NCBI GenBank assembly: GCA_963843585.1
Contig: CAWJLJ010000014.1
Location: forward strand, 51,299-75,298
Direction: 5' to 3'
DNA from: an uncultured Acidobacteriota bacterium
GTDB lineage: Bacteria > Actinomycetota > Acidimicrobiia > Spongiisociales > ZC4RG35
Length of the DNA: 24,000 bases
Part shown: piece after piece, positions 1 through 24,000 of the stretch
How the letters are laid out: each line of letters begins with the position of its first letter
How positions within the stretch are numbered: position 1 is the first letter of the stretch
Notes under the pieces: generated by a model
The model's database searches: none
What the model saw: only the letters and a program-made list of their open reading frames with translations
What the model was told of the DNA's origin: nothing
Program-made: the position numbers and the translations under genes

Positions 1-2516
1 CCCTCGCCGACCAGATGGCCCGCCGGCCCCCGGAGGTGTTGGCCCATCCCACCCCTTCCAAGCCGATTGCTGCCGATCAGACGGGCGGGCCGCGACCGAG
101 GCCGGACCGCGAGTTCCACAACGGTCTTGGAGGCTTCGCCGCCGACGGCACCGAATACGTGGTGGTGTTCGGAGAAGGTCAATCGACGCCGGCCCCGTGG
201 ATCAACGTCGTCGCCAACCCCCGCTTCGGATTCTGCGTCTCGGAATCGGGGTCCGGGTACAGCTGGGCGGAGAACAGCCGGGAGAACCAGCTGACGCCCT
301 GGTCCAACGATCCTGTGACCGACCGTTCCGGCGAGGTGCTCTATGTCCGAGACGAGGAGAGCGGGGAGGTCTGGGGACCGACCGCCCTGCCGATCAGGGA
401 TGAGGCCGCTGCCTACCTGGCCCGCCACGGTCCCGGCTATTCCGAGTTCGAACACACCTCCCGGGGGATCGCCCTCCACCTTCATCAGACCGTCCCGCTC
501 GAGGATCCGGTCAAGATCTCGCGTCTGCGGCTTCGCAACCTGACTGGTCGCCGCCGCAACCTGTCGGTAACCGCCTATGTCGAATGGGTGCTCGGCACTA
601 CCAGGTCCACGTCGCCCATGCAGATCGTGACCGAACGCGACGAGGAGACAGGCGCCCTGCTGGCCCGCAACCCATGGAACGTCGACTTCGGGGAACGAGT
701 GGCCTTCGCCGACCTCGGAGCCGGCGAAGTCACGGTCACCTGCGATCGGGCCGAGTTCCTCGGAAGACACGGCAGCGTCGACGACCCGGCAGCTCTGAGA
801 CCCACCCGGAAACTGTCGGGGGCCGTCGGAGTGGGGCTCGACCCCTGCGCGGCCATCCAACGCTCCCTGGTCCTGGCTCCGAACGAAGAAGTCGAGGTGG
901 TCTTCTTGCTCGGCCAGGGAGAGGACCTCGGAGAGGCCCGGACACTCGTCGAGCGCTATCGCCGGATCGACACGGGGGCGATACAGGCCGAAGTGGCGAT
1001 CCGGTGGAACGACATCCTCGGCACTGTCCGGGTGAAGACCCCCGATCGATCCTTCGACCTGATGATCAACCAGTGGCTGCTCTACCAGACGCTCGCTTGC
1101 CGAGTGCTGGGCCGGACCGCGTTCTATCAGTCCGGAGGAGCCTTCGGTTTCCGCGACCAACTGCAGGACGTCATGGCGCTGGTGGTGCCGATGCGGGACA
1201 TGACCAGAGAGCACCTGTTGCGAGCTGCCAGTCATCAGTTCGAAGAAGGCGATGTGCTCCATTGGTGGCACGCCCCCTCGGGGAAGGGGGTGCGGACCCG
1301 TATCTCCGATGACTACCTCTGGCTCCCCTATGCCGTGGCCCACTATGTGGAGGTGACCGGGGACCAGGACGTTCTCGAGCGAGGTGGTGCCCTATCTGCG
1401 TGGAGTGGAACTCGCTCCGGACCAAGACGAGGTCTACTTCACCCCGAGAAGTCCTCCACGGAAGGAACGATTTTCGACCACTGCCGACGTGCCCTCGACC
1501 GGGCGCTCTCCAGGCTGGGGAGTCGTGGCCTTCCCCTGATCGGGACCGGTGACTGGAACGATGGGTTCAACCGGGTGGGTCGGGAGGGACGAGGTGAGAG
1601 CGTATGGCTCGGATGGTTCCTGGAGGCGAACCTGAGACGATTCGCCGACATCGCCACCGGACTGGGGGAGCCCGAACTCGCCGCAACCTGGCGGCAGGGG
1701 GCGCTTGGTCTCCAGGAGAGCCTCGAAGCCGAGGCATGGGACGGTGACTGGTACCGGCGCGCCTTCTTCGATGACGGGACGCCGCTCGGTTCGTCGGTGA
1801 ATCCCGAATGTCGAATCGACTCGATCGCACAATCCTGGTCGGTCATCCACGGCGGCGCCCGAAGCGGGCGGGGCCAGCGGGCGATGGACTCGGTGGAGGA
1901 ATACCTGGTCCATCGAGGTGACGGTCTGGTGCTCCTCTTCACCCCACCATTCGACAACTGGGACGTCGACCCTGGATACATCAAGGGGTACCTGCCCGGT
2001 GTCCGCGAGAACGGCGGCCAGTACACCCACGCCGCCATCTGGTGCGTCATCGCCTTCGCCACCCTGGGCGACGGTGATCGGGCGGGCGAGCTGTTCGGTT
2101 TGCTCAACCCGATCAACCATGCCAGCACCAGAGCAGGGATCCACCGGTACCGGGTGGAGCCCTATGTGGCGGCGGCGGACGTGTACTCGGAGGCGCCCCA
2201 CGTGGGCCGGGGAGGTTGGACCTGGTACACGGGCTCGGCGGGCTGGATGTACCGGGCGGGTGTGGAGTGGATCCTTGGCTTCCGCTTGCGGGGAGCGAGC
2301 CTCCTCATCGATCCGTGCATTCCGCGCGCCTGGAGAGGCTTCGAGATCGCCTTCCGCTATCACTCGTCCCACTACGAGATCGAGGTCAGCAATCCCAACG
2401 GCGTCAACAAGGGTGTCGTGAGTTTGACCATGGACGGCACGACTCTCCGCCCCGGCTCGGAGCTGAACCTGGTCGATGACGGCTCCACCCACCACGTGCG
2501 GGTGGTCTTGGGCTGA
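1..2516 (+). CDS. GH94-family glycoside phosphorylase / cyclic beta-1,2-glucan-synthase-type C-terminal region (5'-partial)
   Basis: The frame is open to the window edge, with no in-frame stop upstream of nt 15, so the gene is 5'-partial. The translation carries GH94 hallmarks: FGFRDQLQD, HWWH, DDYLWLPYAV, GLPLIGTGDWNDGFNRVG, GESVWLGWFL, ENGGQYTHAA, TGSAGWMYR. Nt 1381-1446 appear doubly frameshifted (see findings). Confidence 0.85.
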   Translation, partial: LADQMARRPPEVLAHPTPSKPIAADQTGGPRPRPDREFHNGLGGFAADGTEYVVVFGEGQSTPAPWINVVANPRFGFCVSESGSGYSWAENSRENQLTPWSNDPVTDRSGEVLYVRDEESGEVWGPTALPIRDEAAAYLARHGPGYSEFEHTSRGIALHLHQTVPLEDPVKISRLRLRNLTGRRRNLSVTAYVEWVLGTTRSTSPMQIVTERDEETGALLARNPWNVDFGERVAFADLGAGEVTVTCDRAEFLGRHGSVDDPAALRPTRKLSGAVGVGLDPCAAIQRSLVLAPNEEVEVVFLLGQGEDLGEARTLVERYRRIDTGAIQAEVAIRWNDILGTVRVKTPDRSFDLMINQWLLYQTLACRVLGRTAFYQSGGAFGFRDQLQDVMALVVPMRDMTREHLLRAASHQFEEGDVLHWWHAPSGKGVRTRISDDYLWLPYAVAHYVEVTGDQDVLERGGALSAWSGTRSGPRRGLLHPEKSSTEGTIFDHCRRALDRALSRLGSRGLPLIGTGDWNDGFNRVGREGRGESVWLGWFLEANLRRFADIATGLGEPELAATWRQGALGLQESLEAEAWDGDWYRRAFFDDGTPLGSSVNPECRIDSIAQSWSVIHGGARSGRGQRAMDSVEEYLVHRGDGLVLLFTPPFDNWDVDPGYIKGYLPGVRENGGQYTHAAIWCVIAFATLGDGDRAGELFGLLNPINHASTRAGIHRYRVEPYVAAADVYSEAPHVGRGGWTWYTGSAGWMYRAGVEWILGFRLRGASLLIDPCIPRAWRGFEIAFRYHSSHYEIEVSNPNGVNKGVVSLTMDGTTLRPGSELNLVDDGSTHHVRVVLG

Positions 2517-2605
2517 GTCCCACAGAGACCGAGTCAGGATCGATCCGAGTCCTGTTCCCGGTCAGCTCGAGGTCGGCGAGCGGACAGCGACCGGGCGGAG
2601 GACGG

Positions 2606-3094
2606 CTAGTTGCGAGTGCCATGTCGATCCGTGAGCCGGGCATGGGGAGGGGCTTCCGGCTGATACGAGCCGGCCTCGATGGCAGTGTCGATGGCAGCCA
2701 TCTCCGCAAGGGATGTGGAAGCGAGCTCTCGGGTGAGGGCCGCTTGGGTGCGGGCCCAGGTGTCGTGAACGGGACAGGTTTGTTCCCAGTCGCAGGGACC
2801 ATCGCGTAGAACGCAATGGTCGAACGTGGCGGGGCCTTCGGCGGCTTCAACGATATCGAGGAGGCTGATTTCGCTAGGGGGTCGAGCCAGGCGATAGCCA
2901 CCGCGGGGCCCGTGAGCGGCTACCAACAGCCCCTCGGCGACCAGTCCGGCCAGGATCAGGGTCAAGGTCTTGTAGGGGATGTTCATCTCAGTGGAGATCT
3001 GACGGGCTTGCCGCAAACTGCTCTCATGGTGACGGCCGACCGAGATCATGGCCCTGACGGCGTAGTCGCCTTTTCGTTTGAGACTGAGTTGCAT
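2606..3094 (-). CDS. Rrf2-family transcriptional regulator, probable Fe-S cluster type
   Basis: 162-aa ORF. The N-terminus MQLSLKRKGDYAVRAM and the wHTH NIPYKTLTLILAGLVAEGLL..GPRGGYRLARP are typical of Rrf2/BadM. The C-terminal half has C-x6-C-x5-C-x2-H (HCVLRDGPCDWEQTCPVH), which resembles the IscR/NsrR cluster ligands. Confidence 0.85.
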   Translation of the reverse strand: MQLSLKRKGDYAVRAMISVGRHHESSLRQARQISTEMNIPYKTLTLILAGLVAEGLLVAAHGPRGGYRLARPPSEISLLDIVEAAEGPATFDHCVLRDGPCDWEQTCPVHDTWARTQAALTRELASTSLAEMAAIDTAIEAGSYQPEAPPHARLTDRHGTRN

Positions 3095-3150
3095 TTGGGA
3101 TCCCGACCCAAGTTACCTCAAAACTACGCAACCGGACCAGAATTCCGCAT

Positions 3151-3181
3151 TTGACTTAGAACTCCAAATCTGTGTTAGAGT
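3151..3181 (+). promoter_or_regulatory. Candidate sigma70-type promoter for the 3216 gene (TTGACT-N19-TAGAGT with a TGn extended -10)
   Basis: TTGACT at 3151-3156 and tgtTAGAGT ending at 3181, in the AT-richer divergent intergenic region shared with the Rrf2 gene. The 19-nt spacer is long. An imperfect inverted repeat, TGTGTTAGAG..CTCACACA (3171-3194), overlaps the -10. Confidence 0.3.
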
Positions 3182-3215
3182 ATGTCTCACACAAGCAGCT
3201 ATATGAGGAGGACTC

Positions 3216-3488
3216 ATGATAAATACTGCAATCCGCCACTCCGTGACGGACTATGGCAAGTGGAAGAGCGTGTACGACACGTTCCTACCGACATCGGCAG
3301 GGGCGAAGTACGCGAGAGTGAATCGCTCGGTTGAGGATCCCAACACGGTGACCGTTGTCGCCGGTTTCGATACCCTCGAGTTGGCGAAGACATTCCTCGA
3401 CAACCCGACCCTCAAGACCAAGATGACCGAAGCCGGCGTCGTTGGCTCCCCGAGGATCGAAATCAACGAAGAAGTCGAGTCGATCTAG
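3216..3488 (+). CDS. Small (90 aa) hypothetical protein, possibly dimeric alpha/beta-barrel (ABM-like) fold
   Basis: ATG is preceded by a strong SD (atGAGGAGGactcATG). The ORF is compact with a clean stop and is followed by a 9-bp-stem hairpin. No family is assigned confidently from sequence alone. Confidence 0.65.
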   Translation: MINTAIRHSVTDYGKWKSVYDTFLPTSAGAKYARVNRSVEDPNTVTVVAGFDTLELAKTFLDNPTLKTKMTEAGVVGSPRIEINEEVESI

Positions 3489-3496
3489 TCCACATG

Positions 3497-3520
3497 CCCG
3501 GGTCCAGTCAAGGACCCGGG
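3497..3520. terminator. Hairpin between convergent genes (CCCGGGTCC-agtcaa-GGACCCGGG)
   Basis: Perfect 9-bp GC-rich stem with a 6-nt loop, 9 nt after the 3216-3488 stop. There is no clear U-tract, so it is either a bidirectional or an intrinsic-like terminator. Confidence 0.5.
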
Positions 3521-3617
3521 GAATGCTGACAGACGTCTGACACGACATCTGAAAAACCGAGGCTCCCTGGAGGACATTCCGACGGGGGGCCTTTGTCGTT
3601 CGATCGTGCTCAGGCCC

Positions 3618-4150
3618 TTATCCGCGTTGCACTGCGATGGCGGGTCGGAATGCAGGGGTGTCGCCGAGAGCTTGGAGGAGGGTGCGGAGCAGCTGGGCCA
3701 GGTCCGCCTGCTCTGAGGGTTGGAGCGTTCCAAGACTGGCCGCTTGAGTGTCGAGGAGCGTGGCCAGGGCGTCTTCGGCCAGTTCCTTTCCGATCGGCGT
3801 CAGACGCACCAGGACACCACGGCCGTCTCGAGGGTTGGGGAGCCGTTCGATGAGCCCGACTCTTTGGAGACGGTTGAGGCGGACGGTCATGCCTCCGGTG
3901 GTGAGGAGGAGGGTTTCGGCCAGTTCTGAGGGTGTTCGCTGATGGGGCGGGCCGGCCCGGTCGAGATCGGTGAGAACGTCGAGATCGCCGGTATGGCTCA
4001 GACCGTAAGCCTCGGCGATGCCGATCCAATCTGGCTTGAAGGAAGTGCGCGGCGCGTATCACTCGAGCCACGACTTCGAGAGGCGAGAAGTCGAGTTCGG
4101 GGCCGACGTTGGTGCCATTCCCTGATGATGCTGTCAACGCGATCGTCCAT
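3618..4150 (-). pseudogene. MarR-family transcriptional regulator interrupted by two +1 frameshifts (or assembly indels)
   Basis: Three minus-strand frames join into one canonical MarR. First MDDRVDSIIREWHQRRP (ATG 4150, SD aaggaga upstream), then (E)LDFSPLEVVARVIRAAHFLQARL, then IGIAEAYGLSHTGDLDVLTDLDRAGPPHQRTPSELAETLLLTTGGMTVRLNRLQRVGLIERLPNPRDGRGVLVRLTPIGKELAED... ending at 3618. The frame switches fall at short C- and G-runs. Confidence 0.8.
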
Positions 4151-4203
4151 TCTCCTTGCGCTCCCTTCTGGACGTGCGTGTCGATGGTTGCCCCGCATCT
4201 TAT

Positions 4204-4232
4204 TTGACATATAGTTAGATTGCAAGTAATCT
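4204..4232 (+). promoter_or_regulatory. Candidate sigma70-type promoter (TTGACA-N17-TAATCT) with an overlapping inverted repeat, possibly the MarR operator
   Basis: TTGACA at 4204-4209, an exact 17-nt spacer, and TAATCT at 4227-4232. The inverted repeat AGATT-gcaagt-AATCT (4217-4232) overlaps the -10. It lies in the AT-rich region between the divergent MarR gene and the 4264 ORF. Confidence 0.4.
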
Positions 4233-4263
4233 CTCAAGTAGATCACCAACGAAGGAGCTTGTC

Positions 4264-4416
4264 GTGGTCAAGAACAGATTCGGATACGCCTTCCAAGCCC
4301 GTCTCGCCGAGATCGTCTATCAGCGACCCTGGCCGATCAGGCCCGATCGTCTCGTCCCTGTGCCGATAGCGGTGTCACCCACCCCTCCGCCACCAGTCCC
4401 GTCGCGGTCGACATGA
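4264..4416 (+). CDS. Small ORF (50 aa, GTG start) translationally coupled to the LapA-domain gene
   Basis: AAGGAG (4252-4257) sits 6 nt upstream of GTG 4264. Its stop overlaps the next start as ATGA (4413-4416). The product is Pro-rich with no recognisable family. It could instead be an N-terminal extension of the next gene, separated by an indel. Confidence 0.3.
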   Translation: MVKNRFGYAFQARLAEIVYQRPWPIRPDRLVPVPIAVSPTPPPPVPSRST

Positions 4417-4796
4417 GCCAGCCAAACACGATCTCCAGCGAAACCGGTGACCGGACTGTCCTGTCACCTGACGGCATGGCCGGACCCTCGACAACTACTC
4501 GAGCGGCAACCAAGGAACGGGTCTTTGTCGGCACGGGGCTCTTCTGGGGGCTCATCATCGGGGTGGTGTTGGCGATCGGTGTCCTGATCCTGGCCGCCCA
4601 GAACACGGCCAGCATCACTGTGACCTTCACGGCATGGGACTTCTCGACCCCGTTGATCGTCCTCATCCTTGGCGCAATTCTGATCGGCGTGGTGTTCGCC
4701 GAGTTGTTCGGCCTCTTCTATCGGACGAAGAGGCGGCGTACCCAGCGTGACCGCGACCATCTCGAGCGCCTTCAACAGTCCCAGAGCCTTTCCTGA
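4413..4796 (+). CDS. LapA-domain (DUF1049-like) small membrane protein
   Basis: 127 aa with two TM helices flanking the characteristic AAQNTASITVTFTAWDFSTPLIVLILGAILIGVV segment, followed by a basic C-terminal tail. Confidence 0.75.
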   Translation: MSQPNTISSETGDRTVLSPDGMAGPSTTTRAATKERVFVGTGLFWGLIIGVVLAIGVLILAAQNTASITVTFTAWDFSTPLIVLILGAILIGVVFAELFGLFYRTKRRRTQRDRDHLERLQQSQSLS

Positions 4797-5122
4797 TGAA
4801 ACGTCGAAACGATGTAAAGGCCCGTTGTGAGCATTGCGGACATCCACGCCGAGAGCACTATGAGAGCAGTTGCTCCGTTCCGAAATGCGTCTGCGAGGGT
4901 TATCTGCTGGTGGATCACGAGCTGAACAGTCCCAAGGTGATAGCGAGCTAATGGAACGGCGTTAGCAGTCGACGCCGACCTCTCCGTTTCACGACTAGCG
5001 ACCGGATCGACGGCGAATTCGTTGGCCATCGAATTGTGTGAGTAGCTAGGACCCTTCGCTGAGTGGCTAGTTATGTGCTCAGTCCCGTTGCGTGTCGTTC
5101 GATCTAACAACGCCGAGTCCAA
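4772..5122 (-). CDS. Hypothetical ORF in a low-GC patch; possible decayed tyrosine-recombinase C-terminus
   Basis: 116-aa ORF in visibly AT-richer DNA, directly abutting the tRNA-like repeat. The spacing H-x2-(I, not R)...W-x9-Y (VIHQQITL...SAWMSAMLTTGLY) loosely mimics the integrase HxxR...[H/W]...Y box, but the Arg is missing. Confidence 0.2.
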   Translation of the reverse strand: MDSALLDRTTRNGTEHITSHSAKGPSYSHNSMANEFAVDPVASRETERSASTANAVPLARYHLGTVQLVIHQQITLADAFRNGATALIVLSAWMSAMLTTGLYIVSTFHQERLWDC

Positions 5123-5152
5123 GAGCCAATGAATACAAGGGCAAACAAGGGA

Positions 5153-5293
5153 TCGGCGCCCTCGGCAGGATTCGAACCTGCGACACCCGGTTTAGGAAAC
5201 CTGCTCTGTATTCGAGCCTCTCAAAACCCGAAAACGCCAATAAACATAGGGTTTTCGCGTTCTCTAGGTTTGGCGCGTTCCGGTGCTCAGTTT
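5153..5293 (-). repeat. 141-bp repeat copy 1 containing a tRNA-Arg(CCU)-like element (minus strand, about 5157-5235)
   Basis: Read on the minus strand it shows a canonical T-arm (GCAGG-TTCGAAT-CCTGC), the 3' acceptor strand CGAGGGC-G, and an anticodon arm (CAGGT-TTCCTAA-ACCGG, anticodon CCT). The 5' strand GTTTTCG pairs only through three G.U pairs, and the D-region is aberrant and enlarged. About 95% identical to 23782-23922. An extra shared flank, caatgaatacaagg (5127-5140), links it to copy 2. Confidence 0.8.
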
Positions 5294-5295
5294 CC

Positions 5296-5535
5296 TACGT
5301 GTTTGCGGACTTGACCGACGGCCTCGGCGCTGATGTGGCCATCGAGGCGGTGGGTGTGCCCCCTACCTTCGAGTTGGCAGCGTCGTTGATCCGACCTGGT
5401 GGTCGGGTGGCCAACATCGGCGTGCACGGCGAGCCGGCAACTCTTCACCTCGAAGAGCTCTGGATCAAGGATGTGACCATCACCACTGGGTTGGTCGAAC
5501 ACCTACTCGACCCCCACGCTCCTCTGCGACCATGA
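5296..5535 (+). pseudogene. C-terminal fragment of a Zn-dependent (MDR) alcohol / threonine-dehydrogenase-like gene
   Basis: The translation YVFADLTDGLGADVAIEAVGVPPTFELAASLIRPGGRVANIGVHGEPATLHLEELWIKDVTITTGLV matches the MDR nucleotide-binding / C-terminal region. It begins abruptly at the repeat boundary, so the N-terminal ~200 aa are absent. The expected continuation NTYSTPTLL lies in another frame. Confidence 0.65.
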
Positions 5536-5734
5536 GAAATCCGAACCCCAAGACCAGCAGAAAACCGGCGGTGCGTCGCTCATTTGACACCGTCGGCCAA
5601 CTGTATGAACCGGCAGGACCGAATGCATCTGACATACGTCTGTCACGAAGGACGCGACGGCCGCGAAGCTGGCCAAACCGAGGGTGGAATCGCCCCGCTC
5701 TAAGAATCCTTGACAAGGGTCAGCGCCAGAAAGT

Positions 5735-5812
5735 CAATGAATACAAGGAAAATGGAGCAGAGCGCCCTCGGCAGGATTCGAACCTGCGACACCCGGTTGA
5801 AACCTGCTCTTG
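5735..5812 (-). repeat. Short copy 2 of the tRNA-Arg-like repeat (T-arm, acceptor and partial anticodon arm)
   Basis: 5762-5798 is identical to the copy-1/copy-3 core gcgccctcggcaggattcgaacctgcgacacccggtt. A 3-nt deletion removes part of the anticodon loop. It shares the caatgaatacaagg flank (5735-5748) with copy 1 but lacks the long 5' extension. Confidence 0.75.
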
Positions 5813-5846
5813 TCCTCATGGATCACCTCTCGCCTAACAGCTTGGG

Positions 5847-8800
5847 TCAGCGCCCCCGGTCCTGTCGACCCCCCAGGTCCGCGCCCGCCGAACGTCGTGC
5901 GAGCCGGCGGTGCGTCTGCACCTCTTCGACGAACGACCGCCGAACCTCGGGGTCGGTGATGCGCGCCGAGGTCTTCTCGACATAGGCCTTTGCCAGGTCG
6001 ATCAGCTCGGCGGCGGTGACTTCGTCGGCAGCACCGAGCGCCGTGTGGCAGGACAGCAAGGCTGCCACCGGCTCCTCGATGCCGTCGGCGCCGTGGCTAC
6101 GAAAGTGGTCTAGGACCTCGTCGACCAGCTTGCGCGCCTCGTCGTCCCGGCCCTGCCCGGCCACTACTTCGGCGAGACCGGCACGGGCCTCGACCAGCCT
6201 TCCCCTGCTCCCCAGCTCCTCGTGCAACTCGAGAGCGCGGCGGTAGTTGCTCTCGGCTTCGGACAGGTTGCCGTCGCTGCCGTCGAGCCGGGCGAGCATG
6301 GTCAGCGAGGCGGCGAGTTCGTAGCTCAGGCCTGCCGCAGAAGCCATCGCAACGGCCTGTTCGGCGAACGCCCGAGCGGATGCGGTTTCGCCGTGCGCCG
6401 CCTCCACCTGAGCGAGCTGCTCGATGGTCTGCGACTCGCCCTGTCGGTCGCCCTCCTCGACGAACAGGCGTCGCGACTCGGTGAAATGTTCGGCCGCCAG
6501 CTCCACGCGTCCGGTGCGGAGGGCGATTTGGCCGAGGCCCTGGAACGAGGCGGCTTCGCCCTCGAGGTCGTCGATCTGGCGGGCGATCTCCATGGTGCCC
6601 TCGTAGGCCGCCCACCCGGCGTCGTAGTCGTGCTGGGCGAGGGCTACCAGCGCCAGGTTGTTGAGCACCCGGTTCTCGCCAACCCGATCTCCCATCGCCT
6701 TCTTTGCAGCCAGTGCCTGTTCCAGGGACGATCGTGCCACCTCGTACTCCTCACGGTCGTACGCCAGGATGCCCATGCTGTTGAGCACCCGACTCAAGCC
6801 GGCGCGGCCTCCGACTCGTCGCCAGGCTCGCGCGCTCTCTCGGTAATCGGCTTCGGCGTCGTCGTATCGGCCGAGGTAGTGCAGGGCGACGCCCCGGTTG
6901 TGCTGGACGTCAGCGGCGATGGAGTCGATCCCGGCGCGGCCGGCCAGGTCCAGCGCTTGGGTGAGGACAGGTACCGCCTCGGCGGGGCTGCCCTGGCCCC
7001 AGAGGGCGGTACCGAGTGCCAGGAGCGCATGGGCCGTCGCCTCGTCGTCGCCGATGCTAAGGGTCATCTCTACGGCTCTGCGGGCGTGGGCCTCGGCGTC
7101 ACCCTGGCGGCCCATGTCGGTCGCCTGACGAACGCGACGCAGCTCGACATCCATCCGTTTCCGGGGGTCATCCAGCACGTCGGCCAGCTCGGCGAGCGTG
7201 TCCAGGTCGCCGGTCTCGGCGGCACGGTCACCGATGATGTGGTGGATCTCCTGGAGGGCGCCCACCACCTCGAATCGGAGCTCGACGTCGGAATCATCGG
7301 CTAGGTCGGCGGAGCGGTCGAGTTGTGCCAGGGCCTCGGCGTTGGCGTACCTCGAGGCCGCGGCCCGACCCGCCCGCAGGTACCAGACCGCGGCCGAGCC
7401 TCCATCCTCGGCGGCCTCGTAGTGGGCGGCGATCAAGGTGGCGAACTCCTCGGCGCGCTCGGTGGACTCGACCACTGAGGCAAGCCAGGTAGCCGCCCGT
7501 GCGTGGTAGTCCCTTCGGTAACGGCGCAGCACCGACTGGTAGGCGACGTCGCGGAGCACGGCATGCTTGAAGACGTATTCGGCGGCGTCTGCGATGCTCG
7601 ACGCCTCCCGGCCGTACACCAGCTCTCGTACTCGCAACGCGTTCAGCGACTCCTCGATCTCGCCGCCGTCGGCGTTGTCTCCGAGTGCGACCACTGCCCG
7701 ATCCCAGAAGCTTCGCCCGATCACGGCGGCGCGGTGAAGCACGGACTTCTCCTCGGGCGTTAGGGAGTCGATCCTCGCCTGGAGGACGCCGACCAGGGTC
7801 TCGGGCACCCGTACCGTGGGTAGGCGATCCTGGGCGACGGTCCAGGAGTGGGGGCTCTTCACGATCACGCCATCCTCGATGAGCATCTTGACCAGCTCCT
7901 CGACGTGGAAAGGGTTTCCCTCGGCAGCGCTCACCACCGTGTCGCGCAGATCGCGGGGGAGATCGGGGACCTTGGCCAGGATGTCGGTGACCAGCCGACG
8001 GCTTTCCAGAGTCCCGAGAGGGCGCAGGTCGATGCGCTTGTGTCGGGGCTCACCCGCCTGCCACTGCGGACGGCGGACGAGGAACGCTGGACGGGCGCCA
8101 CACACGAGAAGCATCCGCCGGTTCCCCGGCTCAGCGACCAACCGGGCCGCGAGGTCGAGTGAGGGGTCGTCGGCCCAGTGGATGTCGTCGAGAACCACGA
8201 CAACCGGGTCCTCGGAAGCCAGCCCGGAGGCCCACTCGAGGAATGCGGCGGTGCCCAGCTCGTGAACGGCCTGAGCCTCCAGGTCGGAGGGAAGGGACTT
8301 GGCGCCCACCTCGAACCCGAGTAGGTAGCCGATCAAGGCGGCGCGGTCCCCGTCGAGCCCGAGCGTGGCCGAGGCGGGAGCGACGACTCCGAGCCCGGCA
8401 GACAGCTTTTTTCCGACCACCCCCGGAGGATCGGTGTCGAGGATCTCGAACCGGCTGGCGACGGTGTCGCGGATCAGCGAGAAGGCGTCGTGTTCCGTGC
8501 CCTGGCGGGCCCGTCCCTGGATGAAGACGATCTCGTCAGGGAGCAGGTCGAGCCAGGTGGCGAACTCGTCGAGCAGGCGTGACTTCCCCATACCGGCCTC
8601 GCCGACGATCGTGACTAAGCAAGGGTGTCCCTCGGAGGCGGCCACGTAGGCGTCGCGGAGCCTCTCTAGCTCGGCCTCACGCCCCACCATCGGGTTTTCC
8701 ACCCCCTCGACACCGCGGGCCGGGGCACGAAACGCTCGCGGCTTGGCCCGTTCCACCACATAGGCGCGGACGAGCTCCTTCTTCCCCTTCAGGGCGAGTG

Positions 8801-9449
8801 GCGCCACCTCGCGGACGTCGAAGACCCCGCGGACATGCCGAAAGGTGGAGTGGGCTATGAGGACACCGTTGACTGGAGCCTCCGCCTGCAGTCGGGACGC
8901 CACGTTGATCGGGTCGCCGACGGCGATCCACTCCTCATGGGGACGGTCGCCCACTGCGCCGATCACGACCTCACCAGTGTTGATTCCCACACGCATCTCA
9001 AGCGCCGGTCCTCCCTCGTCGGCGAGCGCGTCGTTGAGCACGTCCAACGATGCCACCATGTCGAGAGCAGCGAGGATGGCCCGCTCCGGGTCGTCCTCCT
9101 GTGCCTGCCTCATCCCGAACACGGCCATCACCGCGTCGCCGATGAACTTCTCGACGACACCGCCTCGTCCCTCGATGGTCGCCGTCCAGGCGGCGAAGTA
9201 GCGGTCGACGACGGTGCGGACGTCCTCGGGGTCCAACCGCTCTGACATGGCGGTGAAGCCGACGAGATCGGCGAAAAGCGTGGTCACAAGCTTGCGCTCC
9301 TCGGTCACGGGGGACTGGAGCTGGGCTATGCGCTCCACCAGCGGCCGCAGCCCGGCATCGACCACCTCGTCTCCCAGCTTCGCCCGCTGAGCCTCCAGCG
9401 CGGCGACGGCGGCGCGGAGGCGGTCGCGCTCCTCAGCGGACCCAGTCAA
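5847..9449 (-). CDS. Adenylate/guanylate cyclase domain - AAA/STAND NTPase - TPR-repeat regulatory protein (~1200 aa)
   Basis: An N-terminal coiled coil is followed by a class III cyclase domain (ERKLVTTLFADLVGFT..., KFIGDAVMAVFG, GINTGEVV), a Walker A (GEAGMGKSRL), Walker B-like VVVLDDIHWAD, and a long TPR-like C-terminus. The start is uncertain. I propose TTG 9449 (ggtgga 9 nt upstream), because the tracked ORF's first 105 codons (to 9764) translate an RNA-like region. Confidence 0.85.
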   Translation of the reverse strand: MTGSAEERDRLRAAVAALEAQRAKLGDEVVDAGLRPLVERIAQLQSPVTEERKLVTTLFADLVGFTAMSERLDPEDVRTVVDRYFAAWTATIEGRGGVVEKFIGDAVMAVFGMRQAQEDDPERAILAALDMVASLDVLNDALADEGGPALEMRVGINTGEVVIGAVGDRPHEEWIAVGDPINVASRLQAEAPVNGVLIAHSTFRHVRGVFDVREVAPLALKGKKELVRAYVVERAKPRAFRAPARGVEGVENPMVGREAELERLRDAYVAASEGHPCLVTIVGEAGMGKSRLLDEFATWLDLLPDEIVFIQGRARQGTEHDAFSLIRDTVASRFEILDTDPPGVVGKKLSAGLGVVAPASATLGLDGDRAALIGYLLGFEVGAKSLPSDLEAQAVHELGTAAFLEWASGLASEDPVVVVLDDIHWADDPSLDLAARLVAEPGNRRMLLVCGARPAFLVRRPQWQAGEPRHKRIDLRPLGTLESRRLVTDILAKVPDLPRDLRDTVVSAAEGNPFHVEELVKMLIEDGVIVKSPHSWTVAQDRLPTVRVPETLVGVLQARIDSLTPEEKSVLHRAAVIGRSFWDRAVVALGDNADGGEIEESLNALRVRELVYGREASSIADAAEYVFKHAVLRDVAYQSVLRRYRRDYHARAATWLASVVESTERAEEFATLIAAHYEAAEDGGSAAVWYLRAGRAAASRYANAEALAQLDRSADLADDSDVELRFEVVGALQEIHHIIGDRAAETGDLDTLAELADVLDDPRKRMDVELRRVRQATDMGRQGDAEAHARRAVEMTLSIGDDEATAHALLALGTALWGQGSPAEAVPVLTQALDLAGRAGIDSIAADVQHNRGVALHYLGRYDDAEADYRESARAWRRVGGRAGLSRVLNSMGILAYDREEYEVARSSLEQALAAKKAMGDRVGENRVLNNLALVALAQHDYDAGWAAYEGTMEIARQIDDLEGEAASFQGLGQIALRTGRVELAAEHFTESRRLFVEEGDRQGESQTIEQLAQVEAAHGETASARAFAEQAVAMASAAGLSYELAASLTMLARLDGSDGNLSEAESNYRRALELHEELGSRGRLVEARAGLAEVVAGQGRDDEARKLVDEVLDHFRSHGADGIEEPVAALLSCHTALGAADEVTAAELIDLAKAYVEKTSARITDPEVRRSFVEEVQTHRRLARRSAGADLGGRQDRGR

Positions 9450-9726
9450 AGAGTGGGATCCACCATGTAGCGGATCATGGCGACGAGAAAACGGCGCGGC
9501 GCCGAGTTGGGTACACGGGCGAAAGATACTCGTGTGTCGAAACACGCAGCCCAGCGAATGTACGGGTCGAAAGTCTCTGCTAGCCAGACCGACTGGGACG
9601 TAGGCTGACTTTGGCTGGACAGACCGCCGTGTCTCGCTACGTCTCACGACGCTCGTTCCACAGCCGCGCCACAGGACTGCCAATCGGTGCCGTTTCCCCT
9701 GGTGACAGGGCTTTGACATTTTTCGC

Positions 9727-9766
9727 AACGAGAAGGTCGCGGGTTCGAATCCCGCCAGCTCCACTA
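9727..9766 (+). ncRNA. tmRNA (ssrA)-like 3' terminus: T-arm plus alanine-type acceptor 3' strand; apparently an orphan fragment
   Basis: GCGGG-TTCGAAT-CCCGC (9739-9755) is followed by CAGCTCC-A (9756-9763). This would pair with a 5' GGGGCTG carrying G3:U70, the tmRNA/tRNA-Ala signature. No GGGGCTG and no tag ORF ending ..AA-stop were found within 450 nt upstream. CTA follows rather than CCA. Confidence 0.45.
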
Positions 9767-9955
9767 AACGCCCTGGTCAAGGGTGTGAAACCCGGATCCC
9801 TCATTTCTCGCGCGAATTGCCTTGGAGTCGCCGCGTGCCACGGGGACTATCCGCAGCGGCCGCTGCGGTCAACGCGAACCGTCTGGTGAGTCTCTTATCC
9901 GACACCGCTGGGGCGTCTCGGGCATCCGACAGGCAGCCATAACGCTACAGCGAAT

Positions 9956-9983
9956 CATCCGTCCCCCCCGTCTGGTCCGAAGT
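9956..9983 (+). promoter_or_regulatory. Candidate ECF (SigK-like) promoter upstream of the fasciclin lipoprotein gene: CATCC-N17-CGAAGT
   Basis: CATCC at 9956-9960, a 17-nt spacer, and CGAAGT at 9978-9983, 41 nt before ATG 10025. It has the same architecture as the sites at 11183, 14462(-), 17110(-), 17122 and 23633(-). Confidence 0.45.
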
Positions 9984-10024
9984 AGGGGTGACGGCACAAG
10001 TAGTGCCGGAAAGGATGACAAACC

Positions 10025-10678
10025 ATGACCCGAAAGATCAGACTGTCCATGCTCATAGCGGTGCTGGCTCTGGTCGTAGCCGCGTGTGGCGATGACTCCG
10101 CGGAGGACACGACCACCACCCAAGCGGATGCAACCACCACCACCGAGGCCGAGATGACATCGACCACCGAGGCGGGGATGACGACGACCACCGAAGCCGA
10201 CGTGACGTCGACCACCGAGGCCATGATGGAAGAGACTGTCCTCGACATCGCCGCAGGCAACGAGGACTTCTCGACGCTCGCGGCCGCGGTGGAAGCCGCC
10301 GGTCTCCAGGATGCGCTCAGCGACCCTGAGGCCACCCTGACCGTATTCGCCCCGACGAATGAAGCCTTCGAAGCCGCCCTGGCGTCGCTCGGGCTGACGG
10401 CCGAAGAGCTCCTGGCCGACACGGAGACCCTGACCGCGATCCTCACCTATCACGTCCTCGGCGACATCGTCACCTCCAGCGACATCGCCGCAGCAGGAAC
10501 AGAGGAGATCCCGGTGGAAACGCTCTCCGGGGAAGAGTTGGTCGTCGTGGTCGGAGATGACGGGACGGTCGGCTTCGTCGATCAAACGGCGACAGTCACC
10601 ATGGCAGACATCGAAGCGTCCAATGGCGTGATCCACGTCATCGATGCAGTTCTCCTCCCACCATCGATGTCAAGCTAA
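10025..10678 (+). CDS. Fasciclin (FAS1) domain lipoprotein with a Thr-rich repeat linker (MPT83/MPT70-like)
   Basis: A signal peptide with lipobox LVVAAC|G, then 4 x 8-aa TTEAxMTx repeats, then a FAS1 domain (DFSTLAAAVEAAGL, TVFAPTNEAF, LTYHV, NGVIHVIDAVLLP). SD ggaaagga lies upstream. Confidence 0.9.
   Translation: MTRKIRLSMLIAVLALVVAACGDDSAEDTTTTQADATTTTEAEMTSTTEAGMTTTTEADVTSTTEAMMEETVLDIAAGNEDFSTLAAAVEAAGLQDALSDPEATLTVFAPTNEAFEAALASLGLTAEELLADTETLTAILTYHVLGDIVTSSDIAAAGTEEIPVETLSGEELVVVVGDDGTVGFVDQTATVTMADIEASNGVIHVIDAVLLPPSMSS
10139..10234 (+). repeat. Four tandem 24-nt coding repeats (ACCACCGAGGC...) inside the fasciclin gene
   Basis: The units are 10139-10162, 10163-10186, 10187-10210 and 10211-10234. 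Each starts with accaccga(g/a)gc and encodes TTEA-x-(M/V)-(T/M/E)-(S/T/E). Confidence 0.85.
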
Positions 10679-10697
10679 GCGACACGCCGTTCCGCAA

Positions 10698-10734
10698 GAA
10701 CAACGGGCCGCGCTCTGAGCGCGGCCCGTTGTTC
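10698..10734 (+). terminator. Strong hairpin terminator after the fasciclin gene
   Basis: GAACAACGGGCCGCGC-tctga-GCGCGGCCCGTTGTTC is a perfect 16-bp stem, 20 nt after the stop. There is no long U-tract. Confidence 0.7.
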
Positions 10735-10798
10735 GCGTGGATGCAGACGACGGATTGCTGGCTCCCCGCGATGGACGCGCGATAGAAACTTCGGACGG

Positions 10799-11049
10799 GA
10801 GAGTGCCGAGAGGGTCACTGCCTTCTCGGGTTCGATGCCTTCGTCTACATCAACGTCATCTGGTTCGGCTGCTGGATCGGCTTCGGCATAGAGAACTACC
10901 CCTACGGTCTCTTGACCATGGTCGTCTCGCTCGAAGCGATCTTCCTCTCCACCTTTGTCCTGATCTCAAACGCGCGAAGTGCCTGCTCAGAAGCCATTCT
11001 CGGTTCCAGTCATTTCACGTTGTTGACCGTTGCATGCGGTCCGCGGTGA
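10799..11049 (+). pseudogene. DUF1003-like membrane protein remnant (frameshifted, no start codon, degenerate C-terminus)
   Basis: One frame gives NFGRESAERVTAFSGSM, and the next gives AFVYINVIWFGCWIGFGIENYPYGLLTMVVSLEAIFLSTFVLIS, the DUF1003 core that is normally followed by QNRQ. The frames join through a missing G at atg(g)cc near 10837. The tracked 120-aa ORF 10737-11099 is in the wrong frame. Confidence 0.45.
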
Positions 11050-11182
11050 TAGATCCGATGGCAGACGGGCCAGCCTGCAAGCTCCAATCGGTCTTTTGAC
11101 TCCCCGGCATCGCGAACCGACAGCCTTCAAGTGACCTCCACGTCTCAGGAATCACGGTTCTCGAGCGATCCGATGCTCTCGA

Positions 11183-11210
11183 CATCCGATCGGACCGGGC
11201 GCAACGAACA
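11183..11210 (+). promoter_or_regulatory. Candidate ECF (SigK-like) promoter of the heliorhodopsin operon: CATCC-N17-CGAACA, 6 nt from the ATG
   Basis: CATCC at 11183-11187, a 17-nt spacer, CGAACA at 11205-11210, then acgtgc and ATG 11217. There is no SD sequence, which fits a leaderless transcript. Confidence 0.55.
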
Positions 11211-11216
11211 ACGTGC

Positions 11217-11996
11217 ATGACGACAACGACAGAGACCATCGTCACGCCCCGGGCCGGTGATCGTCTCCGTGCCTACAACGTCGGCATGGGCGCGCTCCAC
11301 GCCATCCAGGCCTTCTTGGTCCTTTGGCTGGCCAACGGATTCACGCTCCCGGTGATCGCCACATACATGGCGGGGCCTCCTGGCTCCGCTCCGCCCGCGG
11401 TGACACCCCTCTTCGAGGTGAGCATTGCCTGGGGCGTGGCAATTTTCTTGTTCATGTCCGCCGTGGCCCACTTCCTCATCGCCTCGCCCGGCATCTACCA
11501 GTTGTATCGCCAGAACCTGAATCGCCAGCGCAACTATGCCCGTTGGATCGAGTACTCCCTCTCGTCATCGGTCATGGTGGTACTGATCGCCCTTCTGACC
11601 GGGATCGCCGACATCGCAGCCCTGCTTGCCATTGCCGGAGTCAATGCATCGATGATCCTGTTCGGCCTTCTCCAGGAGAAATATGAGACACCAGGCAAGG
11701 CGGTCGGCTGGCTGCCCTTCTGGTTCGGAGTTCTGGCCGGGGCTATTCCTTGGATCGCTATCGCCTGGTACCTGTTCAGCCCCGGCTTCGATTCGAACCC
11801 TCCCGGGTTCGTGTACGGGATCTTCTTCTCCCTCTTTGTCTTCTTCAACGTGTTCGCGGTCGTCATGGTCCTGCAGTACAAGCAGGTCGGTCGGTGGGCG
11901 GACTACAGCTTCGGGGAATCGACCTACATCCTGCTCAGCCTGGTGGCCAAGTCGGCCCTGGCGTGGCAGGTATTCGGAGGAACACTGGCGACATGA
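11217..11996 (+). CDS. Heliorhodopsin (seven-TM retinal protein)
   Basis: 259 aa, collinear with the prototype heliorhodopsin 48C12 as I recall it. Shared segments are RWIEYSLSSSVMVVLIA, GIADIAALLAIAGVNASMILFGLLQEKY, LPFWFG...IPWI, PGFVYGI and YILLSLVAKSALAWQVFGGTL. The Schiff-base Lys (K245), counter-ion Glu (E112) and conserved His (H28, H85) are all present. Confidence 0.92.
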   Translation: MTTTTETIVTPRAGDRLRAYNVGMGALHAIQAFLVLWLANGFTLPVIATYMAGPPGSAPPAVTPLFEVSIAWGVAIFLFMSAVAHFLIASPGIYQLYRQNLNRQRNYARWIEYSLSSSVMVVLIALLTGIADIAALLAIAGVNASMILFGLLQEKYETPGKAVGWLPFWFGVLAGAIPWIAIAWYLFSPGFDSNPPGFVYGIFFSLFVFFNVFAVVMVLQYKQVGRWADYSFGESTYILLSLVAKSALAWQVFGGTLAT

Positions 11997-12466
11997 GACA
12001 AACCACAGGAACCGAAAGACCGGCAGATCACAAGGCGGTCCGCCTCATCGAGCAGAGATGGGTGGAGCGAGCCCAGGACGAAGCATTCATCTACACCGCC
12101 GATTTCTCCAACATCGAGGACTGGGATCCAGGTGTGGTCTCCTCTCGGGGGCTCGGCCATGGGCCCGTCGGTGTCGGCTCGCAATTCGAGCTGGAGGTCG
12201 AGTTCGGCAGTGGCACGATGCCGATGGTCTACGAGATCACGGAATACGAGCCCAGCGATCGGGTAGTCCTGGTCGGCCGGGGTGACAAGCTCGGCGCGGT
12301 CGACGAGATCCGCTTCTCACGGCACGACAACATGACCGTGATCGACTACACCGCCGACCTCACCTTCCTCAACTGGTACAGGCACATCACCCGCTTGATG
12401 GGACCAAGCCTGAAGAAGGTCGGGACCAAGGCTCTCGACGGCCTCGCGGCCGAGCTGGACAGATGA
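11993..12466 (+). CDS. SRPBCC (START/polyketide-cyclase-like) ligand-binding protein
   Basis: 157 aa. Its ATG overlaps the heliorhodopsin stop as ATGA (11993-11996). The size and pattern are typical of SRPBCC (FSNIEDWDPGV..., GSQFELEVEFGSG..., YEITEYEPSDRVVL). Confidence 0.75.
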   Translation: MRQTTGTERPADHKAVRLIEQRWVERAQDEAFIYTADFSNIEDWDPGVVSSRGLGHGPVGVGSQFELEVEFGSGTMPMVYEITEYEPSDRVVLVGRGDKLGAVDEIRFSRHDNMTVIDYTADLTFLNWYRHITRLMGPSLKKVGTKALDGLAAELDR

Positions 12467-13398
12467 ACAAGTTGGGCATCGCATCCTTCACGAACTTGGG
12501 CTACCGGCTCCACTCCCGCCGGTTCTCCCCGGTCGAGGCCGACATGACCGGCAAGACCGTCGTGGTGACGGGATCCACCGGAGGCCTCGGGCTCGAATCA
12601 GCCCGCTCCCTGTCGAGACTGGGAGCCCGGGTGGTGATCGTCGGCCGGAACGAGCAAAAGCTGGCTTCTGCGGCTGAGAGCATCGAGGGCGAGGTGATGG
12701 CGCAGCAGGCCGACCTCAGTCTGCTGGCGGAGGTCCGGCTGCTCTCCGACCGGCTCATCGAGTCAACCCCGAGGATCGACGTCCTGATCAACAACGTGGG
12801 CGTCCTCATGCCCGAGCGCACGGAGACGGACGAGGGCTTGGAGATGTCCTTCGCCACCAATCTCGCCGGCCACTTCCTACTTACCAACCTCCTGCTTCCC
12901 CGACTTGCCGAGTCGAGGCCGGCCAGGGTCATCAACGTGAGCTCCGGCGGCATGTACGCCGCCCGGATCGATCCCACCGACCTCCAGTTCATGCGGCGCC
13001 GCTACACGGGCAAGGCCGCCTATGCCAGCAGCAAGCGGGGGCAGGTCATCCTCACAGAGATGTGGGCCGAGCGCTTCCCGGGACGGAACGTGGTCTTCCA
13101 TTCGATGCACCCGGGTTGGGCCAAGACCGCCGGGGTGGCCGAGTCCTTGCCCGCTTTCAACACAGTGATGCAGCCGCTGTTGCGCACCCCGGCCGAGGGG
13201 GCCGACACCATCATCTGGCTCGCTGTGGCAGAGGAGCCCCGACGTGGGTCTGGCGGGTTCTGGTTCGACCGAGAGGAGGCGCCGACTCATCTCACTGATT
13301 CCACCCAGGAAACAGCGGCGGACCGGGCAGAGCTGTGGACTGAGTTGGCCCGAGTGACCGGGTCCGATCTCCCGGTTGGCACCGCCCACCGGGACTAG
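12463..13398 (+). CDS. Classical short-chain dehydrogenase/reductase, retinol-dehydrogenase / DHRS-like subgroup
   Basis: Its ATG overlaps the previous stop as ATGA (12463-12466). It has TGSTGGLG (the TGxxxGxG NAD(P) motif), NNVG, Ser (VSSGG) and YASSK (YxxxK). The architecture, including the ~27-aa N-terminal extension, resembles RDH11-14/DHRS12-type enzymes. Confidence 0.88.
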   Translation: MNKLGIASFTNLGYRLHSRRFSPVEADMTGKTVVVTGSTGGLGLESARSLSRLGARVVIVGRNEQKLASAAESIEGEVMAQQADLSLLAEVRLLSDRLIESTPRIDVLINNVGVLMPERTETDEGLEMSFATNLAGHFLLTNLLLPRLAESRPARVINVSSGGMYAARIDPTDLQFMRRRYTGKAAYASSKRGQVILTEMWAERFPGRNVVFHSMHPGWAKTAGVAESLPAFNTVMQPLLRTPAEGADTIIWLAVAEEPRRGSGGFWFDREEAPTHLTDSTQETAADRAELWTELARVTGSDLPVGTAHRD

Positions 13399-13432
13399 GC
13401 CGGGTGCGTCGCGACCACATCAGCGAGAGAAC

Positions 13433-14425
13433 TCAGTGGTTAGCGGCCTCCGAACCGGTCACCCAAGCATCGACATCGGCCCACAGGTCGAATAGCCATC
13501 GCAGCCTGGACTTGTTGTCATTGGGAATGGCGCTCCGCGGAACCCGCCAGAACCTCATCTCGACCGTGGTTCCGACCAGGCCGCCCGACCACATGTCCTT
13601 GACCCGGGCAAAGCCCTCCAAACCGCGATGGGCGAGGACGACCACGTCGGCCGCGCTCGCGTCGAGAAGAGCCAGCGTGCCACCCGGCTTCGGGGGAAGC
13701 ACCCGCCGGAAGCCGGCAGCGATCTCCCCGATAGGCCCGCCCTCGTCCACCCAGCGGCGGCTGTACCTGACCCGCTTCTCCTCGCTGTATCGAGTGCCTT
13801 CCGGGTAGATGAGGACGCCCTCATCCGCTGCGAGATTGGTGGCGAGCTCCCTAAGGGCAGCCATCTCGGCCTGCGCCGATCCCCTTCGGTCGATGAAGTA
13901 GTTAGGGAGTCGGTTGCCACCGATGTCCAACGCGGGGTCGATCAAGAGTTCCTTCTTCAGGACGTAGCGCAGCTTGATCCCGTGAGGCTTGACCACGTAG
14001 CGACCGGGGAGCATCGTGTCGATCAGCGACGCGTGGCGGGATAGAAGGAGTATCGGCCCAGGCGGGATGGCGGACATCCCCTCGTCGATGAAGGTCAGGC
14101 CGAAGCTCATCCGCAAGGCGTCGAAGTTCCAGTCGAGCCAGACCTGTTGCGCCCGGTAAGTCCAGTCGATCACCCTGTGCCTGGGAAGCAACCCGACGAT
14201 CGCCAGGGCGAGGATGGCCCAAGCCTCGCCAAGCAGGTAGTACCAGGCGAAAGCGCCCGTCCGCAGCGCCATCGCCGGCGTACGCGCATTCACCCATCGA
14301 GCAGCATCGACCAACGCCCCGAGGGGCAGAAGGATCGGGAGCAGGGTCGTGAACAACACGAGACCCGCATATACGGCCGAGATCGTGATCAGCCGCCTGG
14401 TTGTGTTGGCCAGCAATGATCCCAT
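13433..14425 (-). CDS. PlsC-family (lyso)phospholipid acyltransferase, membrane-anchored
   Basis: 330 aa with N-terminal TM helices, the HX4D motif (SRHASLID) and the EGTR motif (IYPEGTRY). Confidence 0.85.
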   Translation of the reverse strand: MGSLLANTTRRLITISAVYAGLVLFTTLLPILLPLGALVDAARWVNARTPAMALRTGAFAWYYLLGEAWAILALAIVGLLPRHRVIDWTYRAQQVWLDWNFDALRMSFGLTFIDEGMSAIPPGPILLLSRHASLIDTMLPGRYVVKPHGIKLRYVLKKELLIDPALDIGGNRLPNYFIDRRGSAQAEMAALRELATNLAADEGVLIYPEGTRYSEEKRVRYSRRWVDEGGPIGEIAAGFRRVLPPKPGGTLALLDASAADVVVLAHRGLEGFARVKDMWSGGLVGTTVEMRFWRVPRSAIPNDNKSRLRWLFDLWADVDAWVTGSEAANH

Positions 14426-14433
14426 CCGCTGTC

Positions 14434-14462
14434 AATTCGGCGCCGAACAACTAACTGGATGG
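14434..14462 (-). promoter_or_regulatory. Candidate ECF (SigK-like) promoter of the acyltransferase gene: CCATCC-N17-CGAATT, 8 nt from the ATG
   Basis: The minus strand reads CCATCC-agttagttgttcggcgc-CGAATT-gacagcgg-ATG. It contains the 12-bp perfect palindrome TTCGGCGCCGAA. Confidence 0.6.
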
Positions 14463-14512
14463 CTTCTTCGCTCAGCAGGCTCCGGAATCAAGTCGCTCCA
14501 GACGCTGTTTGA

Positions 14513-15721
14513 GTGCAGCTGATGCCGTCCACCATCTTCGTCATCTGGTTTGGAGCCGCCTTTGTTCTGACGGTCAACGCCCTGCGCCGCCCGGTGCAAC
14601 CAGGGAAGGGGATCCCACCCCCGTGGCTGCCCGCCATGATCGTCTCTGAGCTGGCGCCGTGGCTCCTCCTCGTGAGGATGTTGGGAGTCGTGGCGTTCAT
14701 CTGGATCGGGGTCCTGGAGTCGGCGGCAGGCCAGGTGGGGCTGGCGCTCTTCATCCTGTCCGAGCTGGGTTTGCTGATCTTGATCGGGCGAACGCTCGCC
14801 TCCGCCCGCGCCACCGGCCACAACCCCTCCTCGTGGTCACTGTTTCGGATCTGGGACCCCCTGCCCGAGGGAGTCATTGTGATTCCGGAAGTGCACTATT
14901 GGGATGGCCTGACCCTCGATATCTACCGGCGCGCGGAGTCGACTGCGGCGCCCGCCTTGATCTATGTCCACCCGGGCTCTTGGATGAGAGGGCGCCCTGG
15001 GCGCCAGGCCAGGGCGATGTTCCATCTTCTTGCCGTCTCCGGATGGGTGGTCCTCGATATCCGCTACCCACTCTCACCCGCAGCGACGTTCCCGGAGCAT
15101 CTCATCGGCGTGAAACGTGCCATTGCATGGGCCAGGACTGGAGGTGGCGAATACGGGATCGACCCCAATCTGGTCGGCATCTCGGGCGGCTCGTCGGGCG
15201 CCCATCTTGCTGCCCTCGCCGCGCTCACCTGGGACCGGACAGAGCTTCAGCCCGGCTTCGAGGACGCGGATACCAGCGTCATCGGATGCGTGCCCTTCTA
15301 CGGGATCTACGACCTGCTGGTGAGGAACCCGACACGGTTCGACTGGCCCTTCATCGCGCGGTACGTTCTCAAGGCCGACAAGCAAGAGGCCCCAGACCTC
15401 TATCGACTGGGATCGCCCATCGATCAGGCCCGCGGTGACACGCCCCCCTTCCTCGTGATCCACGGAGAGTTCGACTCCGTCGTCCTACCGGAGGAATCAC
15501 GCCACTTTGTGGCCGCCCTCGAGAGGGTCGGGGGGCGAGTCGAGTATCACGAGATCCTGGGAGCCCAGCATGGCTTCGATGCCGTGGCATCGCTGCGCTC
15601 CAGAGCCGTGGGGCGAATGGCCGCCGAGTGGCTCGGAGGGATCGTGTCGGAGATATCCAATAGAGGTCATCCGTCTCCAGAAGCGACTCTGAATGCAACG
15701 CCGGAGGCCCATCAGGCCTGA
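14513..15721 (+). CDS. Membrane-anchored alpha/beta-hydrolase (esterase/lipase, fold-3 / ICME-like)
   Basis: About 4 N-terminal TM helices, then LDIYRR..PALIYVHPGSW, the nucleophile elbow GGSSG, and the Asp/His candidates HGEFDSVV and GAQHGFD. The start may be GTG 14513 or ATG 14522. Confidence 0.85.
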   Translation: MQLMPSTIFVIWFGAAFVLTVNALRRPVQPGKGIPPPWLPAMIVSELAPWLLLVRMLGVVAFIWIGVLESAAGQVGLALFILSELGLLILIGRTLASARATGHNPSSWSLFRIWDPLPEGVIVIPEVHYWDGLTLDIYRRAESTAAPALIYVHPGSWMRGRPGRQARAMFHLLAVSGWVVLDIRYPLSPAATFPEHLIGVKRAIAWARTGGGEYGIDPNLVGISGGSSGAHLAALAALTWDRTELQPGFEDADTSVIGCVPFYGIYDLLVRNPTRFDWPFIARYVLKADKQEAPDLYRLGSPIDQARGDTPPFLVIHGEFDSVVLPEESRHFVAALERVGGRVEYHEILGAQHGFDAVASLRSRAVGRMAAEWLGGIVSEISNRGHPSPEATLNATPEAHQA

Positions 15722-16443
15722 GTGGCCACCGCCACGACATCGCCTTCACTGATGACCACTCCGCCGGCAACCTCCCGGGTCAGGGCGAACCCCGAAACGT
15801 CACCGGTCCACGTGAAGGTCGAGGCGCGAGGCTCGTTGCCTAGTACGCCACCGGAAATCACCTGCTCGTCGGTGGTGATCACCCACAGCTGATAGGTGCG
15901 CTGAGGCATCAGGGGCTCGAGATCCTCGGTGGGAACGACGAAGCCGTGGCCATCCTCGGTGAGAATCACCTGCGCAACGGAGGAGCCGTCGACCAGGAAA
16001 TCGCCGACGTAGGCACCGCTGCTGGAGGCCGCTTGCTCGGCCGCGGCGATCACTGCCGAGTCGCCCGTCAGATCGTGGAGTAACGACCTCTGAGCCAGGG
16101 CTATACCGGCGAAGACAAGGGCGGCCACGGCGGCGATTGCGGTCAGCAAGGTCACAGCTCTGGTTCTCCGTGGCTGCCCTTCTTCGAGATCGATGACCTC
16201 GGCGGCCCGGCCGAGTGGGATGTCCGCCCCGTTTCCGATAGCCGAGGCGATCCTGTCCCATCCATGGGTCGGCGTGGGTTCGTCCGGGACCAATTTCGAC
16301 GTCACGGCCGAGTACCGGGCCAGTTCGCGAAGACAGGCGTCACATGAGTGGAGGTGAGTCATCACCGCCTGGAGCTCATTCCCCTCCAGGCTGTCGAGGG
16401 CATAGAGCGGGACCAGTTCGTGGAGGAGGCTGTGGTTCGTCAT
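15712..16443 (-). CDS. rskA: Anti-sigma factor, RskA-like, with an N-terminal zinc-binding (ZAS) HxxxCxxC motif
   Basis: Its start overlaps the sigma gene stop as ATGA. It has H-LHS-C-DA-C (ZAS motif), one central TM helix (LLTAIAAVAALVFAGIALA), and an extracytoplasmic RskA-type domain (RTYQLWVITTDEQVISGGVL). Confidence 0.82.
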   Translation of the reverse strand: MTNHSLLHELVPLYALDSLEGNELQAVMTHLHSCDACLRELARYSAVTSKLVPDEPTPTHGWDRIASAIGNGADIPLGRAAEVIDLEEGQPRRTRAVTLLTAIAAVAALVFAGIALAQRSLLHDLTGDSAVIAAAEQAASSSGAYVGDFLVDGSSVAQVILTEDGHGFVVPTEDLEPLMPQRTYQLWVITTDEQVISGGVLGNEPRASTFTWTGDVSGFALTREVAGGVVISEGDVVAVATQA

Positions 16444-16988
16444 GCTGTCGCTCCCGACAGCGAGACCGCCAGCTTCTTCATGCCGCTGCGGATTCGGCTC
16501 TTCACAGTTCCCTCGGGCTCGCCCAGCCTCTTGGCCACCTCCACGTAGCTGAGCCCACCGAAATAGGCCAGAGAGATCGCCTCCCGTTCGCTTTCGGCGA
16601 GATCGTCGAGGGCCTTGCGCACCAACTCGGACAGGTTCCGGGTCCAGACCTCGTCAGCGACGTCGTAATGATCCGGATCTGGCGGCTTCTCTTCCCTACG
16701 GGCTCGGGCCACCTCGGATCTCACAATGTCCACTGCCCTGCGATGAGCGATGGTGAGCAGGAAGGTGCGCAATGAGCCGCGCCCGGGGTCGTACTTCTCC
16801 GGCGCGTTCCAGAAACCCACGAACGTGTCCTGCACGACATCATCTGCCAAAGCCTCGTCTCTCAACACCCGGAGAGCGATGGCCTTGACTGCGCCGCCGT
16901 ACTGCTGGAAGAGAGCTTCGAGCGCGGATTGGTCGCGGCTGGCAACTCTCTCCGCAAGAAGGGCATCCGGGGTGTTCGAGTCGCTCAT
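16440..16988 (-). CDS. sigK: ECF sigma-70 family factor, SigK-like
   Basis: Region 2 is DDVVQDTFVGFW and region 4 is LAYFGGLSYVEVAKRLGEPEGTVKSRIRSGMKKL. It is co-transcribed with the rskA-like gene. The preferred start is ATG 16988 (MSDSNTPD...). An upstream in-frame ATG at 17072 lies 10 nt after the candidate -10 and could be a leaderless start. Confidence 0.85.
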   Translation of the reverse strand: MSDSNTPDALLAERVASRDQSALEALFQQYGGAVKAIALRVLRDEALADDVVQDTFVGFWNAPEKYDPGRGSLRTFLLTIAHRRAVDIVRSEVARARREEKPPDPDHYDVADEVWTRNLSELVRKALDDLAESEREAISLAYFGGLSYVEVAKRLGEPEGTVKSRIRSGMKKLAVSLSGATA

Positions 16989-17082
16989 CGACCTGCCGGC
17001 GGACACATGAACCGGGGATGTTAGGTAGGCCCCATTCCGGTAACGCCCTGGCTGCAAGCGAGCTGACTCCATCTACAACACC

Positions 17083-17110
17083 TATTCGTCACCGCCCCGA
17101 GCCCTGGATG
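17083..17110 (-). promoter_or_regulatory. Candidate autoregulatory ECF promoter of sigK-rskA: CATCC-N17-CGAATA
   Basis: The minus strand reads tCATCC-agggctcggggcggtga-CGAATA. It lies back-to-back with the plus-strand copy at 17122-17150, with the two -35 elements 11 nt apart. Confidence 0.6.
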
Positions 17111-17121
17111 AGACAGCCGAC

Positions 17122-17150
17122 CCATCCGGTCTGCTGTTCGGCGACGAATA
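17122..17150 (+). promoter_or_regulatory. Candidate ECF promoter of the oxidoreductase-DUF1365-CFA synthase operon: CCATCC-N17-CGAATA, 6 nt from the ATG
   Basis: CCATCC-ggtctgctgttcggcga-CGAATA-cgcggc-ATG(17157). There is no SD, and it shares GTTCGGCG(A/C)CGAAT with the sites at 14434 and 23605. Confidence 0.62.
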
Positions 17151-17156
17151 CGCGGC

Positions 17157-18467
17157 ATGGGACAGAGAATCGCGATCGTCGGAACGGGCATCTCCGGTCT
17201 CGGCGCCGCCTGGGCCTTGCATCGGGACAATGACATCACGGTCTTCGAGGCGGACAATCGGATAGGCGGCCATTCGAATACCGTCGATGTCGAGACCCCC
17301 GATGGTCCTCTGGCGGTCGACACCGGATTCATCGTTTACAACGAGGTCACCTACCCCAACCTGACCCGCCTCTTCTCGTCGCTCGGCGTATCCACCGAAA
17401 TGAGTGACATGTCGTTTGCCTTCTCCCTGGACCGCCAGTTCGAGTACGGGGCGAGCCTGAGTGGGGTTTTGGCCGAGCCGGGCAACCTCCTCAGCCCGAG
17501 GTTCCTCCGGATGCTTCGAGACATAAGTCGATTCCGCCGCATCGGGACCATGCTGGAGCCGGCGGGCGACGAGAACATCGGCGAACTCCTCGAACGGTAC
17601 GGCTTCTCCCAAGGCTTCCTCGATGACTACCTCTACCCCATGACCGGTGCGATCTGGTCGGCTCAGCGATCGAATATCAGCATGTTCCCCGCTGCGTCGA
17701 TTCTCCGCTTTCTGGCCAACCACGGATTGATCGAGATCGTGGGGCGGCCCAGGTGGCGGACTGTGACCGGTGGGAGCCGGAGCTATGTCAATCGACTTGT
17801 GAGGCCCTTTGCCGACCGAATCAGAACGAACTCGCCCGTGAATCGCATCGTCCGCCTCGGCGGTGAGGTGCTGGTCGAGTCCAATGGGCAGACGCAGTCG
17901 TTCGAACAGATCATCTTCGCCACCCACCCCGATCAGGCTCTGGCCATCCTCGGTGAGGACGCCACCGATACCGAGGGCGCCGTACTCGGTGCCATGCGGT
18001 ATGAGTCGAACGTCGCCGTCCTCCATAGCGACTCGAGCCTGATGCCCCGGAACCGCAGGGTTTGGTCCAGCTGGAATGCGATGGCGGAGGAAGCCGGCCG
18101 CCGTCACCAGGTGGCCTCGGTGACCTACTGGATGAACCGCCTCCAGAACCTCAACCCCTCGTACCCCTTGTTCGTCTCCCTCAATCCGTTGCGGGAGCCG
18201 GATCCAGGCCAGGTTCACGCTCGTTTCGCATACGCCCACCCACAGTTCGATCTCGAATCGGTGGCGGCACAACAGGGTCTCGCCGCGATCCAGGGCCTGA
18301 GCAACACCTGGTTCGCCGGGGCCTACCTCGGCTACGGCTTCCACGAGGACGGGCTCCAGTCAGGTCTCAACGTGGCAGCGGCCCTCGGCTCCCCGGTGCC
18401 ATGGCACGGCACTTTCGAACCAGTTAGCTCGGCCCCGTCCTTCACGGGGAGGGTGGTGGTCCCTTGA
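17157..18467 (+). CDS. FAD/NAD(P)-binding amine-oxidase-family oxidoreductase (Rv0449c-like)
   Basis: 436 aa with an N-terminal Rossmann motif RIAIVGTGISGLGAAW...VFEA..RIGGH. The size and context match the flavin oxidoreductase that accompanies DUF1365 and CFA-synthase genes. Confidence 0.85.
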   Translation: MGQRIAIVGTGISGLGAAWALHRDNDITVFEADNRIGGHSNTVDVETPDGPLAVDTGFIVYNEVTYPNLTRLFSSLGVSTEMSDMSFAFSLDRQFEYGASLSGVLAEPGNLLSPRFLRMLRDISRFRRIGTMLEPAGDENIGELLERYGFSQGFLDDYLYPMTGAIWSAQRSNISMFPAASILRFLANHGLIEIVGRPRWRTVTGGSRSYVNRLVRPFADRIRTNSPVNRIVRLGGEVLVESNGQTQSFEQIIFATHPDQALAILGEDATDTEGAVLGAMRYESNVAVLHSDSSLMPRNRRVWSSWNAMAEEAGRRHQVASVTYWMNRLQNLNPSYPLFVSLNPLREPDPGQVHARFAYAHPQFDLESVAAQQGLAAIQGLSNTWFAGAYLGYGFHEDGLQSGLNVAAALGSPVPWHGTFEPVSSAPSFTGRVVVP

Positions 18468-19246
18468 GGCCGTTACGGTCTGCCCTCTACCAGGGCCGGG
18501 TGCGCCACACCCGGCTCCAGCCCTTTCATCACGATTTCGAGTACCGGGTCTTCTACGGGCTATTCGATATCGACGAGCTCGACTACCTCGACCGGGGACT
18601 CAGGCTCTTCTCAGTCGGAAGACGCAACCTGGCGAGCTTCTACCCCCAGGACCATGGCCCCGTCGACGGGAGCTCTCTTCGAGCCTGGGCCGAAGACGTC
18701 CTCGCAGAGGCGGGTGTCGACATCGACGGCGGAAGGATCGAGCTGCTCGCCTTCCCCCGGATCCTCGGCTACGCCTTCAACCCGTTGAGCGTCTGGTACT
18801 GCTACGGGAGCGAAGGCAATCTCAAAGGAGTCCTCCACGAGGTGCGGAACACGTTCGGTGACCGCCACGTGTACGTGGTGCCCGTCAATGATGAGACGGC
18901 GTACCGACACAGCTTCGCCAAGGCGATGCACGTATCCCCTTTCAATCCGATGGAGCAGACCTACCACTTCACGGTCAACCGGCCCGGGAAGCGGCTTCAA
19001 GTGGCGATCGAGCAGACCGACGAAAGGGGCAAGGTGTTCCGGGCGGGGATGAGGCTCTCACGGATTCCCTTGACCGACCGCAATCTGCTCAGGGTCTTCT
19101 TCACTCACCCCCTGGTGACGATGAAGGTCATCGCAGGGATCCACTGGCAAGCCCTGCGGCTCTGGCTCAAGGGCGCCACCTATCGGAAACGCCCTCGGCC
19201 CCCCGCCGATAGCATCACGATCGTGGACCCGAGCATGGTCGGATGA
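18464..19246 (+). CDS. DUF1365-family protein
   Basis: 260 aa. Its TTG start overlaps the previous stop as TTGA. The motifs SALYQGRVRHTR..P..H.F.YRVFY and FPRILGYAFNPLSVWYCY are typical of DUF1365. Confidence 0.8.
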   Translation: MRPLRSALYQGRVRHTRLQPFHHDFEYRVFYGLFDIDELDYLDRGLRLFSVGRRNLASFYPQDHGPVDGSSLRAWAEDVLAEAGVDIDGGRIELLAFPRILGYAFNPLSVWYCYGSEGNLKGVLHEVRNTFGDRHVYVVPVNDETAYRHSFAKAMHVSPFNPMEQTYHFTVNRPGKRLQVAIEQTDERGKVFRAGMRLSRIPLTDRNLLRVFFTHPLVTMKVIAGIHWQALRLWLKGATYRKRPRPPADSITIVDPSMVG

Positions 19247-20409
19247 AGGCCCGGGAGCGGCTAGGTCTCCGCGTCTTCTCCTGGCTGGCACGTGCAGGGA
19301 GCATCCAGGTGACGCTTCCCACCGGGGAGACGGTATCGATCGGCCACGGGTCGCCCGGCGCCGACGTCGAGATCACGGACTATTCGGCCGTGGCCGACAT
19401 CCTCCGCACCGGCCTCACCGGATTCGCGGAGGCGCATATGGACGGGCGGATCGAGACCTCGGACCTTCCCGCCCTGCTCCGCTGGGGCGTAGCCAACCAA
19501 GCCGCCTGGTTCGAGCACCCCCTGGCCCGTCTGACGCTGCCCTTCCGGAGGCTGTGGCAGCGGATCCGTCCCGAGAGACGGCACCCGCGAGTGCGAAGCA
19601 TGAACGATCATTACAACCTCGGAAACGACTTCTACGAGAAGTGGCTCGACGAAACGATGACCTACTCCTCCGCCCGTTTCCTCGACCCCGACCAACCGCT
19701 GTCGGGAGCCCAGATGAACAAGTACCGGCTGATCGCGGACAAGGCTGGCTTGGCGCCCGGGATGCGGGTACTCGAGATCGGATGCGGTTGGGGAGGATTC
19801 GCCGAATACGCAGCCTCGGAAAGAGGCTGTGAGGTCACCGCAATCACCTTATCCAAGGAGCAGGCGTCCTACGCCGAGAAGCGGATCGCCGAGCGCGGCC
19901 TGGCCGACAAGGTCGAGATCCGGCTCGCCGACTTCAGGGACATCACCGGCGAATTTGACGCAGTCGTCTCCATCGAGATGATCGAATCGGTCGACGAGAC
20001 CCATTGGCCGGCCCTGTTCGAGATGATCGCCGACCGCCTCAAGCCAGAGGCGCGGGCTGCGATGCAGATCATCACGATCAGAGACGACGAGTGGGAGCGC
20101 TACCGATCCAGGGCCGACTTCATACAGCAGTACATCTTCCCCGGGGGACAGATCCCGGCGCCCAAGGTCCTCAAGGCGTTCGCCGGCAAGGCCCGTCTGG
20201 ACGTGGAGCAAATCGAGACCTTCGGCCTCGACTACGCGCGAACCCTGGCGGCTTGGCGGGACCGCTTCCTGGAGGCGTGGCCGGTGCTCCAGGTTGAACA
20301 CGACCTCGACGAGCGTTTCCGCCGCATGTGGGAGCTGTACCTCGCCCTTTGCGAGGCGGGGTTCCGCATGGGGCGGATCAACGTCGAGCAGTGGGTATTC
20401 GCCCGCTGA
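19243..20409 (+). CDS. Cyclopropane-fatty-acyl-phospholipid synthase-family SAM-dependent methyltransferase
   Basis: Its ATG overlaps the previous stop as ATGA. It has HYNLGNDFYEKWLDETMTYSSA, the SAM motif VLEIGCGWGGFA, DAVVSIEMIE, FIQQYIFPGG and YLALCEAGF. Confidence 0.88.
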   Translation: MKARERLGLRVFSWLARAGSIQVTLPTGETVSIGHGSPGADVEITDYSAVADILRTGLTGFAEAHMDGRIETSDLPALLRWGVANQAAWFEHPLARLTLPFRRLWQRIRPERRHPRVRSMNDHYNLGNDFYEKWLDETMTYSSARFLDPDQPLSGAQMNKYRLIADKAGLAPGMRVLEIGCGWGGFAEYAASERGCEVTAITLSKEQASYAEKRIAERGLADKVEIRLADFRDITGEFDAVVSIEMIESVDETHWPALFEMIADRLKPEARAAMQIITIRDDEWERYRSRADFIQQYIFPGGQIPAPKVLKAFAGKARLDVEQIETFGLDYARTLAAWRDRFLEAWPVLQVEHDLDERFRRMWELYLALCEAGFRMGRINVEQWVFAR

Positions 20410-20453
20410 TAGATCTCCTCCGGCTCCTTCGCCCAGGTTCCTGACCCGGATCT

Positions 20454-20481
20454 CATCTGAATCACTCGACCGCTCCGAAGC
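20454..20481 (+). promoter_or_regulatory. Weaker match to the ECF motif: CATCT-N17-CGAAGC, upstream of the 20535 gene
   Basis: tCATCT-gaatcactcgaccgctc-CGAAGC, 53 nt before ATG 20535, which has its own SD gaaggag. There is one mismatch in the -35 and the -10 is degenerate. Confidence 0.3.
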
Positions 20482-20534
20482 ACGGGTGAAGCAAGCGACC
20501 ACTCAAGACGGTCGTAAGACAGAAGGAGATCTAA

Positions 20535-20939
20535 ATGCGCAAGCTGATGCTTCTCATGGCCGTGATGGTGGTGGCGATACTGCCGGCCACGGCCGCAATG
20601 GCCCAGTCGGACGAGGGTCAGGTCATCGTGGTTCACGGTGTTCCCGATCTGGACGTCGACGTGTACGTCAACGGTGAGCTCACCCTCGAGGGCTTTCAGT
20701 TCGGCGATGTAGCCGGTCCGCTGGACCTGCCCGCCGGCACCTACGAGATCGAGATATTCGCCGCCCTCTACCCGAAGGAAGAGCTGCCCCTGGACGCTAT
20801 CTTCTCCAAGGAGGGGCCTCCGGTGCTGACACTCATTACGTGCGGCGGCGGCTTTGATCCAGGCGTCGCTCGCTACGACAGCAACGTCGTCGTCTACGCC
20901 ACGCCAGCTGTCGACCTCCCGGCTTCTTTGATCGGGTGA
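20535..20939 (+). CDS. Secreted chimeric protein: signal peptide plus DUF4397-like N-terminal half fused to a sortase (class F-like) C-terminal tail
   Basis: Signal peptide MRKLMLLMAVMVVAILPATAAMA. The segment VIVVHGVPDLDVDVYVNG...LPAGTYEIEI is DUF4397-like. The segment LPLDAIFSKEGPPVLTLITCGGGFDPGVARYDSNVVVYATP is a sortase C-terminus with the TLxTC Cys and a downstream Arg, but there is no His-bearing sortase core. Confidence 0.6.
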   Translation: MRKLMLLMAVMVVAILPATAAMAQSDEGQVIVVHGVPDLDVDVYVNGELTLEGFQFGDVAGPLDLPAGTYEIEIFAALYPKEELPLDAIFSKEGPPVLTLITCGGGFDPGVARYDSNVVVYATPAVDLPASLIG

Positions 20940-21985
20940 TGGTGTCCTTCTCACGCTCGACCACAGGTAGCCTCCACGCTTTCGTAACGGAGCGAAAAGT
21001 GGATGAAAGCAGCCTCAGATCTGCGCGGCTCGGAGTCACCGCGGCCGCCCTTTCGGGGGACTCCGGCGGGCTCTACAACATCGTTGCCCGCCTCATGGAT
21101 GAGGGGGTTCCTCTCGACTCGCTGCTCTTCGACCTCCTCCTTCCCACTGAAAGAGATGTCGGATCGCGATGGCAAAGCGGGGATTACCTGGTCTCGGAGG
21201 AACACACCGCGACGGCCACAGTCGAGACCGTCGTCGCGCTCCTTGCGGGGTCGTTGGACCAACCAGAGGACGGCCTCCATGTCGTGGTTGCCTCAGCTGA
21301 AGGCGACTCTCACTCCTTGGCAGGCCGGGCCGTGGTCGCCTATCTACTCTTCAGCGGATTCCGGACCACCTTCCTCGGCGCCAACGTGCTCGCAACCGAC
21401 CTGCGGGAGTTCCTCGCCAGCGAGCAGCCCGACGCGATGATCATCTCCTGCACGATGACCAACCATCTCATCGGAGCCAGGGCAGTGATCAGCCAGAGCC
21501 ACTCCGCAGACGTGCCTGTACTCGCGGGAGGGCGGGCGTTCGGCGGGACCGGGGCGTGGGCGACCACGCTCGGAGCCGACGCCTGGGCGTCGCACCCGAG
21601 AGAGATCCCAGGCGTCCTACAGACCTGGGTGCCAGACGTAAGAGCGTCCGAGAGCCGGGCTCGTAACCCTTCGGACGACCTGCTGAAGCTGATCGAACGA
21701 CGCACCTCGGTTCTCGCTCGAGCACAGGAGGATCTGGAGCGACGTCTCGGAGAAACGCCTGGCCCCCGCCTGCGAGACGAGCTCGCCCTGCTTCTCGGCG
21801 CTGTCGAAGCGTCTTTGCTGGTAGGCGACAACGAGGTGGTCGTCGAGGCTCTCAAGTGGCAAAGAGCGACCCTCCAGGCCCACGGGCACGGCGACTCGGG
21901 CCCACTGACGGAGGCCGTCATTGCAGGCTTGCAGCCGGTATCCCTCGAAGCCGCCGAGGCTCTTCGCTCCGCCCTGTCCAGTTAG
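20936..21985 (+). CDS. Stand-alone cobalamin (B12)-binding protein, CarH/AerR-like, lacking a DNA-binding domain
   Basis: A four-helix-bundle region carries W79-x9-E89-H90 (RWQSGDYLVSEEH). A Rossmann-like B12-binding domain carries DSHSLA (the DxHxxG-type lower-ligand His126) and VLAGG. A ~130-aa helical C-terminal extension follows. The start is uncertain: GTG 20936 or ATG 20939 (coupled to the upstream stop), or GTG 20999 with ggag upstream. Confidence 0.75.
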   Translation: MMVSFSRSTTGSLHAFVTERKVDESSLRSARLGVTAAALSGDSGGLYNIVARLMDEGVPLDSLLFDLLLPTERDVGSRWQSGDYLVSEEHTATATVETVVALLAGSLDQPEDGLHVVVASAEGDSHSLAGRAVVAYLLFSGFRTTFLGANVLATDLREFLASEQPDAMIISCTMTNHLIGARAVISQSHSADVPVLAGGRAFGGTGAWATTLGADAWASHPREIPGVLQTWVPDVRASESRARNPSDDLLKLIERRTSVLARAQEDLERRLGETPGPRLRDELALLLGAVEASLLVGDNEVVVEALKWQRATLQAHGHGDSGPLTEAVIAGLQPVSLEAAEALRSALSS

Positions 21986-21994
21986 ACGCCGGTC

Positions 21995-22028
21995 GGAGCG
22001 GGGGGTGGGTCACGCCCCACTCCGCTCC
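21995..22028. terminator. Imperfect GC-rich hairpin between convergent genes
   Basis: GGAGCGG..GTGGG-tcacgc-CCCAC.CCGCTCC lies between the 21985 stop and the 22064 stop. Confidence 0.4.
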
Positions 22029-22063
22029 GTGGCGAGCGAATCCCCAGCCCGACGGGCAACCTC

Positions 22064-23596
22064 TTAGATCGGTGGCTTCGGGCGTCGGCCGGCCACCTCG
22101 ACAATGCGACGGGCCATCGGGCCGAAAACCATCGAATGGAACGGCCAGAGCAGATACCAGTAGAGGCGACCTGCCAGTCCGCGTGGGGCGAAGTGAGCGG
22201 TCTGGATCAGACTGGTATGGCCACTCTTGCTTTCGACTTCAAACTCGAGCCAGGCCTCGCCAGGCAATCTCATCTCGGCGACCAGCAGGAGGCGTCGGTT
22301 GTCTTCGAGGTCGGCCACCCGCCAGAAGTCGAGTGTGTCACCTCGCACCAAAGCAGTGCGGGGTCCCGCATTTCGCTGGAGGCCGACACCGCCCACCACA
22401 CGGTCGATCAGACCTCGAAACCACCAGGCCCAACCGGCGGCGTAGTAGCCAACTTCGCCTCCTATCCGTGTCACTGCCCAGTAGACGTCCGCTGCCGGAG
22501 CTGCCGTTTCCACCACCTTGCGGTCCCGCAGCCAGCGGGCACCGGCCCAGGCCGGATCGGTTGGCAGGCTCACCGCCGGTTGCTCCACAGCCTCGTGCCA
22601 TCGGGTTTCATCGGTGTTCCCCTCCACCCTTTCCAGGGCGTCAGAAACGGCCTCGCGATACGGGCTGAGGGGACGCTCGACAAACTCTGTTGCCGCGTTC
22701 TCGGTGACAACGACCTCGGTGATGAGGCTGTCTATGAGGGTGCGCGCGATTCGGGTGGGCACTGCGGTGACGAGACCCACCCATCGAGAGGAGAGCGAGG
22801 GGGAGAACATCGGCACTGGCAAGATCAGGCGGTGCCGAAGACCGGCCTCTTCGGCGTAGATCTGCATCATGTCCCTGTAGGTGAGAACGTCGGGACCGCC
22901 CACCTCCAGCATCTGATGATCGGCCAGGTCGTGATCGAGCAGTCCGACAAGAACTGCCAATACATCCCTGGCAGCGATGGGCTGGCATCGAGTCTGAACC
23001 CAACGAGGCGTGATCATCACTGGAAGCACCTCGGTCAGATGTCGAAGCATTTCGAACGAGACCGAGCCCGACCCGATGATCACTGCCGCCCTGACCTCAC
23101 TGAGTGCGATCGGACCGGCGGCGAGAACCCGACCTACCTCTTGACGGCTGGCCAGATGGCCGGAGAGGTTGGTCGAGCCTCCCAGACCACCCATGTAGAT
23201 GATCCTCTGCACGCCCTGACGTTCCGCCGCCCGACGGAAGTTCTCGGCGGCTTGACGGTCACGGGTGGCAAACCCCTCGCCGCCGTCCATCGAGTGAATC
23301 AGGTAGTAGGCGGTGTCAATCCCCTCCAGAGCGGCGTCCAACGATGCCCGCTCCAGAGCATCCGCCACCGCCACCTCCACCTGCTTATGCCAGGGGTGGC
23401 CGCTGAGACCCTCGGCGCTCCGCACCATGCAACGCACCTGATAGCCCGCCGCCAGGAGTTGGGGCACCAGGCGGCCCCCCAGGTAGCCACTGGCTCCGGT
23501 CACCAGCAATGTGGATCCGGAAGTGCGTGCGGGGTCAGCCGACGATGGCTCCGCTGATGCCCTCTCGTACTGTTGCAAAGCATCCTCGTTCGTCAT
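22064..23596 (-). CDS. Atypical SDR / NmrA-like NAD(P)-binding domain fused to a DUF2867 domain
   Basis: 510 aa with LLVTGASGYLGGRL (Rossmann fold) and an extended-SDR-like N-terminal half. The C-terminal ~150 aa (WRVADLE...LLLVAEMRLPGEAWLEFEV...) are typical of DUF2867. Confidence 0.82.
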   Translation of the reverse strand: MTNEDALQQYERASAEPSSADPARTSGSTLLVTGASGYLGGRLVPQLLAAGYQVRCMVRSAEGLSGHPWHKQVEVAVADALERASLDAALEGIDTAYYLIHSMDGGEGFATRDRQAAENFRRAAERQGVQRIIYMGGLGGSTNLSGHLASRQEVGRVLAAGPIALSEVRAAVIIGSGSVSFEMLRHLTEVLPVMITPRWVQTRCQPIAARDVLAVLVGLLDHDLADHQMLEVGGPDVLTYRDMMQIYAEEAGLRHRLILPVPMFSPSLSSRWVGLVTAVPTRIARTLIDSLITEVVVTENAATEFVERPLSPYREAVSDALERVEGNTDETRWHEAVEQPAVSLPTDPAWAGARWLRDRKVVETAAPAADVYWAVTRIGGEVGYYAAGWAWWFRGLIDRVVGGVGLQRNAGPRTALVRGDTLDFWRVADLEDNRRLLLVAEMRLPGEAWLEFEVESKSGHTSLIQTAHFAPRGLAGRLYWYLLWPFHSMVFGPMARRIVEVAGRRPKPPI

Positions 23597-23604
23597 CCAC
23601 TAGT

Positions 23605-23633
23605 GATTCGGCGCCGAACCTTGTCGTGGATTG
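23605..23633 (-). promoter_or_regulatory. Candidate ECF promoter of the SDR-DUF2867 gene: CAATCC-N17-CGAATC, 8 nt from the ATG
   Basis: The minus strand reads CAATCC-acgacaaggttcggcgc-CGAATC-actagtgg-ATG(23596). It shares the 14-mer ATTCGGCGCCGAAC with the acyltransferase promoter. Confidence 0.55.
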
Positions 23634-23781
23634 CATCTGGTCGACCGACAGGTTCGCTGTCTGGTACTGGCCGCGGACTATGCCTCTTCATCGGTCCGCC
23701 GAAGCGGGCCGAGATGGCGGTTGATCTCGCCTGGTTCCAGCGTGACCTGCGGTGGGCGGCAACCCGGCCTGGTCTTGAGGG

Positions 23782-23922
23782 TCGGCGCCCTCGGCAGGAT
23801 TCGAACCTGCGACACCCGGTTTAGGAAACCTGCTCTGTATTTGGGCCTCCCAACACCCGAAAACGCCAATAAACATAGGGTTTTCGCGTTCTCTAAGGTT
23901 GGCGCGTTCCGGTGCTCAGTTT
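23782..23922 (-). repeat. 141-bp repeat copy 3 containing the tRNA-Arg(CCU)-like element (minus strand, about 23786-23864)
   Basis: A direct repeat of 5153-5293 with about 7 differences. Three of them are pairing-preserving changes in one hairpin. Confidence 0.8.
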
Positions 23923-24000
23923 TAGGCGGGACACTGAATTTTTCAGCGAACTCAGCGGGGGAGATATCGACTCGACTGGCCTTGTCACCGGGCTGGAGCG

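Follow-up and report, generated by a model that had tools for sequence, protein, structure and literature searches.

Direct repeats around an ECF sigma/heliorhodopsin block as probable separators in a cassette array behind a tRNA-Arg(CCU) gene

The two direct repeats that bracket a block of ECF sigma factor and heliorhodopsin genes in an uncultured soil bacterium are probably two of the separators in an array of gene cassettes, which would grow behind a tRNA-Arg(CCU) gene by tandem accretion without an integrase of its own. The repeats lie in a 24,000-nt stretch (the window) of contig C14 of a MAG. The preliminary description of this DNA had taken them for the attL and attR sites of one island; they are, rather, members of an array that is headed by the tRNA gene and contains at least seven copies of the unit. 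Its view of them as attachment-type sequences derived from a tRNA 3' end was upheld.

A repeat search in the window returned a direct pair of 144 nt with 95% identity (5150–5293 and 23779–23922), in accordance with the alignment and with the pair of 95% identical repeats reported previously. On the minus strand, the last ≈50 nt of both copies correspond to the true tRNA-Arg(CCU) gene from where its D arm ends through to its 3' terminus, less 2 nt in the anticodon stem (96% identity across a 54-nt BLAST stretch). When the 3' end of the tRNA was used as a 45-nt query, the unit cores matched at 45 of 45 nt. In each repeat, 88 nt of non-tRNA sequence come before the tRNA-matching part. Neither copy is a tRNA: ARAGORN found no tRNA genes in the window, and there were no Rfam tRNA matches to the window at E ≤ 1. 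A third copy of the core, lacking the arm, was found at 5762–5808; it shares a 37-nt identical stretch with both other copies and retains the 2-nt deletion typical of the units. The features of the window are listed below (coordinates, strand, description).

5125–5140, minus: P' motif CCTTGTATTCATTGGC, about 15 nt past the core of the left unit
5156–5205, minus: core (O) of the left unit, tRNA-Arg(CCU) from the anticodon arm through the 3' end, lacking 2 nt of the anticodon stem
5206–5293, minus: arm of the left unit, 88 nt, not tRNA, beginning AAACTGAGC
within 5206–5293: two direct repeats in the left arm, GAACGCG(CC/A)AAACC, at a spacing of about 19 nt
5296–5535, plus: 3' fragment (last ≈80 codons) of a zinc-type ADH gene, mini-cassette 5, cut at the arm edge
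5733–5748, minus: P' motif of the third core copy
5762–5808, minus: third core copy, armless (X-O-P'), the true left limit of the cargo block
5847–9450, minus: cargo cassette A, adenylate/guanylate cyclase–AAA–TPR protein (Pfam)
9629–9782, plus: tRNA-Ala-type unit, ≈100-nt arm and the 3' half of a tRNA-Ala(CGC)-like gene
10025–23596, no strand assigned: cargo cassette B (Pfam)
cassette B, first part: fasciclin lipoprotein, heliorhodopsin (11217–11996), SRPBCC, SDR, acyltransferase, esterase
cassette B, sigma pair: anti-sigma (15712–16443), ECF sigma (16440–17072)
cassette B, remainder: amine oxidase, DUF1365, cyclopropane-fatty-acid synthase, DUF4397, B12-binding protein, NmrA/DUF2867 (22064–23596)
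23679–23784, no strand assigned: junction segment Y, 106 nt, from the cargo to the right core, without a P' motif
23785–23834, minus: core (O) of the right unit
23835–23922, minus: arm of the right unit
23912–24000, plus: start of F2, a 322-aa alpha/beta hydrolase of the next cassette, running off the window

The unit thus consists of the 88-nt arm and the last ≈50 nt of tRNA-Arg(CCU). Among 38 distinct copies from at least 15 MAGs, the mean pairwise identity was 96.5% for the core and 82% for the arm. In the 10 nt adjoining the unit on either side it was 31–33%, i.e., the ends are sharp. Within this set, the left and right repeats are not each other's closest relatives. The arm is unlike the DNA that precedes the true tRNA genes, and its direct repeats resemble arm-type binding sites for a tyrosine integrase of the lambda kind. 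The displaced copies of the tRNA 3' part, ≈50 nt long, have the same orientation as the tRNA. All units lack the same 2 nt that the true tRNA has, and they therefore go back to an element-borne site and not to a duplication of the tRNA gene. The P' motif follows about 60% of the units, in which it sits about 10–15 nt past the core, and five of the six true tRNA-Arg(CCU) genes examined; in the source MAG it occurs exclusively after these cores. Some junctions lie 70–160 nt away from the core.

Just beyond the window, a census of the repeat unit revealed additional copies and the real tRNA gene. On C14, the copies are at 56448, 57030, 75077, 76221 and 79596, all in one orientation, and the true tRNA-Arg(CCT) gene is at c[82938,83011], about 7.7 kb past the right end of the window and the right repeat. 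Three further cassettes lie between the right repeat and the true tRNA, the first of them starting with F2 (C14 75210–76178; class assigned from Pfam on an F2 homologue), a gene that also adjoins an arm in genomes G019 and G003. In total, C14 has five cassettes between six cores, and G003, G008, G019 and G041 have similar tandem arrangements. The whole MAG contains five full units, two armless short copies and two true tRNA genes, with the homeologous contig C15 having its own tRNA and two units. The earlier suggestion of a dispersed family of tRNA-derived elements was therefore right about the family and wrong about the dispersal, the copies being clustered behind the tRNA gene. The ADH gene is indeed truncated at the repeat edge, as described previously, with homology from about 5299, right after the arm edge at 5293. 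The fragment matches Pfam ADH_zinc_N at profile positions 49–110 only, and aligns at 94% identity with part of an ADH gene of 347 aa that is intact in G019:C14. (In G019, the ADH gene and the block are found in permuted order.)

Such arrays, with differing cassettes, are present in at least 12 related soil Acidimicrobiia species (G003, G008, G019, G006, G041 and others), and G008 and G041 have at least 12 unit copies each. By Pfam, the cassettes contain only metabolic, signalling or stress genes. The gene beside the tRNA encodes either a membrane lipase-like protein or an NYN/OST-HTH protein. Genes neighbouring the units point either way. On the six contigs with units that the JGI metagenomes yielded, everything was cargo except for one fragment of an IS3-family transposase adjoining an arm. 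In G008, the relative orientation of flank and unit is reversed.

The Arg(CCU) units are not the only ones linked to a tRNA gene. The Ala-type unit at 9629–9782, on the strand opposite to the Arg units, has 11 more copies on MAG contigs C11, C12 and C25, and shows the anticodon-loop CGC and the acceptor strand CAGCTCC-A, as read from the alignment. The ORF of cassette A as listed extends to 9764, its first ≈100 codons overlapping this unit, and in G019:C13 the cassette A gene is flanked by two Ala-type units. The third family belongs to tRNA-Arg(CCG) and has a partly similar arm. A diversifying attP/integrase family would give just such a set of three families at three tRNA genes. A tmRNA candidate at 9701–9766 was rejected: its Rfam score of 31 bits is below threshold, it differs from the 3' end of the tmRNA of the MAG, and it is part of the Ala-type unit.

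The sister contig C15 lacks the 18-kb block, and only 3 of 30 other genomes of the genus have close orthologues of the last gene of the block, NmrA/DUF2867, which was used as its marker. A near-empty site was found in G003:C12, where F2, a single unit and the left flank occur together and 70–160 nt by the core differ. The block is 99% identical to that of G019 over 9.3 kb and 97–99% identical to that of G003, while the other cassettes are 95–97% identical to those of G003 and the flanks only 82–92% identical to those of the G019 and G003 species. These values support the view that the block is accessory and has been exchanged horizontally between species; exchange was detected solely within the genus. 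Foreign composition was considered for the block and rejected, since its tetranucleotide distance falls at the 84th percentile and its composition is thus unremarkable for the genome.

The tract of 99% identity with G019:C13 starts exactly at 5809, the edge of the third core. The true left boundary of the block is thus the third copy, not the left repeat, and its real limits are the core of the right repeat and the armless core at 5762–5808. The three junctions have different compositions: arm-core-Y at the right copy, X-core-P' at the third copy and arm-core-P' at the left copy. This pattern reads as the reciprocal product of a crossover within the core. Segment Y is present in G003 and absent from G019 and G021. 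The block is also composite, in that it carries a unit of the second (tRNA-Ala) family. In G019 it is set in an Ala-type array and here in an Arg-type array, a difference of setting that suggests that cassettes may also move between arrays of different tRNA types.

We searched for a recombinase that could act on the units. With Pfam applied to about 90 ORFs from the window, the arrays of relatives and the metagenome contigs, no tyrosine integrase turned up inside the arrays examined or next to them, in a total of some 60 cassettes, and no integrase or relic was found among the major ORFs of the window. The integrase relic suggested to lie by the left repeat was not borne out: the ORF at 4772–5122 has no Pfam match, and the contig has no PF00589 candidates. 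The absence of an intact integrase inside the repeats, stated previously, agrees with these results. Whole-genome searches of the MAG with PF00589 and PF00239 gave no match on C14 or C15. Over 31 genomes of the genus, PF00589 matches were never near a unit, with the exception of G001, in which an Xer-type gene lies 16 kb from a unit, and in three further MAGs nothing was linked to the units. G008 and G041 have just two Xer-like recombinases despite their many copies, G000 has no serine recombinase, and PF12728 (excisionase-type HTH) gave nothing linked to units in five genomes. The sole int-xis pair of the MAG (C9 22616–24360) was rejected as a source, the surrounding DNA being unlike either unit family. 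IMG/VR gave no match to an autonomous element bearing arm or core, and no arm copy was found beside an integrase in the viral and metagenome collections (IMG/VR and JGI metagenome contigs). An autonomous element with a cognate integrase was thus not seen in the 31 genus genomes, the three MAGs, IMG/VR or the JGI contigs, and MAGs often miss plasmids and phages.

We propose that the unit serves as an attachment-site module, in which the tRNA 3' part would be the core, with the arm on the tRNA-5' side and often a P' motif. A circular cargo with one core would recombine with a chromosomal core, either that of the tRNA or that of an existing unit, and the insertion would duplicate the core. Repeated insertions would stack the cassettes, displacing older ones from the tRNA. 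The 18-kb block may have entered through a crossover inside a complete arm-core-P' unit, after which the arm would have been kept on the right copy (arm-core-Y) and P' moved to the third copy (X-core-P'). The left repeat would be the separator for the next mini-cassette, which carries the ADH fragment. The recombinase could be supplied in trans, either by an element missing from these MAGs or by a host enzyme; alternatively, the conserved units may now be mainly portable homology for RecA-dependent exchange. The anatomy of the units, the array, its distribution, the interspecies exchange and the grammar of the junctions are observations; site-specific catalysis at the units and the identity of the enzyme are inferred.

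It is possible, if doubtful, that an ancient family of integrase-bearing islands left att scars that have lost all site-specific activity, and that the units have persisted and spread only as 140 nt of homology with which RecA deletes, shuffles and imports cassettes between relatives. This would agree with the lack of an integrase in any array, the presence of only two Xer-like genes in some genomes, the ordinary composition of the block (84th percentile), the restriction of exchange to the genus and the imprecision of several junctions. However, neutral scars should decay, yet the units have sharp ends and identities of 82% in the arm and 96.5% in the core, where the flanks, which are coding, have 82–92%. 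Moreover, ≈60 unrelated cassettes all end in the same arm, and homologous recombination, though able to shuffle cassettes, cannot create such an arrangement. One design is also common to three unit families at three tRNA genes. That the unit is instead an expressed tRNA-like RNA, or a cis-regulatory element between operons (insulator, promoter or terminator), seems improbable, even though its strong conservation and sharp ends, the nearly invariant T arm and acceptor 3' strand, and a short stem within the arm's variable part that tolerates G-C to G-U changes could all be read in this way. RNAalifold gave a covariation term close to zero and a double change in one of 24 pairs, and a structured RNA was rejected for want of covariation. 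The unit has no conserved hairpin. A 10-bp acceptor-like pairing was also rejected, as the copy altered on both sides has a G-A mismatch in the alignment. In addition, ARAGORN and Rfam reject a tRNA, the anticodon stem has lost 2 nt, a consensus search of the units found no promoter-like or terminator-like sites, adjacent genes face the units in both orientations, and units are found solely behind the matching tRNA gene.

A single 18.5-kb genomic island with the two 141-bp repeats as attL and attR is very improbable and conflicts with both the copy census and the mapped boundaries. The direct repeats do hold a tRNA 3' end and the DNA between them is accessory, but neither is the target tRNA, which lies 7.7 kb on, past three cassettes, and they are not sister copies. 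The real boundary is the third core, no integrase is present, and the block holds a unit of another family and is located in a tRNA-Ala-type array in G019. Mis-joining of contigs from mixed strains, an assembly or binning artefact, could be suspected from the 7.1% contamination of the MAG and its second-strain duplicates (contig C15 and the tRNA clusters on C16 and C33). Such an origin of the repeats or the block is extremely improbable, since the right junction, arm-core-Y-cargo, was independently assembled in G003, and units and arrays recur in at least 15 independent MAGs and in the JGI metagenome contigs.

The cassette array has counterparts among known systems. CIMEs of the ICESt1/ICESt3 family in Streptococcus have att sites without recombination or transfer genes, and an integrase from another element has been proposed to act on them (PMC5704250). 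The present arrays are similar in their tandem elements of one orientation with att copies between them, and in cassettes without recombination or transfer genes. They differ in that no autonomous integrase-bearing partner is visible in about 35 genomes, in their length of up to 6–12 units, and in a site made of a tRNA 3' half and an 88-nt arm, a design that recurs at three tRNA genes. The tycheposons of Prochlorococcus are tandem integrations with partial tRNAs (bioRxiv 10.1101/2020.12.28.424599). They share with our arrays the islands beside tRNA genes, the outward displacement of older elements, the scattered partial tRNAs and the niche-adaptive cargo. However, a tyrosine or large serine recombinase and replication genes of their own define the tycheposons, whereas Pfam found neither the hallmark recombinase nor a replication/packaging module in our arrays, and a long conserved arm like that found here was not reported with the partial tRNAs there. 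The ssrA-specific islands of Dehalococcoides reportedly carry ssrA-specific integrases. Like the present arrays, these islands are reported to lie in tandem, to contain the 3' end of a small RNA gene as direct repeats and to be exchanged between strains (PMC3146451). Integrons share with the array the combination of cargo with one minimal recombination site, the lack of mobility genes in the cassettes and the fixed entry point, but here the entry site has no adjoining intI, the site is not an attC-type hairpin, and the cassettes hold several genes, face either way and reach 18 kb. As a speculative reading, and a rather unlikely one, soil Acidimicrobiia might have an integron-like system that captures cargo-only cassettes tagged with a tRNA 3' half and a ≈90-nt arm and moves them in and out of the tRNA genes Arg-CCU, Arg-CCG and Ala-CGC, its recombinase being encoded away from the cassettes and the entry site. 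That recombinase could be a host Xer-type or an undescribed enzyme.

The stacking of exchanged gene packets behind a tRNA gene is already known as a way to build variable genome regions. In these genomes, the units are good markers of flexible regions, and they account for contig breaks in the MAGs. The enzyme, once found, would point either to a helper element missed by the MAGs or to a host-encoded cassette recombination system. The array shows the sharing of accessory genes between species in an abundant, uncultured lineage of soil actinobacteria, including a complete light and oxidative-stress module made up of the ECF sigma/anti-sigma pair, the cyclopropane-fatty-acid synthase operon, the B12-binding protein and heliorhodopsin.

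A repeat search of the window returned a direct pair of 144 nt with 95% identity (5150–5293 and 23779–23922), matching the ≈95% identical direct repeats that a preliminary description had placed at 5153–5293 and 23782–23922, together with a third copy, exact over 37 nt (5762–5798). ARAGORN found no tRNA gene in the window and an Rfam search gave no tRNA match there at E ≤ 1, in agreement with the earlier view that neither long copy is a canonical tRNA. The match of the repeats to the 3' part of a tRNA-Arg(CCU) extends over ≈50 nt, from the end of the D-arm through the anticodon arm and the T arm to the 3' end; the remaining 88 nt are non-tRNA sequence. In minus-strand reading, this 88-nt part (the arm), beginning AAACTGAGC, comes first in both long copies and the tRNA-like part (the core) second. 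Read in the tRNA direction, with P' denoting a motif after the core and X and Y the DNA at the core junctions, the copies are as follows:

5150–5293, minus strand: left unit, complete (arm–core–P')
5762–5808: third copy, without an arm (X–core–P')
23779–23922, minus strand: right unit, without the P' motif (arm–core–Y)

A BLAST search against the whole source MAG (G000) confirmed that the repeats belong to a family, as had been suspected, but not to a dispersed one. The copies on contig C14, of which the window covers 51299–75298, at 56448 (left), 57030 (short), 75077 (right), 76221 (short) and 79596, form a series in a single orientation throughout, near the true tRNA-Arg(CCT) at c[82938,83011], 7.7 kb past the right end of the window. 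Contig C15 carries a separate tRNA-Arg(CCT) together with two further units. The left and right window copies are not nearest to each other; copies from C15 and from the related genome G041 are equally close or closer. The true tRNA is matched by the last ≈50 nt of the unit only, and all units lack the same 2 nt from the anticodon stem, in its 5' strand; they therefore derive from a single element-borne site and not from gene duplications.

C15 is a homeologue of C14 positions 1–92 kb. More generally, C15, C16 and C33 duplicate parts of C14, C19 and C37 at 87–94% identity, and therefore the MAG (3.4 Mb, 65% GC, 94% complete, 7.1% contamination) is a mix of two related populations. A co-assembled relative is the probable source of C15, because whole tRNA clusters are also duplicated (C16/C19 and C33/C37). 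Elsewhere in the MAG, 11 kb of contig C9 (9652–20587) is 89.8% identical to its own reverse complement, reflecting either a very large inverted repeat or a hairpin artefact of the assembly.

We aligned 38 distinct copies of the unit from at least 15 MAGs.

Mean pairwise identity along the unit (38 copies)
10 nt upstream of the arm: 33%
Arm: 82%
Core: 96.5%
DNA after the core: 31%

By this profile, the unit is a discrete, sharply delimited module. Its arm contains two direct repeats, GAACGCG(CC/A)AAACC, ≈19 nt apart, and a 7-nt inverted pair, CGAAAAC / GTTTTCG. The P' motif, CCTTGTAYTCRTTGAC, lies ≈10 nt past the core in ≈60% of units and also follows five of six true tRNA-Arg(CCU) genes examined; in the source MAG, it is found after these cores only. 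The RNAalifold covariation term for the units was near zero, and no promoter-like or terminator-like sites were predicted in them. Two units of the Arg(CCU) type stop short at one and the same core position, just after CCGGGTG, which may be a preferred breakpoint; they were noted together with the third family described below. On a JGI metagenome contig (L065:3446–4042), a truncated IS3-family transposase (HTH_21 + rve) adjoins the unit arm.

The 18-kb block had been described as starting at the left repeat. Instead, the tract of 99% identity with the related genome G019 begins at precisely 5809, the base next to the core of the third copy. On the right, homology to G019 and G021 ends at 23678; the 106 nt that follow, like the right unit, are shared with G003 alone. 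The left repeat closes a separate mini-cassette of 0.44 kb; nothing but the final ≈80 codons of an ADH gene lies in it, cut at the arm edge, as previously observed. The three junctions are the reciprocal product expected from a one-core circle and a complete unit with crossover in the core: such a circle would recombine inside the core of the complete unit, inserting the block. The empty site proposed for relatives was found in part: contig C12 of G003 has the alpha/beta hydrolase gene from the right of the right unit, a single unit and the left flank together, but 70–160 nt beside the core differ. Homology of the left flank to the relatives compared stops at ≈4966–4989.

The block is missing from C15. 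Its right-end gene encodes an NmrA/DUF2867 protein, of which G003, G019 and G021 alone have close orthologues (92–99% amino-acid identity); other genus genomes have 53–55% homologues or none.

DNA identity of G000 to related genomes
Block (9.3 kb) vs. G019:C13: 99%
Block vs. G019:C14: 97%
Block vs. G003:C10: 97–99%
Neighbouring cassettes vs. G003: 95–97%
Flanking DNA vs. G003: 82–88%
Flanking DNA vs. G019: 86–92%

The 99% tract and 92% flank occur on a single molecule, G019:C13, and therefore the mosaic is real. These comparisons indicate an accessory, recently exchanged block, and its unremarkable tetranucleotide composition (84th percentile) fits within-genus exchange. The heliorhodopsin segment occurs twice in G019, on C12 (L061) and C13 (L058), one copy 99% and the other 95% identical to the window; these may be one native copy and one recent acquisition, or a two-strain bin.

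Cargo of the block (Pfam)
ECF sigma factor and RskA-type anti-sigma factor
Fasciclin lipoprotein
Amine oxidase, DUF1365 and cyclopropane-fatty-acid synthase trio
B12-binding protein and heliorhodopsin
SRPBCC protein, SDR, acyltransferase and esterase
NmrA/DUF2867 protein

The sigma factor and the fatty-acid synthase trio presumably resemble the singlet-oxygen (sigmaE-ChrR) and SigK-RskA regulons; by this analogy, the block may be a putative transferable light and oxidative-stress module. The fasciclin lipoprotein gene has four in-frame 24-nt tandem repeats (10100–10228), which encode a Thr/Glu-rich linker.

Full units are confined to this genus and a few further Acidimicrobiia MAGs; GenBank labels the unit-bearing genus MAGs Acidimicrobiia or, for Microflora Danica bins, Acidobacteriota. 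The units always lie behind tRNA-Arg(CCU), in series of 2–12 copies that share an orientation and are 0.7–18 kb apart. Cassette content varies and is shuffled from genome to genome, including GAF-cyclase, alpha/beta hydrolases, a beta-lactamase-fold protein, SDRs and DoxX/DUF6790; in G041, units bracket even the counterpart of the GH94-containing left flank. Directly upstream of tRNA-Arg(CCU), some genomes have a large multi-pass membrane protein (L001:7754–9241, equivalent to C14 83052–84539, and homologues; 495, 658 and 857 aa) that has a C-terminal lipase-like HSQGS motif and is without a Pfam match.

A second family of ≈150-nt units is represented inside the block:

9629–9782, plus strand: ≈100-nt arm with a tandem GTCTCACG repeat, then the 3' half of a tRNA-Ala(CGC)-like gene

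A tmRNA-like Rfam match at 9701–9766 (31 bits) was rejected, being below threshold and different from the 3' end of the MAG's own tmRNA. The MAG has 12 copies of this family, 11 of them outside the window on C11, C12 and C25, with KdpD, Na/H-exchanger-Usp, permease and ClpB genes between them; no integrase was found on these contigs, and the MAG assembly lacks a tRNA-Ala(CGC) gene. In G019, two Ala units flank the cyclase-TPR gene and an Ala unit also lies past the right end of the block; therefore, cargo that G019 carries in an Ala-type array is found, inverted, in the Arg-type array of the window. A third family lies behind tRNA-Arg(CCG) in other genomes (among L026:7302–7597, L019:2389–2608 and L037:4609–5110); its arm partly resembles the Arg(CCU) arm.

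Pfam found no integrase domain in ≈90 ORFs tested, and neither Pfam on the window ORFs nor a whole-MAG PF00589 search supported the 'integrase relic' of the preliminary description. Across 31 genus genomes, PF00589 matches were never near a unit, except for a Xer-type gene 16 kb away in G001; G008 and G041 have at least 12 units each, yet only two Xer-like genes. The source MAG has no serine recombinase. In a lower-GC patch at C9 22616–25316, its only non-Xer integrase (360 aa) has as neighbours a 319-aa ORF and an excisionase-like HTH_17 gene, which together may be a small integrative element; no unit-like DNA surrounds this int-xis pair. Viral and metagenome collections yielded no integrase-linked unit copy. 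A more conventional decayed island is present in the same genome at C19:318439–338629, where tRNA-Leu(TAG) has two partial 3' copies ≈19–20 kb downstream and a weak integrase remnant (PF00589, 24.8 bits) right beside it.

The anatomy, orientation, junction grammar and distribution of the units are consistent with elements accreting in tandem at a tRNA gene through crossovers in the core, as is known for CIMEs (PMC5704250) and tycheposon islands (bioRxiv 10.1101/2020.12.28.424599). RecA-driven exchange between units is a serious alternative explanation for the present-day dynamics; the conservation of the arm argues for a trans-acting enzyme. Two things are unusual about these arrays: the arm is conserved and ends sharply although no cassette has a recombinase, and one design is repeated at several tRNA genes.

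Follow-up and report, generated by a model that had tools for sequence, protein, structure and literature searches.

The closest described systems include the SigK-RskA regulon of M. tuberculosis (Said-Salim 2006; Veyrier 2008; Veyrier 2020), whose published promoter consensus is CCATCC-N15-CCGAAT. In M. kansasii, light induces genes that carry SigK sites. The sigmaE-ChrR system controls UfaD, UfaO (DUF1365) and UfaM, which produce furan fatty acids; ChrR-type ECF promoters read TGATCC-N16-CGTA, and the regulon includes photolyase and bacteriophytochrome genes. Singlet oxygen induces a SigK/RskA-like pair of R. capsulatus named “RpoE-ChrR” (RCAP_rcc00699/00698; 34% and 25% identical to the M. 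tuberculosis proteins, more than to R. sphaeroides RpoE-ChrR). CarQ-CarR in Myxococcus and LitR-LitS in Streptomyces also relay light or singlet oxygen to an ECF sigma factor, and in CarH-type B12 photoreceptors a B12-binding module with a Wx9EH signature acts as the light sensor. Heliorhodopsin has been proposed, from its neighbouring genes (glutaredoxin, peroxidase, catalase and two-component genes), to be a sensor tied to photo-oxidative stress protection (Bulzu et al, 2021).

In the 24-kb stretch of Acidimicrobiia DNA analysed here (hereafter the window), the original prediction placed one ECF-sigma promoter before a sigma/anti-sigma operon and six other units, a heliorhodopsin operon among them. 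This is upheld by the match to the SigK consensus, the SigK/RskA-type pair, enrichment before sigK homologues and conservation before heliorhodopsin orthologues. The recurrence of the motif is real, but the motif and the core regulon were already known for mycobacteria, and in this respect the prediction is corrected.

Results

The sigma factor and anti-sigma factor genes are joined by an ATGA overlap, and tight stop/start overlaps of this kind delimit the operons of the window.

15712..17072, minus strand: sigK-rskA operon (sigK 16440-17072, rskA 15712-16443)
17084..17111, minus strand: predicted autoregulatory SigK-type promoter of sigK-rskA; TCATCC (17111-17106), 16-nt spacer, ACGAAT (17089-17084), 11 nt to the ATG at 17072

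The sigma factor is of the SigK type (ECF18/19): its best PDB match is M. tuberculosis SigK (4NQW, 2.9e-28), followed by R. sphaeroides RpoE as second-best structural relative, and its best NCBIfam match is NF007228 SigK (164.8 bits, below the 226-bit cutoff). It has no cysteine and hence lacks the redox pair described in M. tuberculosis SigK. The anti-sigma partner matches RskA_C (PF10099, 1e-13) above the Pfam cutoff and carries an HxxxCxxC motif (HLHSCDAC).

The motif preceding these genes is not new, since both its boxes agree with the consensus published for M. tuberculosis SigK; the spacer between hexamers is 16 bp at most sites, one longer than in that consensus, and 15 bp at the reverse promoters described below. 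Upstream of sigK homologues (41–94% identity) the motif is present in 29 of 78 cases against 0.66 expected, the strict motif being absent before the remaining 49. Related loci totalling 1.9 Mb contain 88 matches to [CT]CATCC-N16/17-CGAA, 52 of which lie directly before homologues of window regulon genes; other spacings give 17–37 matches each, with 0–3 in such positions. Together, the shared motif, the family assignment and the enrichment before sigK homologues uphold the reading of one SigK-type promoter, and we put at roughly 0.8 the probability that the adjacent SigK-type ECF sigma factor recognizes the motif as its promoter and is restrained by RskA, a membrane anti-sigma factor. Both the SigK dependence and the transcription start points are what we infer from sequence.

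A different ECF sigma factor of similar specificity (e.g., a ChrR-partnered sigmaE-type paralogue elsewhere in the genome) might read some or all of the sites, with SigK controlling a part only. ChrR-type promoters have the same ATCC…CG(T/A)A core, CGTA and TGATCC variants are present in related loci, and the rank of RpoE among the structural relatives of the sigma factor points the same way; we nonetheless consider this unlikely, given that the motif precedes sigK in the window and at the 29 homologue loci, that both boxes fit the SigK consensus, that the window sites have CGAA and not CGTA, and that the 24 kb contain no other ECF sigma gene.

Counts in the window were compared with those in 100 dinucleotide-preserving shuffles. 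CATCC-N17-CGAA occurs five times (shuffle mean 0.35, maximum 2), and the shorter ATCC…CGAA occurs seven times with N17 (mean 1.05), five with N16 (1.04), once with N15 (1.08) and never with N18 (0.91). All 12 N16/N17 matches fall between 9.9 and 23.7 kb, and the first 9.9 kb has none; of the seven N17 matches, six are intergenic and on the transcribed strand, with a start codon 6–41 nt downstream. The seventh (12573-12597, GATCC), located within the SDR gene, seems to be due to chance or to the coding sequence. Several N16 matches have the “wrong” orientation, and a sequence match does not guarantee function. The seven sites originally listed proved correct in coordinates, sequences and distances; a search upstream of all these units found no sigma-70-like promoter, and the sites do not belong to a longer repeat.

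Chance, or the composition of GC-rich DNA, is already refuted as the source of this recurrence by the tests run. The boxes are indeed short, one match is intragenic and a few of the N16 type are oddly oriented, but the observed counts were reached in 0 of 100 shuffles, enrichment depends on spacing, position and orientation relative to gene starts suit a promoter, and the motif is kept across about a dozen species.

At two sites, the predicted SigK promoters are paired on opposite strands.

14422..14462, both strands: predicted bidirectional SigK promoter module (module 1), 41 bp, with -10 boxes back to back as ATTCGGCGCCGAA
14462-14435, minus strand: acyltransferase promoter of module 1; CCATCC (14462-14457), N16, CCGAAT (14440-14435), 9 nt to the ATG at 14425
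14422-14448, plus strand: BD-FAE hydrolase promoter of module 1; CCATCC (14422-14427), N15, CCGAAC (14443-14448)
13433..14425, minus strand: PlsC-type acyltransferase (Pfam PF01553)
14513..15721, plus strand: BD-FAE/alpha-beta hydrolase, esterase-lipase type (Pfam PF20434)
23593..23633, both strands: second predicted bidirectional module (module 2), with 26-nt similarity to 14423-14448
23633-23606, minus strand: SDR-DUF2867 promoter of module 2; CAATCC (23633-23628), N16, CCGAAT (23611-23606), 9 nt to the ATG at 23596
23593-23619, plus strand: second promoter of module 2; TCATCC (23593-23598), N15, CCGAAC (23614-23619)
22064..23596, minus strand: NAD-binding (NDUFA9/NmrA-like) plus DUF2867 protein (Pfam; PDB)

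Both directions of module 1 are kept in related loci L001, L002 and L081, with a perfect CCATCC-N15-CCGAAT as the plus-type promoter there, and L006 has a similar design; the motif is also found before BD-FAE homologues. We propose that these two palindromic sites are bidirectional SigK promoters, which is a new feature, and the bidirectionality of module 1 would thereby add the BD-FAE hydrolase to the regulon as a newly proposed member. Downstream of the plus-strand promoter of module 2 there is no recognizable gene. The SDR-DUF2867 gene on its other side often neighbours heliorhodopsin in Acidimicrobiia and Chloroflexi.

The palindrome itself, TTCGGCGCCGAA, is present in two sites, with a near-match in a third, and could be taken for an operator bound by a dimeric transcription factor, in which case the promoter motif there would be a by-product. 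Its perfect 12–14 bp symmetry at 14435-14448 and 23606-23619, found also in L002 and L081, would suit an operator. We regard this as very improbable, however, as the palindrome is exactly two opposite-strand CCGAA(T/C) -10 boxes, each with a CCATCC/TCATCC box 15–16 bp away, with a gene downstream of such box pairs in at least one case; moreover, four other sites have no palindrome, and the FAD-oxidoreductase site of L081 keeps both boxes without the near-palindrome.

The SigK-type promoter reading extends to the heliorhodopsin operon, whose genes are linked by ATGA stop/start overlaps.

11182..11209, plus strand: predicted SigK-type promoter of the heliorhodopsin operon; ACATCC (11182-11187), 16-nt spacer, ACGAAC (11204-11209), 7 nt to the ATG at 11217
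11217..13398, plus strand: heliorhodopsin operon (heliorhodopsin 11217-11996, SRPBCC/polyketide_cyc2 11993-12466, SDR 12463-13398; Pfam, NCBIfam)

Heliorhodopsin residue K245 is invariant. The boxes cATCCg and taCGAAt precede heliorhodopsin in 12 loci whose spacers and flanks have diverged; the start codon there lies 8–10 nt past CGAA, from which a leaderless mRNA is predicted. In a thirteenth locus the -35 box has ATCT, and two further loci have the CGTA variant. This link is limited to one Acidimicrobiia clade (heliorhodopsins at least 73% identical); Chloroflexi loci with the same heliorhodopsin gene neighbours have a sigma-70-like promoter instead. Heliorhodopsin is a predicted, and new, member of the SigK regulon; our literature search found no paper tying it to a sigma factor, SigK/RskA or DUF2867, in agreement with the earlier impression that such a link was undescribed.

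Three further units carry the motif.

9955..9982, plus strand: predicted SigK-type promoter of the fasciclin gene; TCATCC (9955-9960), 16-nt spacer, CCGAAG (9977-9982)
10025..10678, plus strand: fasciclin-domain lipoprotein, MPT70/MPT83 type (Pfam PF02469, 1.9e-29)
17122..17149, plus strand: predicted SigK-type promoter of the ufaD/ufaO/ufaM-like operon; CCATCC (17122-17127), 16-nt spacer, ACGAAT (17144-17149), 7 nt to the ATG at 17157
17157..20409, plus strand: operon of FAD/NAD-binding amine-oxidase-like (UfaD-like), DUF1365 (UfaO-like) and CFA-synthase-like methylase (UfaM-like) genes (Pfam)
20453..20480, plus strand: weakened SigK-type promoter; TCATCT, 16-nt spacer, CCGAAG, 54 nt before the ATG at 20535
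20535-20939, plus strand: DUF4397′-sortase′ fusion remnant, first gene of the 20535..21985 pair
20936-21985, plus strand: stand-alone B12-binding protein (W79-x9-E89-H90, D124-x-H126)

The fasciclin ATG, with a Shine-Dalgarno sequence, lies 42 nt past the -10 hexamer; the motif likewise precedes fasciclin in L001, L002 and L006, and a strong hairpin (10697-10735, -45 kcal/mol) lies 3′ of the gene. The ufa-like operon, with its promoter kept in L081, L082 and L007, is of the Rv0449c-0447c type, has the gene order of R. palustris ufaD-ufaO-ufaM and probably serves furan fatty acid synthesis. The site originally called weaker is orthologous to full TCATCC…CCGAAG sites in L007 and L083, likewise 53–54 nt upstream of DUF4397 genes. 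In the pair behind it, the supposed “DUF4397” gene is the remnant of a deletion. The B12-binding protein carries a CarH-like light-sensing module and lacks a DNA-binding domain, its closest solved relatives being the stand-alone cobalamin-binding proteins 8J2W/8J2X; together with the DUF4397 remnant, it may also belong, more weakly, to the predicted SigK regulon.

Discussion

We propose that RskA releases SigK, and that SigK-RNA polymerase would then bind a -35 (C/T)CATCC and a -10 (C/A)CGAA(T/C) box, 16 bp apart (15 bp at reverse promoters), and initiate ~7–9 nt past the -10 box, at or beside the start codon, so that five units would be leaderless mRNAs. The regulon would comprise sigK-rskA (positive feedback), the ufa-like operon, the fasciclin lipoprotein, heliorhodopsin-SRPBCC-SDR, the acyltransferase with its divergent hydrolase, the NDUFA9-like/DUF2867 protein and, more weakly, the DUF4397-remnant/B12 pair.

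The motif before heliorhodopsin in the window and about a dozen relatives suggests light or light-induced oxidative damage as the trigger, as does likeness to the sigmaE-ChrR regulon (furan fatty acid and photoreceptor genes, a related promoter core). Singlet-oxygen induction of the R. capsulatus pair, light induction of the M. kansasii genes with SigK sites and the CarH-like module of the B12 protein favour the same reading. The system may be an actinobacterial counterpart of the singlet-oxygen sigmaE-ChrR response, with heliorhodopsin and the B12 protein as light-related cargo or possible co-sensors.

The window system shares with M. tuberculosis SigK-RskA the CCATCC/CCGAAT boxes, an ECF sigma factor with an RskA_C anti-sigma, autoregulation (predicted here), fasciclin (mpt70/83) and the sigK-adjoining FAD oxidoreductase-DUF1365-CFA synthase operon (Rv0449c-0447c). 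It differs in its 16- rather than 15-bp spacer at most sites, in the divergent promoter of its own that sigK has (there, read-through from the Rv0449c promoter), in a SigK without cysteines and an RskA with HxxxCxxC, in its proposed bidirectional modules, and in a predicted regulon widened by heliorhodopsin-SRPBCC-SDR, acyltransferase, hydrolase, DUF2867 and B12-binding proteins.

With sigmaE-ChrR (R. sphaeroides; P. syringae PSPTO_1043) it has in common the pairing of an ECF sigma factor with an anti-sigma domain of the zinc type, the promoter core ATCC-N16/17-CG(T/A)A, a divergent ufaD-ufaO-CFA-synthase-like operon adjoining the sigma gene, SDR and esterase genes, and light-related genes (there photolyase and bacteriophytochrome, here heliorhodopsin and the B12 protein). 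The window anti-sigma, however, is of the membrane RskA type, whereas ChrR is a soluble cupin-domain protein; the -10 box reads CGAA rather than CGTA, and the sigma factor is closer to SigK. The R. capsulatus pair is likewise SigK/RskA-like and near light-related genes (cryB), but is proteobacterial and lacks both a ufaD/ufaO operon and a rhodopsin.

CarQ-CarR and LitR-LitS differ from the window system in sigma family and promoter, and the window B12 protein, unlike CarH-type photoreceptors, has no DNA-binding domain. Relative to the heliorhodopsin neighbourhoods of Bulzu et al (2021), the window adds a sigma factor, a fasciclin protein, cyclopropane/furan fatty acid genes and a promoter motif, which are unmentioned there.

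Gene content of the cluster

Searches with Pfam and NCBIfam bore out the gene assignments of the original prediction, and stop/start overlaps (ATGA, TTGA, GTGA) mark the tight operons among the units of the cluster:

10025-10678 (+), fasciclin lipoprotein, followed by a -45 kcal/mol hairpin
11217-13398 (+), heliorhodopsin-SRPBCC-SDR
13433-14425 (-), acyltransferase
14513-15721 (+), BD-FAE hydrolase
15712-17072 (-), rskA and sigK
17157-20409 (+), FAD oxidoreductase-DUF1365-CFA synthase
20535-21985 (+), 'DUF4397'-B12-binding
22064-23596 (-), NAD-binding/DUF2867

The heliorhodopsin is recognized by PF18761 (337 bits) and NF038020 (326.6 bits, cutoff 100), and its retinal-binding lysine, K245, is invariant across 33 sequences. 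The operon at 17157-20409, whose stop and start codons overlap, encodes a phytoene-desaturase-like NAD/FAD protein (PF01593/PF13450), a DUF1365 protein (PF07103, 281 bits) and a SAM-dependent fatty-acyl methylase (PF02353, 276 bits) in the gene order of R. palustris RPA2571-2569 (UfaD-UfaO-UfaM); judged by family and order, these are probable furan fatty acid genes. The SigK regulon classically described in mycobacteria comprises mpt70/mpt83 and Rv0449c onwards beside sigK-rskA, and the regulon in the window, read from Pfam matches and motif positions, holds an MPT70/83-type fasciclin and an Rv0449c-type operon.

Four tandem 24-nt repeats (10100-10228) encode a Thr/Glu-rich linker (TTTEA-type) that runs from the lipoprotein signal to the fasciclin domain. 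The stretch separating the fasciclin gene from the heliorhodopsin promoter contains a membrane-protein-like ORF fragment (10791-11048, +; FDAFVYINVIWFGCWIGFG...), possibly a pseudogene remnant, for which Pfam gave no match. Neither ARAGORN nor Rfam at its gathering thresholds reported anything in the window; two elements below threshold, neither called by ARAGORN, bracket the entire SigK cluster and may be relics of integration or rearrangement. The first is a 66-nt stretch (9701-9766, +) matching only the tRNA-like domain of tmRNA (31.2 bits, gathering score 47, E 9.4e-11), in which both ends of the model align and 17 nt replace its 322-nt middle; the second is a degenerate tRNA (23786-23846, -; 20.2 bits, under 29).

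A promoter motif of restricted spacing recurs across the cluster

The original prediction had placed a single promoter-like motif, (C)CATCC-N17-CGAA(T/C/G)N, before six to seven transcription units, and all seven of its sites were recovered with the same coordinates, sequences and distances. Counts of the pattern in the window were compared with those in 100 dinucleotide-preserving shuffles.

Motif counts in the window, with the spacer counted to CGAA
CATCC-N17-CGAA: observed 5, shuffle mean 0.35 (max 2)
ATCC-N17-CGAA: observed 7, shuffle mean 1.05
ATCC-N16-CGAA: observed 5, shuffle mean 1.04
ATCC-N15-CGAA: observed 1, shuffle mean 1.08
ATCC-N18-CGAA: observed 0, shuffle mean 0.91

All 12 of the N16/N17 matches fall between 9.9 and 23.7 kb, with none in the first 9.9 kb of the window. 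Six of the seven N17 matches are intergenic and aimed at the adjoining gene, ending 6-41 nt 5' of its start codon; the seventh, at 12573 within the SDR gene, reads GATCC and is kept only among near-identical relatives, such that we dropped it as an internal promoter and regard it as a coding coincidence. Two other readings of the sites were rejected: sigma-70 promoters, since nothing sigma-70-like was found upstream of the window's units, and copies of a mobile or repeated element, since no stretch common to any sites exceeds 26 nt, the length shared by the two bidirectional modules described below.

Three N16 matches, all on the minus strand, run against the orientation expected of a promoter. 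One is directed into the terminator hairpin of fasciclin (10732-10755), another into the CFA synthase gene at its 3' end (20428-20451), and the third is antisense within the 5' end of the B12 gene (20981-21004). The first two are seen again in close relatives with a spacing that differs by 1 nt, and the three could be antisense promoters or chance.

The motif corresponds to the promoter of a SigK-family sigma factor

In hexamer notation, the sites of the window are (C/T)CATCC-N16-(C/A)CGAA(T/C/G); their boxes are those of the M. tuberculosis SigK consensus, CCATCC-[N15]-CCGAAT (Supplementary Table 2, PMC4821874), with the spacer longer by one base (16 at the seven listed sites, 15 at two reverse promoters). 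The sigma factor encoded in the window (16440-17072, -) has M. tuberculosis SigK as its best PDB match (4NQW_A, 2.9e-28), followed by RpoE of R. sphaeroides (8e-19). Its best NCBIfam model is NF007228 SigK, at 164.8 bits; because this is under the curated cutoff of 226, we class the protein as a distant member of the SigK subfamily, with no equivalog-level match. A second of the finer SigK features also fails, in that the window protein contains no cysteines and so has no equivalent of the C133/C183 redox pair of M. tuberculosis (a type of pair that 94% of ECF18 and 56% of ECF19 members are reported to have). The partner gene (15712-16443) encodes a zinc-finger-like N-terminus, one membrane segment and an RskA_C domain (PF10099, 52.1 bits against a cutoff of 29.4), and carries an HLHSCDAC (HxxxCxxC) motif; the sigK stop overlaps the rskA start, indicating co-transcription.

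Scanning metagenome contigs with the window sigma factor gave 80 sigK-homologue loci (41-94% identity), 78 of which had enough upstream DNA to be counted. In 29 of the 78, ATCC-N16/17-CGAA is found no more than 200 nt from the aligned start, where background expects 0.66, and the strict motif is absent upstream in the other 49; spacers of 16 and 15 both occur (25 vs 4), and the consensus before the homologues reads gtCATCCG...cCGAAcA. This placement before sigK homologues, together with the sigma and RskA similarity, argues that the motif is the autoregulatory promoter of the SigK family and no new element. A paralogous ECF sigma factor might be the reader of the sites, a possibility to which we give little credence. 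On the strength of its sigma similarity, its anti-sigma domain, its promoter and its core regulon, we would place the window system in the SigK-RskA family; the SigK match, the 29 homologues and the conservation described below support the view that one ECF-sigma promoter precedes both the sigma operon and the other units.

The same motif precedes other genes in distant sigK loci (L130 at 3486, L140 at 6030, L155 at 11276 and 12157, and L098 at 10381). These genes encode cupredoxin-like lipoproteins (three loci, start 7 nt past the motif), a ferritin-like protein and a DUF2889 protein, and are possible further members of the SigK-family regulon.

Conservation of the sites in related genomes

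One genome per species was scanned with the heliorhodopsin alignment, yielding 80 loci, of which the twelve listed first are L001-L012; the heliorhodopsin of L001 is a 100% identical protein, and most close relatives are labelled Acidimicrobiia. TCATCC-N17-CGAA stands directly before the heliorhodopsin gene in 10 of these twelve (heliorhodopsins 69-100% identical) and in L020 (74%), with two additional sites in the metagenome loci L081 and L083; in L012 the -35 box reads ATCT. In a motif-anchored alignment of 12 of these sites, cATCCg and taCGAAt alone are kept, spacers and flanks vary, and the distance from CGAA to the start codon is 8 nt in 10 of the 12 (9-10 nt in the other two). Kept boxes, varying spacers and a nearly fixed start distance together form the pattern of a functional promoter, predicted to drive a leaderless mRNA. 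Conservation upstream of orthologues holds for heliorhodopsin across the 12 aligned sites, and extends to other units.

Related loci carrying the motif before each unit
fasciclin: L001, L002, L006
acyltransferase: L001, L002, L081
sigK: L006, L081-L083 and many others
FAD oxidoreductase: L007, L081, L082
DUF4397: L007, L083, L103, L107, L119
SRPBCC: L007, L020, L106

Across 1.9 Mb of fetched loci, [CT]CATCC-N16/17-CGAA occurs 88 times, 52 of them directly before homologues of the window regulon; other spacings, counted in the same DNA as a control, give 17-37 matches with 0-3 in such positions. The strict motif is absent before heliorhodopsin in distant clades (Nanopelagicales, Chloroflexi, Demequinaceae), and its link to this gene is confined to a narrow clade of roughly a dozen Acidimicrobiia species.

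Bidirectional promoter modules

The palindrome ATTCGGCGCCGAA, found at 14435-14448 and at 23606-23619, is formed by two -10 boxes back to back, a reading in favour of which we dropped that of a repressor operator. The opposite strand of each site carries CCATCC/TCATCC-N15-CCGAAC, at exact mycobacterial spacing. At 14422-14462 this second promoter is aimed at the BD-FAE hydrolase, and its counterpart on the hydrolase side in L002 and L081 is a perfect CCATCC-N15-CCGAAT; L006 has a similar two-way design, whose other side faces a FabH-like gene. Downstream of the plus-strand promoter at 23593-23619, no gene could be recognised. Either -35 box of a module overlaps the region in which the opposite unit starts, and the two promoters therefore cannot be occupied simultaneously. 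These modules, missed in the original prediction, are new, and so compact a bidirectional ECF promoter (-35 over the opposite start region, palindromic -10 pair) is of some interest for promoter architecture.

A 17-codon ORF (14459-14512, +) begins at the predicted plus-strand transcript start, its TGA falling immediately before the GTG (14513) of the BD-FAE gene; the L002 counterpart has 20 codons and an ATGA overlap with the hydrolase start. Since the peptide is not conserved, this ORF may only couple translation.

A DUF4397 remnant and a CarH-like B12-binding protein

The site that had been called weaker (TCATCT) is orthologous to full sites in relatives. At this position relatives encode two proteins, a DUF4397 membrane protein of 266 aa and a sortase of 273 aa, with both genes intact in L082, L007 and L083; in the window a ~1.2 kb deletion has fused the two genes into a 134-aa ORF (20535-20939) that joins, in frame, the first ~77 codons of the DUF4397 gene to the last ~58 of the sortase gene, and the promoter before it also has a -35 mismatch. 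The 'DUF4397' gene of the window is a remnant.

The adjoining B12-binding protein contains PF02310 and PF02607, and W79-x9-E89-H90 and D124-x-H126 are invariant among six aligned homologues. The signature of CarH/LitR-type B12 photoreceptors is Wx9EH with a lower-ligand histidine motif, and the window protein has both this signature and the B12 domain; Pfam and NCBIfam detect no MerR-type N-terminal DNA-binding domain in it, as CarH would require. Its closest solved relatives are the stand-alone cobalamin-binding proteins 8J2W/8J2X (5e-34, nearly full length), with the light-sensing domain of CarH (5C8A) matching at 4e-8.

Heliorhodopsin neighbourhoods outside the clade

Fasciclin, DUF2867, ufaD-ufaO-CFA synthase and B12-binding families lie beside heliorhodopsin in ~20 of the 80 loci, including Chloroflexi with a different, sigma-70-like promoter. 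As the same neighbours occur under a different promoter, the association of heliorhodopsin with this cluster is functional and not regulatory alone. The adjacency of an SDR-FAD oxidoreductase-DUF1365-CFA synthase cluster, directly before or near heliorhodopsin in L065 (5513-10750), L007, L034 and L061, ties heliorhodopsin to the probable genes of furan fatty acid synthesis, also at loci in which no strict motif was found; in L065 the whole cluster is on one strand with heliorhodopsin last.

In the Chloroflexi loci L053, L070 and L075, a conserved TTGACA-N17-TAAATA lies upstream of fasciclin-heliorhodopsin(-DUF2867) clusters and contains the palindrome TTTAGTGCTAAA, a control element that may be an operator. 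A DUF2867/NAD-binding gene lies beside or overlaps heliorhodopsin in ten loci of Acidimicrobiia and Chloroflexi (L005, L022, L028, L030, L031, L034, L045, L053, L070, L075). Proteins of the NDUFA9 type (complex I 39-kDa subunit) are the closest match to the N-terminal domain of the window DUF2867 protein, and in 'Ca. Actinomarinales' heliorhodopsin sits between two nuo operons. A look-up of the window DUF2867 protein, meant to carry the locus further rightward, returned no record.

A possible photo-oxidative signal and comparison with known systems

The motif and core regulon are already known; what is new is the extension of the regulon, as read from sequence, to heliorhodopsin and a B12 photoreceptor-like protein in roughly a dozen Acidimicrobiia species, together with the bidirectional modules and the hypothesis on the SigK signal to which these findings lead. 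Among the papers that could be searched, none relates heliorhodopsin to any sigma factor, to SigK/RskA, to fasciclin proteins or to DUF2867, in keeping with the expectation that a heliorhodopsin-ECF sigma link was undescribed. Two open questions come together in this cluster, the function of heliorhodopsin and what turns on SigK-RskA (to which the tuberculosis complex owes its MPT70/MPB70 antigens), whose activating signal the literature explicitly gives as unknown and which has stayed so since 2006.

The presence, enrichment, spacing specificity and conservation of the motif, its identity with the SigK consensus and the protein families were observed directly. In the mechanism that we propose, RskA would hold SigK until the signal comes; free SigK would then bring RNA polymerase to the motif promoters, with transcription beginning 7-9 nt past the -10 box. 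A conserved SigK promoter before heliorhodopsin, in one regulon with probable furan fatty acid and B12 genes, leads us to hypothesize that the regulon answers light-driven oxidative membrane damage and that heliorhodopsin is expressed as part of this answer. In R. sphaeroides and R. palustris, ufaD-ufaO-ufaM make furan fatty acids, which scavenge singlet oxygen; these genes are under the control there of sigmaE-ChrR, an ECF pair that in turn needs them to become fully active. Support from outside the window comes from R. capsulatus, whose pair is nearer SigK-RskA than RpoE-ChrR of R. sphaeroides and is induced by singlet oxygen, and from M. kansasii, whose mpt70/mpt83 homologues carry SigK sites and are light-induced. 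These two cases, the ufa-like operon, the likeness to the ChrR type and the heliorhodopsin neighbours suggest that the SigK-RskA signal is photo-oxidative. A broader proposal, which we advance tentatively and as less likely than not, is that SigK-RskA is the light/photo-oxidative-stress switch of Actinobacteria. Heliorhodopsin, along with the CarH-like B12 protein, would then serve a programme protecting membrane lipids (furan fatty acids, acyl remodelling), either as its light sensor or as a light-gated partner, and might feed back on RskA.

The sigmaE-ChrR systems resemble the window in part of the promoter core and in the kind of cargo. ChrR-type promoters read TGATCC-N16-CGTA, and the ChrR-type regulon of P. 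syringae includes a photolyase, a bacteriophytochrome operon, an SDR and an esterase (PMC5507510); the window sites have ATCC and CG-A in common with this type but read CATCC and CGAA, the CGTA/TGATCC variants occurring only in related loci. The core sigmaE-ChrR regulon, an ufaD(FAD)/ufaO(DUF1365)/CFA-synthase-type operon with an SDR, is found in the window too, at the level of family and gene order only. The anti-sigma factors differ, however, in that ChrR has a C-terminal cupin domain whereas the window protein has RskA_C, and the window system is hence not a member of the sigmaE-ChrR family. By analogy, it appears to work like sigmaE-ChrR without belonging to that family.

Follow-up and report, generated by a model that had tools for sequence, protein, structure and literature searches.

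The cellular role of heliorhodopsins (HeRs) is largely open, and the few cases known are one-off pairings with a neighbouring enzyme. The locus described here, in which a HeR gene is followed by genes for an SRPBCC protein and an SDR, raises the question of what such a photoreceptor does beside these two partners. A first-pass annotation of the 24,000-nucleotide stretch of DNA analysed (hereafter the window) proposed that the three genes form a retinoid handling module. The reading favoured here, to which we give a probability of roughly 60%, is that of a leaderless, ECF-driven HeR-SRPBCC-SDR operon within a photo-oxidative membrane-protection regulon.

The three ORFs are co-oriented and joined by ATGA stop/start overlaps at exactly 11993-11996 (HeR/SRPBCC) and 12463-12466 (SRPBCC/SDR), which reproduces the coupling first reported, and the three family assignments are borne out by profile matches to HeR, Polyketide_cyc2 and adh_short models. 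The HeR matches PF18761 (E=6e-101, 337 bits, cut-off 26.7), the NCBIfam equivalog NF038020 (326.6 bits, cut-off 100) and the protein 48C12 (E=1e-76). In the alignment with 48C12, residues H28, H85, E112 and K245 correspond to H23, H80, E107 and K241; the Schiff-base lysine, the Glu counterion and both conserved histidines are all kept, as had been claimed. The single promoter candidate proposed upstream of the trio was found as CATCC-N17-CGAAC at 11183-11209, position 11183 (where the annotated piece begins) being the first base of this motif with no ORF start there, and no sigma-70-type promoter was detected in 10600-13700. In agreement with the earlier claim, no carotenoid-cleavage or crt family match was obtained among the window ORFs scanned by profile. 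The first-pass annotation had also made its proposal depend on synteny of the trio in relatives, and the trio is present in many related genomes. HeR-SRPBCC-SDR is a genuine, translationally coupled and conserved operon. Its features and those of the surrounding island are listed in Table 1.

Table 1. Coordinates of the genes, promoter-like motifs and other features of the island (positions in the window).
Feature	Position	Strand	Remarks
One-mismatch motif (CGAAG)	9956-9982	+	42 nt before fasciclin gene; conserved in loci L004-L006, L027, L028, L086
Fasciclin-domain lipoprotein	10025-10678	+	Same domain as mycobacterial MPT70/MPT83 (PMC7509140, PMC9861118)
Hairpin	10691-10741		Follows fasciclin gene (10025-10678)
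CATCC-N17-CGAAC, SigK-like ECF promoter-like motif	11183-11209	+	Exact; ends 7 nt before HeR ATG
Heliorhodopsin (HeR), 259 aa	11217-11996	+	PF18761, NCBIfam HeR equivalog; H28, H85, E112, K245 intact
SRPBCC (Polyketide_cyc2), 157 aa from ATG 11993	11993-12466	+	N-terminal half of predicted split DHRS12-like two-domain enzyme
Classical SDR, DHRS12-like, 311 aa	12463-13398	+	First ~28 residues correspond to interdomain linker of fused homologues
Acyltransferase, PlsC-type domain	13433-14425	-	Convergent with SDR
CATCC-N16-CGAAC motif facing esterase gene	14423-14448	+	Overlaps acyltransferase promoter through palindrome TTCGGCGCCGAA
Exact motif before acyltransferase gene	14435-14461	-	Motif scan
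BD-FAE/LipQ-like membrane esterase	14513-15721	+	Profile matches
RskA-like anti-sigma	15712-16443	-	ZAS H30xxxC34xxC37, one TM segment 99-117, RskA_C
ECF sigma factor	16440-17072	-	Closest solved relative M. tuberculosis SigK
Exact motif upstream of ECF sigma's own gene	17084-17110	-	Motif scan
Exact motif before ufaD-like gene	17123-17149	+	Ends 7 nt before gene; motif scan
ufaD-like (Amino_oxidase)	17157-18467	+	First gene of overlapping ufa operon 17157-20409
ufaO-like (DUF1365)	18464-19246	+	281 bits
ufaM-like (CMAS)	19243-20409	+	276 bits
Standalone photocobilin-like B12 photoreceptor	20936-21985	+	B12-binding domains and C-terminal region, Wx9EH
NmrA/NAD_binding_10 + DUF2867 protein	22064-23596	-	Profile matches
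One-mismatch motif	23606-23632	-	9 nt upstream of NmrA/DUF2867 gene; motif scan

The two genes behind HeR are best considered together. The SRPBCC protein matches Polyketide_cyc2 (PF10604; E=2.7e-11, 44.4 bits, cut-off 27.4), and its AlphaFold model (pLDDT 87.7) is predicted to consist of a beta-sheet and a long C-terminal helix, with Foldseek matches to bacterial SRPBCC proteins, CoxG and ABA receptors (TM up to 0.78); family model and predicted helix-grip fold both place it among the SRPBCC/START-like proteins. The SDR (adh_short, E=3.5e-32) is of the classical type, with the cofactor motif TGxxxGxG (TGSTGGLG) at residue 36, NNVG (NNxG) at 110, the catalytic Ser in VSS near 160 and YASSK (YxxxK) at 187. 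Its gene lies directly downstream of the SRPBCC gene in 60 of 72 loci, and SRPBCC and SDR are found within one ORF in 14 surveyed loci. One of these fusions, a 480-aa protein of Desulfobacterium (locus L074), was verified to contain both Polyketide_cyc2 and adh_short, both domains were present in 10 of the 10 long database representatives tested (382-484 aa), and single-chain fusions of about 470 aa occur in Proteobacteria, Acidobacteriota and Desulfobacteraceae. Over residues 5-298, a stretch that takes in the linker, the window SDR is 55% identical to the corresponding half of a fusion, compared with 27% for a generic SDR. Judged from these alignments, the SRPBCC and SDR genes together encode one DHRS12-like NAD(P)-dependent oxidoreductase of two domains, here in split form. 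Its START-like domain may present a hydrophobic carbonyl or alcohol substrate, probably derived from membrane lipids. The pair is in this way resolved as one widespread, uncharacterised enzyme with a link to ufa genes that extends across phyla: it adjoins ufaD/DUF1365/CMAS in Acidimicrobiia, in a betaproteobacterium and in Desulfobacteraceae.

These data bear on the retinoid proposal, according to which the SDR would interconvert retinol and retinal while the SRPBCC protein ferries the retinoid towards or away from HeR, so that the chromophore is supplied or recycled. The proposal draws on the ATGA overlap that couples HeR tightly to the pair and is kept in many lineages, on one lineage (L087) in which HeR is coupled straight to the SDR, and on the predicted SRPBCC fold, that of a hydrophobic-ligand binder; in a window without retinal-synthesis genes a salvage route would make sense, and a published survey lists the SDR family among ten frequent HeR operon neighbours (PMC11109279). 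However, the SDR shows no specific similarity to characterised retinol dehydrogenases. The closest solved structure, and sole PDB match at E<=1e-20, is 3RD5, an uncharacterised mycobacterial SDR; the best NCBIfam matches are unnamed oxidoreductase subfamilies, all below cut-off, and the family is named DHRS12 in the sources. Retinol dehydrogenases (RDH/DHRS, classical SDRs) have the SDR motifs in common with the window protein and belong to the same broad SDR neighbourhood, but in the NCBIfam and PDB comparison no orthology to a characterised retinol/retinal oxidoreductase was found, and the distribution of the SDR family does not track rhodopsins. The "retinol-dehydrogenase-like" label is reduced to a superfamily-level resemblance. 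Moreover, many loci and phyla that lack HeR have the SRPBCC-SDR enzyme in split or fused form, diderm phyla, Proteobacteria and Desulfobacteraceae among them; same-clade HeRs are found in other positions, and the HeR-less pair keeps its own ECF promoter and tracks ufaD/DUF1365/CMAS instead. Of 72 SRPBCC-centred genome loci, just 13 have the coupled trio with HeR directly upstream, which does not agree with the pair being obligate HeR partners. A retinoid module is, on balance, very improbable. The alternative first suggested, a lipid-directed pair controlled by the photoreceptor, fares better in one of its parts: the link to lipids fits, whereas what is shown between HeR and the pair is co-regulation and not control by HeR.

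Evidence for co-regulation comes from the promoter-like motif CATCC-N17-CGAAY, which was defined from the window and related loci only. Exact copies number 4 in the window against 0.19 expected (CATCC-N17-CGAAT: 3 against 0.46), and with at most one mismatch 8 sites are found against 1.8 expected, 6 of them correctly oriented 7-42 nt upstream of gene starts. Across genomes, of the 49 HeRs sharing 70% identity or more with the window HeR, 45 have the motif in front, whatever their location, as against none of the 46 HeRs below 70%, the background rate being 2.9% of random 180-nt windows. Among 34 distinct sites, motif positions 1-6 and 19-27 are near-invariant and the spacer (7-18) is variable, conservation in the HeR promoter motif being confined to the -35 and -10 positions. 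The gap to the ATG is exactly 7 nt in nearly every HeR case, and this distance implies a leaderless mRNA. Where HeR is not upstream, the motif stands directly before SRPBCC, while it was found before the SDR gene in only 1 of 89 cases (L068). It also precedes ufaD (14 of 24 loci), the ECF gene (11 of 31) and the acyltransferase homologues (19 of 32); across the loci, none was found before the UfaO, CMAS or RskA genes, all of which are operon-internal. Position and conservation suggest that the motif is a promoter read by the local sigma factor.

This sigma factor has M. tuberculosis SigK (4NQW, 3e-28) as its best PDB match, followed by R. sphaeroides RpoE, and SigK as its best NCBIfam model (164.8 bits, below the cut-off of 226). 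It contains no cysteines, neither the redox-sensing pair of M. tuberculosis SigK nor any other, and the disulfide switch of that protein is accordingly absent. The gene is overlapped by that of an anti-sigma of RskA-like architecture, with an N-terminal anti-sigma domain carrying the ZAS motif HLHSCDAC at residue 30, one TM segment and RskA_C (52.1 bits, cut-off 29.4). In mycobacteria, M. tuberculosis sigK is autoregulated from the Rv0449c promoter, and the fasciclin proteins MPT70/83 belong to its regulon (PMC7509140); homologues of these two are light-induced in M. kansasii (PMC9861118). The window also encodes Amino_oxidase, DUF1365 and CMAS proteins together, in the gene order described for R. 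palustris RPA2571-2569 (PMC7380195). UfaD, UfaO and UfaM make furan fatty acids and belong to the singlet-oxygen sigmaE-ChrR regulon, with an SDR in the same operon (PMC7380195, PMC5507510); deletion of RSP1087 or RSP1088 in R. sphaeroides, putative counterparts of the SRPBCC-SDR pair, left furan fatty acids unchanged (PMC7380195), which counts against the reading favoured here.

A light theme of two genes runs through the island, with a photocobilin gene in the window and a photolyase in the equivalent island of locus L103. The photocobilin-like protein aligns with SasPcob (8J2W; E=5e-34 over residues 29-319), and its sequence predicts the photocobilin set of a CarH-type B12 domain, the Wx9EH motif (WQSGDYLVSEEH at residue 79, kept in 19 of 19 homologues covering the site) and a C-terminal photoglobin domain. 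No MerR DNA-binding domain was detected in it by profile scan, and no ECF motif upstream of its gene.

How closely HeR is tied to the pair can be judged from the neighbourhood surveys. Within the HeR clade of the window, the trio is the commonest arrangement (about 60%); among metagenome loci of this clade, about 30 were evaluable and 17 had it. In L087 the SRPBCC gene has been lost and HeR is coupled directly to the SDR. This coupling and the prevalence of the trio might point to a specific tie between HeR and the enzyme that goes beyond co-regulation. Elsewhere in the clade, HeRs lie behind the photocobilin gene, which is often adjacent to HeR, in front of ufaD, or alone.

It could be argued that HeR is a light-gated allosteric regulator of SRPBCC-SDR by direct contact, with ECF co-regulation secondary. 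All characterised bacterial HeRs in the literature searched bind a product of their own operon (PMC9529153, PMC9769723, PMC11109279), most loci of the clade have the trio, the start/stop overlaps favour co-production, and L087 retains the SDR beside HeR despite the loss of SRPBCC. Yet the roughly 40% of clade HeRs that lie away from the pair are equally conserved (about 71-79% identity) and have the same promoter, and sister HeRs with near-identical promoters differ in position (L019/L089 versus L015), so that we consider direct allostery rather unlikely. The opposite view, that HeR and pair are merely adjacent, would have a HeR cassette of promoter and gene hop around the stress island, land upstream of the pair and displace its promoter, the functions being unrelated. 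The HeR motif is indeed kept everywhere, while the SRPBCC motif is present only when HeR is not upstream; trio and photocobilin-HeR arrangements are interleaved on the HeR tree, and motif-bearing HeRs are found beside unrelated genes, such as a glycosidase and a disulfide reductase in L102 or an MFS transporter and an arginase in L098. Against this, 21 of 80 loci have HeR no more than 10 kb from the pair, where about 0.7% would be expected by our own estimate for one gene in a genome of about 3 Mb; a relocated HeR stays in the same regulon, near photoreceptor, sigma or lipid genes, and the ATGA coupling has been re-created or kept across divergent lineages. Mere adjacency is accordingly held to be improbable.

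In the preferred reading, a co-regulated operon, the trio belongs to an island of about 14 kb that comprises at least six transcription units, all of which appear, from their motifs, to be driven by the local SigK/RskA-type pair. Light or oxidative stress is probably the stimulus, by analogy and from the gene neighbours. Such stress, probably light-linked oxidative, would free the sigma factor from its membrane ZAS anti-sigma; sigma-RNA polymerase would then initiate at CATCC-N17-CGAAY promoters 7 nt before start codons, giving leaderless mRNAs. Predicted targets are HeR-SRPBCC-SDR, ufaD-ufaO-ufaM (furan-fatty-acid-type lipid modification), the acyltransferase, the esterase, the fasciclin lipoprotein, the NmrA/DUF2867 protein and the sigma operon itself. 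HeR would most likely be a regulon output, made alongside the SRPBCC-SDR enzymes and tuning a co-expressed partner in the light, as suggested by the precedents of HeR-glutamine synthetase, HeR-photolyase and HeR-ABC transporter. It has also been considered that these non-phototrophic soil Actinomycetota might possess a two-photoreceptor membrane photoprotection circuit, in which the photocobilin is the light input that frees the SigK-like sigma from its RskA-like anti-sigma. HeR, a regulon member made from a leaderless mRNA with the split enzyme, would bind SRPBCC-SDR or another regulon product and so keep lipid-carbonyl or furan-fatty-acid chemistry dependent on continued light. This circuit is speculative and, in our estimation, unlikely; if true, no HeR would have been placed in a defined transcriptional stress response before, and standalone photocobilins would gain their first physiological role.

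Taken together, an ECF-type promoter is a conserved feature of an entire HeR clade, in an island that also holds a SigK/RskA-like pair, a photocobilin, genes of the furan-fatty-acid type and enzymes of lipid remodelling. Poorly understood heliorhodopsins thereby gain a testable regulatory context, with predictions on the timing of HeR production (under ECF-activating, probably photo-oxidative stress), the co-produced proteins and the transcription start site, and standalone photocobilins gain a candidate output, the ECF sigma circuit.

Several known systems resemble parts of this island. Among them is the mycobacterial SigK-RskA regulon (ECF19; sigK-rskA, Rv0449c-Rv0446c, MPT70/MPT83; PMC7509140, PMC4105308): SigK is the nearest solved relative, the anti-sigma also has an RskA_C domain, a promoter-like motif stands ahead of the amine-oxidase (ufaD-like) gene as well as of the sigma gene, the same motif accompanies a fasciclin lipoprotein, and DUF1365 and CMAS genes lie beside the sigma pair. 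The window differs in its host, of another class (Acidimicrobiia-like), in a sigma factor below the NCBIfam SigK cut-off and without redox cysteines, and in the addition of HeR, SRPBCC-SDR, acyltransferase, esterase and NmrA/DUF2867. Similarly, the R. sphaeroides sigmaE-ChrR regulon places an ECF sigma and a ZAS anti-sigma over ufaD/ufaO/CMAS-type lipid genes and an SDR (operon RSP1091-1087: UfaD, UfaO, CMAS-like, small protein, SDR; PMC7380195, PMC5507510) and includes a photolyase, as seen in the related locus L103; its anti-sigma, however, is of the ChrR cupin type and not RskA-type, RSP1087 has 245 aa whereas the window SDR has 311 aa, is DHRS12-like and has an SRPBCC partner, and the regulon contains neither rhodopsin nor photocobilin. 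With the DHRS12-type SRPBCC-SDR fusions (about 464-484 aa; Proteobacteria, Acidobacteriota, Desulfobacterota) the window pair aligns end to end, at 40-50% identity for SRPBCC and 55% for the SDR including the linker; unlike them, Acidimicrobiia encode the enzyme in two genes that overlap by ATGA or GTGA, preceded by HeR in one clade. Standalone photocobilins (SasPcob, PDB 8J2W) have the B12-domain match and the light-sensing Wx9EH in common with the window protein, while the ECF sigma/anti-sigma and HeR found beside it do not appear in the accessible part of PMC10979010. Finally, HeR is co-transcribed and overlapping with an enzyme gene here as in the HeR-partner operons (AbHeR-glutamine synthetase, TfHeR-photolyase, OcHeR-OmrDE ABC transporter). 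The SDR family is already a recurrent HeR operon-neighbour category in Cho et al. 2024 (PMC11109279), whose accessible text and supplementary files make no mention of SRPBCC. The window operon differs from these in that its neighbour is a predicted split two-domain SRPBCC-SDR (DHRS12-like) enzyme, its HeR-partner contact is putative, and its ECF-type promoter is common to the whole island.

Purely computational evidence identifies the heliorhodopsin (HeR), SRPBCC and SDR genes (the trio) as a HeR-partner operon and places it within a probable regulon of the SigK/sigmaE type. The three ORFs are co-oriented, and the ATGA stop/start overlaps described in the first-pass annotation fall exactly where it put them. 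Its family assignments were recovered by profile searches, in which the HeR protein matched PF18761 (E=6e-101) and the NCBIfam HeR equivalog (326.6 bits, cut-off 100), the SRPBCC protein matched Polyketide_cyc2 over the cut-off (E=2.7e-11) and the SDR, whose set of cofactor and catalytic motifs is complete, matched adh_short (E=3.5e-32). The key HeR residues it had listed are likewise intact, H28, H85, E112 and K245 aligning with H23, H80, E107 and K241 of 48C12 (PDB 6SU3, E=1e-76). Position 11183, where the operon had been taken to begin, is no gene start but opens a promoter-like motif. A sigma-70 promoter scan of 10600-13700 returned zero sites, and Rfam (gathering thresholds) and ARAGORN gave no matches over the window. 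Three terminator-like matches inside the HeR coding sequence were disregarded, since shuffled sequences gave a similar number (1.7). The small ORF in the 540-bp gap before HeR (MTMVVSLEAIFLSTFVLISNARS...) looks like a membrane-protein gene remnant.

Features of the window around the heliorhodopsin operon
Feature	Position	Strand	Remarks
Cyclase-AAA_16-TPR protein	5847-9764	-	adenylate/guanylate cyclase, AAA_16 ATPase and TPR signalling protein, ~1300 aa; immediately upstream of the island
tRNA/tmRNA 3'-end-like fragment	9728-9766	+	flanks the island
Fasciclin lipoprotein	upstream of trio
Thr-rich tandem repeats	10100-10228		in the fasciclin gene; four, 24 nt each
Hairpin	10691-10741		after the fasciclin gene; 25-bp arms, 88% complementary, 1-nt loop
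Small ORF	10912-11049	+	45 aa
HeR motif	11183-11209		CGAAC variant
HeR ORF	11217-11996	+	259 aa
SRPBCC ORF	11993-12466	+	157 aa counted from ATG at 11993
SDR ORF	12463-13398	+	311 aa
PlsC-type acyltransferase	downstream of trio	-
BD-FAE/LipQ-like esterase	downstream of trio	+
RskA-like anti-sigma and ECF sigma	downstream of trio	-	overlapping genes
Amino_oxidase/DUF1365/CMAS operon	downstream of trio	+	overlapping genes
Divergent promoter-like pair	14423-14461		faces acyltransferase/esterase
B12-binding protein	20936-21985	+	standalone photocobilin homologue
NmrA/NAD_binding_10 and DUF2867 fusion protein	22064-23596	-	bears ECF motif
Divergent promoter-like pair	23594-23632		faces NmrA-DUF2867 and a + strand target close to the end of the window, with no evident ORF there
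tRNA/tmRNA 3'-end-like fragment	23786-23846	-	flanks the island

The SRPBCC and SDR proteins are one enzyme, and this enzyme is independent of HeR. A scan with an SRPBCC alignment, using one genome per GTDB species, yielded 80 loci, which were annotated by tblastn with 13 window proteins; one of them (contig CAWKEI010000013.1, MAG MFD08497.bin.1.135) is 100% identical to the window. The SRPBCC homologues (57-92% identity) come mostly from Acidimicrobiia MAGs, and several bear the JGI name 'DHRS12', which is also given to SDR homologues. The SDR lies directly 3' of SRPBCC in 60 of the 72 loci with enough sequence, the remainder being mostly truncated, frameshifted or inverted copies, and in Acidimicrobiia an ATGA or GTGA overlap joins the two genes. 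A single ORF encodes both in 14 loci, belonging to Acidobacteriota, Gamma- and Betaproteobacteria, Desulfobacteraceae and one close relative; one fusion, a Desulfobacterium protein, was verified (480 aa; Polyketide_cyc2 over residues 1-131, adh_short over 198-396). Among 1.8 billion representative proteins, 1138 relatives were found at E<=1e-10, and both domains are present in all ten long relatives tested (382-484 aa). Residues 5-298 of the window SDR are 55% identical to the C-terminal half of a fusion, against 27% for an unrelated SDR, and the first ~28 residues, which this alignment takes in, correspond to the interdomain linker of the fusions. No fusion occurred in the 120 closest SDR homologues; fusions appeared only in more distant ones.

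The first-pass annotation had regarded this pair as obligate HeR partners, which suggested to it a retinoid-handling module. HeR is directly upstream in only 13 of the 72 loci and anywhere within 10 kb of the pair in 21 of the 80, so the partnership is not obligate, and across phyla the pair recurrently adjoins an Amino_oxidase-DUF1365-CMAS gene trio. Retinoid handling, very improbable for this HeR clade, has nothing specific in its favour, and the way the enzyme is distributed contradicts it. As had been stated earlier, no scanned window ORF matched a carotenoid or retinal-synthesis family; for blh/crt genes the examination covered these ORFs and the tblastn-annotated loci. The SRPBCC-SDR enzyme would rather act on a hydrophobic, lipid-derived carbonyl or alcohol. 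For the SRPBCC protein, the fold search led to the generic helix-grip family and yielded no ligand-specific relative from which to infer a substrate; a PDB sequence search with the SRPBCC profile gave only marginal matches (E about 0.1). In three loci (L046, L053 and L056) a more distant SRPBCC paralogue has, in place of an SDR, a second ECF sigma/RskA-like pair (46%/32% identity) directly after it (about +540 to +1200 from SRPBCC), which represents another SRPBCC-ECF linkage.

A conserved promoter-like motif, CATCC-N17-CGAAY, is common to HeR and other units of the island, the ~14-kb gene region around the trio. The divergent sigma and Amino_oxidase (ufaD) genes are 85 bp apart, and between them stand two CATCC-N17-CGAAT copies, each facing one of the genes; a third exact copy faces the acyltransferase gene. 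Only 0.46 copies are expected in the window, and three never arose in 100 shuffles. With at most one mismatch there are eight sites (1.8 expected), six of which stand in the right orientation 7-42 nt 5' of gene starts, namely those of HeR, fasciclin, acyltransferase, sigma, ufaD and NmrA/DUF2867. Variants with an N16 spacer point towards the esterase gene, and the divergent pairs that they make up are palindromic. In the window's two divergent promoter-like pairs the overlap is formed by the same palindrome, TTCGGCGCCGAA, used on either strand as the -10 region. When all 160 loci were surveyed, scoring HeR within -60 to +30 of its start, the motif was found before 45 of the 49 evaluable HeRs that share at least 70% identity with the window HeR and before none of 46 at 60-69% identity, the background being 2.9% of random 180-nt windows. 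The near-invariant positions across 34 distinct sites are 1-6 and 19-27, the spacer being free to vary, and the distance to the ATG is exactly 7 nt in almost every case, which implies leaderless transcripts. Where HeR is not upstream, the motif directly precedes SRPBCC (e.g. L010, L014-17, L022, L048, L060); in trio loci it is absent from that position. It also precedes ufaD (14/24), the sigma gene (11/31) and the acyltransferase gene (19/32), one of 89 SDR genes (L068), and none of the operon-internal DUF1365 (UfaO), CMAS or RskA genes; the photocobilin gene is usually without it. The local sigma factor probably reads this motif, since it lies before the sigma factor's own operon, has an ECF-like architecture and co-occurs with the sigma gene.

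The placement of HeR itself varies. In metagenome contigs scanned with a HeR alignment, the neighbourhood survey proposed earlier found SRPBCC-SDR directly after 17 of about 30 evaluable HeRs of at least 70% identity and after none below 70%. Other members of the same clade directly follow the photocobilin gene (e.g. L011, L012, L015, L030, L032, L048, L060, L112, L115, L118), precede ufaD (L118, L119), adjoin anti-sigma or acyltransferase genes (L090, L095) or adjoin unrelated genes, and in one locus (L087:2261-3917) SRPBCC is lost and the SDR overlaps HeR directly. In a neighbour-joining tree the clade of at least 70% identity is monophyletic with its arrangements interleaved, and sister HeRs with near-identical promoter spacers differ in position (L019/L089 vs L015); HeR therefore behaves as a cassette of promoter plus gene whose place in the island has changed without its leaving the regulon, and the outcome most often met is insertion in front of SRPBCC-SDR. 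Incomplete SDR copies were also seen, ending after about 6 codons (L008:2185-2900) or left as fragments (L032, L041).

Among solved structures the ECF sigma is closest to M. tuberculosis SigK (4NQW, 3e-28) and then to R. sphaeroides RpoE; it is termed SigK-like because it scores under the NCBIfam SigK cut-off and is without the SigK cysteines. The anti-sigma carries a ZAS motif, one TM segment and an RskA_C domain. The B12-binding protein matches SasPcob (8J2W, E=5e-34, residues 29-319), a standalone photocobilin (PMC10979010); no DNA-binding domain was found in the window homologue, whose CarH-type Wx9EH motif is conserved (19/19 homologues) and which may supply the sigma circuit with its light input. 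In about ten loci its gene is directly 5' of HeR and divergent from the ECF/anti-sigma operon. A second dehydrogenase-like protein linked with the island is the NmrA/DUF2867 fusion, whose homologues lie directly 3' of HeR elsewhere (L011, L012, L112). The hairpin after the fasciclin gene probably separates it from the HeR unit. A tRNA-borne integrative island was considered and dropped, as both flanking fragments are below threshold (tmRNA 3' end, E=0.0011; tRNA, 20.2 bits vs gathering score 29), lie in opposite orientation and are not mutual repeats; ARAGORN called no tRNA at either, and there is only a hint of an integration origin. The listed N-terminal extension of the cyclase protein enters the tRNA-like fragment, so the real start probably lies further inside. 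MFD08497.bin.1.135, the source MAG, bears the label 'uncultured Acidobacteriota', its close relatives nearly all Acidimicrobiia; the locus is present on two contigs of this MAG (L004, L005) in copies 96% identical to each other, suggesting a strain mixture or mis-binning.

In the literature searched, an 'SDR family oxidoreductase' already figures among ten frequent HeR operon neighbours (PMC11109279), and two-component and redox genes have been reported near HeRs (PMC8612252); no mention was found of SRPBCC in a HeR operon, of an SRPBCC-SDR fusion, of an ECF promoter on HeR, or of a ufa or photocobilin link. In three characterised HeR systems the HeR modulates a co-expressed partner in light (PMC9529153, PMC9769723, PMC11109279), and the present HeR may likewise modulate some co-expressed partner. 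The trigger of the regulon would be light-linked oxidative stress, given the photoreceptor, the photolyase gene neighbours and the Rhodobacter and M. kansasii precedents. In M. tuberculosis the Rv0449c promoter drives sigK autoregulation and the fasciclin proteins MPT70/83 belong to the SigK regulon, SigK sites being reported as conserved throughout Actinobacteria (PMC7509140); in M. kansasii light induces the MPT70/83 homologues (PMC9861118). R. sphaeroides and R. palustris make furan fatty acids through UfaD, an amine-oxidase-like desaturase, UfaO (DUF1365) and UfaM, a CMAS-type methylase, and the R. sphaeroides RSP1091-1087 operon, which joins ufaD and ufaO with a functionally uncharacterised SDR, is part of the sigmaE-ChrR singlet-oxygen regulon (PMC7380195, PMC5507510). 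One related locus has a DNA photolyase gene with HeR on one side and the ECF sigma/photocobilin genes on the other (L103:1175-2515, minus strand), recalling that photolyase belongs to the proteobacterial sigmaE-ChrR regulon.

What the first reader, a model, noticed from the sequence alone, without database searches (positions are those of the whole stretch)
14435..23619. The -10 region of three of the promoters is embedded in a 12-14 bp palindrome (ATTCGGCGCCGAAC)
**Observations:**
- The identical 14-mer ATTCGGCGCCGAAC occurs at 14435-14448 (acyltransferase promoter) and at 23606-23619 (SDR-DUF2867 promoter).
- Its core, TTCGGCGCCGAA, is a perfect palindrome.
- The oxidoreductase operon promoter carries TTCGGCGACGAA (17137-17148), with one mismatch.

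**Interpretation:**
- ECF promoters do not normally conserve spacer sequence.
- A dyad that overlaps the -10 suggests an extra dimeric regulator (repressor or anti-activator) acting on a subset of the regulon.
- Alternatively it could be an unusually extended -10 recognition element.
Basis: seen in the sequence. Interest (0 to 1): 0.6.

Follow-up and report, generated by a model that had tools for sequence, protein, structure and literature searches.

The report
Two-way ECF sigma promoters sharing one core
The palindrome is most likely not a repressor site: it is where two copies of the same alternative-sigma promoter lie on opposite strands and drive two divergent genes from one 37-bp symmetric sequence.

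Summary
ATTCGGCGCCGAAC is at 14435-14448 and 23606-23619, and TTCGGCGACGAA is at 17137-17148 (3 matches against 0.12 expected).

A -35 box (CATCC) therefore sits on each strand, 16 or 17 bp from a CGAAY -10 on the same strand. Both sites lie at divergent positions.

This dyad occurs at 9 sites in 301 related Acidimicrobiia genomes; the reversed control pattern gave 0. It recurs between acyltransferase/hydrolase, acyltransferase/FabH and other divergent gene pairs.

In 24 one-way promoters of the same SigK-like regulon, the bases before CGAA are already conserved as C-G-G-Y-n-M. This extended -10 is self-complementary in its inner 8 bp. Laying it on both strands gives the 12-mer, and allows only G-Y-R-C in the centre, as observed.

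The third site is a one-way promoter that matches this consensus. Its first two T's are not rare at those positions.

Distant orthologous promoters keep only ATCC and CGAA. The island encodes no DNA-binding regulator other than the sigma factor.

Verdict: a bidirectional ECF promoter with an extended -10, a new variant of the symmetric bidirectional promoters known for sigma-70. No transcription data were available.

The parts
14422..14462 (.). Site 1: 41-bp dyad-symmetric bidirectional promoter between the acyltransferase gene (minus strand) and the BD-FAE hydrolase gene (plus strand).
   Evidence: Sequence is CCATCC-N8-TTCGGCGCCGAA-N9-GGATGG. In orthologs the boxes and the core are conserved while the spacers vary.
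14422..14448 (+). Site 1, plus-strand promoter: -35 CCATCC 14422-14427, 16-bp spacer, -10 CGAAC 14444-14448. It faces the hydrolase gene, whose likely start is ATG 14522.
   Evidence: The hydrolase, or a FabH-hydrolase pair, is the conserved divergent partner.
14435..14462 (-). Site 1, minus-strand promoter: -35 CCATCC (reverse complement of 14457-14462), 17-bp spacer, -10 CGAAT (reverse complement of 14435-14439), then 9 nt to ATG 14425 of the acyltransferase. There is no room for a Shine-Dalgarno sequence.
23593..23633 (.). Site 3: 41-bp dyad, TCATCC-N8-TTCGGCGCCGAA-N9-GGATTG, about 160 bp from the right-hand island repeat.
23606..23633 (-). Site 3, minus-strand promoter: -35 CAATCC (reverse complement of 23628-23633), 17-bp spacer, -10 CGAAT (reverse complement of 23606-23610), then 9 nt to ATG 23596 of SDR-DUF2867.
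   Evidence: A second copy in genome G003 has a perfect CCATCC box.
23593..23619 (+). Site 3, plus-strand promoter-like half: -35 TCATCC 23593-23598, 16-bp spacer, -10 CGAAC 23615-23619. No protein gene follows within about 300 bp; it points at the island end.
17122..17149 (+). Site 2: one-way promoter of the amine oxidase-DUF1365-CFA synthase operon. -35 CCATCC 17122-17127, 17-bp spacer, -10 CGAAT 17145-17149, then 7 nt to ATG 17157. The near-palindrome is at 17137-17148. No -35 box is found on the other strand at a usable spacing.
17084..17111 (-). The sigK gene's own promoter: TCATCC-N17-CGAAT, then 11 nt to ATG 17072. It is not palindromic (GGCGGTGA-CGAAT).
11183..11209 (+). Heliorhodopsin promoter: CATCC-N17-CGAAC, then 7 nt to ATG 11217. 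It is not palindromic.
9955..9982 (+). Promoter of the fasciclin (Mpt70/83-like) gene: TCATCC-N17-CGAAG, about 42 nt before ATG 10025.
15712..17072 (-). SigK-like ECF sigma gene (16440-17072) and RskA-type anti-sigma gene (15712-16443). The sigma factor is the factor inferred to read all these promoters.

Best explanation
The 12-14-bp palindrome is the shared core of a symmetric, bidirectional promoter read by the SigK-like ECF sigma factor encoded in the window.

In this group of Acidimicrobiia the promoter is (C)ATCC, a 16-17-bp spacer, and an extended -10 of the form C-G-G-Y-n-(A/C)-CGAA-(T/C). The start codon often follows 7-11 nt after the -10, so the transcripts are leaderless or nearly so.

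The inner 8 bp of the extended -10 (CGGCGCCG) are self-complementary. At sites 1 and 3 two such promoters are laid on opposite strands around one dyad axis:
- Each CGAA supplies the TTCG found 5-8 bp upstream of the other strand's CGAA.
- The four centre bases can then only be G-Y-R-C.
- A -35 box flanks the core on each side.
- The GGATG form of one -35 box supplies the ATG of the divergent leaderless gene.

RNA polymerase carrying the same sigma factor can bind in either orientation. The two bound states overlap completely, so they should exclude each other. The result would be co-induced divergent transcription with start sites roughly 26-30 bp apart.

Site 2 is an ordinary one-way promoter. 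It fits the extended consensus and happens to have TT at -8 and -7.

Shown here: the sequence architecture, its recurrence and its conservation. Inferred: sigma dependence, the positions of the start sites, and activity in both directions.
For: 1. Both perfect palindromes carry ATCC 8 bp to the left and GGAT 9 bp to the right. Each strand therefore reads ATCC-N16/17-CGAAY. The chance of ATCC at either spacing is about 0.6% per site.

2. The full dyad pattern ATCC-N8/9-TTCG-N4-CGAA-N8/9-GGAT gave 9 sites in 301 genomes of the order. The same pattern read backwards gave 0.

3. The dyad sits between divergent genes:
- acyltransferase | hydrolase in G000 and G234;
- acyltransferase | FabH-hydrolase in G005, G090 and G011, and in G129 and G294 where one -35 box has a single mismatch;
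- acyltransferase | hydrolase in G377;
- two unknown ORFs in G079, both of which start at the ATG inside the other promoter's GGATG.

4. In acyltransferase orthologs found by protein search, not by motif, at 58-100% identity: ATCC and the 12-mer core are present in all eight promoters recovered, and GGAT in seven (L057 has TGAT). The outer spacers differ. The only centres seen are GCGC, GCAC and GTGC, which is G-Y-R-C.

5. 24 one-way promoters (sigK, amine oxidase, SDR, heliorhodopsin, fasciclin) have C at -6 (20/24), G at -5 (14/24), G at -4 (20/24), Y at -3 (20/24) and A/C at -1 (21/24). T is the commonest base at -8 (9/24). The consensus alone therefore accounts for 8-10 of the 12 palindrome positions, and it explains site 2.

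6. 7 of the 48 genome-wide matches to CATCC-N16/17-CGAAY fall in this 24-kb window. They lie in front of a SigK/RskA-type regulon: sigK-rskA, amine oxidase-DUF1365-CFA synthase, and a fasciclin gene resembling mpt70/83. PMC7509140 describes an mpt83-sigK-rskA cassette with conserved SigK sites.

7. Symmetric bidirectional promoters are established for sigma-70 (bioRxiv 10.1101/2020.01.31.928960).
Against: - No transcription data were available. The tool for finding sequencing runs was unavailable, so divergent start sites are not shown.
- The plus-strand half of site 3 has no protein gene within about 300 bp, here or in relatives.
- The SDR promoter of G398 has the core TTCGGCACCGAA without an opposite -35 box.
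- TTCG sits at the same position in 4 of 24 one-way promoters, including site 2. That is more than base composition alone predicts.
- The plus-strand halves use CGAAC with a 16-bp spacer. Both are minority forms among the one-way promoters.
- The one-way promoters are partly related to each other, so the column counts overstate independence.
- The conserved CGG...CCG could in principle also be read by a protein other than the polymerase.
Confidence: 0.66

Rival explanations
1. The palindrome is only an extended -10. It is simply the consensus CGGYnM-CGAA plus TT. The -35-like boxes on the other strand do nothing, at least at site 3, and transcription runs one way.
For: The extended consensus is present in one-way promoters. 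Site 2, G398 and G329 have the core or its arms without an opposite -35 box. The plus-strand half of site 3 has no target gene.
Against: ATCC at the right spacing on both sides occurs far more often than chance: 9 sites against 0 in the control. It is conserved in seven of the eight acyltransferase orthologs with a recovered promoter while the neighbouring spacers change. The hydrolase or FabH-hydrolase unit has no other upstream region that could hold a promoter.
Confidence: 0.17
2. A dimeric repressor or anti-activator binds TTCGGCGCCGAA and adds a second control layer to a subset of SigK promoters.
For: A perfect 12-bp palindrome overlaps the -10. The core is invariant in orthologs down to 58% protein identity. 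CGG...CCG is conserved in many promoters of the regulon.
Against: No intergenic copy exists outside SigK promoters in the genome. The island encodes no HTH regulator other than the sigma factor, and no HTH domain was detected in the B12-binding protein. Promoters of the same genes in more distant genomes keep only ATCC and CGAA. Conservation of the outer ATCC and GGAT boxes is not explained by a 12-bp operator.
Confidence: 0.12
3. The identity of the two 14-mers comes from chance, or from copying or gene conversion between promoters, and has no functional meaning.
For: The same 14-mer occurs twice within 9 kb on a mobile island bracketed by 144-nt repeats.
Against: The flanks of the two 14-mers are unrelated. 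The core is maintained across genera and in different gene contexts. The chance expectation is 0.12.
Confidence: 0.04

Closest known systems
Symmetric bidirectional promoters of housekeeping sigma-70 (Warman et al., bioRxiv 10.1101/2020.01.31.928960; NAR 2026, PMC12825309)
   Same: Promoter elements on opposite strands coincide because the motif has its own symmetry. One short sequence serves divergent genes. The two polymerase orientations exclude each other. Such promoters are enriched in horizontally acquired DNA, and the promoters here lie on an island.
   Different: In those promoters the AT-rich TATAAT hexamers overlap and the start sites are most often 18 bp apart; no -35 symmetry is described in the text read. 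Here an ECF sigma factor is inferred. The two GC-rich -10 elements lie 4 bp apart. Both -35 boxes are mirrored. The predicted start sites are about 26-30 bp apart. The -35 box of one promoter contains the start codon of the other leaderless gene. Nothing here has been tested experimentally.
SigK/RskA (ECF19) regulon and SigK binding sites of Mycobacterium and other Actinobacteria (Veyrier et al. 2008, as cited in PMC7509140)
   Same: A sigK-rskA pair lies next to amine oxidase, DUF1365 and cyclopropane-fatty-acid synthase genes, with a fasciclin (mpt83-like) gene nearby. The motif stands in front of sigK itself. Conserved SigK sites are reported across Actinobacteria.
   Different: The sigma factor here scores below NCBIfam's SigK cut-off (164.8 against 226 bits). 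The regulon is extended with heliorhodopsin, SDR-DUF2867 and lipid enzymes. I could not read the 2008 paper, so I could not compare its published consensus or check whether it mentions dyad symmetry.
Operators overlapping the -10 that are bound by dimeric repressors
   Same: A perfect palindrome covers the -10 element.
   Different: No cognate regulator gene was found, and no sites occur outside the sigma factor's own promoters. The symmetry extends to the -35 boxes, 37 bp apart, which a 12-bp operator does not explain.

Membership tests
SigK/ECF19-type promoter | A cognate SigK-family ECF sigma gene paired with an RskA-type anti-sigma gene at the locus. | tested here: inconclusive
   Pfam finds Sigma70_r2/r4 and RskA_C/RskA_N. 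The best NCBIfam hit is SigK NF007228, E 1.8e-48, but 164.8 bits is below the 226-bit cut-off.
SigK/ECF19-type promoter | The motif stands in front of the sigma gene itself (autoregulation) and in front of conserved regulon genes (fasciclin/mpt83-like, amine oxidase-DUF1365-CFA synthase). | tested here: met
   TCATCC-N17-CGAAT lies 11 nt before the sigK ATG. The same motif was found in 11 of 30 orthologous sigK upstream regions, at amine oxidase genes and at the fasciclin gene.
SigK/ECF19-type promoter | Transcription depends on SigK. | not testable with these tools
   No expression data; the tool for finding sequencing runs was unavailable.
Symmetric bidirectional promoter (prokaryotic) | Core promoter elements are present on both strands around one dyad axis. 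| tested here: met
   ATCC-N8-TTCGGCGCCGAA-N9-GGAT at both sites. 9 sites against 0 in the control across 301 genomes.
Symmetric bidirectional promoter (prokaryotic) | Divergent transcription start sites at a short fixed distance (7-25 bp in the defining E. coli study; more divergent starts also seen at 29 bp). | not testable with these tools
   The geometry predicts about 26-30 bp. No 5'-end data.
Symmetric bidirectional promoter (prokaryotic) | Overlapping sigma-70 -10 hexamers (TATAAT symmetry). | tested here: not met
   The elements are CGAAY pentamers of an ECF-type promoter, 4 bp apart, with mirrored -35 boxes. This is why I call it a variant and not a member.
Operator of a dimeric repressor | The palindrome is conserved independently of the promoter elements, also occurs at other regulated sites, and a cognate regulator gene is linked. 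| tested here: not met
   The left half goes together with an opposite -35 box. Distant orthologs lose it. No other intergenic copies exist. The island has no HTH gene.

The most novel reading that the evidence does not exclude
This is a compact 37-41-bp 'two-way' ECF promoter module. One alternative sigma factor fires in both directions from a self-complementary extended -10. Each -35 box (CCATCC, read as GGATGG on the other strand) also encodes the start codon of the divergent leaderless mRNA. Promoter, start site and start codon of two genes would then be packed into one dyad. The module travels on a mobile island that carries light- and oxidative-stress genes.
Probability: 0.45. Interest if true: 0.55.

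Novelty: new variant of a known kind. Interest (0 to 1): 0.45.

Why it matters
Bidirectional promoters have so far been worked out for the housekeeping sigma factor. Here symmetry of the motif may produce the same behaviour for an ECF sigma factor, with both -35 and -10 mirrored.

If that is confirmed:
- The two divergent units (acyltransferase against hydrolase, or against FabH-hydrolase) are co-induced but compete for one polymerase binding event. That is a simple way to fix their ratio.
- It gives a natural template for very small two-output ECF promoters in synthetic circuits.
- It warns that palindromes overlapping ECF -10 elements should not be read as operators by default.
- It defines an extended -10 (CGGYnM-CGAAY) for SigK-like factors of Acidimicrobiia. 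That sharpens regulon prediction for a gene set that includes a heliorhodopsin operon.

Tried and rejected
- **Veyrier 2008.** I tried to read it for the published SigK consensus (PMC2258859). It is not held. The other SigK papers I read give no motif.
- **SDR-DUF2867 orthologs** at 43-58% identity mostly have other upstream sequences. Only G020 and G009 were informative.
- **One-sided pattern search** (ATCC-N8/9-TTCGGYRCCGAA). It returned 22 one-sided hits. Most lie inside long open frames that encode F-G-A/T-E and were discarded as coding coincidences.
- **Phylum-level amine oxidase promoters**. They keep ATCC and CGAA only, so the extended -10 is particular to this lineage.
- **Target for the plus-strand half of site 3.** I found only spurious ORFs and a weak tRNA-like fragment.
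- **Recent duplication** was rejected because the flanks differ.
- **Cruciform or hairpin function** was rejected: the stem would be too short, and the sequence lies upstream of the transcript.
- **The B12-binding protein as the palindrome binder** was set aside because no HTH domain was detected in it.
Full report
**1. The observation**

One search finds TTCGGCGCCGAA at 14436-14447 and 23607-23618, and TTCGGCGACGAA at 17137-17148. That is 3 matches against 0.12 expected from shuffles. The 14-mer ATTCGGCGCCGAAC is identical at 14435-14448 and 23606-23619, but the flanks differ.

In the whole 3.4-Mb, 65% G+C genome there are five perfect 12-mers. The three outside the window lie in open frames of 204 to 651 codons, and two of them read F-G-A-E. 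The only intergenic copies are therefore the two in this window.

**2. Setting**

Record titles of near-identical loci place the window in an Acidimicrobiia metagenome-assembled genome. Coordinates 5150-23922 form an 18.6-kb block bracketed by 144-nt direct repeats that are 95% identical. A weak tRNA-like fragment lies near the right end.

The block encodes:
- an ECF sigma factor whose best NCBIfam hit is SigK (below the cut-off), with an RskA-type anti-sigma factor;
- the divergent amine oxidase-DUF1365-cyclopropane-fatty-acid synthase operon;
- a fasciclin protein resembling Mpt70/83;
- a heliorhodopsin;
- an acyltransferase, a BD-FAE hydrolase, a B12-binding protein in which Pfam found no HTH domain, and SDR-DUF2867.

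This matches the gene content of the mycobacterial sigK locus. PMC7509140 describes an mpt83-sigK-rskA cassette with conserved SigK binding sites.

The loose motif CATCC-N16/17-CGAAY has 48 matches in the genome. Seven of them are in this window, and each stands in front of a gene start. The fasciclin gene has the variant CGAAG.

**3.

At both perfect palindromes the symmetry goes further out:
- Site 1 reads CCATCC-N8-TTCGGCGCCGAA-N9-GGATGG (14422-14462).
- Site 3 reads TCATCC-N8-TTCGGCGCCGAA-N9-GGATTG (23593-23633).

Each strand therefore carries a complete promoter:
- On the minus strand: CCATCC or CAATCC, 17 bp, CGAAT, then 9 nt to the ATG of the acyltransferase (14425) or SDR-DUF2867 (23596).
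- On the plus strand: CCATCC or TCATCC, 16 bp, CGAAC.

The 14-mer is simply the reverse complement of CGAAT, then GCGC, then CGAAC. The plus-strand -35 box contains the CAT that is the start codon of the minus-strand gene.

**4. Is the two-sided architecture real?**

The pattern ATCC-N8/9-TTCG-N4-CGAA-N8/9-GGAT was found at 9 sites in 8 of 301 genomes of the order. The same pattern read backwards gave none.

The informative hits lie between divergent genes:
- acyltransferase | hydrolase (G000, G234);
- acyltransferase | FabH-like ketoacyl synthase followed by the hydrolase (G005, G090, G011; G129 and G294 have AGATGA in place of GGATGA);
- acyltransferase | hydrolase in G377;
- a pair of unknown ORFs of 292 and 204 aa in G079. 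Each of these starts at the ATG inside the GGATG of the other promoter's -35 box.

Three hits (G106, G134, G077) had no long ORF starting near the motif or sat in unclear contexts. I treat them as possible chance matches.

Acyltransferase orthologs found through the protein, not through the motif, span 58-100% identity. Eight of them showed a promoter. In these, ATCC and the 12-mer core are present in all eight and GGAT in seven (L057 has TGATGG). The 8-9-bp outer spacers differ freely. The centre is GCGC, GCAC or GTGC only.

**5. Why the centre is also palindromic: an extended -10**

I aligned 24 one-way promoters at their -10. The set comprised 11 sigK promoters, 8 amine oxidase promoters, 3 SDR promoters, and the heliorhodopsin and fasciclin promoters.

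| Position before CGAA | Commonest base(s) | Count of 24 |
|---|---|---|
| -8 | T | 9 |
| -7 | T or C | 8 each |
| -6 | C | 20 |
| -5 | G | 14 |
| -4 | G | 20 |
| -3 | C or T | 20 |
| -1 | A or C | 21 |

The promoter therefore has an extended -10, CGGYnM-CGAAY. Its inner eight bases in the consensus form (CGGCGCCG) are self-complementary.

If this element must be satisfied on both strands, the four centre bases can only be G-Y-R-C. That is what the acyltransferase orthologs show (section 4). G079 has GCGT, one position off the rule. The outer TT is the complement of the other strand's AA.

This also accounts for site 2. CGGCGA-CGAAT is the consensus, and TT at -8/-7 has a probability of about 0.12 given the column frequencies. 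No -35 box lies on the other strand there at a usable spacing. sigK, its divergent neighbour, has its own non-palindromic promoter at 17084-17111.

**6. Orthologous and distant promoters**

The amine oxidase promoter keeps ATCC-N17-CG(A/T)A-N, then 7 nt to the ATG or GTG start, in six genomes of the family. The TTCG half is present only in G000 and G329.

SDR promoters in G020 and G009 have ATCC-N17-CGAAT without a palindrome. Amine oxidase promoters sampled across the phylum keep only ATCC and CGAA.

It also shows that the extended -10 is particular to this lineage.

**7. Regulator hypothesis**

Pfam and NCBIfam scans of the island's genes find no HTH protein except the sigma factor. The Rrf2 gene (2606-3094) lies outside the island repeats. 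The 12-mer has no intergenic copy elsewhere in the genome.

A repressor cannot be excluded from sequence alone, but nothing calls for one.

**8. Weak points**

- No RNA data could be obtained, so activity in both directions is inferred.
- The plus-strand half of site 3 has no gene to serve, in this genome or in close relatives. It may be a by-product of symmetry, or it may make a non-coding transcript towards the island end.
- G398 has the core at its SDR promoter without an opposite -35 box.
- TTCG occurs in 4 of 24 one-way promoters. That is more than base composition predicts, so the left half may have some value of its own, or may be a relic of a two-way ancestor.
- The promoter sets contain related sequences, so the counts are not independent.

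**9. Comparison with known systems**

Symmetric bidirectional promoters are documented for sigma-70. There the -10 hexamers overlap and the start sites are most often 18 bp apart.

A full-text search for ECF sigma together with bidirectional promoter returned only cases of separate adjacent promoters, or unrelated uses of the term.

The present architecture is best called a new variant of that kind. It has mirrored -35 and -10 elements of an ECF promoter, -10 elements 4 bp apart, and a start codon embedded in the opposite -35 box.

**10. Verdict**

The extended -10 reading is partly right. The dimeric-regulator reading is not supported. The most likely explanation is a bidirectional SigK-type promoter (confidence about 0.66). 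Interest is moderate.

Noticed in passing
window 5150-5293 and 23779-23922: Two 144-nt direct repeats, 95% identical, bracket the whole sigma/heliorhodopsin block (18.6 kb). A weak tRNA-like fragment lies near the right-hand copy (Rfam tRNA, 20 bits, below threshold). This looks like an integrated mobile island with att-like ends.
   Followed up: partly
L049, L052 (two contigs of one MAG), L050, L051, L057: Acyltransferase loci 84-100% identical to the window occur in MAGs labelled Acidobacteriota as well as Acidimicrobiia, and twice in one MAG. The genome-search tool also places G234 (89% identical) in a different family from the window's genome. This suggests horizontal spread of the island, or binning mix-ups; the window's genome has 7% estimated contamination.
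   Followed up: no
window 14459-14512 (+): A 17-codon ORF starts at the ATG inside GGATGG, the opposite promoter's -35 box, and stops 1 nt before GVG... more exactly at TGA 14510-14512, just before GTG 14513 upstream of the hydrolase. Relatives keep it in frame with a 3-nt indel (16-17 codons). G377 has an apparent short ORF (about 22 codons by my estimate) at the same place. It may be a leaderless upstream ORF or just a by-product of the -35 box.
   Followed up: partly
window 14513-14524: The hydrolase probably starts at ATG 14522 (MPSTIFVIWFG...), not at GTG 14513. In relatives the conserved N-terminus begins at that ATG.
   Followed up: partly
window 10025-10678 (+), repeats 10100-10228: A fasciclin-domain protein (Mpt70/Mpt83-like) has a SigK-type promoter at 9955-9982. 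Its N-terminal region has four 24-nt tandem units.
   Followed up: partly
window 11183-11217: The heliorhodopsin gene has CATCC-N17-CGAAC, then 7 nt to its ATG. It would be a leaderless member of the same sigma regulon.
   Followed up: partly
G000 contig C26:5338-5859: The same genome holds a second SigK-like sigma gene, 42% identical. Its promoter specificity and its relation to this regulon are unknown.
   Followed up: no
L034 (G079:C21) 888-2415: Two divergent ORFs of 204 and 292 aa with no Pfam match. Both start at the ATG inside the other promoter's GGATG box. This is the most symmetric example found.
   Followed up: partly

Follow-up and report, generated by a model that had tools for sequence, protein, structure and literature searches.

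The window, a 24,000-nucleotide stretch from the 94%-complete genome of an uncultured Acidimicrobiia bacterium assembled from a soil metagenome, very probably holds the regulon of a SigK-type sigma factor comprising the genes listed below. The fuller reading, that the window is an almost self-contained regulon of this ECF19-related sigma and forms a light or photo-oxidative lipid programme, is one we consider reasonably probable.

Gene content of the window

A Pfam profile search of the window bore out the coordinates and gene identities of the initial annotation, including the rskA, sigK, FAD oxidoreductase, DUF1365 and CFA-synthase-type genes in the span of interest (15712-20409) and an esterase with a BD-FAE domain and a hydrophobic N-terminus inside the cluster. 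The features are as follows.

10025-10678, plus strand: MPT83-like fasciclin (FAS1) lipoprotein (Pfam Fasciclin, 103 bits; lipobox VAAC)
11217-11996, plus strand: heliorhodopsin (337 bits), in the operon 11217-13398
about 12050-12466, plus strand: SRPBCC, second gene of the heliorhodopsin operon
12463-13398, plus strand: SDR, third gene of the heliorhodopsin operon
13433-14425, minus strand: PlsC-type acyltransferase, start codon at 14425 (Pfam Acyltransferase)
14513-15721, plus strand: membrane-anchored BD-FAE/alpha-beta-hydrolase esterase or lipase (Pfam BD-FAE, 118 bits)
15712-16443, minus strand: rskA (Pfam RskA_C, 52 bits; cutoff 29)
16440-17072, minus strand: SigK-like ECF sigma factor, cysteine-free (Pfam, structure match, tree)
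17157-18467, plus strand: UfaD-like FAD/NAD-binding amine-oxidase-type fatty-acyl desaturase (Pfam Amino_oxidase and NAD_binding_8)
18464-19246, plus strand: UfaO-like DUF1365 protein (Pfam DUF1365, 281 bits)
19243-20409, plus strand: CMAS-family SAM-dependent fatty-acyl methyltransferase, candidate UfaM (276 bits)
20535-20939, plus strand: truncated DUF4397/sortase-tail chimera (domain search, sequence read)
20936-21985, plus strand: stand-alone photocobilin-like B12 photoreceptor with a W-x9-EH motif (PDB 8j2x/8j2w match)
22064-23596, minus strand: NAD(P)-binding (NmrA/SDR-like) protein with a DUF2867 domain (domain search)

The rskA-sigK pair is divergent from the ufaD-like FAD oxidase, DUF1365 and CMAS genes, which are joined by successive 4-nt overlaps. 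The rskA product is a single-pass anti-sigma factor with one transmembrane helix and an extracytoplasmic RskA_C domain. Its translation contains the HxxxCxxC ZAS motif that had been reported for it, as HLHSCDAC near the N-terminus, and the motif is kept in 13 homologues from related genomes. Translation of sigK may start at 17072 (leaderless, 210 aa) or at 16988 (182 aa), the latter being the call made for most database homologues. In the heliorhodopsin, the retinal lysine and the counter-ion glutamate align with those of 48C12. The B12 gene at 20936 is no more than about 4 kb away from the sigma gene.

A promoter motif confined to the island

The motif [C/A]ATCC[G/A]-N15-nCGAA lies ahead of seven transcription units in the window: sigK, ufaD, heliorhodopsin-SRPBCC-SDR, PlsC, fasciclin, SDR-DUF2867 and, as a weaker CATCTG variant, DUF4397-photocobilin. 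The predicted promoters are as follows.

9956-9982, plus strand: fasciclin lipoprotein promoter, CATCCG-N15-CCGAAG
11183-11209, plus strand: heliorhodopsin operon promoter, CATCCG-N15-ACGAAC, the CGAA core ending 9 nt ahead of the ATG
14423-14461, both strands: overlapping divergent PlsC/esterase promoter pair, palindromic core TTCGGCGCCGAA common to both
14435-14461, minus strand: PlsC-facing N15 site, half of that pair
14423-14447, plus strand: esterase-facing N14 site, half of that pair
17084-17110, minus strand: sigK-rskA promoter, putatively autoregulatory, CATCCA-N15-ACGAAT
17123-17149, plus strand: ufaD-ufaO-cfa operon promoter, CATCCG-N15-ACGAAT, ending 9 nt ahead of the ATG
20454-20480, plus strand: DUF4397-photocobilin operon promoter, CATCTG-N15-CCGAAG, with a weaker -35
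23594-23632, both strands: second overlapping promoter pair, core TTCGGCGCCGAA (sequence read)
23606-23632, minus strand: SDR-DUF2867-facing N15 site, half of the second pair
23594-23618, plus strand: N14 site without a clear target gene, half of the second pair

The count is far above chance: the window has 7 occurrences of ATCC-N17-CGAA where 1.05 would be expected, and none of 100 shuffles reached 7. Genome-wide, the N15 motif had 47 matches; seven of these lay between genes and ahead of a gene on the same strand, six of them within the window. Control spacer lengths gave 0-2 intergenic same-strand matches genome-wide. The orientation of the sites is fixed, and their distance to a start codon is 8-55 nt; most are at 8-13 nt, so the mRNAs would be leaderless.

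The site list agrees with the earlier claim that the fasciclin gene at 10025 carries the motif, and refines two others. The B12 binder is reached by the motif through its operon, behind the DUF4397 gene and a CATCTG -35, and has no promoter of its own. The N16 mirror-image site upstream of the esterase, which the initial annotation had left open, does exist, but is better read as half of a conserved bidirectional promoter.

Conservation of the motif in relatives

At orthologous loci the spacers had diverged while the motif was kept. It was found ahead of ufaD in 9 of 9 orthologues, of sigK in 7 of 14, of DUF4397 in 8 of 9, and of heliorhodopsin at 14 of 15 loci outside the window (at least 72% identity). 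Where heliorhodopsin was absent and SRPBCC was the first gene of the operon, the motif preceded the SRPBCC-SDR pair in all five cases. Of 20 less closely related heliorhodopsins from the same order, 7 had CGTA-variant sites; among heliorhodopsins outside the order the motif was absent (0/20), and so it was from the internal operon genes used as controls (UfaO, CMAS, SDR and rskA; 0/43). The fasciclin promoter was conserved in loci L006, L038 and L120, and the second promoter pair in L033, L034 and L036. The two-way PlsC/esterase layout recurred with diverged sequence in L013, L021 and L022, and was seen again in L120 and L121, which are near-identical copies. This retention across diverged loci supports the suggestion that the promoter extends to heliorhodopsin, PlsC, SDR-DUF2867 and the B12 operon. 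In Mycobacterium-like and Streptomyces-like genomes the same motif, as CATCC/AATCC-N14-CCGAAT, precedes ufaD, fasciclin and sigK.

The sigma factor and M. tuberculosis SigK-RskA

Among solved structures the sigma factor matched M. tuberculosis SigK best (4nqw, E 2.9e-28), followed by R. sphaeroides RpoE (E 8e-19). Its assignment to the SigK/ECF19-like group stood in part: in the tree it is sister to the canonical SigK clade, not inside it. The protein has no cysteine, and the Cys pair typical of ECF18/19 is missing; the C133-C183 disulfide switch is thus absent. A canonical fasciclin-sigK-rskA cassette is present on another contig of the same genome, an addition relative to M. tuberculosis. 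The second SigK-type sigma, on contig C26, uses a closely similar motif (AATCC-N14-GCGAAC), and some of the island's promoters could be read by this sigma.

The parallel drawn earlier with M. tuberculosis SigK holds. A Mycobacterium-like genome has the order ufaD-ufaO-cfa-...-sigK, with a SigK about 80% identical to the 4nqw chain as read from the sequences, and the motif is common to ufaD, fasciclin and sigK in other genomes. In M. tuberculosis, experiments have shown the Rv0449c and mpt70 promoters to depend on SigK, sigK autoregulation occurs via the Rv0449c promoter, and an mpt83-sigK-rskA cassette has been described (Veyrier 2020, PMC7509140). The window resembles that regulon (ECF19; Rv0449c-Rv0444c plus mpt70/mpt83) in having an RskA_C-type anti-sigma directly downstream of the ECF sigma, in its putative autoregulation, in its predicted targets (a ufaD-like flavoprotein/DUF1365/CMAS operon and a fasciclin lipoprotein) and in its promoter type, which in Mycobacterium-like genomes is CATCC-N14/15-CCGAAT. 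It differs in that its RskA has the canonical HxxxCxxC motif, its sigma belongs to the cysteine-free sister clade, and its sigK operon is divergent from ufaD and not downstream of it. The predicted regulon also adds heliorhodopsin, photocobilin, PlsC, esterase, SRPBCC-SDR and SDR-DUF2867. That SigK reads the motif is, from the sequence evidence, the interpretation we adopt.

The lipid operon and R. sphaeroides sigmaE-ChrR

The comparison with R. sphaeroides was likewise upheld. There RSP1091-1087, with the genes for UfaD, UfaO and a cfa-like protein in the same order, run divergently from rpoE-chrR (PMC3546557, PMC7380195) and form the core singlet-oxygen regulon (PMC3546557). In that organism UfaM, UfaD and UfaO constitute the furan fatty acid pathway, and anti-sigma turnover requires UfaM and UfaD (PMC3546557, PMC7380195). 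UfaO belongs to DUF1365, and the flavoprotein of the window has the family and operon position of RSP1091 UfaD (PMC7380195). Shared with the sigmaE-ChrR (ECF11) system are the sigma/anti-sigma pair divergent from an FAD desaturase, DUF1365 and CFA-like operon, an anti-sigma with a ZAS-type N-terminal domain, and membrane fatty-acid modification as the predicted output. However, the window's sigma is closer to SigK than to RpoE, its host is not phototrophic, and photolyase was not found in its genome. The anti-sigma ends in RskA_C with a transmembrane helix, whereas ChrR has a soluble cupin, so the R. sphaeroides sensing mechanism is not simply transferable.

In R. palustris a ufaD-ufaO-ufaM operon is enough for furan fatty acid synthesis (PMC7380195), and there, as in the window, a single CMAS gene sits with ufaD and ufaO. 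The CMAS gene at 19243 is the only full-length one found in the genome. It scored 266 bits against the NCBIfam CFA synthase, under the 400-bit cutoff, and fell under the cutoff of every NCBIfam equivalog; CMAS product specificity is not readable from sequence. Judged by gene family and order, furan fatty acids are the probable product of the operon, with the UfaO-like DUF1365 protein as a candidate O2-dependent furan-ring-forming enzyme.

Photoreceptors and light

Two photoreceptor families, heliorhodopsin and photocobilin, are among the motif-bearing units. CarH/LitR-type MerR-B12 repressors flank the ufaDO/SRPBCC/SDR(/heliorhodopsin) set in other Actinomycetota lineages, and a light or photo-oxidative trigger gains support from this adjacency. 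No photolyase, phytoene synthase or haem oxygenase gene was found in the 94%-complete genome, and the typical light-protection set is therefore missing. That the trigger is light or singlet oxygen we propose tentatively.

The CarH/LitR systems are B12-dependent light regulons, with the LitR-LitS ECF pair of Streptomyces and CarH and CarQ-CarR of Myxococcus as examples. As there, a W-x9-EH B12 photoreceptor occurs in a gene set including an ECF sigma. In the window, however, the B12 protein is a stand-alone photocobilin without a DNA-binding domain and lies downstream of the predicted sigma promoter, and no carotenoid genes were found in the genome.

The photocobilin-like protein matched SasPcob (PDB 8J2W/8J2X; Zhang et al. 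2024, PMC10979010) over its full length (E 5e-34, residues 29-319), the match covering the W-x9-EH-bearing four-helix bundle as well as the B12 Rossmann and C-terminal helical domains. No partner or regulon is known for SasPcob and SigK/ECF sigma factors are not mentioned in that paper (PMC10979010), whereas the gene in the window is predicted to be part of a SigK-type regulon. Among heliorhodopsin-partner operons, AbHeR-glutamine synthetase has been described (PMC9529153). A survey of heliorhodopsin gene contexts calls transcriptional control unclear, and its main text does not contain "sigma", "B12" or "cyclopropane" (Bulzu 2021, PMC8612252). The window resembles these operons (PMC9529153, PMC8612252) in the predicted co-transcription of heliorhodopsin with soluble enzymes and in the proposed role of mitigating light-induced oxidative stress. 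It differs in the partners, SRPBCC and SDR proteins, and in that heliorhodopsin transcription appears to be ECF-sigma-dependent.

Alternative explanations

The repeated motif might be the operator of a repressor binding the palindrome TTCGGCGCCGAA, instead of a promoter for the adjacent sigma, and three sites do contain a perfect or near-perfect 12-bp palindrome. This is very improbable, as the palindrome is present in just 3 of the 7 sites and is accounted for by a pair of oppositely oriented CGAA -10 elements separated by 4 bp, both having a correctly spaced CATCC, at divergent-gene loci. The fixed orientation and the 8-55 nt distance to the start codon also argue for a promoter, as do the motif ahead of the sigma gene itself and its match to sites of mycobacterial relatives at loci where experiments show SigK dependence. 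With the regulon unchanged, the trigger could instead be a general stress of the envelope or of thiol redox state, as is supposed for SigK of mycobacteria, with heliorhodopsin and photocobilin as outputs or passengers. The RskA_C extracytoplasmic domain and transmembrane helix suggest extracytoplasmic input, and the regulon also includes a fasciclin lipoprotein together with a secreted DUF4397 protein. The signal of M. tuberculosis SigK is not known and has no tie to light (PMC7509140), and macrophage contact and envelope-active compounds act on it (PMC7509140, PMC5547695); that no photolyase or carotenoid genes were found points the same way. We nevertheless regard this trigger as unlikely, given the promoters kept at the orthologous heliorhodopsin and photocobilin-operon loci (14/15 and 8/9), the CarH/LitR-type repressors adjoining the same gene set in other lineages, and the place of the homologous lipid operon at the core of the R. 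sphaeroides singlet-oxygen response (PMC3546557).

The lipid operon could also yield cyclopropane or mid-chain methyl-branched (tuberculostearic-type) acyl chains and not furan fatty acids. The CMAS family spans cyclopropane synthases and methylene or methyl transferases, the gene fits none of the NCBIfam equivalogs at cutoff, and M. tuberculosis ufaA1 has been ascribed to 10-methylstearate production (Blitzblau 2021, PMC7791843). However, the flavoprotein belongs to the UfaD (amine-oxidase/NAD_binding_8) type and differs from the database-annotated "FAD oxidase" (BfaA) of the 10-methyl pathway; the same paper separates the bfaAB genes from ufaA1 (PMC7791843). The DUF1365 (UfaO) gene, moreover, lies between the other two in translational coupling with them, as it does in the furan-sufficient R. 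palustris operon (PMC7380195). Such a non-furan product is rather doubtful.

Proposed model and significance

In the regulon that we favour, RskA, a membrane anti-sigma with a zinc-type HxxxCxxC motif, would keep SigK inactive until RskA is itself inactivated by a membrane or oxidative signal; the likeliest is a photo-oxidative one (singlet oxygen or lipid peroxides from light). Freed SigK would read the [C/A]ATCC[G/A]-N15(14)-nCGAA[T] promoters and turn on its own operon together with ufaD-ufaO-cfa, whose products may convert unsaturated phospholipid acyl chains to methylated, conjugated and furan fatty acids that would scavenge singlet oxygen. Through one bidirectional promoter it would also turn on the PlsC acyltransferase and the membrane esterase, putatively for deacylation and reacylation of damaged lipids. 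Further predicted targets are heliorhodopsin-SRPBCC-SDR, the secreted DUF4397 protein with the stand-alone photocobilin, the MPT83-like fasciclin lipoprotein and the SDR-DUF2867 protein. One stress sigma factor thus appears to control furan-fatty-acid enzymes, a heliorhodopsin and a photocobilin, which offers a testable common regulatory context for three poorly understood systems.

Gene content of the island

The window covers 51299-75298 of contig C14 in an assembly of 3.4 Mb with 65% GC and 94% completeness, and near-identical copies of the locus were present in uncultured Acidimicrobiia MAGs. Pfam and NCBIfam confirmed every gene named in the initial annotation. Its core consisted of an ECF sigma factor gene (sigK), its anti-sigma gene (rskA) and a translationally coupled trio divergent from them:

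15712-16443, minus strand: rskA (Pfam RskA_C, 52 bits against a cutoff of 29.4)
16440-17072, minus strand: sigK-like ECF sigma factor (Pfam Sigma70_r2 and Sigma70_r4_2, no other domain)
17157-18467, divergent from sigK-rskA: ufaD, amine-oxidase-type FAD protein
18464-19246, divergent from sigK-rskA: ufaO, DUF1365 protein
19243-20409, divergent from sigK-rskA: cfa, CMAS methyltransferase

Around this core there were genes for a fasciclin lipoprotein, a heliorhodopsin followed by SRPBCC and SDR proteins, PlsC, a membrane-anchored BD-FAE esterase, a DUF4397 fragment followed by a B12-binding protein, and an SDR-DUF2867 protein. The heliorhodopsin (PF18761, 337 bits in Pfam) matched heliorhodopsin 48C12 with an E-value of ~1e-76. 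LVAKSALAWQ and RWIEYSLSSS were aligned, and the Schiff-base lysine and the glutamate counter-ion were retained. The B12 protein (20936-21985) had the Pfam domains B12-binding_2 and B12-binding alone, a DNA-binding domain being absent. Its residues 29-319 aligned to the stand-alone photocobilin structures 8j2x/8j2w (E 5e-34) and its W-x9-EH motif reads RWQSGDYLVSEEH. With a predicted four-helix bundle, B12 Rossmann domain and C-terminal globin-like domain, it is a putative photocobilin. The DUF4397 gene ahead of it (20535-20939) was a 134-aa in-frame remnant in which a signal peptide and the beginning of DUF4397 are followed by a sortase-like tail containing TLITC. Since the N- and C-terminal matches lie ~1.2-1.5 kb apart in five relatives (L018, L019, L020, L029 and L037), the middle of the window copy seems to have been lost.

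Several further features were recorded in and around the island. Direct repeats of 144 nt (5150-5293 and 23779-23922, 95% identical, 18,629 bp apart) enclosed the entire regulon block and may have been left behind when an island integrated. The minus strand of each repeat resembles tRNA-Arg(CCU) over its 3′ two-thirds; no tRNA was called in either repeat by ARAGORN or Rfam. The repeat-bracketed block also contained a gene for a 1305-aa adenylate-cyclase/AAA/TPR protein (5847-9764, minus strand), which lacked the promoter motif described below. Within the 5′ part of this ORF, at ~9735-9765, GGTTCGAATCCCGCCAGCTCCACTA resembles the T-arm and acceptor end of a tRNA or tmRNA, and again neither ARAGORN nor Rfam made a call there. 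In two relatives (L017, 15030-15632; L018, 3004-3525) a cyclase-domain gene was the immediate upstream neighbour of the SRPBCC-SDR promoter. The related MAG G019 carried the block from fasciclin through heliorhodopsin, SRPBCC, SDR and PlsC to the esterase twice (L120 on its contig C12 and L121 on C13). Both copies were 90-100% identical to the window, with PlsC frameshifted in one of them, and could reflect a strain mixture or a duplication. A G019 heliorhodopsin promoter without a sigma factor was considered and rejected, because both contigs end within the esterase gene.

A cysteine-free sister lineage of SigK

The best PDB match of the window sigma factor was M. tuberculosis SigK (E 2.9e-28), ahead of R. 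sphaeroides RpoE (8e-19) and M. tuberculosis SigL. The SigK subfamily was also the top NCBIfam model, at 165 bits, below the cutoff of 226. A homologue search recovered close Acidimicrobiia relatives only. In the maximum likelihood tree the window sigma factor and its order-level homologues formed one clade (100/98), sister (89/81) to a canonical SigK clade (99/97) that included the M. tuberculosis protein and a second sigma factor of the same genome, encoded on contig C26. SigL, SigE and the other ECF sigma factors of the genome fell outside (95/91), and RpoE was unresolved at the base. In this tree the window protein is a sister of the canonical SigK clade and not a member of it. Neither the window sigma factor nor any of its 21 homologues in the order contained a cysteine, so the C133-C183 switch of M. 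tuberculosis SigK, a redox pair present in 56-94% of ECF18/19 members (PMC7509140), is absent.

The rskA gene lay directly downstream of sigK, overlapping its stop codon by 4 nt. The HxxxCxxC ZAS motif reported for the anti-sigma factor was found near its N-terminus as HLHSCDAC and was kept in 13 homologues from related genomes; the Pfam zf-HC2 score was 20.7 bits, slightly below the cutoff of 22.2. RskA is a putative zinc-binding protein that may release the sigma factor upon oxidation. The gene was not uniformly retained. In the two closest relatives, with loci ~90% identical, it was reduced to a C-terminal fragment (L035, 5257-5409; L038, 5370-5711), and none was detected beside sigK in L019, L020 and L025, the first two of which are on contigs of only 10-12 kb. 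All five of these loci kept the photocobilin gene beside sigK. The relative L041 had a full-length RskA lacking the ZAS motif.

The second sigma factor of the genome belonged to a canonical sigK2-rskA2 cassette (C26:4629-8794), in which rskA2 carried the ZAS motif HLADCRQC. Genes for a membrane molybdopterin oxidoreductase and for a lipoprotein with two FAS1 (fasciclin) domains were oriented divergently from the cassette, and three AATCC[GA]-N14-GCGAAC sites were found at the locus. As this sigma factor groups with M. tuberculosis SigK, cross-talk with the window promoters is possible.

A promoter motif nearly private to the island

The window had seven occurrences of ATCC-N17-CGAA where 1.05 were expected, a count not reached in any of 100 shuffles. 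The candidate promoter [CA]ATCC[GA]-N15-nCGAA (-35 CATCC, -10 CGAA) had 47 matches genome-wide, of which just seven lay in intergenic DNA ahead of a gene of the same orientation. Six of these seven fell in the window, ahead of fasciclin, heliorhodopsin, PlsC, sigK, ufaD and SDR-DUF2867. Control spacers of 12, 13, 17 and 19 nt gave 0-2 such matches in the whole genome. The motif is therefore real and nearly private to the island. A further site, with CATCTG as its -35 element, preceded the DUF4397 and B12 genes. CGAA ended 9-13 nt ahead of the start codon of heliorhodopsin, ufaD, PlsC, SDR-DUF2867 and the long form of sigK, a distance that fits leaderless mRNAs. The two exported proteins (fasciclin and DUF4397) had longer leaders, with purine-rich, Shine-Dalgarno-like stretches 5′ of the start codon.

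Versions of the motif with a spacer one nucleotide shorter (N14) were seen elsewhere in the genome at C13:9688-9712 (minus strand), C34:36104-36128 (minus strand) and C17:56934-56958 (plus strand), 13-68 nt upstream of three genes. By eye these encode a small membrane protein, a 168-aa SRPBCC-like protein and a protein with a WhiB-like cysteine pattern. These genes could be additional members of the regulon or could answer to the paralogous sigma factor.

Orthologous loci from the same genus, family and order were retrieved and the motif was sought within 200 nt upstream of each homologue.

Table. Loci with the motif upstream of homologues of the window genes
ufaD: 9/9
DUF4397, lead gene of the B12 operon: 8/9
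SRPBCC leading its operon, heliorhodopsin absent: 5/5
SRPBCC with heliorhodopsin ahead: 0/6
PlsC: 7/10 (the remaining three lie behind rskA within one operon)
sigK: 7/14
Heliorhodopsin, at least 72% identical, window excluded: 14/15
Heliorhodopsin, more distant, same order: 7/20 with the variant CATCC[GA]-N14/15-nCGTA
Heliorhodopsin, other orders of the class: 0/20
Internal operon genes: 0/43 (UfaO 0/10, CMAS 0/9, SDR 0/14, rskA 0/10)

The spacers between the -35 and -10 elements were unrelated across genera, which indicates that the two short elements were kept by selection. These counts overstate significance because the relatives are not independent, but kinship does not affect how they differ from the counts for internal genes and for heliorhodopsins of other orders. 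The initial annotation had extended the motif to fasciclin, the heliorhodopsin operon, PlsC and SDR-DUF2867 and, possibly, to the B12 binder. The intergenic sites and their conservation bear this out, the last case resting on the CATCTG variant and the DUF4397 orthologues. A comparison of sigma loci for heliorhodopsin neighbours, which it had proposed, found the heliorhodopsin and sigma genes less than 10 kb apart in seven genomes, which represent five genera and three families of a single order. No genome sampled beyond that order had them so close.

A probable bidirectional promoter

The spacer between PlsC and the esterase reads CATCCG-7 nt-TTCGGCGCCGAA-8 nt-TGGATG. It probably holds two opposed promoters on a common palindromic core, their two CGAA elements being 4 bp apart. 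The same two-way layout, with diverged sequence, was found in L013, L021 and L022, with N15 on both strands, and in L120 and L121, the close copies of the window block, with N14 on one strand as in the window. It was also present upstream of SDR-DUF2867 in the window, L033, L034 and L036. The mirror-image site ahead of the esterase had been noted and left open; the site is there, and we now read it as the second half of a bidirectional ECF promoter, with the esterase as a probable regulon member. This follows from the recurrence of the layout in relatives and from the spacing, as N14 is usual at SigK sites of Mycobacterium-like and Streptomyces-like loci. Alternatively, the C26 paralogue, which has N14 sites of its own, could be what reads the esterase promoter. 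The palindrome was rejected as a repressor operator because two opposed -10 elements account for it.

Comparison with mycobacterial SigK and R. sphaeroides

A sample of 40 DUF1365 loci from across the Actinomycetota showed the order ufaD-ufaO-cfa almost without exception. A Mycobacterium-like locus (L105), whose SigK by reading was ~80% identical to the 4nqw chain, had the order ufaD-ufaO-cfa-...-sigK and a GTCC variant of the -35 element. We take this to be the layout of Rv0449c-Rv0445c in M. tuberculosis, in agreement with the gene-set parallel drawn earlier. In other Mycobacterium-like loci (L100, L111, L116, L118) and in Streptomyces-like loci (L101, L104), CATCC/AATCC-N14-CCGAAT preceded ufaD or ufaO, fasciclin and sigK. 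The promoter motif and its targets (fasciclin, a ufaD-like operon and autoregulation) thus appear to be shared between the window and mycobacterial SigK loci, as judged from the loci listed here; we found nothing relevant in the literature linking SigK with CCGAAT. Published work describes autoregulation of M. tuberculosis sigK from the Rv0449c promoter, as well as an mpt83-sigK-rskA cassette that has a conserved SigK site (PMC7509140). Unlike the M. tuberculosis protein with its C133-C183 pair, the window sigma factor is cysteine-free and belongs to the sister clade.

In R. sphaeroides the core sigmaE regulon consists of rpoE-chrR, the divergent RSP1091-1087 operon and a photolyase-cfa pair (Nam 2013, PMC3546557). 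RSP1091 is the desaturase UfaD, RSP1090 is the DUF1365 protein UfaO, which acts in O2-dependent furan formation, and RSP2144 is UfaM (Lemke 2020, PMC7380195). The three genes are joined in a single R. palustris operon, ufaD-ufaO-ufaM, which is enough for furan fatty acid synthesis (PMC7380195). The window lipid genes had the same order as RSP1091-1089 and RPA2571-2569 (PMC7380195), and in both systems the sigma/anti-sigma pair is divergent from a ufaD-led operon, so that the parallel with R. sphaeroides proposed earlier extends to gene order and layout. No second CMAS gene was found in the genome, and for this reason, together with the order and layout, the window CMAS is read as the UfaM equivalent. 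The trio of CMAS methylase, FAD desaturase of the amine-oxidase type and DUF1365 protein is predicted to make furan products; the compounds expected of this pathway are 11Me-12t-18:1, 11Me-10t,12t-18:2 and 9M5-FuFA. The bfaAB 10-methyl pathway, whose reductase BfaA is annotated as an ‘FAD oxidase’, was also considered. It was rejected, since the window flavoprotein is of the amine-oxidase/NAD_binding_8 (UfaD) type and bfaAB is described as distinct from ufaA1 (PMC7791843). Membership of the ChrR family was likewise rejected: ChrR has a C-terminal cupin, whereas the window protein has RskA_C behind a TM helix. The window system would work like that of ChrR but stands outside its family.

The inducing signal

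We infer that light or photo-oxidative stress is the preferred inducing signal, because two photoreceptor families sit in the regulon, because R. sphaeroides has the homologous lipid operon at the core of its singlet-oxygen response, and because the same gene set adjoins DNA-binding B12 regulators in other Actinomycetota lineages. In those lineages ufaD-ufaO-cfa occurred with SRPBCC, SDR, an NmrA-like protein and DUF4397, next to a MerR-B12 regulator of CarH/LitR type (L085, L093) or an HTH_17-B12 protein (L114). L085 (1165-13392), from a genome of another family of the phylum (G341), combined an ECF sigma factor, heliorhodopsin, NmrA-like protein, cfa-ufaO-ufaD, SDR, SRPBCC and a CarH-type MerR-B12 protein. 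There TGCATAGGTT replaced the CATCC/CGAA motif upstream of the sigma gene and of ufaD, with the variant GCGTAGGTT also upstream of the sigma gene; TGCATAGGTT may be a CarH operator. Counting against a light signal are the extracytoplasmic domain of RskA and the missing photolyase (FAD domain), phytoene synthase and haem oxygenase, none of which was found in the 94%-complete genome. A photolyase as regulon member, as in R. sphaeroides, was accordingly rejected. A search of the genome for Blh was uninformative, since it matched no control genome.

A broader proposal, which we regard as unlikely, is that the SigK-type (ECF19-related) regulons of Actinomycetota arose as responses to light or photo-oxidative stress, and that in this lineage both photoreceptors feed back on the switch. 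Under it, the photocobilin would act light-dependently on SigK or RskA, replacing rskA where that gene is decayed or missing. Heliorhodopsin, with its SRPBCC and SDR partners, would sense light at the membrane site of furan-lipid synthesis.

Significance

The core of the island, an ECF19-related SigK system with a ufa operon, is already known. New are the cysteine-free sister lineage of SigK and, as predicted from the conserved motif, the control of two operons, one for heliorhodopsin and one for a stand-alone photocobilin, and the bidirectional promoter architecture. Judging by titles and abstracts, the six publications found to mention both heliorhodopsin and sigma factors offered no apparent functional link. 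The main text of the main survey of heliorhodopsin gene context contains neither ‘sigma’, ‘B12’ nor ‘cyclopropane’, and calls heliorhodopsin transcriptional control unclear (Bulzu 2021, PMC8612252). The function of stand-alone photocobilins is described as ‘less clear’ in a paper that does not mention ECF sigma factors (Zhang 2024, PMC10979010), and the signal driving SigK-RskA is ‘still unknown’ (Veyrier 2020, PMC7509140).

One 14-kb island joins three questions, namely the role and regulation of heliorhodopsin, the targets of stand-alone photocobilins and the SigK-RskA signal. It offers defined candidate promoters, a sigma/anti-sigma pair and a compact target list, transferable to laboratory hosts. 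The furan-fatty-acid stress module, predicted here, would be extended from Proteobacteria to Actinomycetota, and the island presents what is probably a conserved two-way ECF promoter on a common palindromic -10 core. If the proposal of an ancestral light response were true, it would name the signal of mycobacterial SigK-RskA and provide the first defined pathway for heliorhodopsin and stand-alone photocobilins.

Follow-up and report, generated by a model that had tools for sequence, protein, structure and literature searches.

The window, i.e. the whole stretch of 24,000 nucleotides that was analysed, encodes a stand-alone photocobilin of 328 aa on the plus strand (probable coding sequence at 20999-21985, including the stop codon) in one cluster with a sigma factor system of the SigK type. 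The SigK-like ECF sigma factor gene (16440-17072, minus strand) was identified by its Pfam domains Sigma70_r2 and r4_2 and by its best NCBIfam match, to the SigK model PRK09646 (E 1.8e-48, below the cut-off), and it has its own CATCC-N17-CGAA motif (17085-17110, minus strand; motif scan). The RskA-like anti-sigma factor is full-length (15712-16443, minus strand; Pfam RskA_C, zf-HC2 and RskA_N), with an intact HxxxCxxC in its zinc-finger anti-sigma domain, one transmembrane helix and an RskA_C domain. A SigK-dependent operon for FAD amine oxidase, a DUF1365 protein and cyclopropane-fatty-acid (CFA) synthase (17157-20409, plus strand; Pfam; motif at 17123-17148) separates sigK from the photocobilin in this layout, and the latter is the tail end of an operon, at a distance of 3.9 kb from sigK. 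The heliorhodopsin that the original prediction had placed in the same cluster is encoded there (11217-11996, plus strand; Pfam, E 6e-101) and, with a motif at 11183-11208, is a member of the SigK regulon. Altogether, eight strict SigK motifs occur in the window, where 0.95 would be expected. Neither a riboswitch nor any other RNA family was detected in the window by Rfam, and no tRNA by ARAGORN.

Upstream of the photocobilin lies a 134-aa remnant (20535-20939, plus strand; Pfam, NCBIfam), in which the N-terminus of a DUF4397 protein is fused in frame to the C-terminus of a class F sortase. It had been taken for a secreted chimera; it is not a functional partner of the photocobilin. In blastn comparison with the locus L015, window positions 20400-20764 correspond to L015 396-759 and positions 20763-21010 to L015 1978-2229; the remnant is evidently the scar of a 1218-bp deletion in a DUF4397-sortase gene pair, with the junction near 20763. 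Intact pairs of this kind are present in L002, L004 and other loci. The weak copy of the regulon motif that had been noted upstream does exist and reads CATCT-N17-CGAAG (20454-20480, plus strand), 5' of the remnant gene.

As the longest ORF, the photocobilin frame spans 20936-21985 (plus strand), as first described, and codes for 349 aa. The start is most likely the GTG at 20999, 59 nt past the stop codon of the chimera, because the relatives (328-336 aa) start at the equivalent of V22, a Shine-Dalgarno GGAG (20989-20992, plus strand; direct reading of the sequence) stands 6 nt 5' of this GTG, a conserved -10-like box, TAGCCT (20968-20973, plus strand), is located 31 nt 5' of the start codon, and the locus L011, whose protein is 98% identical, has a 1-nt indel within the putative 21-codon N-terminal extension. 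A start at 20936 was rejected on the grounds of the relatives' starts and of this indel. The extension (20936-20998, plus strand) is most likely a non-coding 5' region; its residues are absent from relatives, and further length variation occurs within it in L013-L016. The translational coupling to the chimera, proposed earlier, is thus unsupported and is an artefact of choosing the longest ORF.

Domain architecture and ligand pockets

Both B12-binding domains that had been anticipated were found by profile-HMM search, with Pfam matches exceeding their cut-offs: a B12-binding_2 four-helix bundle (21038-21244, plus strand; PF02607, E 8.6e-10, residues 35-103) and a Rossmann-type B12-binding domain (21278-21580, plus strand; PF02310, E 1.5e-14, residues 115-215). 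Direct count confirmed R78-W79-x9-E89-H90 in the helical bundle (W79 at 21170-21172, E89-H90 at 21200-21205) and the lower-ligand motif D124-S-H126-S-L-A (H126 at 21311-21313), and neither Pfam nor NCBIfam detected a MerR/HTH domain. The motifs and Pfam matches support the prediction of a light-responsive B12 module of the CarH type that lacks a DNA-binding domain. W79, E89 and H126 are invariant in 29/29 aligned sequences, and H90 is present in 37/37 members of the clade and nearly invariant overall. All four, invariant in 37 relatives, align with W61, E71, H72 and H108 of SasPcob, the stand-alone photocobilin of Saccharothrix syringae (PDB 8J2W, dark, and 8J2X, light; Zhang et al. 2024, PMC10979010). 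Among the light-responsive signatures (PMC11796333), G76-x-x-W79, E89-H90 and G123-x-x-H126 are present; the fourth, GxxxP, is G148-A-N-V-L152 here, where Leu replaces the Pro that deeper branches of the clade keep. The second His beside the Trp (His132 of TtCarH, bis-His light state) is not there: Gln follows W79, as in SasPcob, and so no bis-His light state is expected in either protein. Since the host genome encodes CobA/CobO and an AdoCbl-dependent methylmalonyl-CoA mutase, a supply of AdoCbl is plausible.

With its B12 domains intact, the protein could in principle sense cobalamin availability or redox instead of light, and relay B12 status to SigK or some other partner; stand-alone B12 proteins of the AerR/PpaA type answer to cobalamin form, redox and light (PMC10734443). 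We consider this quite improbable, given that an adenosyl pocket with W-x9-EH, invariant here, marks B12 binders as light-responsive (PMC11796333, PMC10979010) and that neighbours such as heliorhodopsin and photolyase point to light. A methyl-carrier role of the MtbC/MtaC corrinoid kind is far less probable still, although JGI names many relatives 'methanogenic corrinoid protein MtbC1' and weak NCBIfam matches to corrinoid proteins exist. These matches (MtbC/MtaC/MtgC) reach 18-39 bits against cut-offs of 215-450, no methyltransferase partner was found in 54 loci, and the best matches in both sequence and fold are photocobilins and CarH; this candidate was rejected.

The C-terminal extension of ~130 aa had been correctly described as helical, but it had not been noticed that it is a photoglobin domain (21638-21982, plus strand), five-helix and globin-like, as is seen from the full-length sequence and fold matches to photocobilins. 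Its ~115 residues are helical in the AF2 model (pLDDT 95.4). In a phmmer search of the PDB, residues 29-319 of the 349-aa ORF aligned with 8J2W/8J2X (E 5e-34), C-terminal domain included. The top Foldseek matches, 8J2W, 8J2X and 8J2Y, are full-length (TM 0.82-0.84), whereas the cobalamin-binding domain of CarH spans only the first ~200 residues (TM 0.53). Because the extension is a photoglobin domain, the protein is a new member of the already described photocobilin family (PMC10979010): a cytoplasmic stand-alone photocobilin, with a CarH-type AdoCbl module packed on a photoglobin domain. Membership of CarH/LitR was rejected, as there is no HTH, no equivalent of His132 and a score of only 39 bits for the NCBIfam CarH model against a cut-off of 400. 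The protein itself is therefore ordinary, one more photocobilin of a family described in 2024, and the point of interest is its context.

Architecture and fold are those of SasPcob (three domains, TM 0.83, 31% identity), which likewise stands alone and has no output domain, and the two proteins have in common W-x9-EH, the His lower ligand and the Trp at position 296 of SasPcob (W308 here, at 21857-21859; Trp in 37/37 relatives). They differ in the Pro-to-Leu change in GxxxP and in the bilin site: the position of the biliverdin ligand Asp270 is E282 here (21779-21781; Glu in 29/37 relatives) and that of His137 is D155 (21398-21400; Asp in 36/37). A canonical heme oxygenase (PF01126) was found neither in the host genome nor in 61 genomes of the family. 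Photocobilins are defined as binding both AdoCbl and biliverdin, with Co-C cleavage set off by red and green light. Owing to these two replacements and because no canonical heme oxygenase was found in the family, use of biliverdin by the present photocobilin is doubtful, and in this clade the photoglobin domain may serve as a partner-binding surface and not as a biliverdin holder. Position 270 does not decide photocobilin membership, as the accepted member AbPcob has His there, but it does matter for the use of bilin. AbDPcob (PDB 8J2Y), a photocobilin-diguanylate cyclase fusion of an Acidimicrobiaceae bacterium and hence from the same bacterial class, has the same photocobilin fold (TM 0.82-0.85) at only 28% identity, and bears a fused GGDEF output domain that is missing here. 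Its altered biliverdin site (His at 270) and weak binding of biliverdin are a precedent for a non-bilin role of the photoglobin domain.

Promoters and genomic neighbours of photocobilin genes

The photocobilin had been suggested to be a second photosensory input or output of the cluster. Across the comparison set of 54 Acidimicrobiia species loci with photocobilin, the input half of this proposal fits better, because the SigK motif stands before just 3/54 photocobilin genes, which have a conserved TAGCCT box of their own. The motif is found before heliorhodopsin in 16/19 loci, before amine oxidase in 9/14 and before intact DUF4397 genes (strict motif) in 9/14; no CATCC-N16-18-CGAA was present on the plus strand within 130 nt upstream of the window photocobilin. 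Hexamers of the TAGCCT/TACGCT/TAGATT type, in turn, stand 16-42 nt (mostly 30-35 nt) 5' of the start in 34/56 loci, in both gene layouts, compared with a chance expectation of ~5 loci by our own estimate. The eighth strict motif of the window (20981-21005, minus strand), over the start codon, was treated as a chance occurrence: it ends in CGAAA, unlike the sites before genes. It overlaps the Shine-Dalgarno and start region, whose conservation has other causes.

Read-through from the motif at 17123 or from the weak one at 20454, both upstream of the window photocobilin, could nonetheless induce it, and it might then belong to the SigK regulon as an output or accessory and not be a regulator, serving, e.g., as a light-protected store of AdoCbl or a photoprotective pigment protein under stress. 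On the motif census this reading is largely rejected and we rate it improbable; it also sits poorly with the commonest layout, in which the photocobilin is a single gene divergent from sigK, and with the signalling nature of the known family members (PMC10979010).

Synteny strongly supports the originally proposed link to an ECF sigma circuit. In 39/54 species loci the photocobilin has a sigK ortholog upstream of it, in every case on the opposite strand and in 24 of them within 300 nt; sigK is the most constant neighbour (39 loci, compared with 19 for heliorhodopsin). Within the family, photocobilin is present in 13/20 SigK-positive and in 0/16 SigK-negative genomes (Fisher p 5e-5, which overstates the evidence, the genomes compared being kin); the remaining 7/20 SigK-positive genomes lack it, so SigK can function without it. 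In two families (f4 and f7) the same divergent position is occupied by an HTH_17-B12 gene, CarH/LitR-like. P0091 and P0094, distant photocobilin-like proteins whose photoglobin is N-terminal, adjoin histidine kinases or unrelated genes, and for this reason the SigK link is specific to the present clade and not common to all photocobilins.

The state of the anti-sigma factor varies along with this linkage. Among the sigK loci linked to a photocobilin, 11 encode a full RskA and 10 a soluble zinc-finger stub of 67-85 aa; 15 have no anti-sigma domain, scored at the locus only, so that the factor could be encoded elsewhere in the genome. At sigK loci without photocobilin, RskA is full in 16/16 (p 1.5e-6 against the linked loci, again an overstatement for kindred genomes). 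At least four loci have no room for an anti-sigma gene beside sigK. Two genomes possess two sigK paralogs each, of which one is accompanied by a full RskA and the other by photocobilin together with a short or contig-truncated stub.

Proximity to sigK might instead reflect an island of light-related genes, in which a working photocobilin photoreceptor addresses a partner outside the sigma system; heliorhodopsin, a lipid enzyme or a protein encoded elsewhere might be that partner. Heliorhodopsin follows the photocobilin directly, on the same strand and 49-303 nt downstream, in 14 loci, which makes it a possible partner, and the cluster holds both photolyase and heliorhodopsin. Moreover, partners are clade-dependent: photocobilin-like proteins elsewhere pair with histidine kinases, and SasPcob with STAS/SpoIIE proteins (PMC10979010). 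Even so, heliorhodopsin usually has a SigK promoter of its own in the gap (16/19), sigK remains the commoner neighbour, and neither the truncation or loss of RskA only where photocobilin is present nor the HTH-B12 regulator at the same position in other families would be explained. On balance, a partner outside the sigma system is unlikely, yet it is the most serious of the alternatives.

A proposed light input to SigK

In a protein that has no DNA-binding domain, control must act on proteins and not on an operator. Stand-alone photocobilins act through protein-protein contacts, with no natural partner known (PMC10979010). That the photocobilin is the light input to SigK through such contacts is, in our estimate, an evenly balanced proposition. 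By homology to SasPcob and CarH, AdoCbl would be held in the dark in a head-to-tail dimer, and UV-to-green light would cleave the Co-C bond and alter both oligomeric state and surface. Comparative genomics points to the neighbouring SigK-type ECF sigma system as the partner of this switch: the photocobilin would bind SigK itself or else RskA, at its short cytoplasmic anti-sigma domain, and SigK would be inactive in the dark and freed in the light, a direction that we infer from the regulon content only. Freed SigK would activate the CATCC-N17-CGAA regulon, which comprises heliorhodopsin-SRPBCC-SDR, amine oxidase-DUF1365-CFA synthase, fasciclin, acyltransferase and esterase genes, with photolyase in relatives. 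The non-SigK promoter of the photocobilin would keep the sensor on hand before induction.

A few observations speak against a SigK input. The RskA of the window is full-length with its HxxxCxxC intact, and the usual control of SigK would be possible without a photocobilin; the window photocobilin is as far as 3.9 kb from sigK; and a zinc-finger stub could sense oxidants, like RsrA, with no need for a photoreceptor.

A narrower form of the SigK-input reading, which we hold somewhat more tentatively, is that the photocobilin could be a light-gated anti-sigma or co-anti-sigma factor for sigma factors of the SigK type (ECF19). In darkness SigK would be sequestered either by the AdoCbl-bound oligomer itself or through the 70-residue zinc-finger stub, which the oligomer would clamp onto it, and light would release SigK. 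No Pfam match to an anti-sigma fold or zf-HC2 motif was found in the photocobilin, and the anti-sigma-domain HMM matches only the RskA frame in the window; the protein is not a member of the anti-sigma family and, if it acts on SigK, would be a new kind of partner. If true, this reading would add a new class to the regulators of sigma factors and supply the first natural partnership for stand-alone photocobilins; light would become a signal for SigK-type factors, for which no trigger has been known ever since the mycobacterial regulon was defined (PMC7509140 for SigK-RskA). The route from light through photocobilin to SigK is testable with four small parts that are soluble or easy to express, namely the photocobilin, SigK, the 72-aa stub and a promoter reporter; if the hypothesis holds, synthetic biology could use them as a compact sigma switch that responds to green light.

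The Acidimicrobiia cluster brings together stand-alone photocobilins, SigK-RskA and heliorhodopsins, the last of which have few established functions. Its SigK regulon contains heliorhodopsin (and photolyase in relatives), the sigma gene is nearly always accompanied by a B12 photoreceptor, and the anti-sigma factor degenerates, being often shrunken or missing, at photocobilin-bearing loci. Whereas the genomic partners of SasPcob are STAS/SpoIIE/PP2C proteins, here they are the ECF SigK/RskA pair. In Streptomyces, LitR-LitS is a B12 photoreceptor paired with an ECF sigma factor. Judging from gene context, the circuit logic would be shared, with photoprotection genes driven by an ECF sigma factor whose gene adjoins that of a B12 photoreceptor. 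CarH/LitR and the present protein have in common a predicted AdoCbl light switch with W-x9-EH, but the latter lacks the DNA-binding domain and the His132 equivalent of CarH and has an additional photoglobin domain. AerR/PpaA of purple bacteria are likewise stand-alone B12 proteins, and regulate by binding CrtJ/PpsR and not DNA; their partner is, however, a repressor and not a sigma/anti-sigma system, and they have no photoglobin domain. AerR/PpaA use hydroxocobalamin with an upper His ligand.

The sigma/anti-sigma type is the same as in mycobacterial SigK-RskA (ECF19) and in the sigmaE-ChrR singlet-oxygen regulon of Rhodobacter, and the regulons share amine oxidase, DUF1365 and CFA synthase as core genes, the fasciclin proteins being counterparts of MPT70/MPT83. 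Neither a B12 photoreceptor nor a heliorhodopsin has been described in those systems, and it is in the present clade that the anti-sigma factor is often a stub or absent. In M. kansasii, light induces the SigK-regulon homologues mpt70 and mpt83 (PMC9861118).

Stand-alone photocobilin and its cofactors

The open reading frame predicted at 20936-21985 (+) exists, and its product is a stand-alone photocobilin, a fresh member of an already known family. By far the best PDB sequence matches were 8J2W/8J2X (E 5e-34) and 8J2Y (E 3e-29), the photocobilins SasPcob (Saccharothrix syringae) and AbPcob (Acidimicrobiaceae) (Zhang et al. 2024, PMC10979010). The alignments span residues 29-319 (numbered on the 349-aa frame from 20936) and so include the helical C-terminal extension of the original prediction; the extension itself is real, but its family had been overlooked. 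Photocobilins are B12 photoreceptors in which a C-terminal five-helix photoglobin domain holds biliverdin beside the corrin (PMC10979010). A confident AF2 model, built from 37 relatives (pLDDT 95.4, pTM 0.91), matched the three photocobilin structures from end to end (Foldseek, TM 0.82-0.84), whereas its match to the CarH cobalamin domain, with which a comparison had been suggested, was confined to the N-terminal ~200 residues (TMq ~0.53).

Both domains expected of a B12 module, B12-binding_2 (residues 35-103) and B12-binding (115-215), exceeded the Pfam cut-offs. As had been claimed for MerR/HTH, Pfam found no DNA-binding domain in the frame, and NCBIfam matches to CarH and corrinoid carrier protein were all sub-threshold. 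W79-x9-E89-H90 and D124-S-H126 are present by direct count; W79, E89 and H126 are invariant in alignments with relatives, and H90 within the clade. The residue count, the Pfam domains and this invariance together show the W-x9-EH motif to be genuine and no chance match. Residue mapping showed W61, E71, H72, H108 and W296 of SasPcob to be conserved. As in SasPcob and unlike in CarH, Gln follows the tryptophan, and no bis-His light state of the CarH kind is to be expected. Among the published light-response signatures GxxW, EH, GxxH and GxxxP (PMC11796333), three of the four are present; in GxxxP, Leu replaces Pro.

The source genome (3.4 Mb, 94% complete) encodes the CobA/CobO adenosyltransferase and methylmalonyl-CoA mutase, hence AdoCbl is in use; a PduO-type adenosyltransferase was not found in this genome, which has only one other B12-binding_2 protein. 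The biliverdin site is altered: the position of the SasPcob ligand Asp270 is Glu in 29/37 relatives, and that of His137, which in SasPcob forms a salt bridge to a biliverdin propionate across the dimer (PMC10979010), is Asp in 36/37. Canonical heme oxygenase (PF01126) was not found in the source genome and 60 genomes of its family (43 of the 61 being at least 90% complete, and several carrying photocobilin). The canonical biliverdin route thus appears to be missing from a family that encodes a biliverdin-type photoreceptor domain. Because of the altered site and the heme oxygenase result, biliverdin use in the clade is doubtful; the photoglobin domain may have some other role there, as the authors likewise suggested for AbDPcob, a diguanylate cyclase fusion (PMC10979010).

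Gene start and promoter-like motifs

The translational coupling to an upstream chimera that had been proposed is most likely an artefact. Relatives are 328-336 aa long, with their first residue at the position of V22, and a GGAG is located 6 nt 5' of the GTG at 20999, giving a likely coding sequence of 20999-21985 (328 aa). The 63 nt of 20936-20998 contain a TAGCCT hexamer (20968-20973, +); 34 of 56 loci have such a hexamer 16-42 nt (mostly 30-35) 5' of the start codon, regardless of the upstream gene. Moreover, L011, a locus whose photocobilin is 98% identical, has a 1-nt indel within this stretch. The relatives' starts, the GGAG, the conserved hexamer and the indel indicate that 20936-20998 is most likely a non-coding promoter/5' region. 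The hexamer agrees with the -10 pattern TAnnnT of actinobacterial housekeeping promoters. The photocobilin leader is ~25 nt long with a Shine-Dalgarno sequence, unlike several SigK-motif genes (11183-11216, 17123-17156, 14426-14461), in which CGAA is merely 6-10 nt from the start codon and whose transcripts are, for this reason, probably leaderless.

A SigK-like ECF sigma factor and an RskA-like anti-sigma factor are encoded in the window (Pfam, NCBIfam), whose gene set resembles that of the mycobacterial SigK locus, in agreement with PMC7509140. The motif CATCC-N16-18-CGAA occurs in 8 copies in the window versus 0.95 expected by chance, with copies directly 5' of the fasciclin, heliorhodopsin, esterase, acyltransferase and sigK genes and the amine oxidase operon. 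A seventh SigK-type motif (23594-23618, +) faces right, with the DUF2867 gene behind it; its -10 region, the palindrome TTCGGCGCCGAA, is common to it and the opposite-strand DUF2867 promoter. No gene was identified 3' of it, and ARAGORN found no tRNA anywhere in the window. The weak copy noted in the original prediction was recovered as CATCT...CGAAG at 20454-20480, where it lies 5' of a DUF4397 remnant. A strict CATCC-N16-CGAA match over the photocobilin Shine-Dalgarno sequence and start codon (20981-21005, -) points antisense into the remnant gene and ends in CGAAA, unlike the sites 5' of genes; it is probably a chance match but could be an antisense promoter. In a census of 54 related loci, the strict motif preceded heliorhodopsin (16/19), amine oxidase (9/14), DUF4397 (9/14) and acyltransferase (6/12), but photocobilin in only 3/54, which argues that photocobilin is no typical output of the regulon.

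Linkage to sigK and its anti-sigma factor

The locus scan, with one genome per species, covered 54 loci, nearly all labelled Acidimicrobiia. A SigK ortholog was found upstream of photocobilin, always on the opposite strand, in 39 of them, and most of the remainder have upstream sequence too short to judge. In one layout sigK and photocobilin are back to back (<300 nt apart in 24 loci), often with heliorhodopsin directly downstream of photocobilin (14 loci in all); in the other, seen in the window, sigK faces away from an amine oxidase-DUF1365-CFA synthase(-DUF4397-sortase)-photocobilin series. Of the 301 genomes sampled from the class, 32 have the photocobilin gene; within the family it is present in 13/20 SigK-positive versus 0/16 SigK-negative genomes.

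Anti-sigma factors were scored from the ORF directly after sigK and by anti-sigma-domain HMM in all six frames. Full RskA (219-243 aa, with transmembrane helix and RskA_C) accompanies 11 sigK loci with photocobilin and 16/16 in genomes without it. A soluble zf-HC2 stub (67-85 aa, lacking a membrane segment) was found in 10 loci with photocobilin, and in 15 others no anti-sigma domain was found in the locus; both counts are 0 in genomes without photocobilin. In at least four of these 15 loci the space next to sigK is too small for an anti-sigma gene. Fisher's test of RskA status against photocobilin gave p 1.5e-6, a value that overstates independence, as the genomes are mutually related. Two genomes, G001 and G046, have two sigK paralogs each (L087/L088; L090/L091): one is accompanied by full-length RskA together with photolyase or MPAB/DUF4397/sortase, and its counterpart is back to back with photocobilin. 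Beside the latter, G046 (L090) has only a ~70-aa anti-sigma stub, and in G001 (L087) the contig stops inside the anti-sigma gene.

In families f4 and f7, likewise Acidimicrobiia, the product of the gene that diverges from sigK combines HTH_17, B12-binding_2 and B12-binding with W-x9-EH (L080 3673-4491, +; L083 3878-4777, -; also L079, L081 and L082), a CarH/LitR-like one-component photoreceptor at the position of photocobilin. Since two different B12 photoreceptor architectures occupy the same position, we argue that B12-sensed light is an input to the SigK-type system; one form of the sensor binds DNA, and that of the photocobilin clade must act via protein contacts.

On purely comparative-genomic grounds, we propose that photocobilin and SigK, optionally with a minimal anti-sigma stub, constitute a previously undescribed variant among ECF circuits under light control. 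By homology, the protein would be an AdoCbl-bound dimer in the dark, and light would cause Co-C cleavage and a change in quaternary structure (PMC10979010). The context suggests SigK or the anti-sigma domain as partner, with dark as the off and light as the on state; the genes of the regulon have photoprotective functions (photolyase in relatives, heliorhodopsin, lipid-modifying enzymes). In the window, which also has a full RskA, photocobilin would supply a second input, from the cytoplasm, in addition to any signal that RskA senses. Described photoglobin/photocobilin partners include histidine kinases, GGDEF, SpoIIE and STAS (PMC8717448, PMC10979010); these two papers make no mention of ECF sigma factors, heliorhodopsin or sortase, nor do heliorhodopsin context studies mention B12 proteins, and the photocobilin literature searched for partner contexts holds no description of the SigK pairing. 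The SigK signal has been stated as unknown (PMC7509140), and in M. kansasii light induces homologues of SigK-regulon genes (PMC9861118).

Rearrangement of the cluster

In L013 and L016, whose photocobilins are 93% identical to that of the window, the RskA anti-sigma domain is lost; across these and L001 (89-93% identical), rskA is lost or fragmented and sigK retained. In L001, moreover, DUF1365 is broken into two ORFs and the block is bordered by IS481/IS110 transposase genes. These changes in rskA, DUF1365 and transposases suggest that in this lineage the cluster is undergoing decay or rearrangement. The 134-aa ORF 20535-20939 is what a clean in-frame deletion left behind: compared with L015, 1218 bp are gone, and DUF4397 residues 1-77 now run directly into the C-terminal ~58 residues of a class F sortase; the sortase part keeps the TLITC cysteine, without the catalytic His. 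Intact copies of both genes occur in L015, L002, L004 and others, and in closer relatives the pair has decayed in other ways, being gone in L013 and fragmented in L001.
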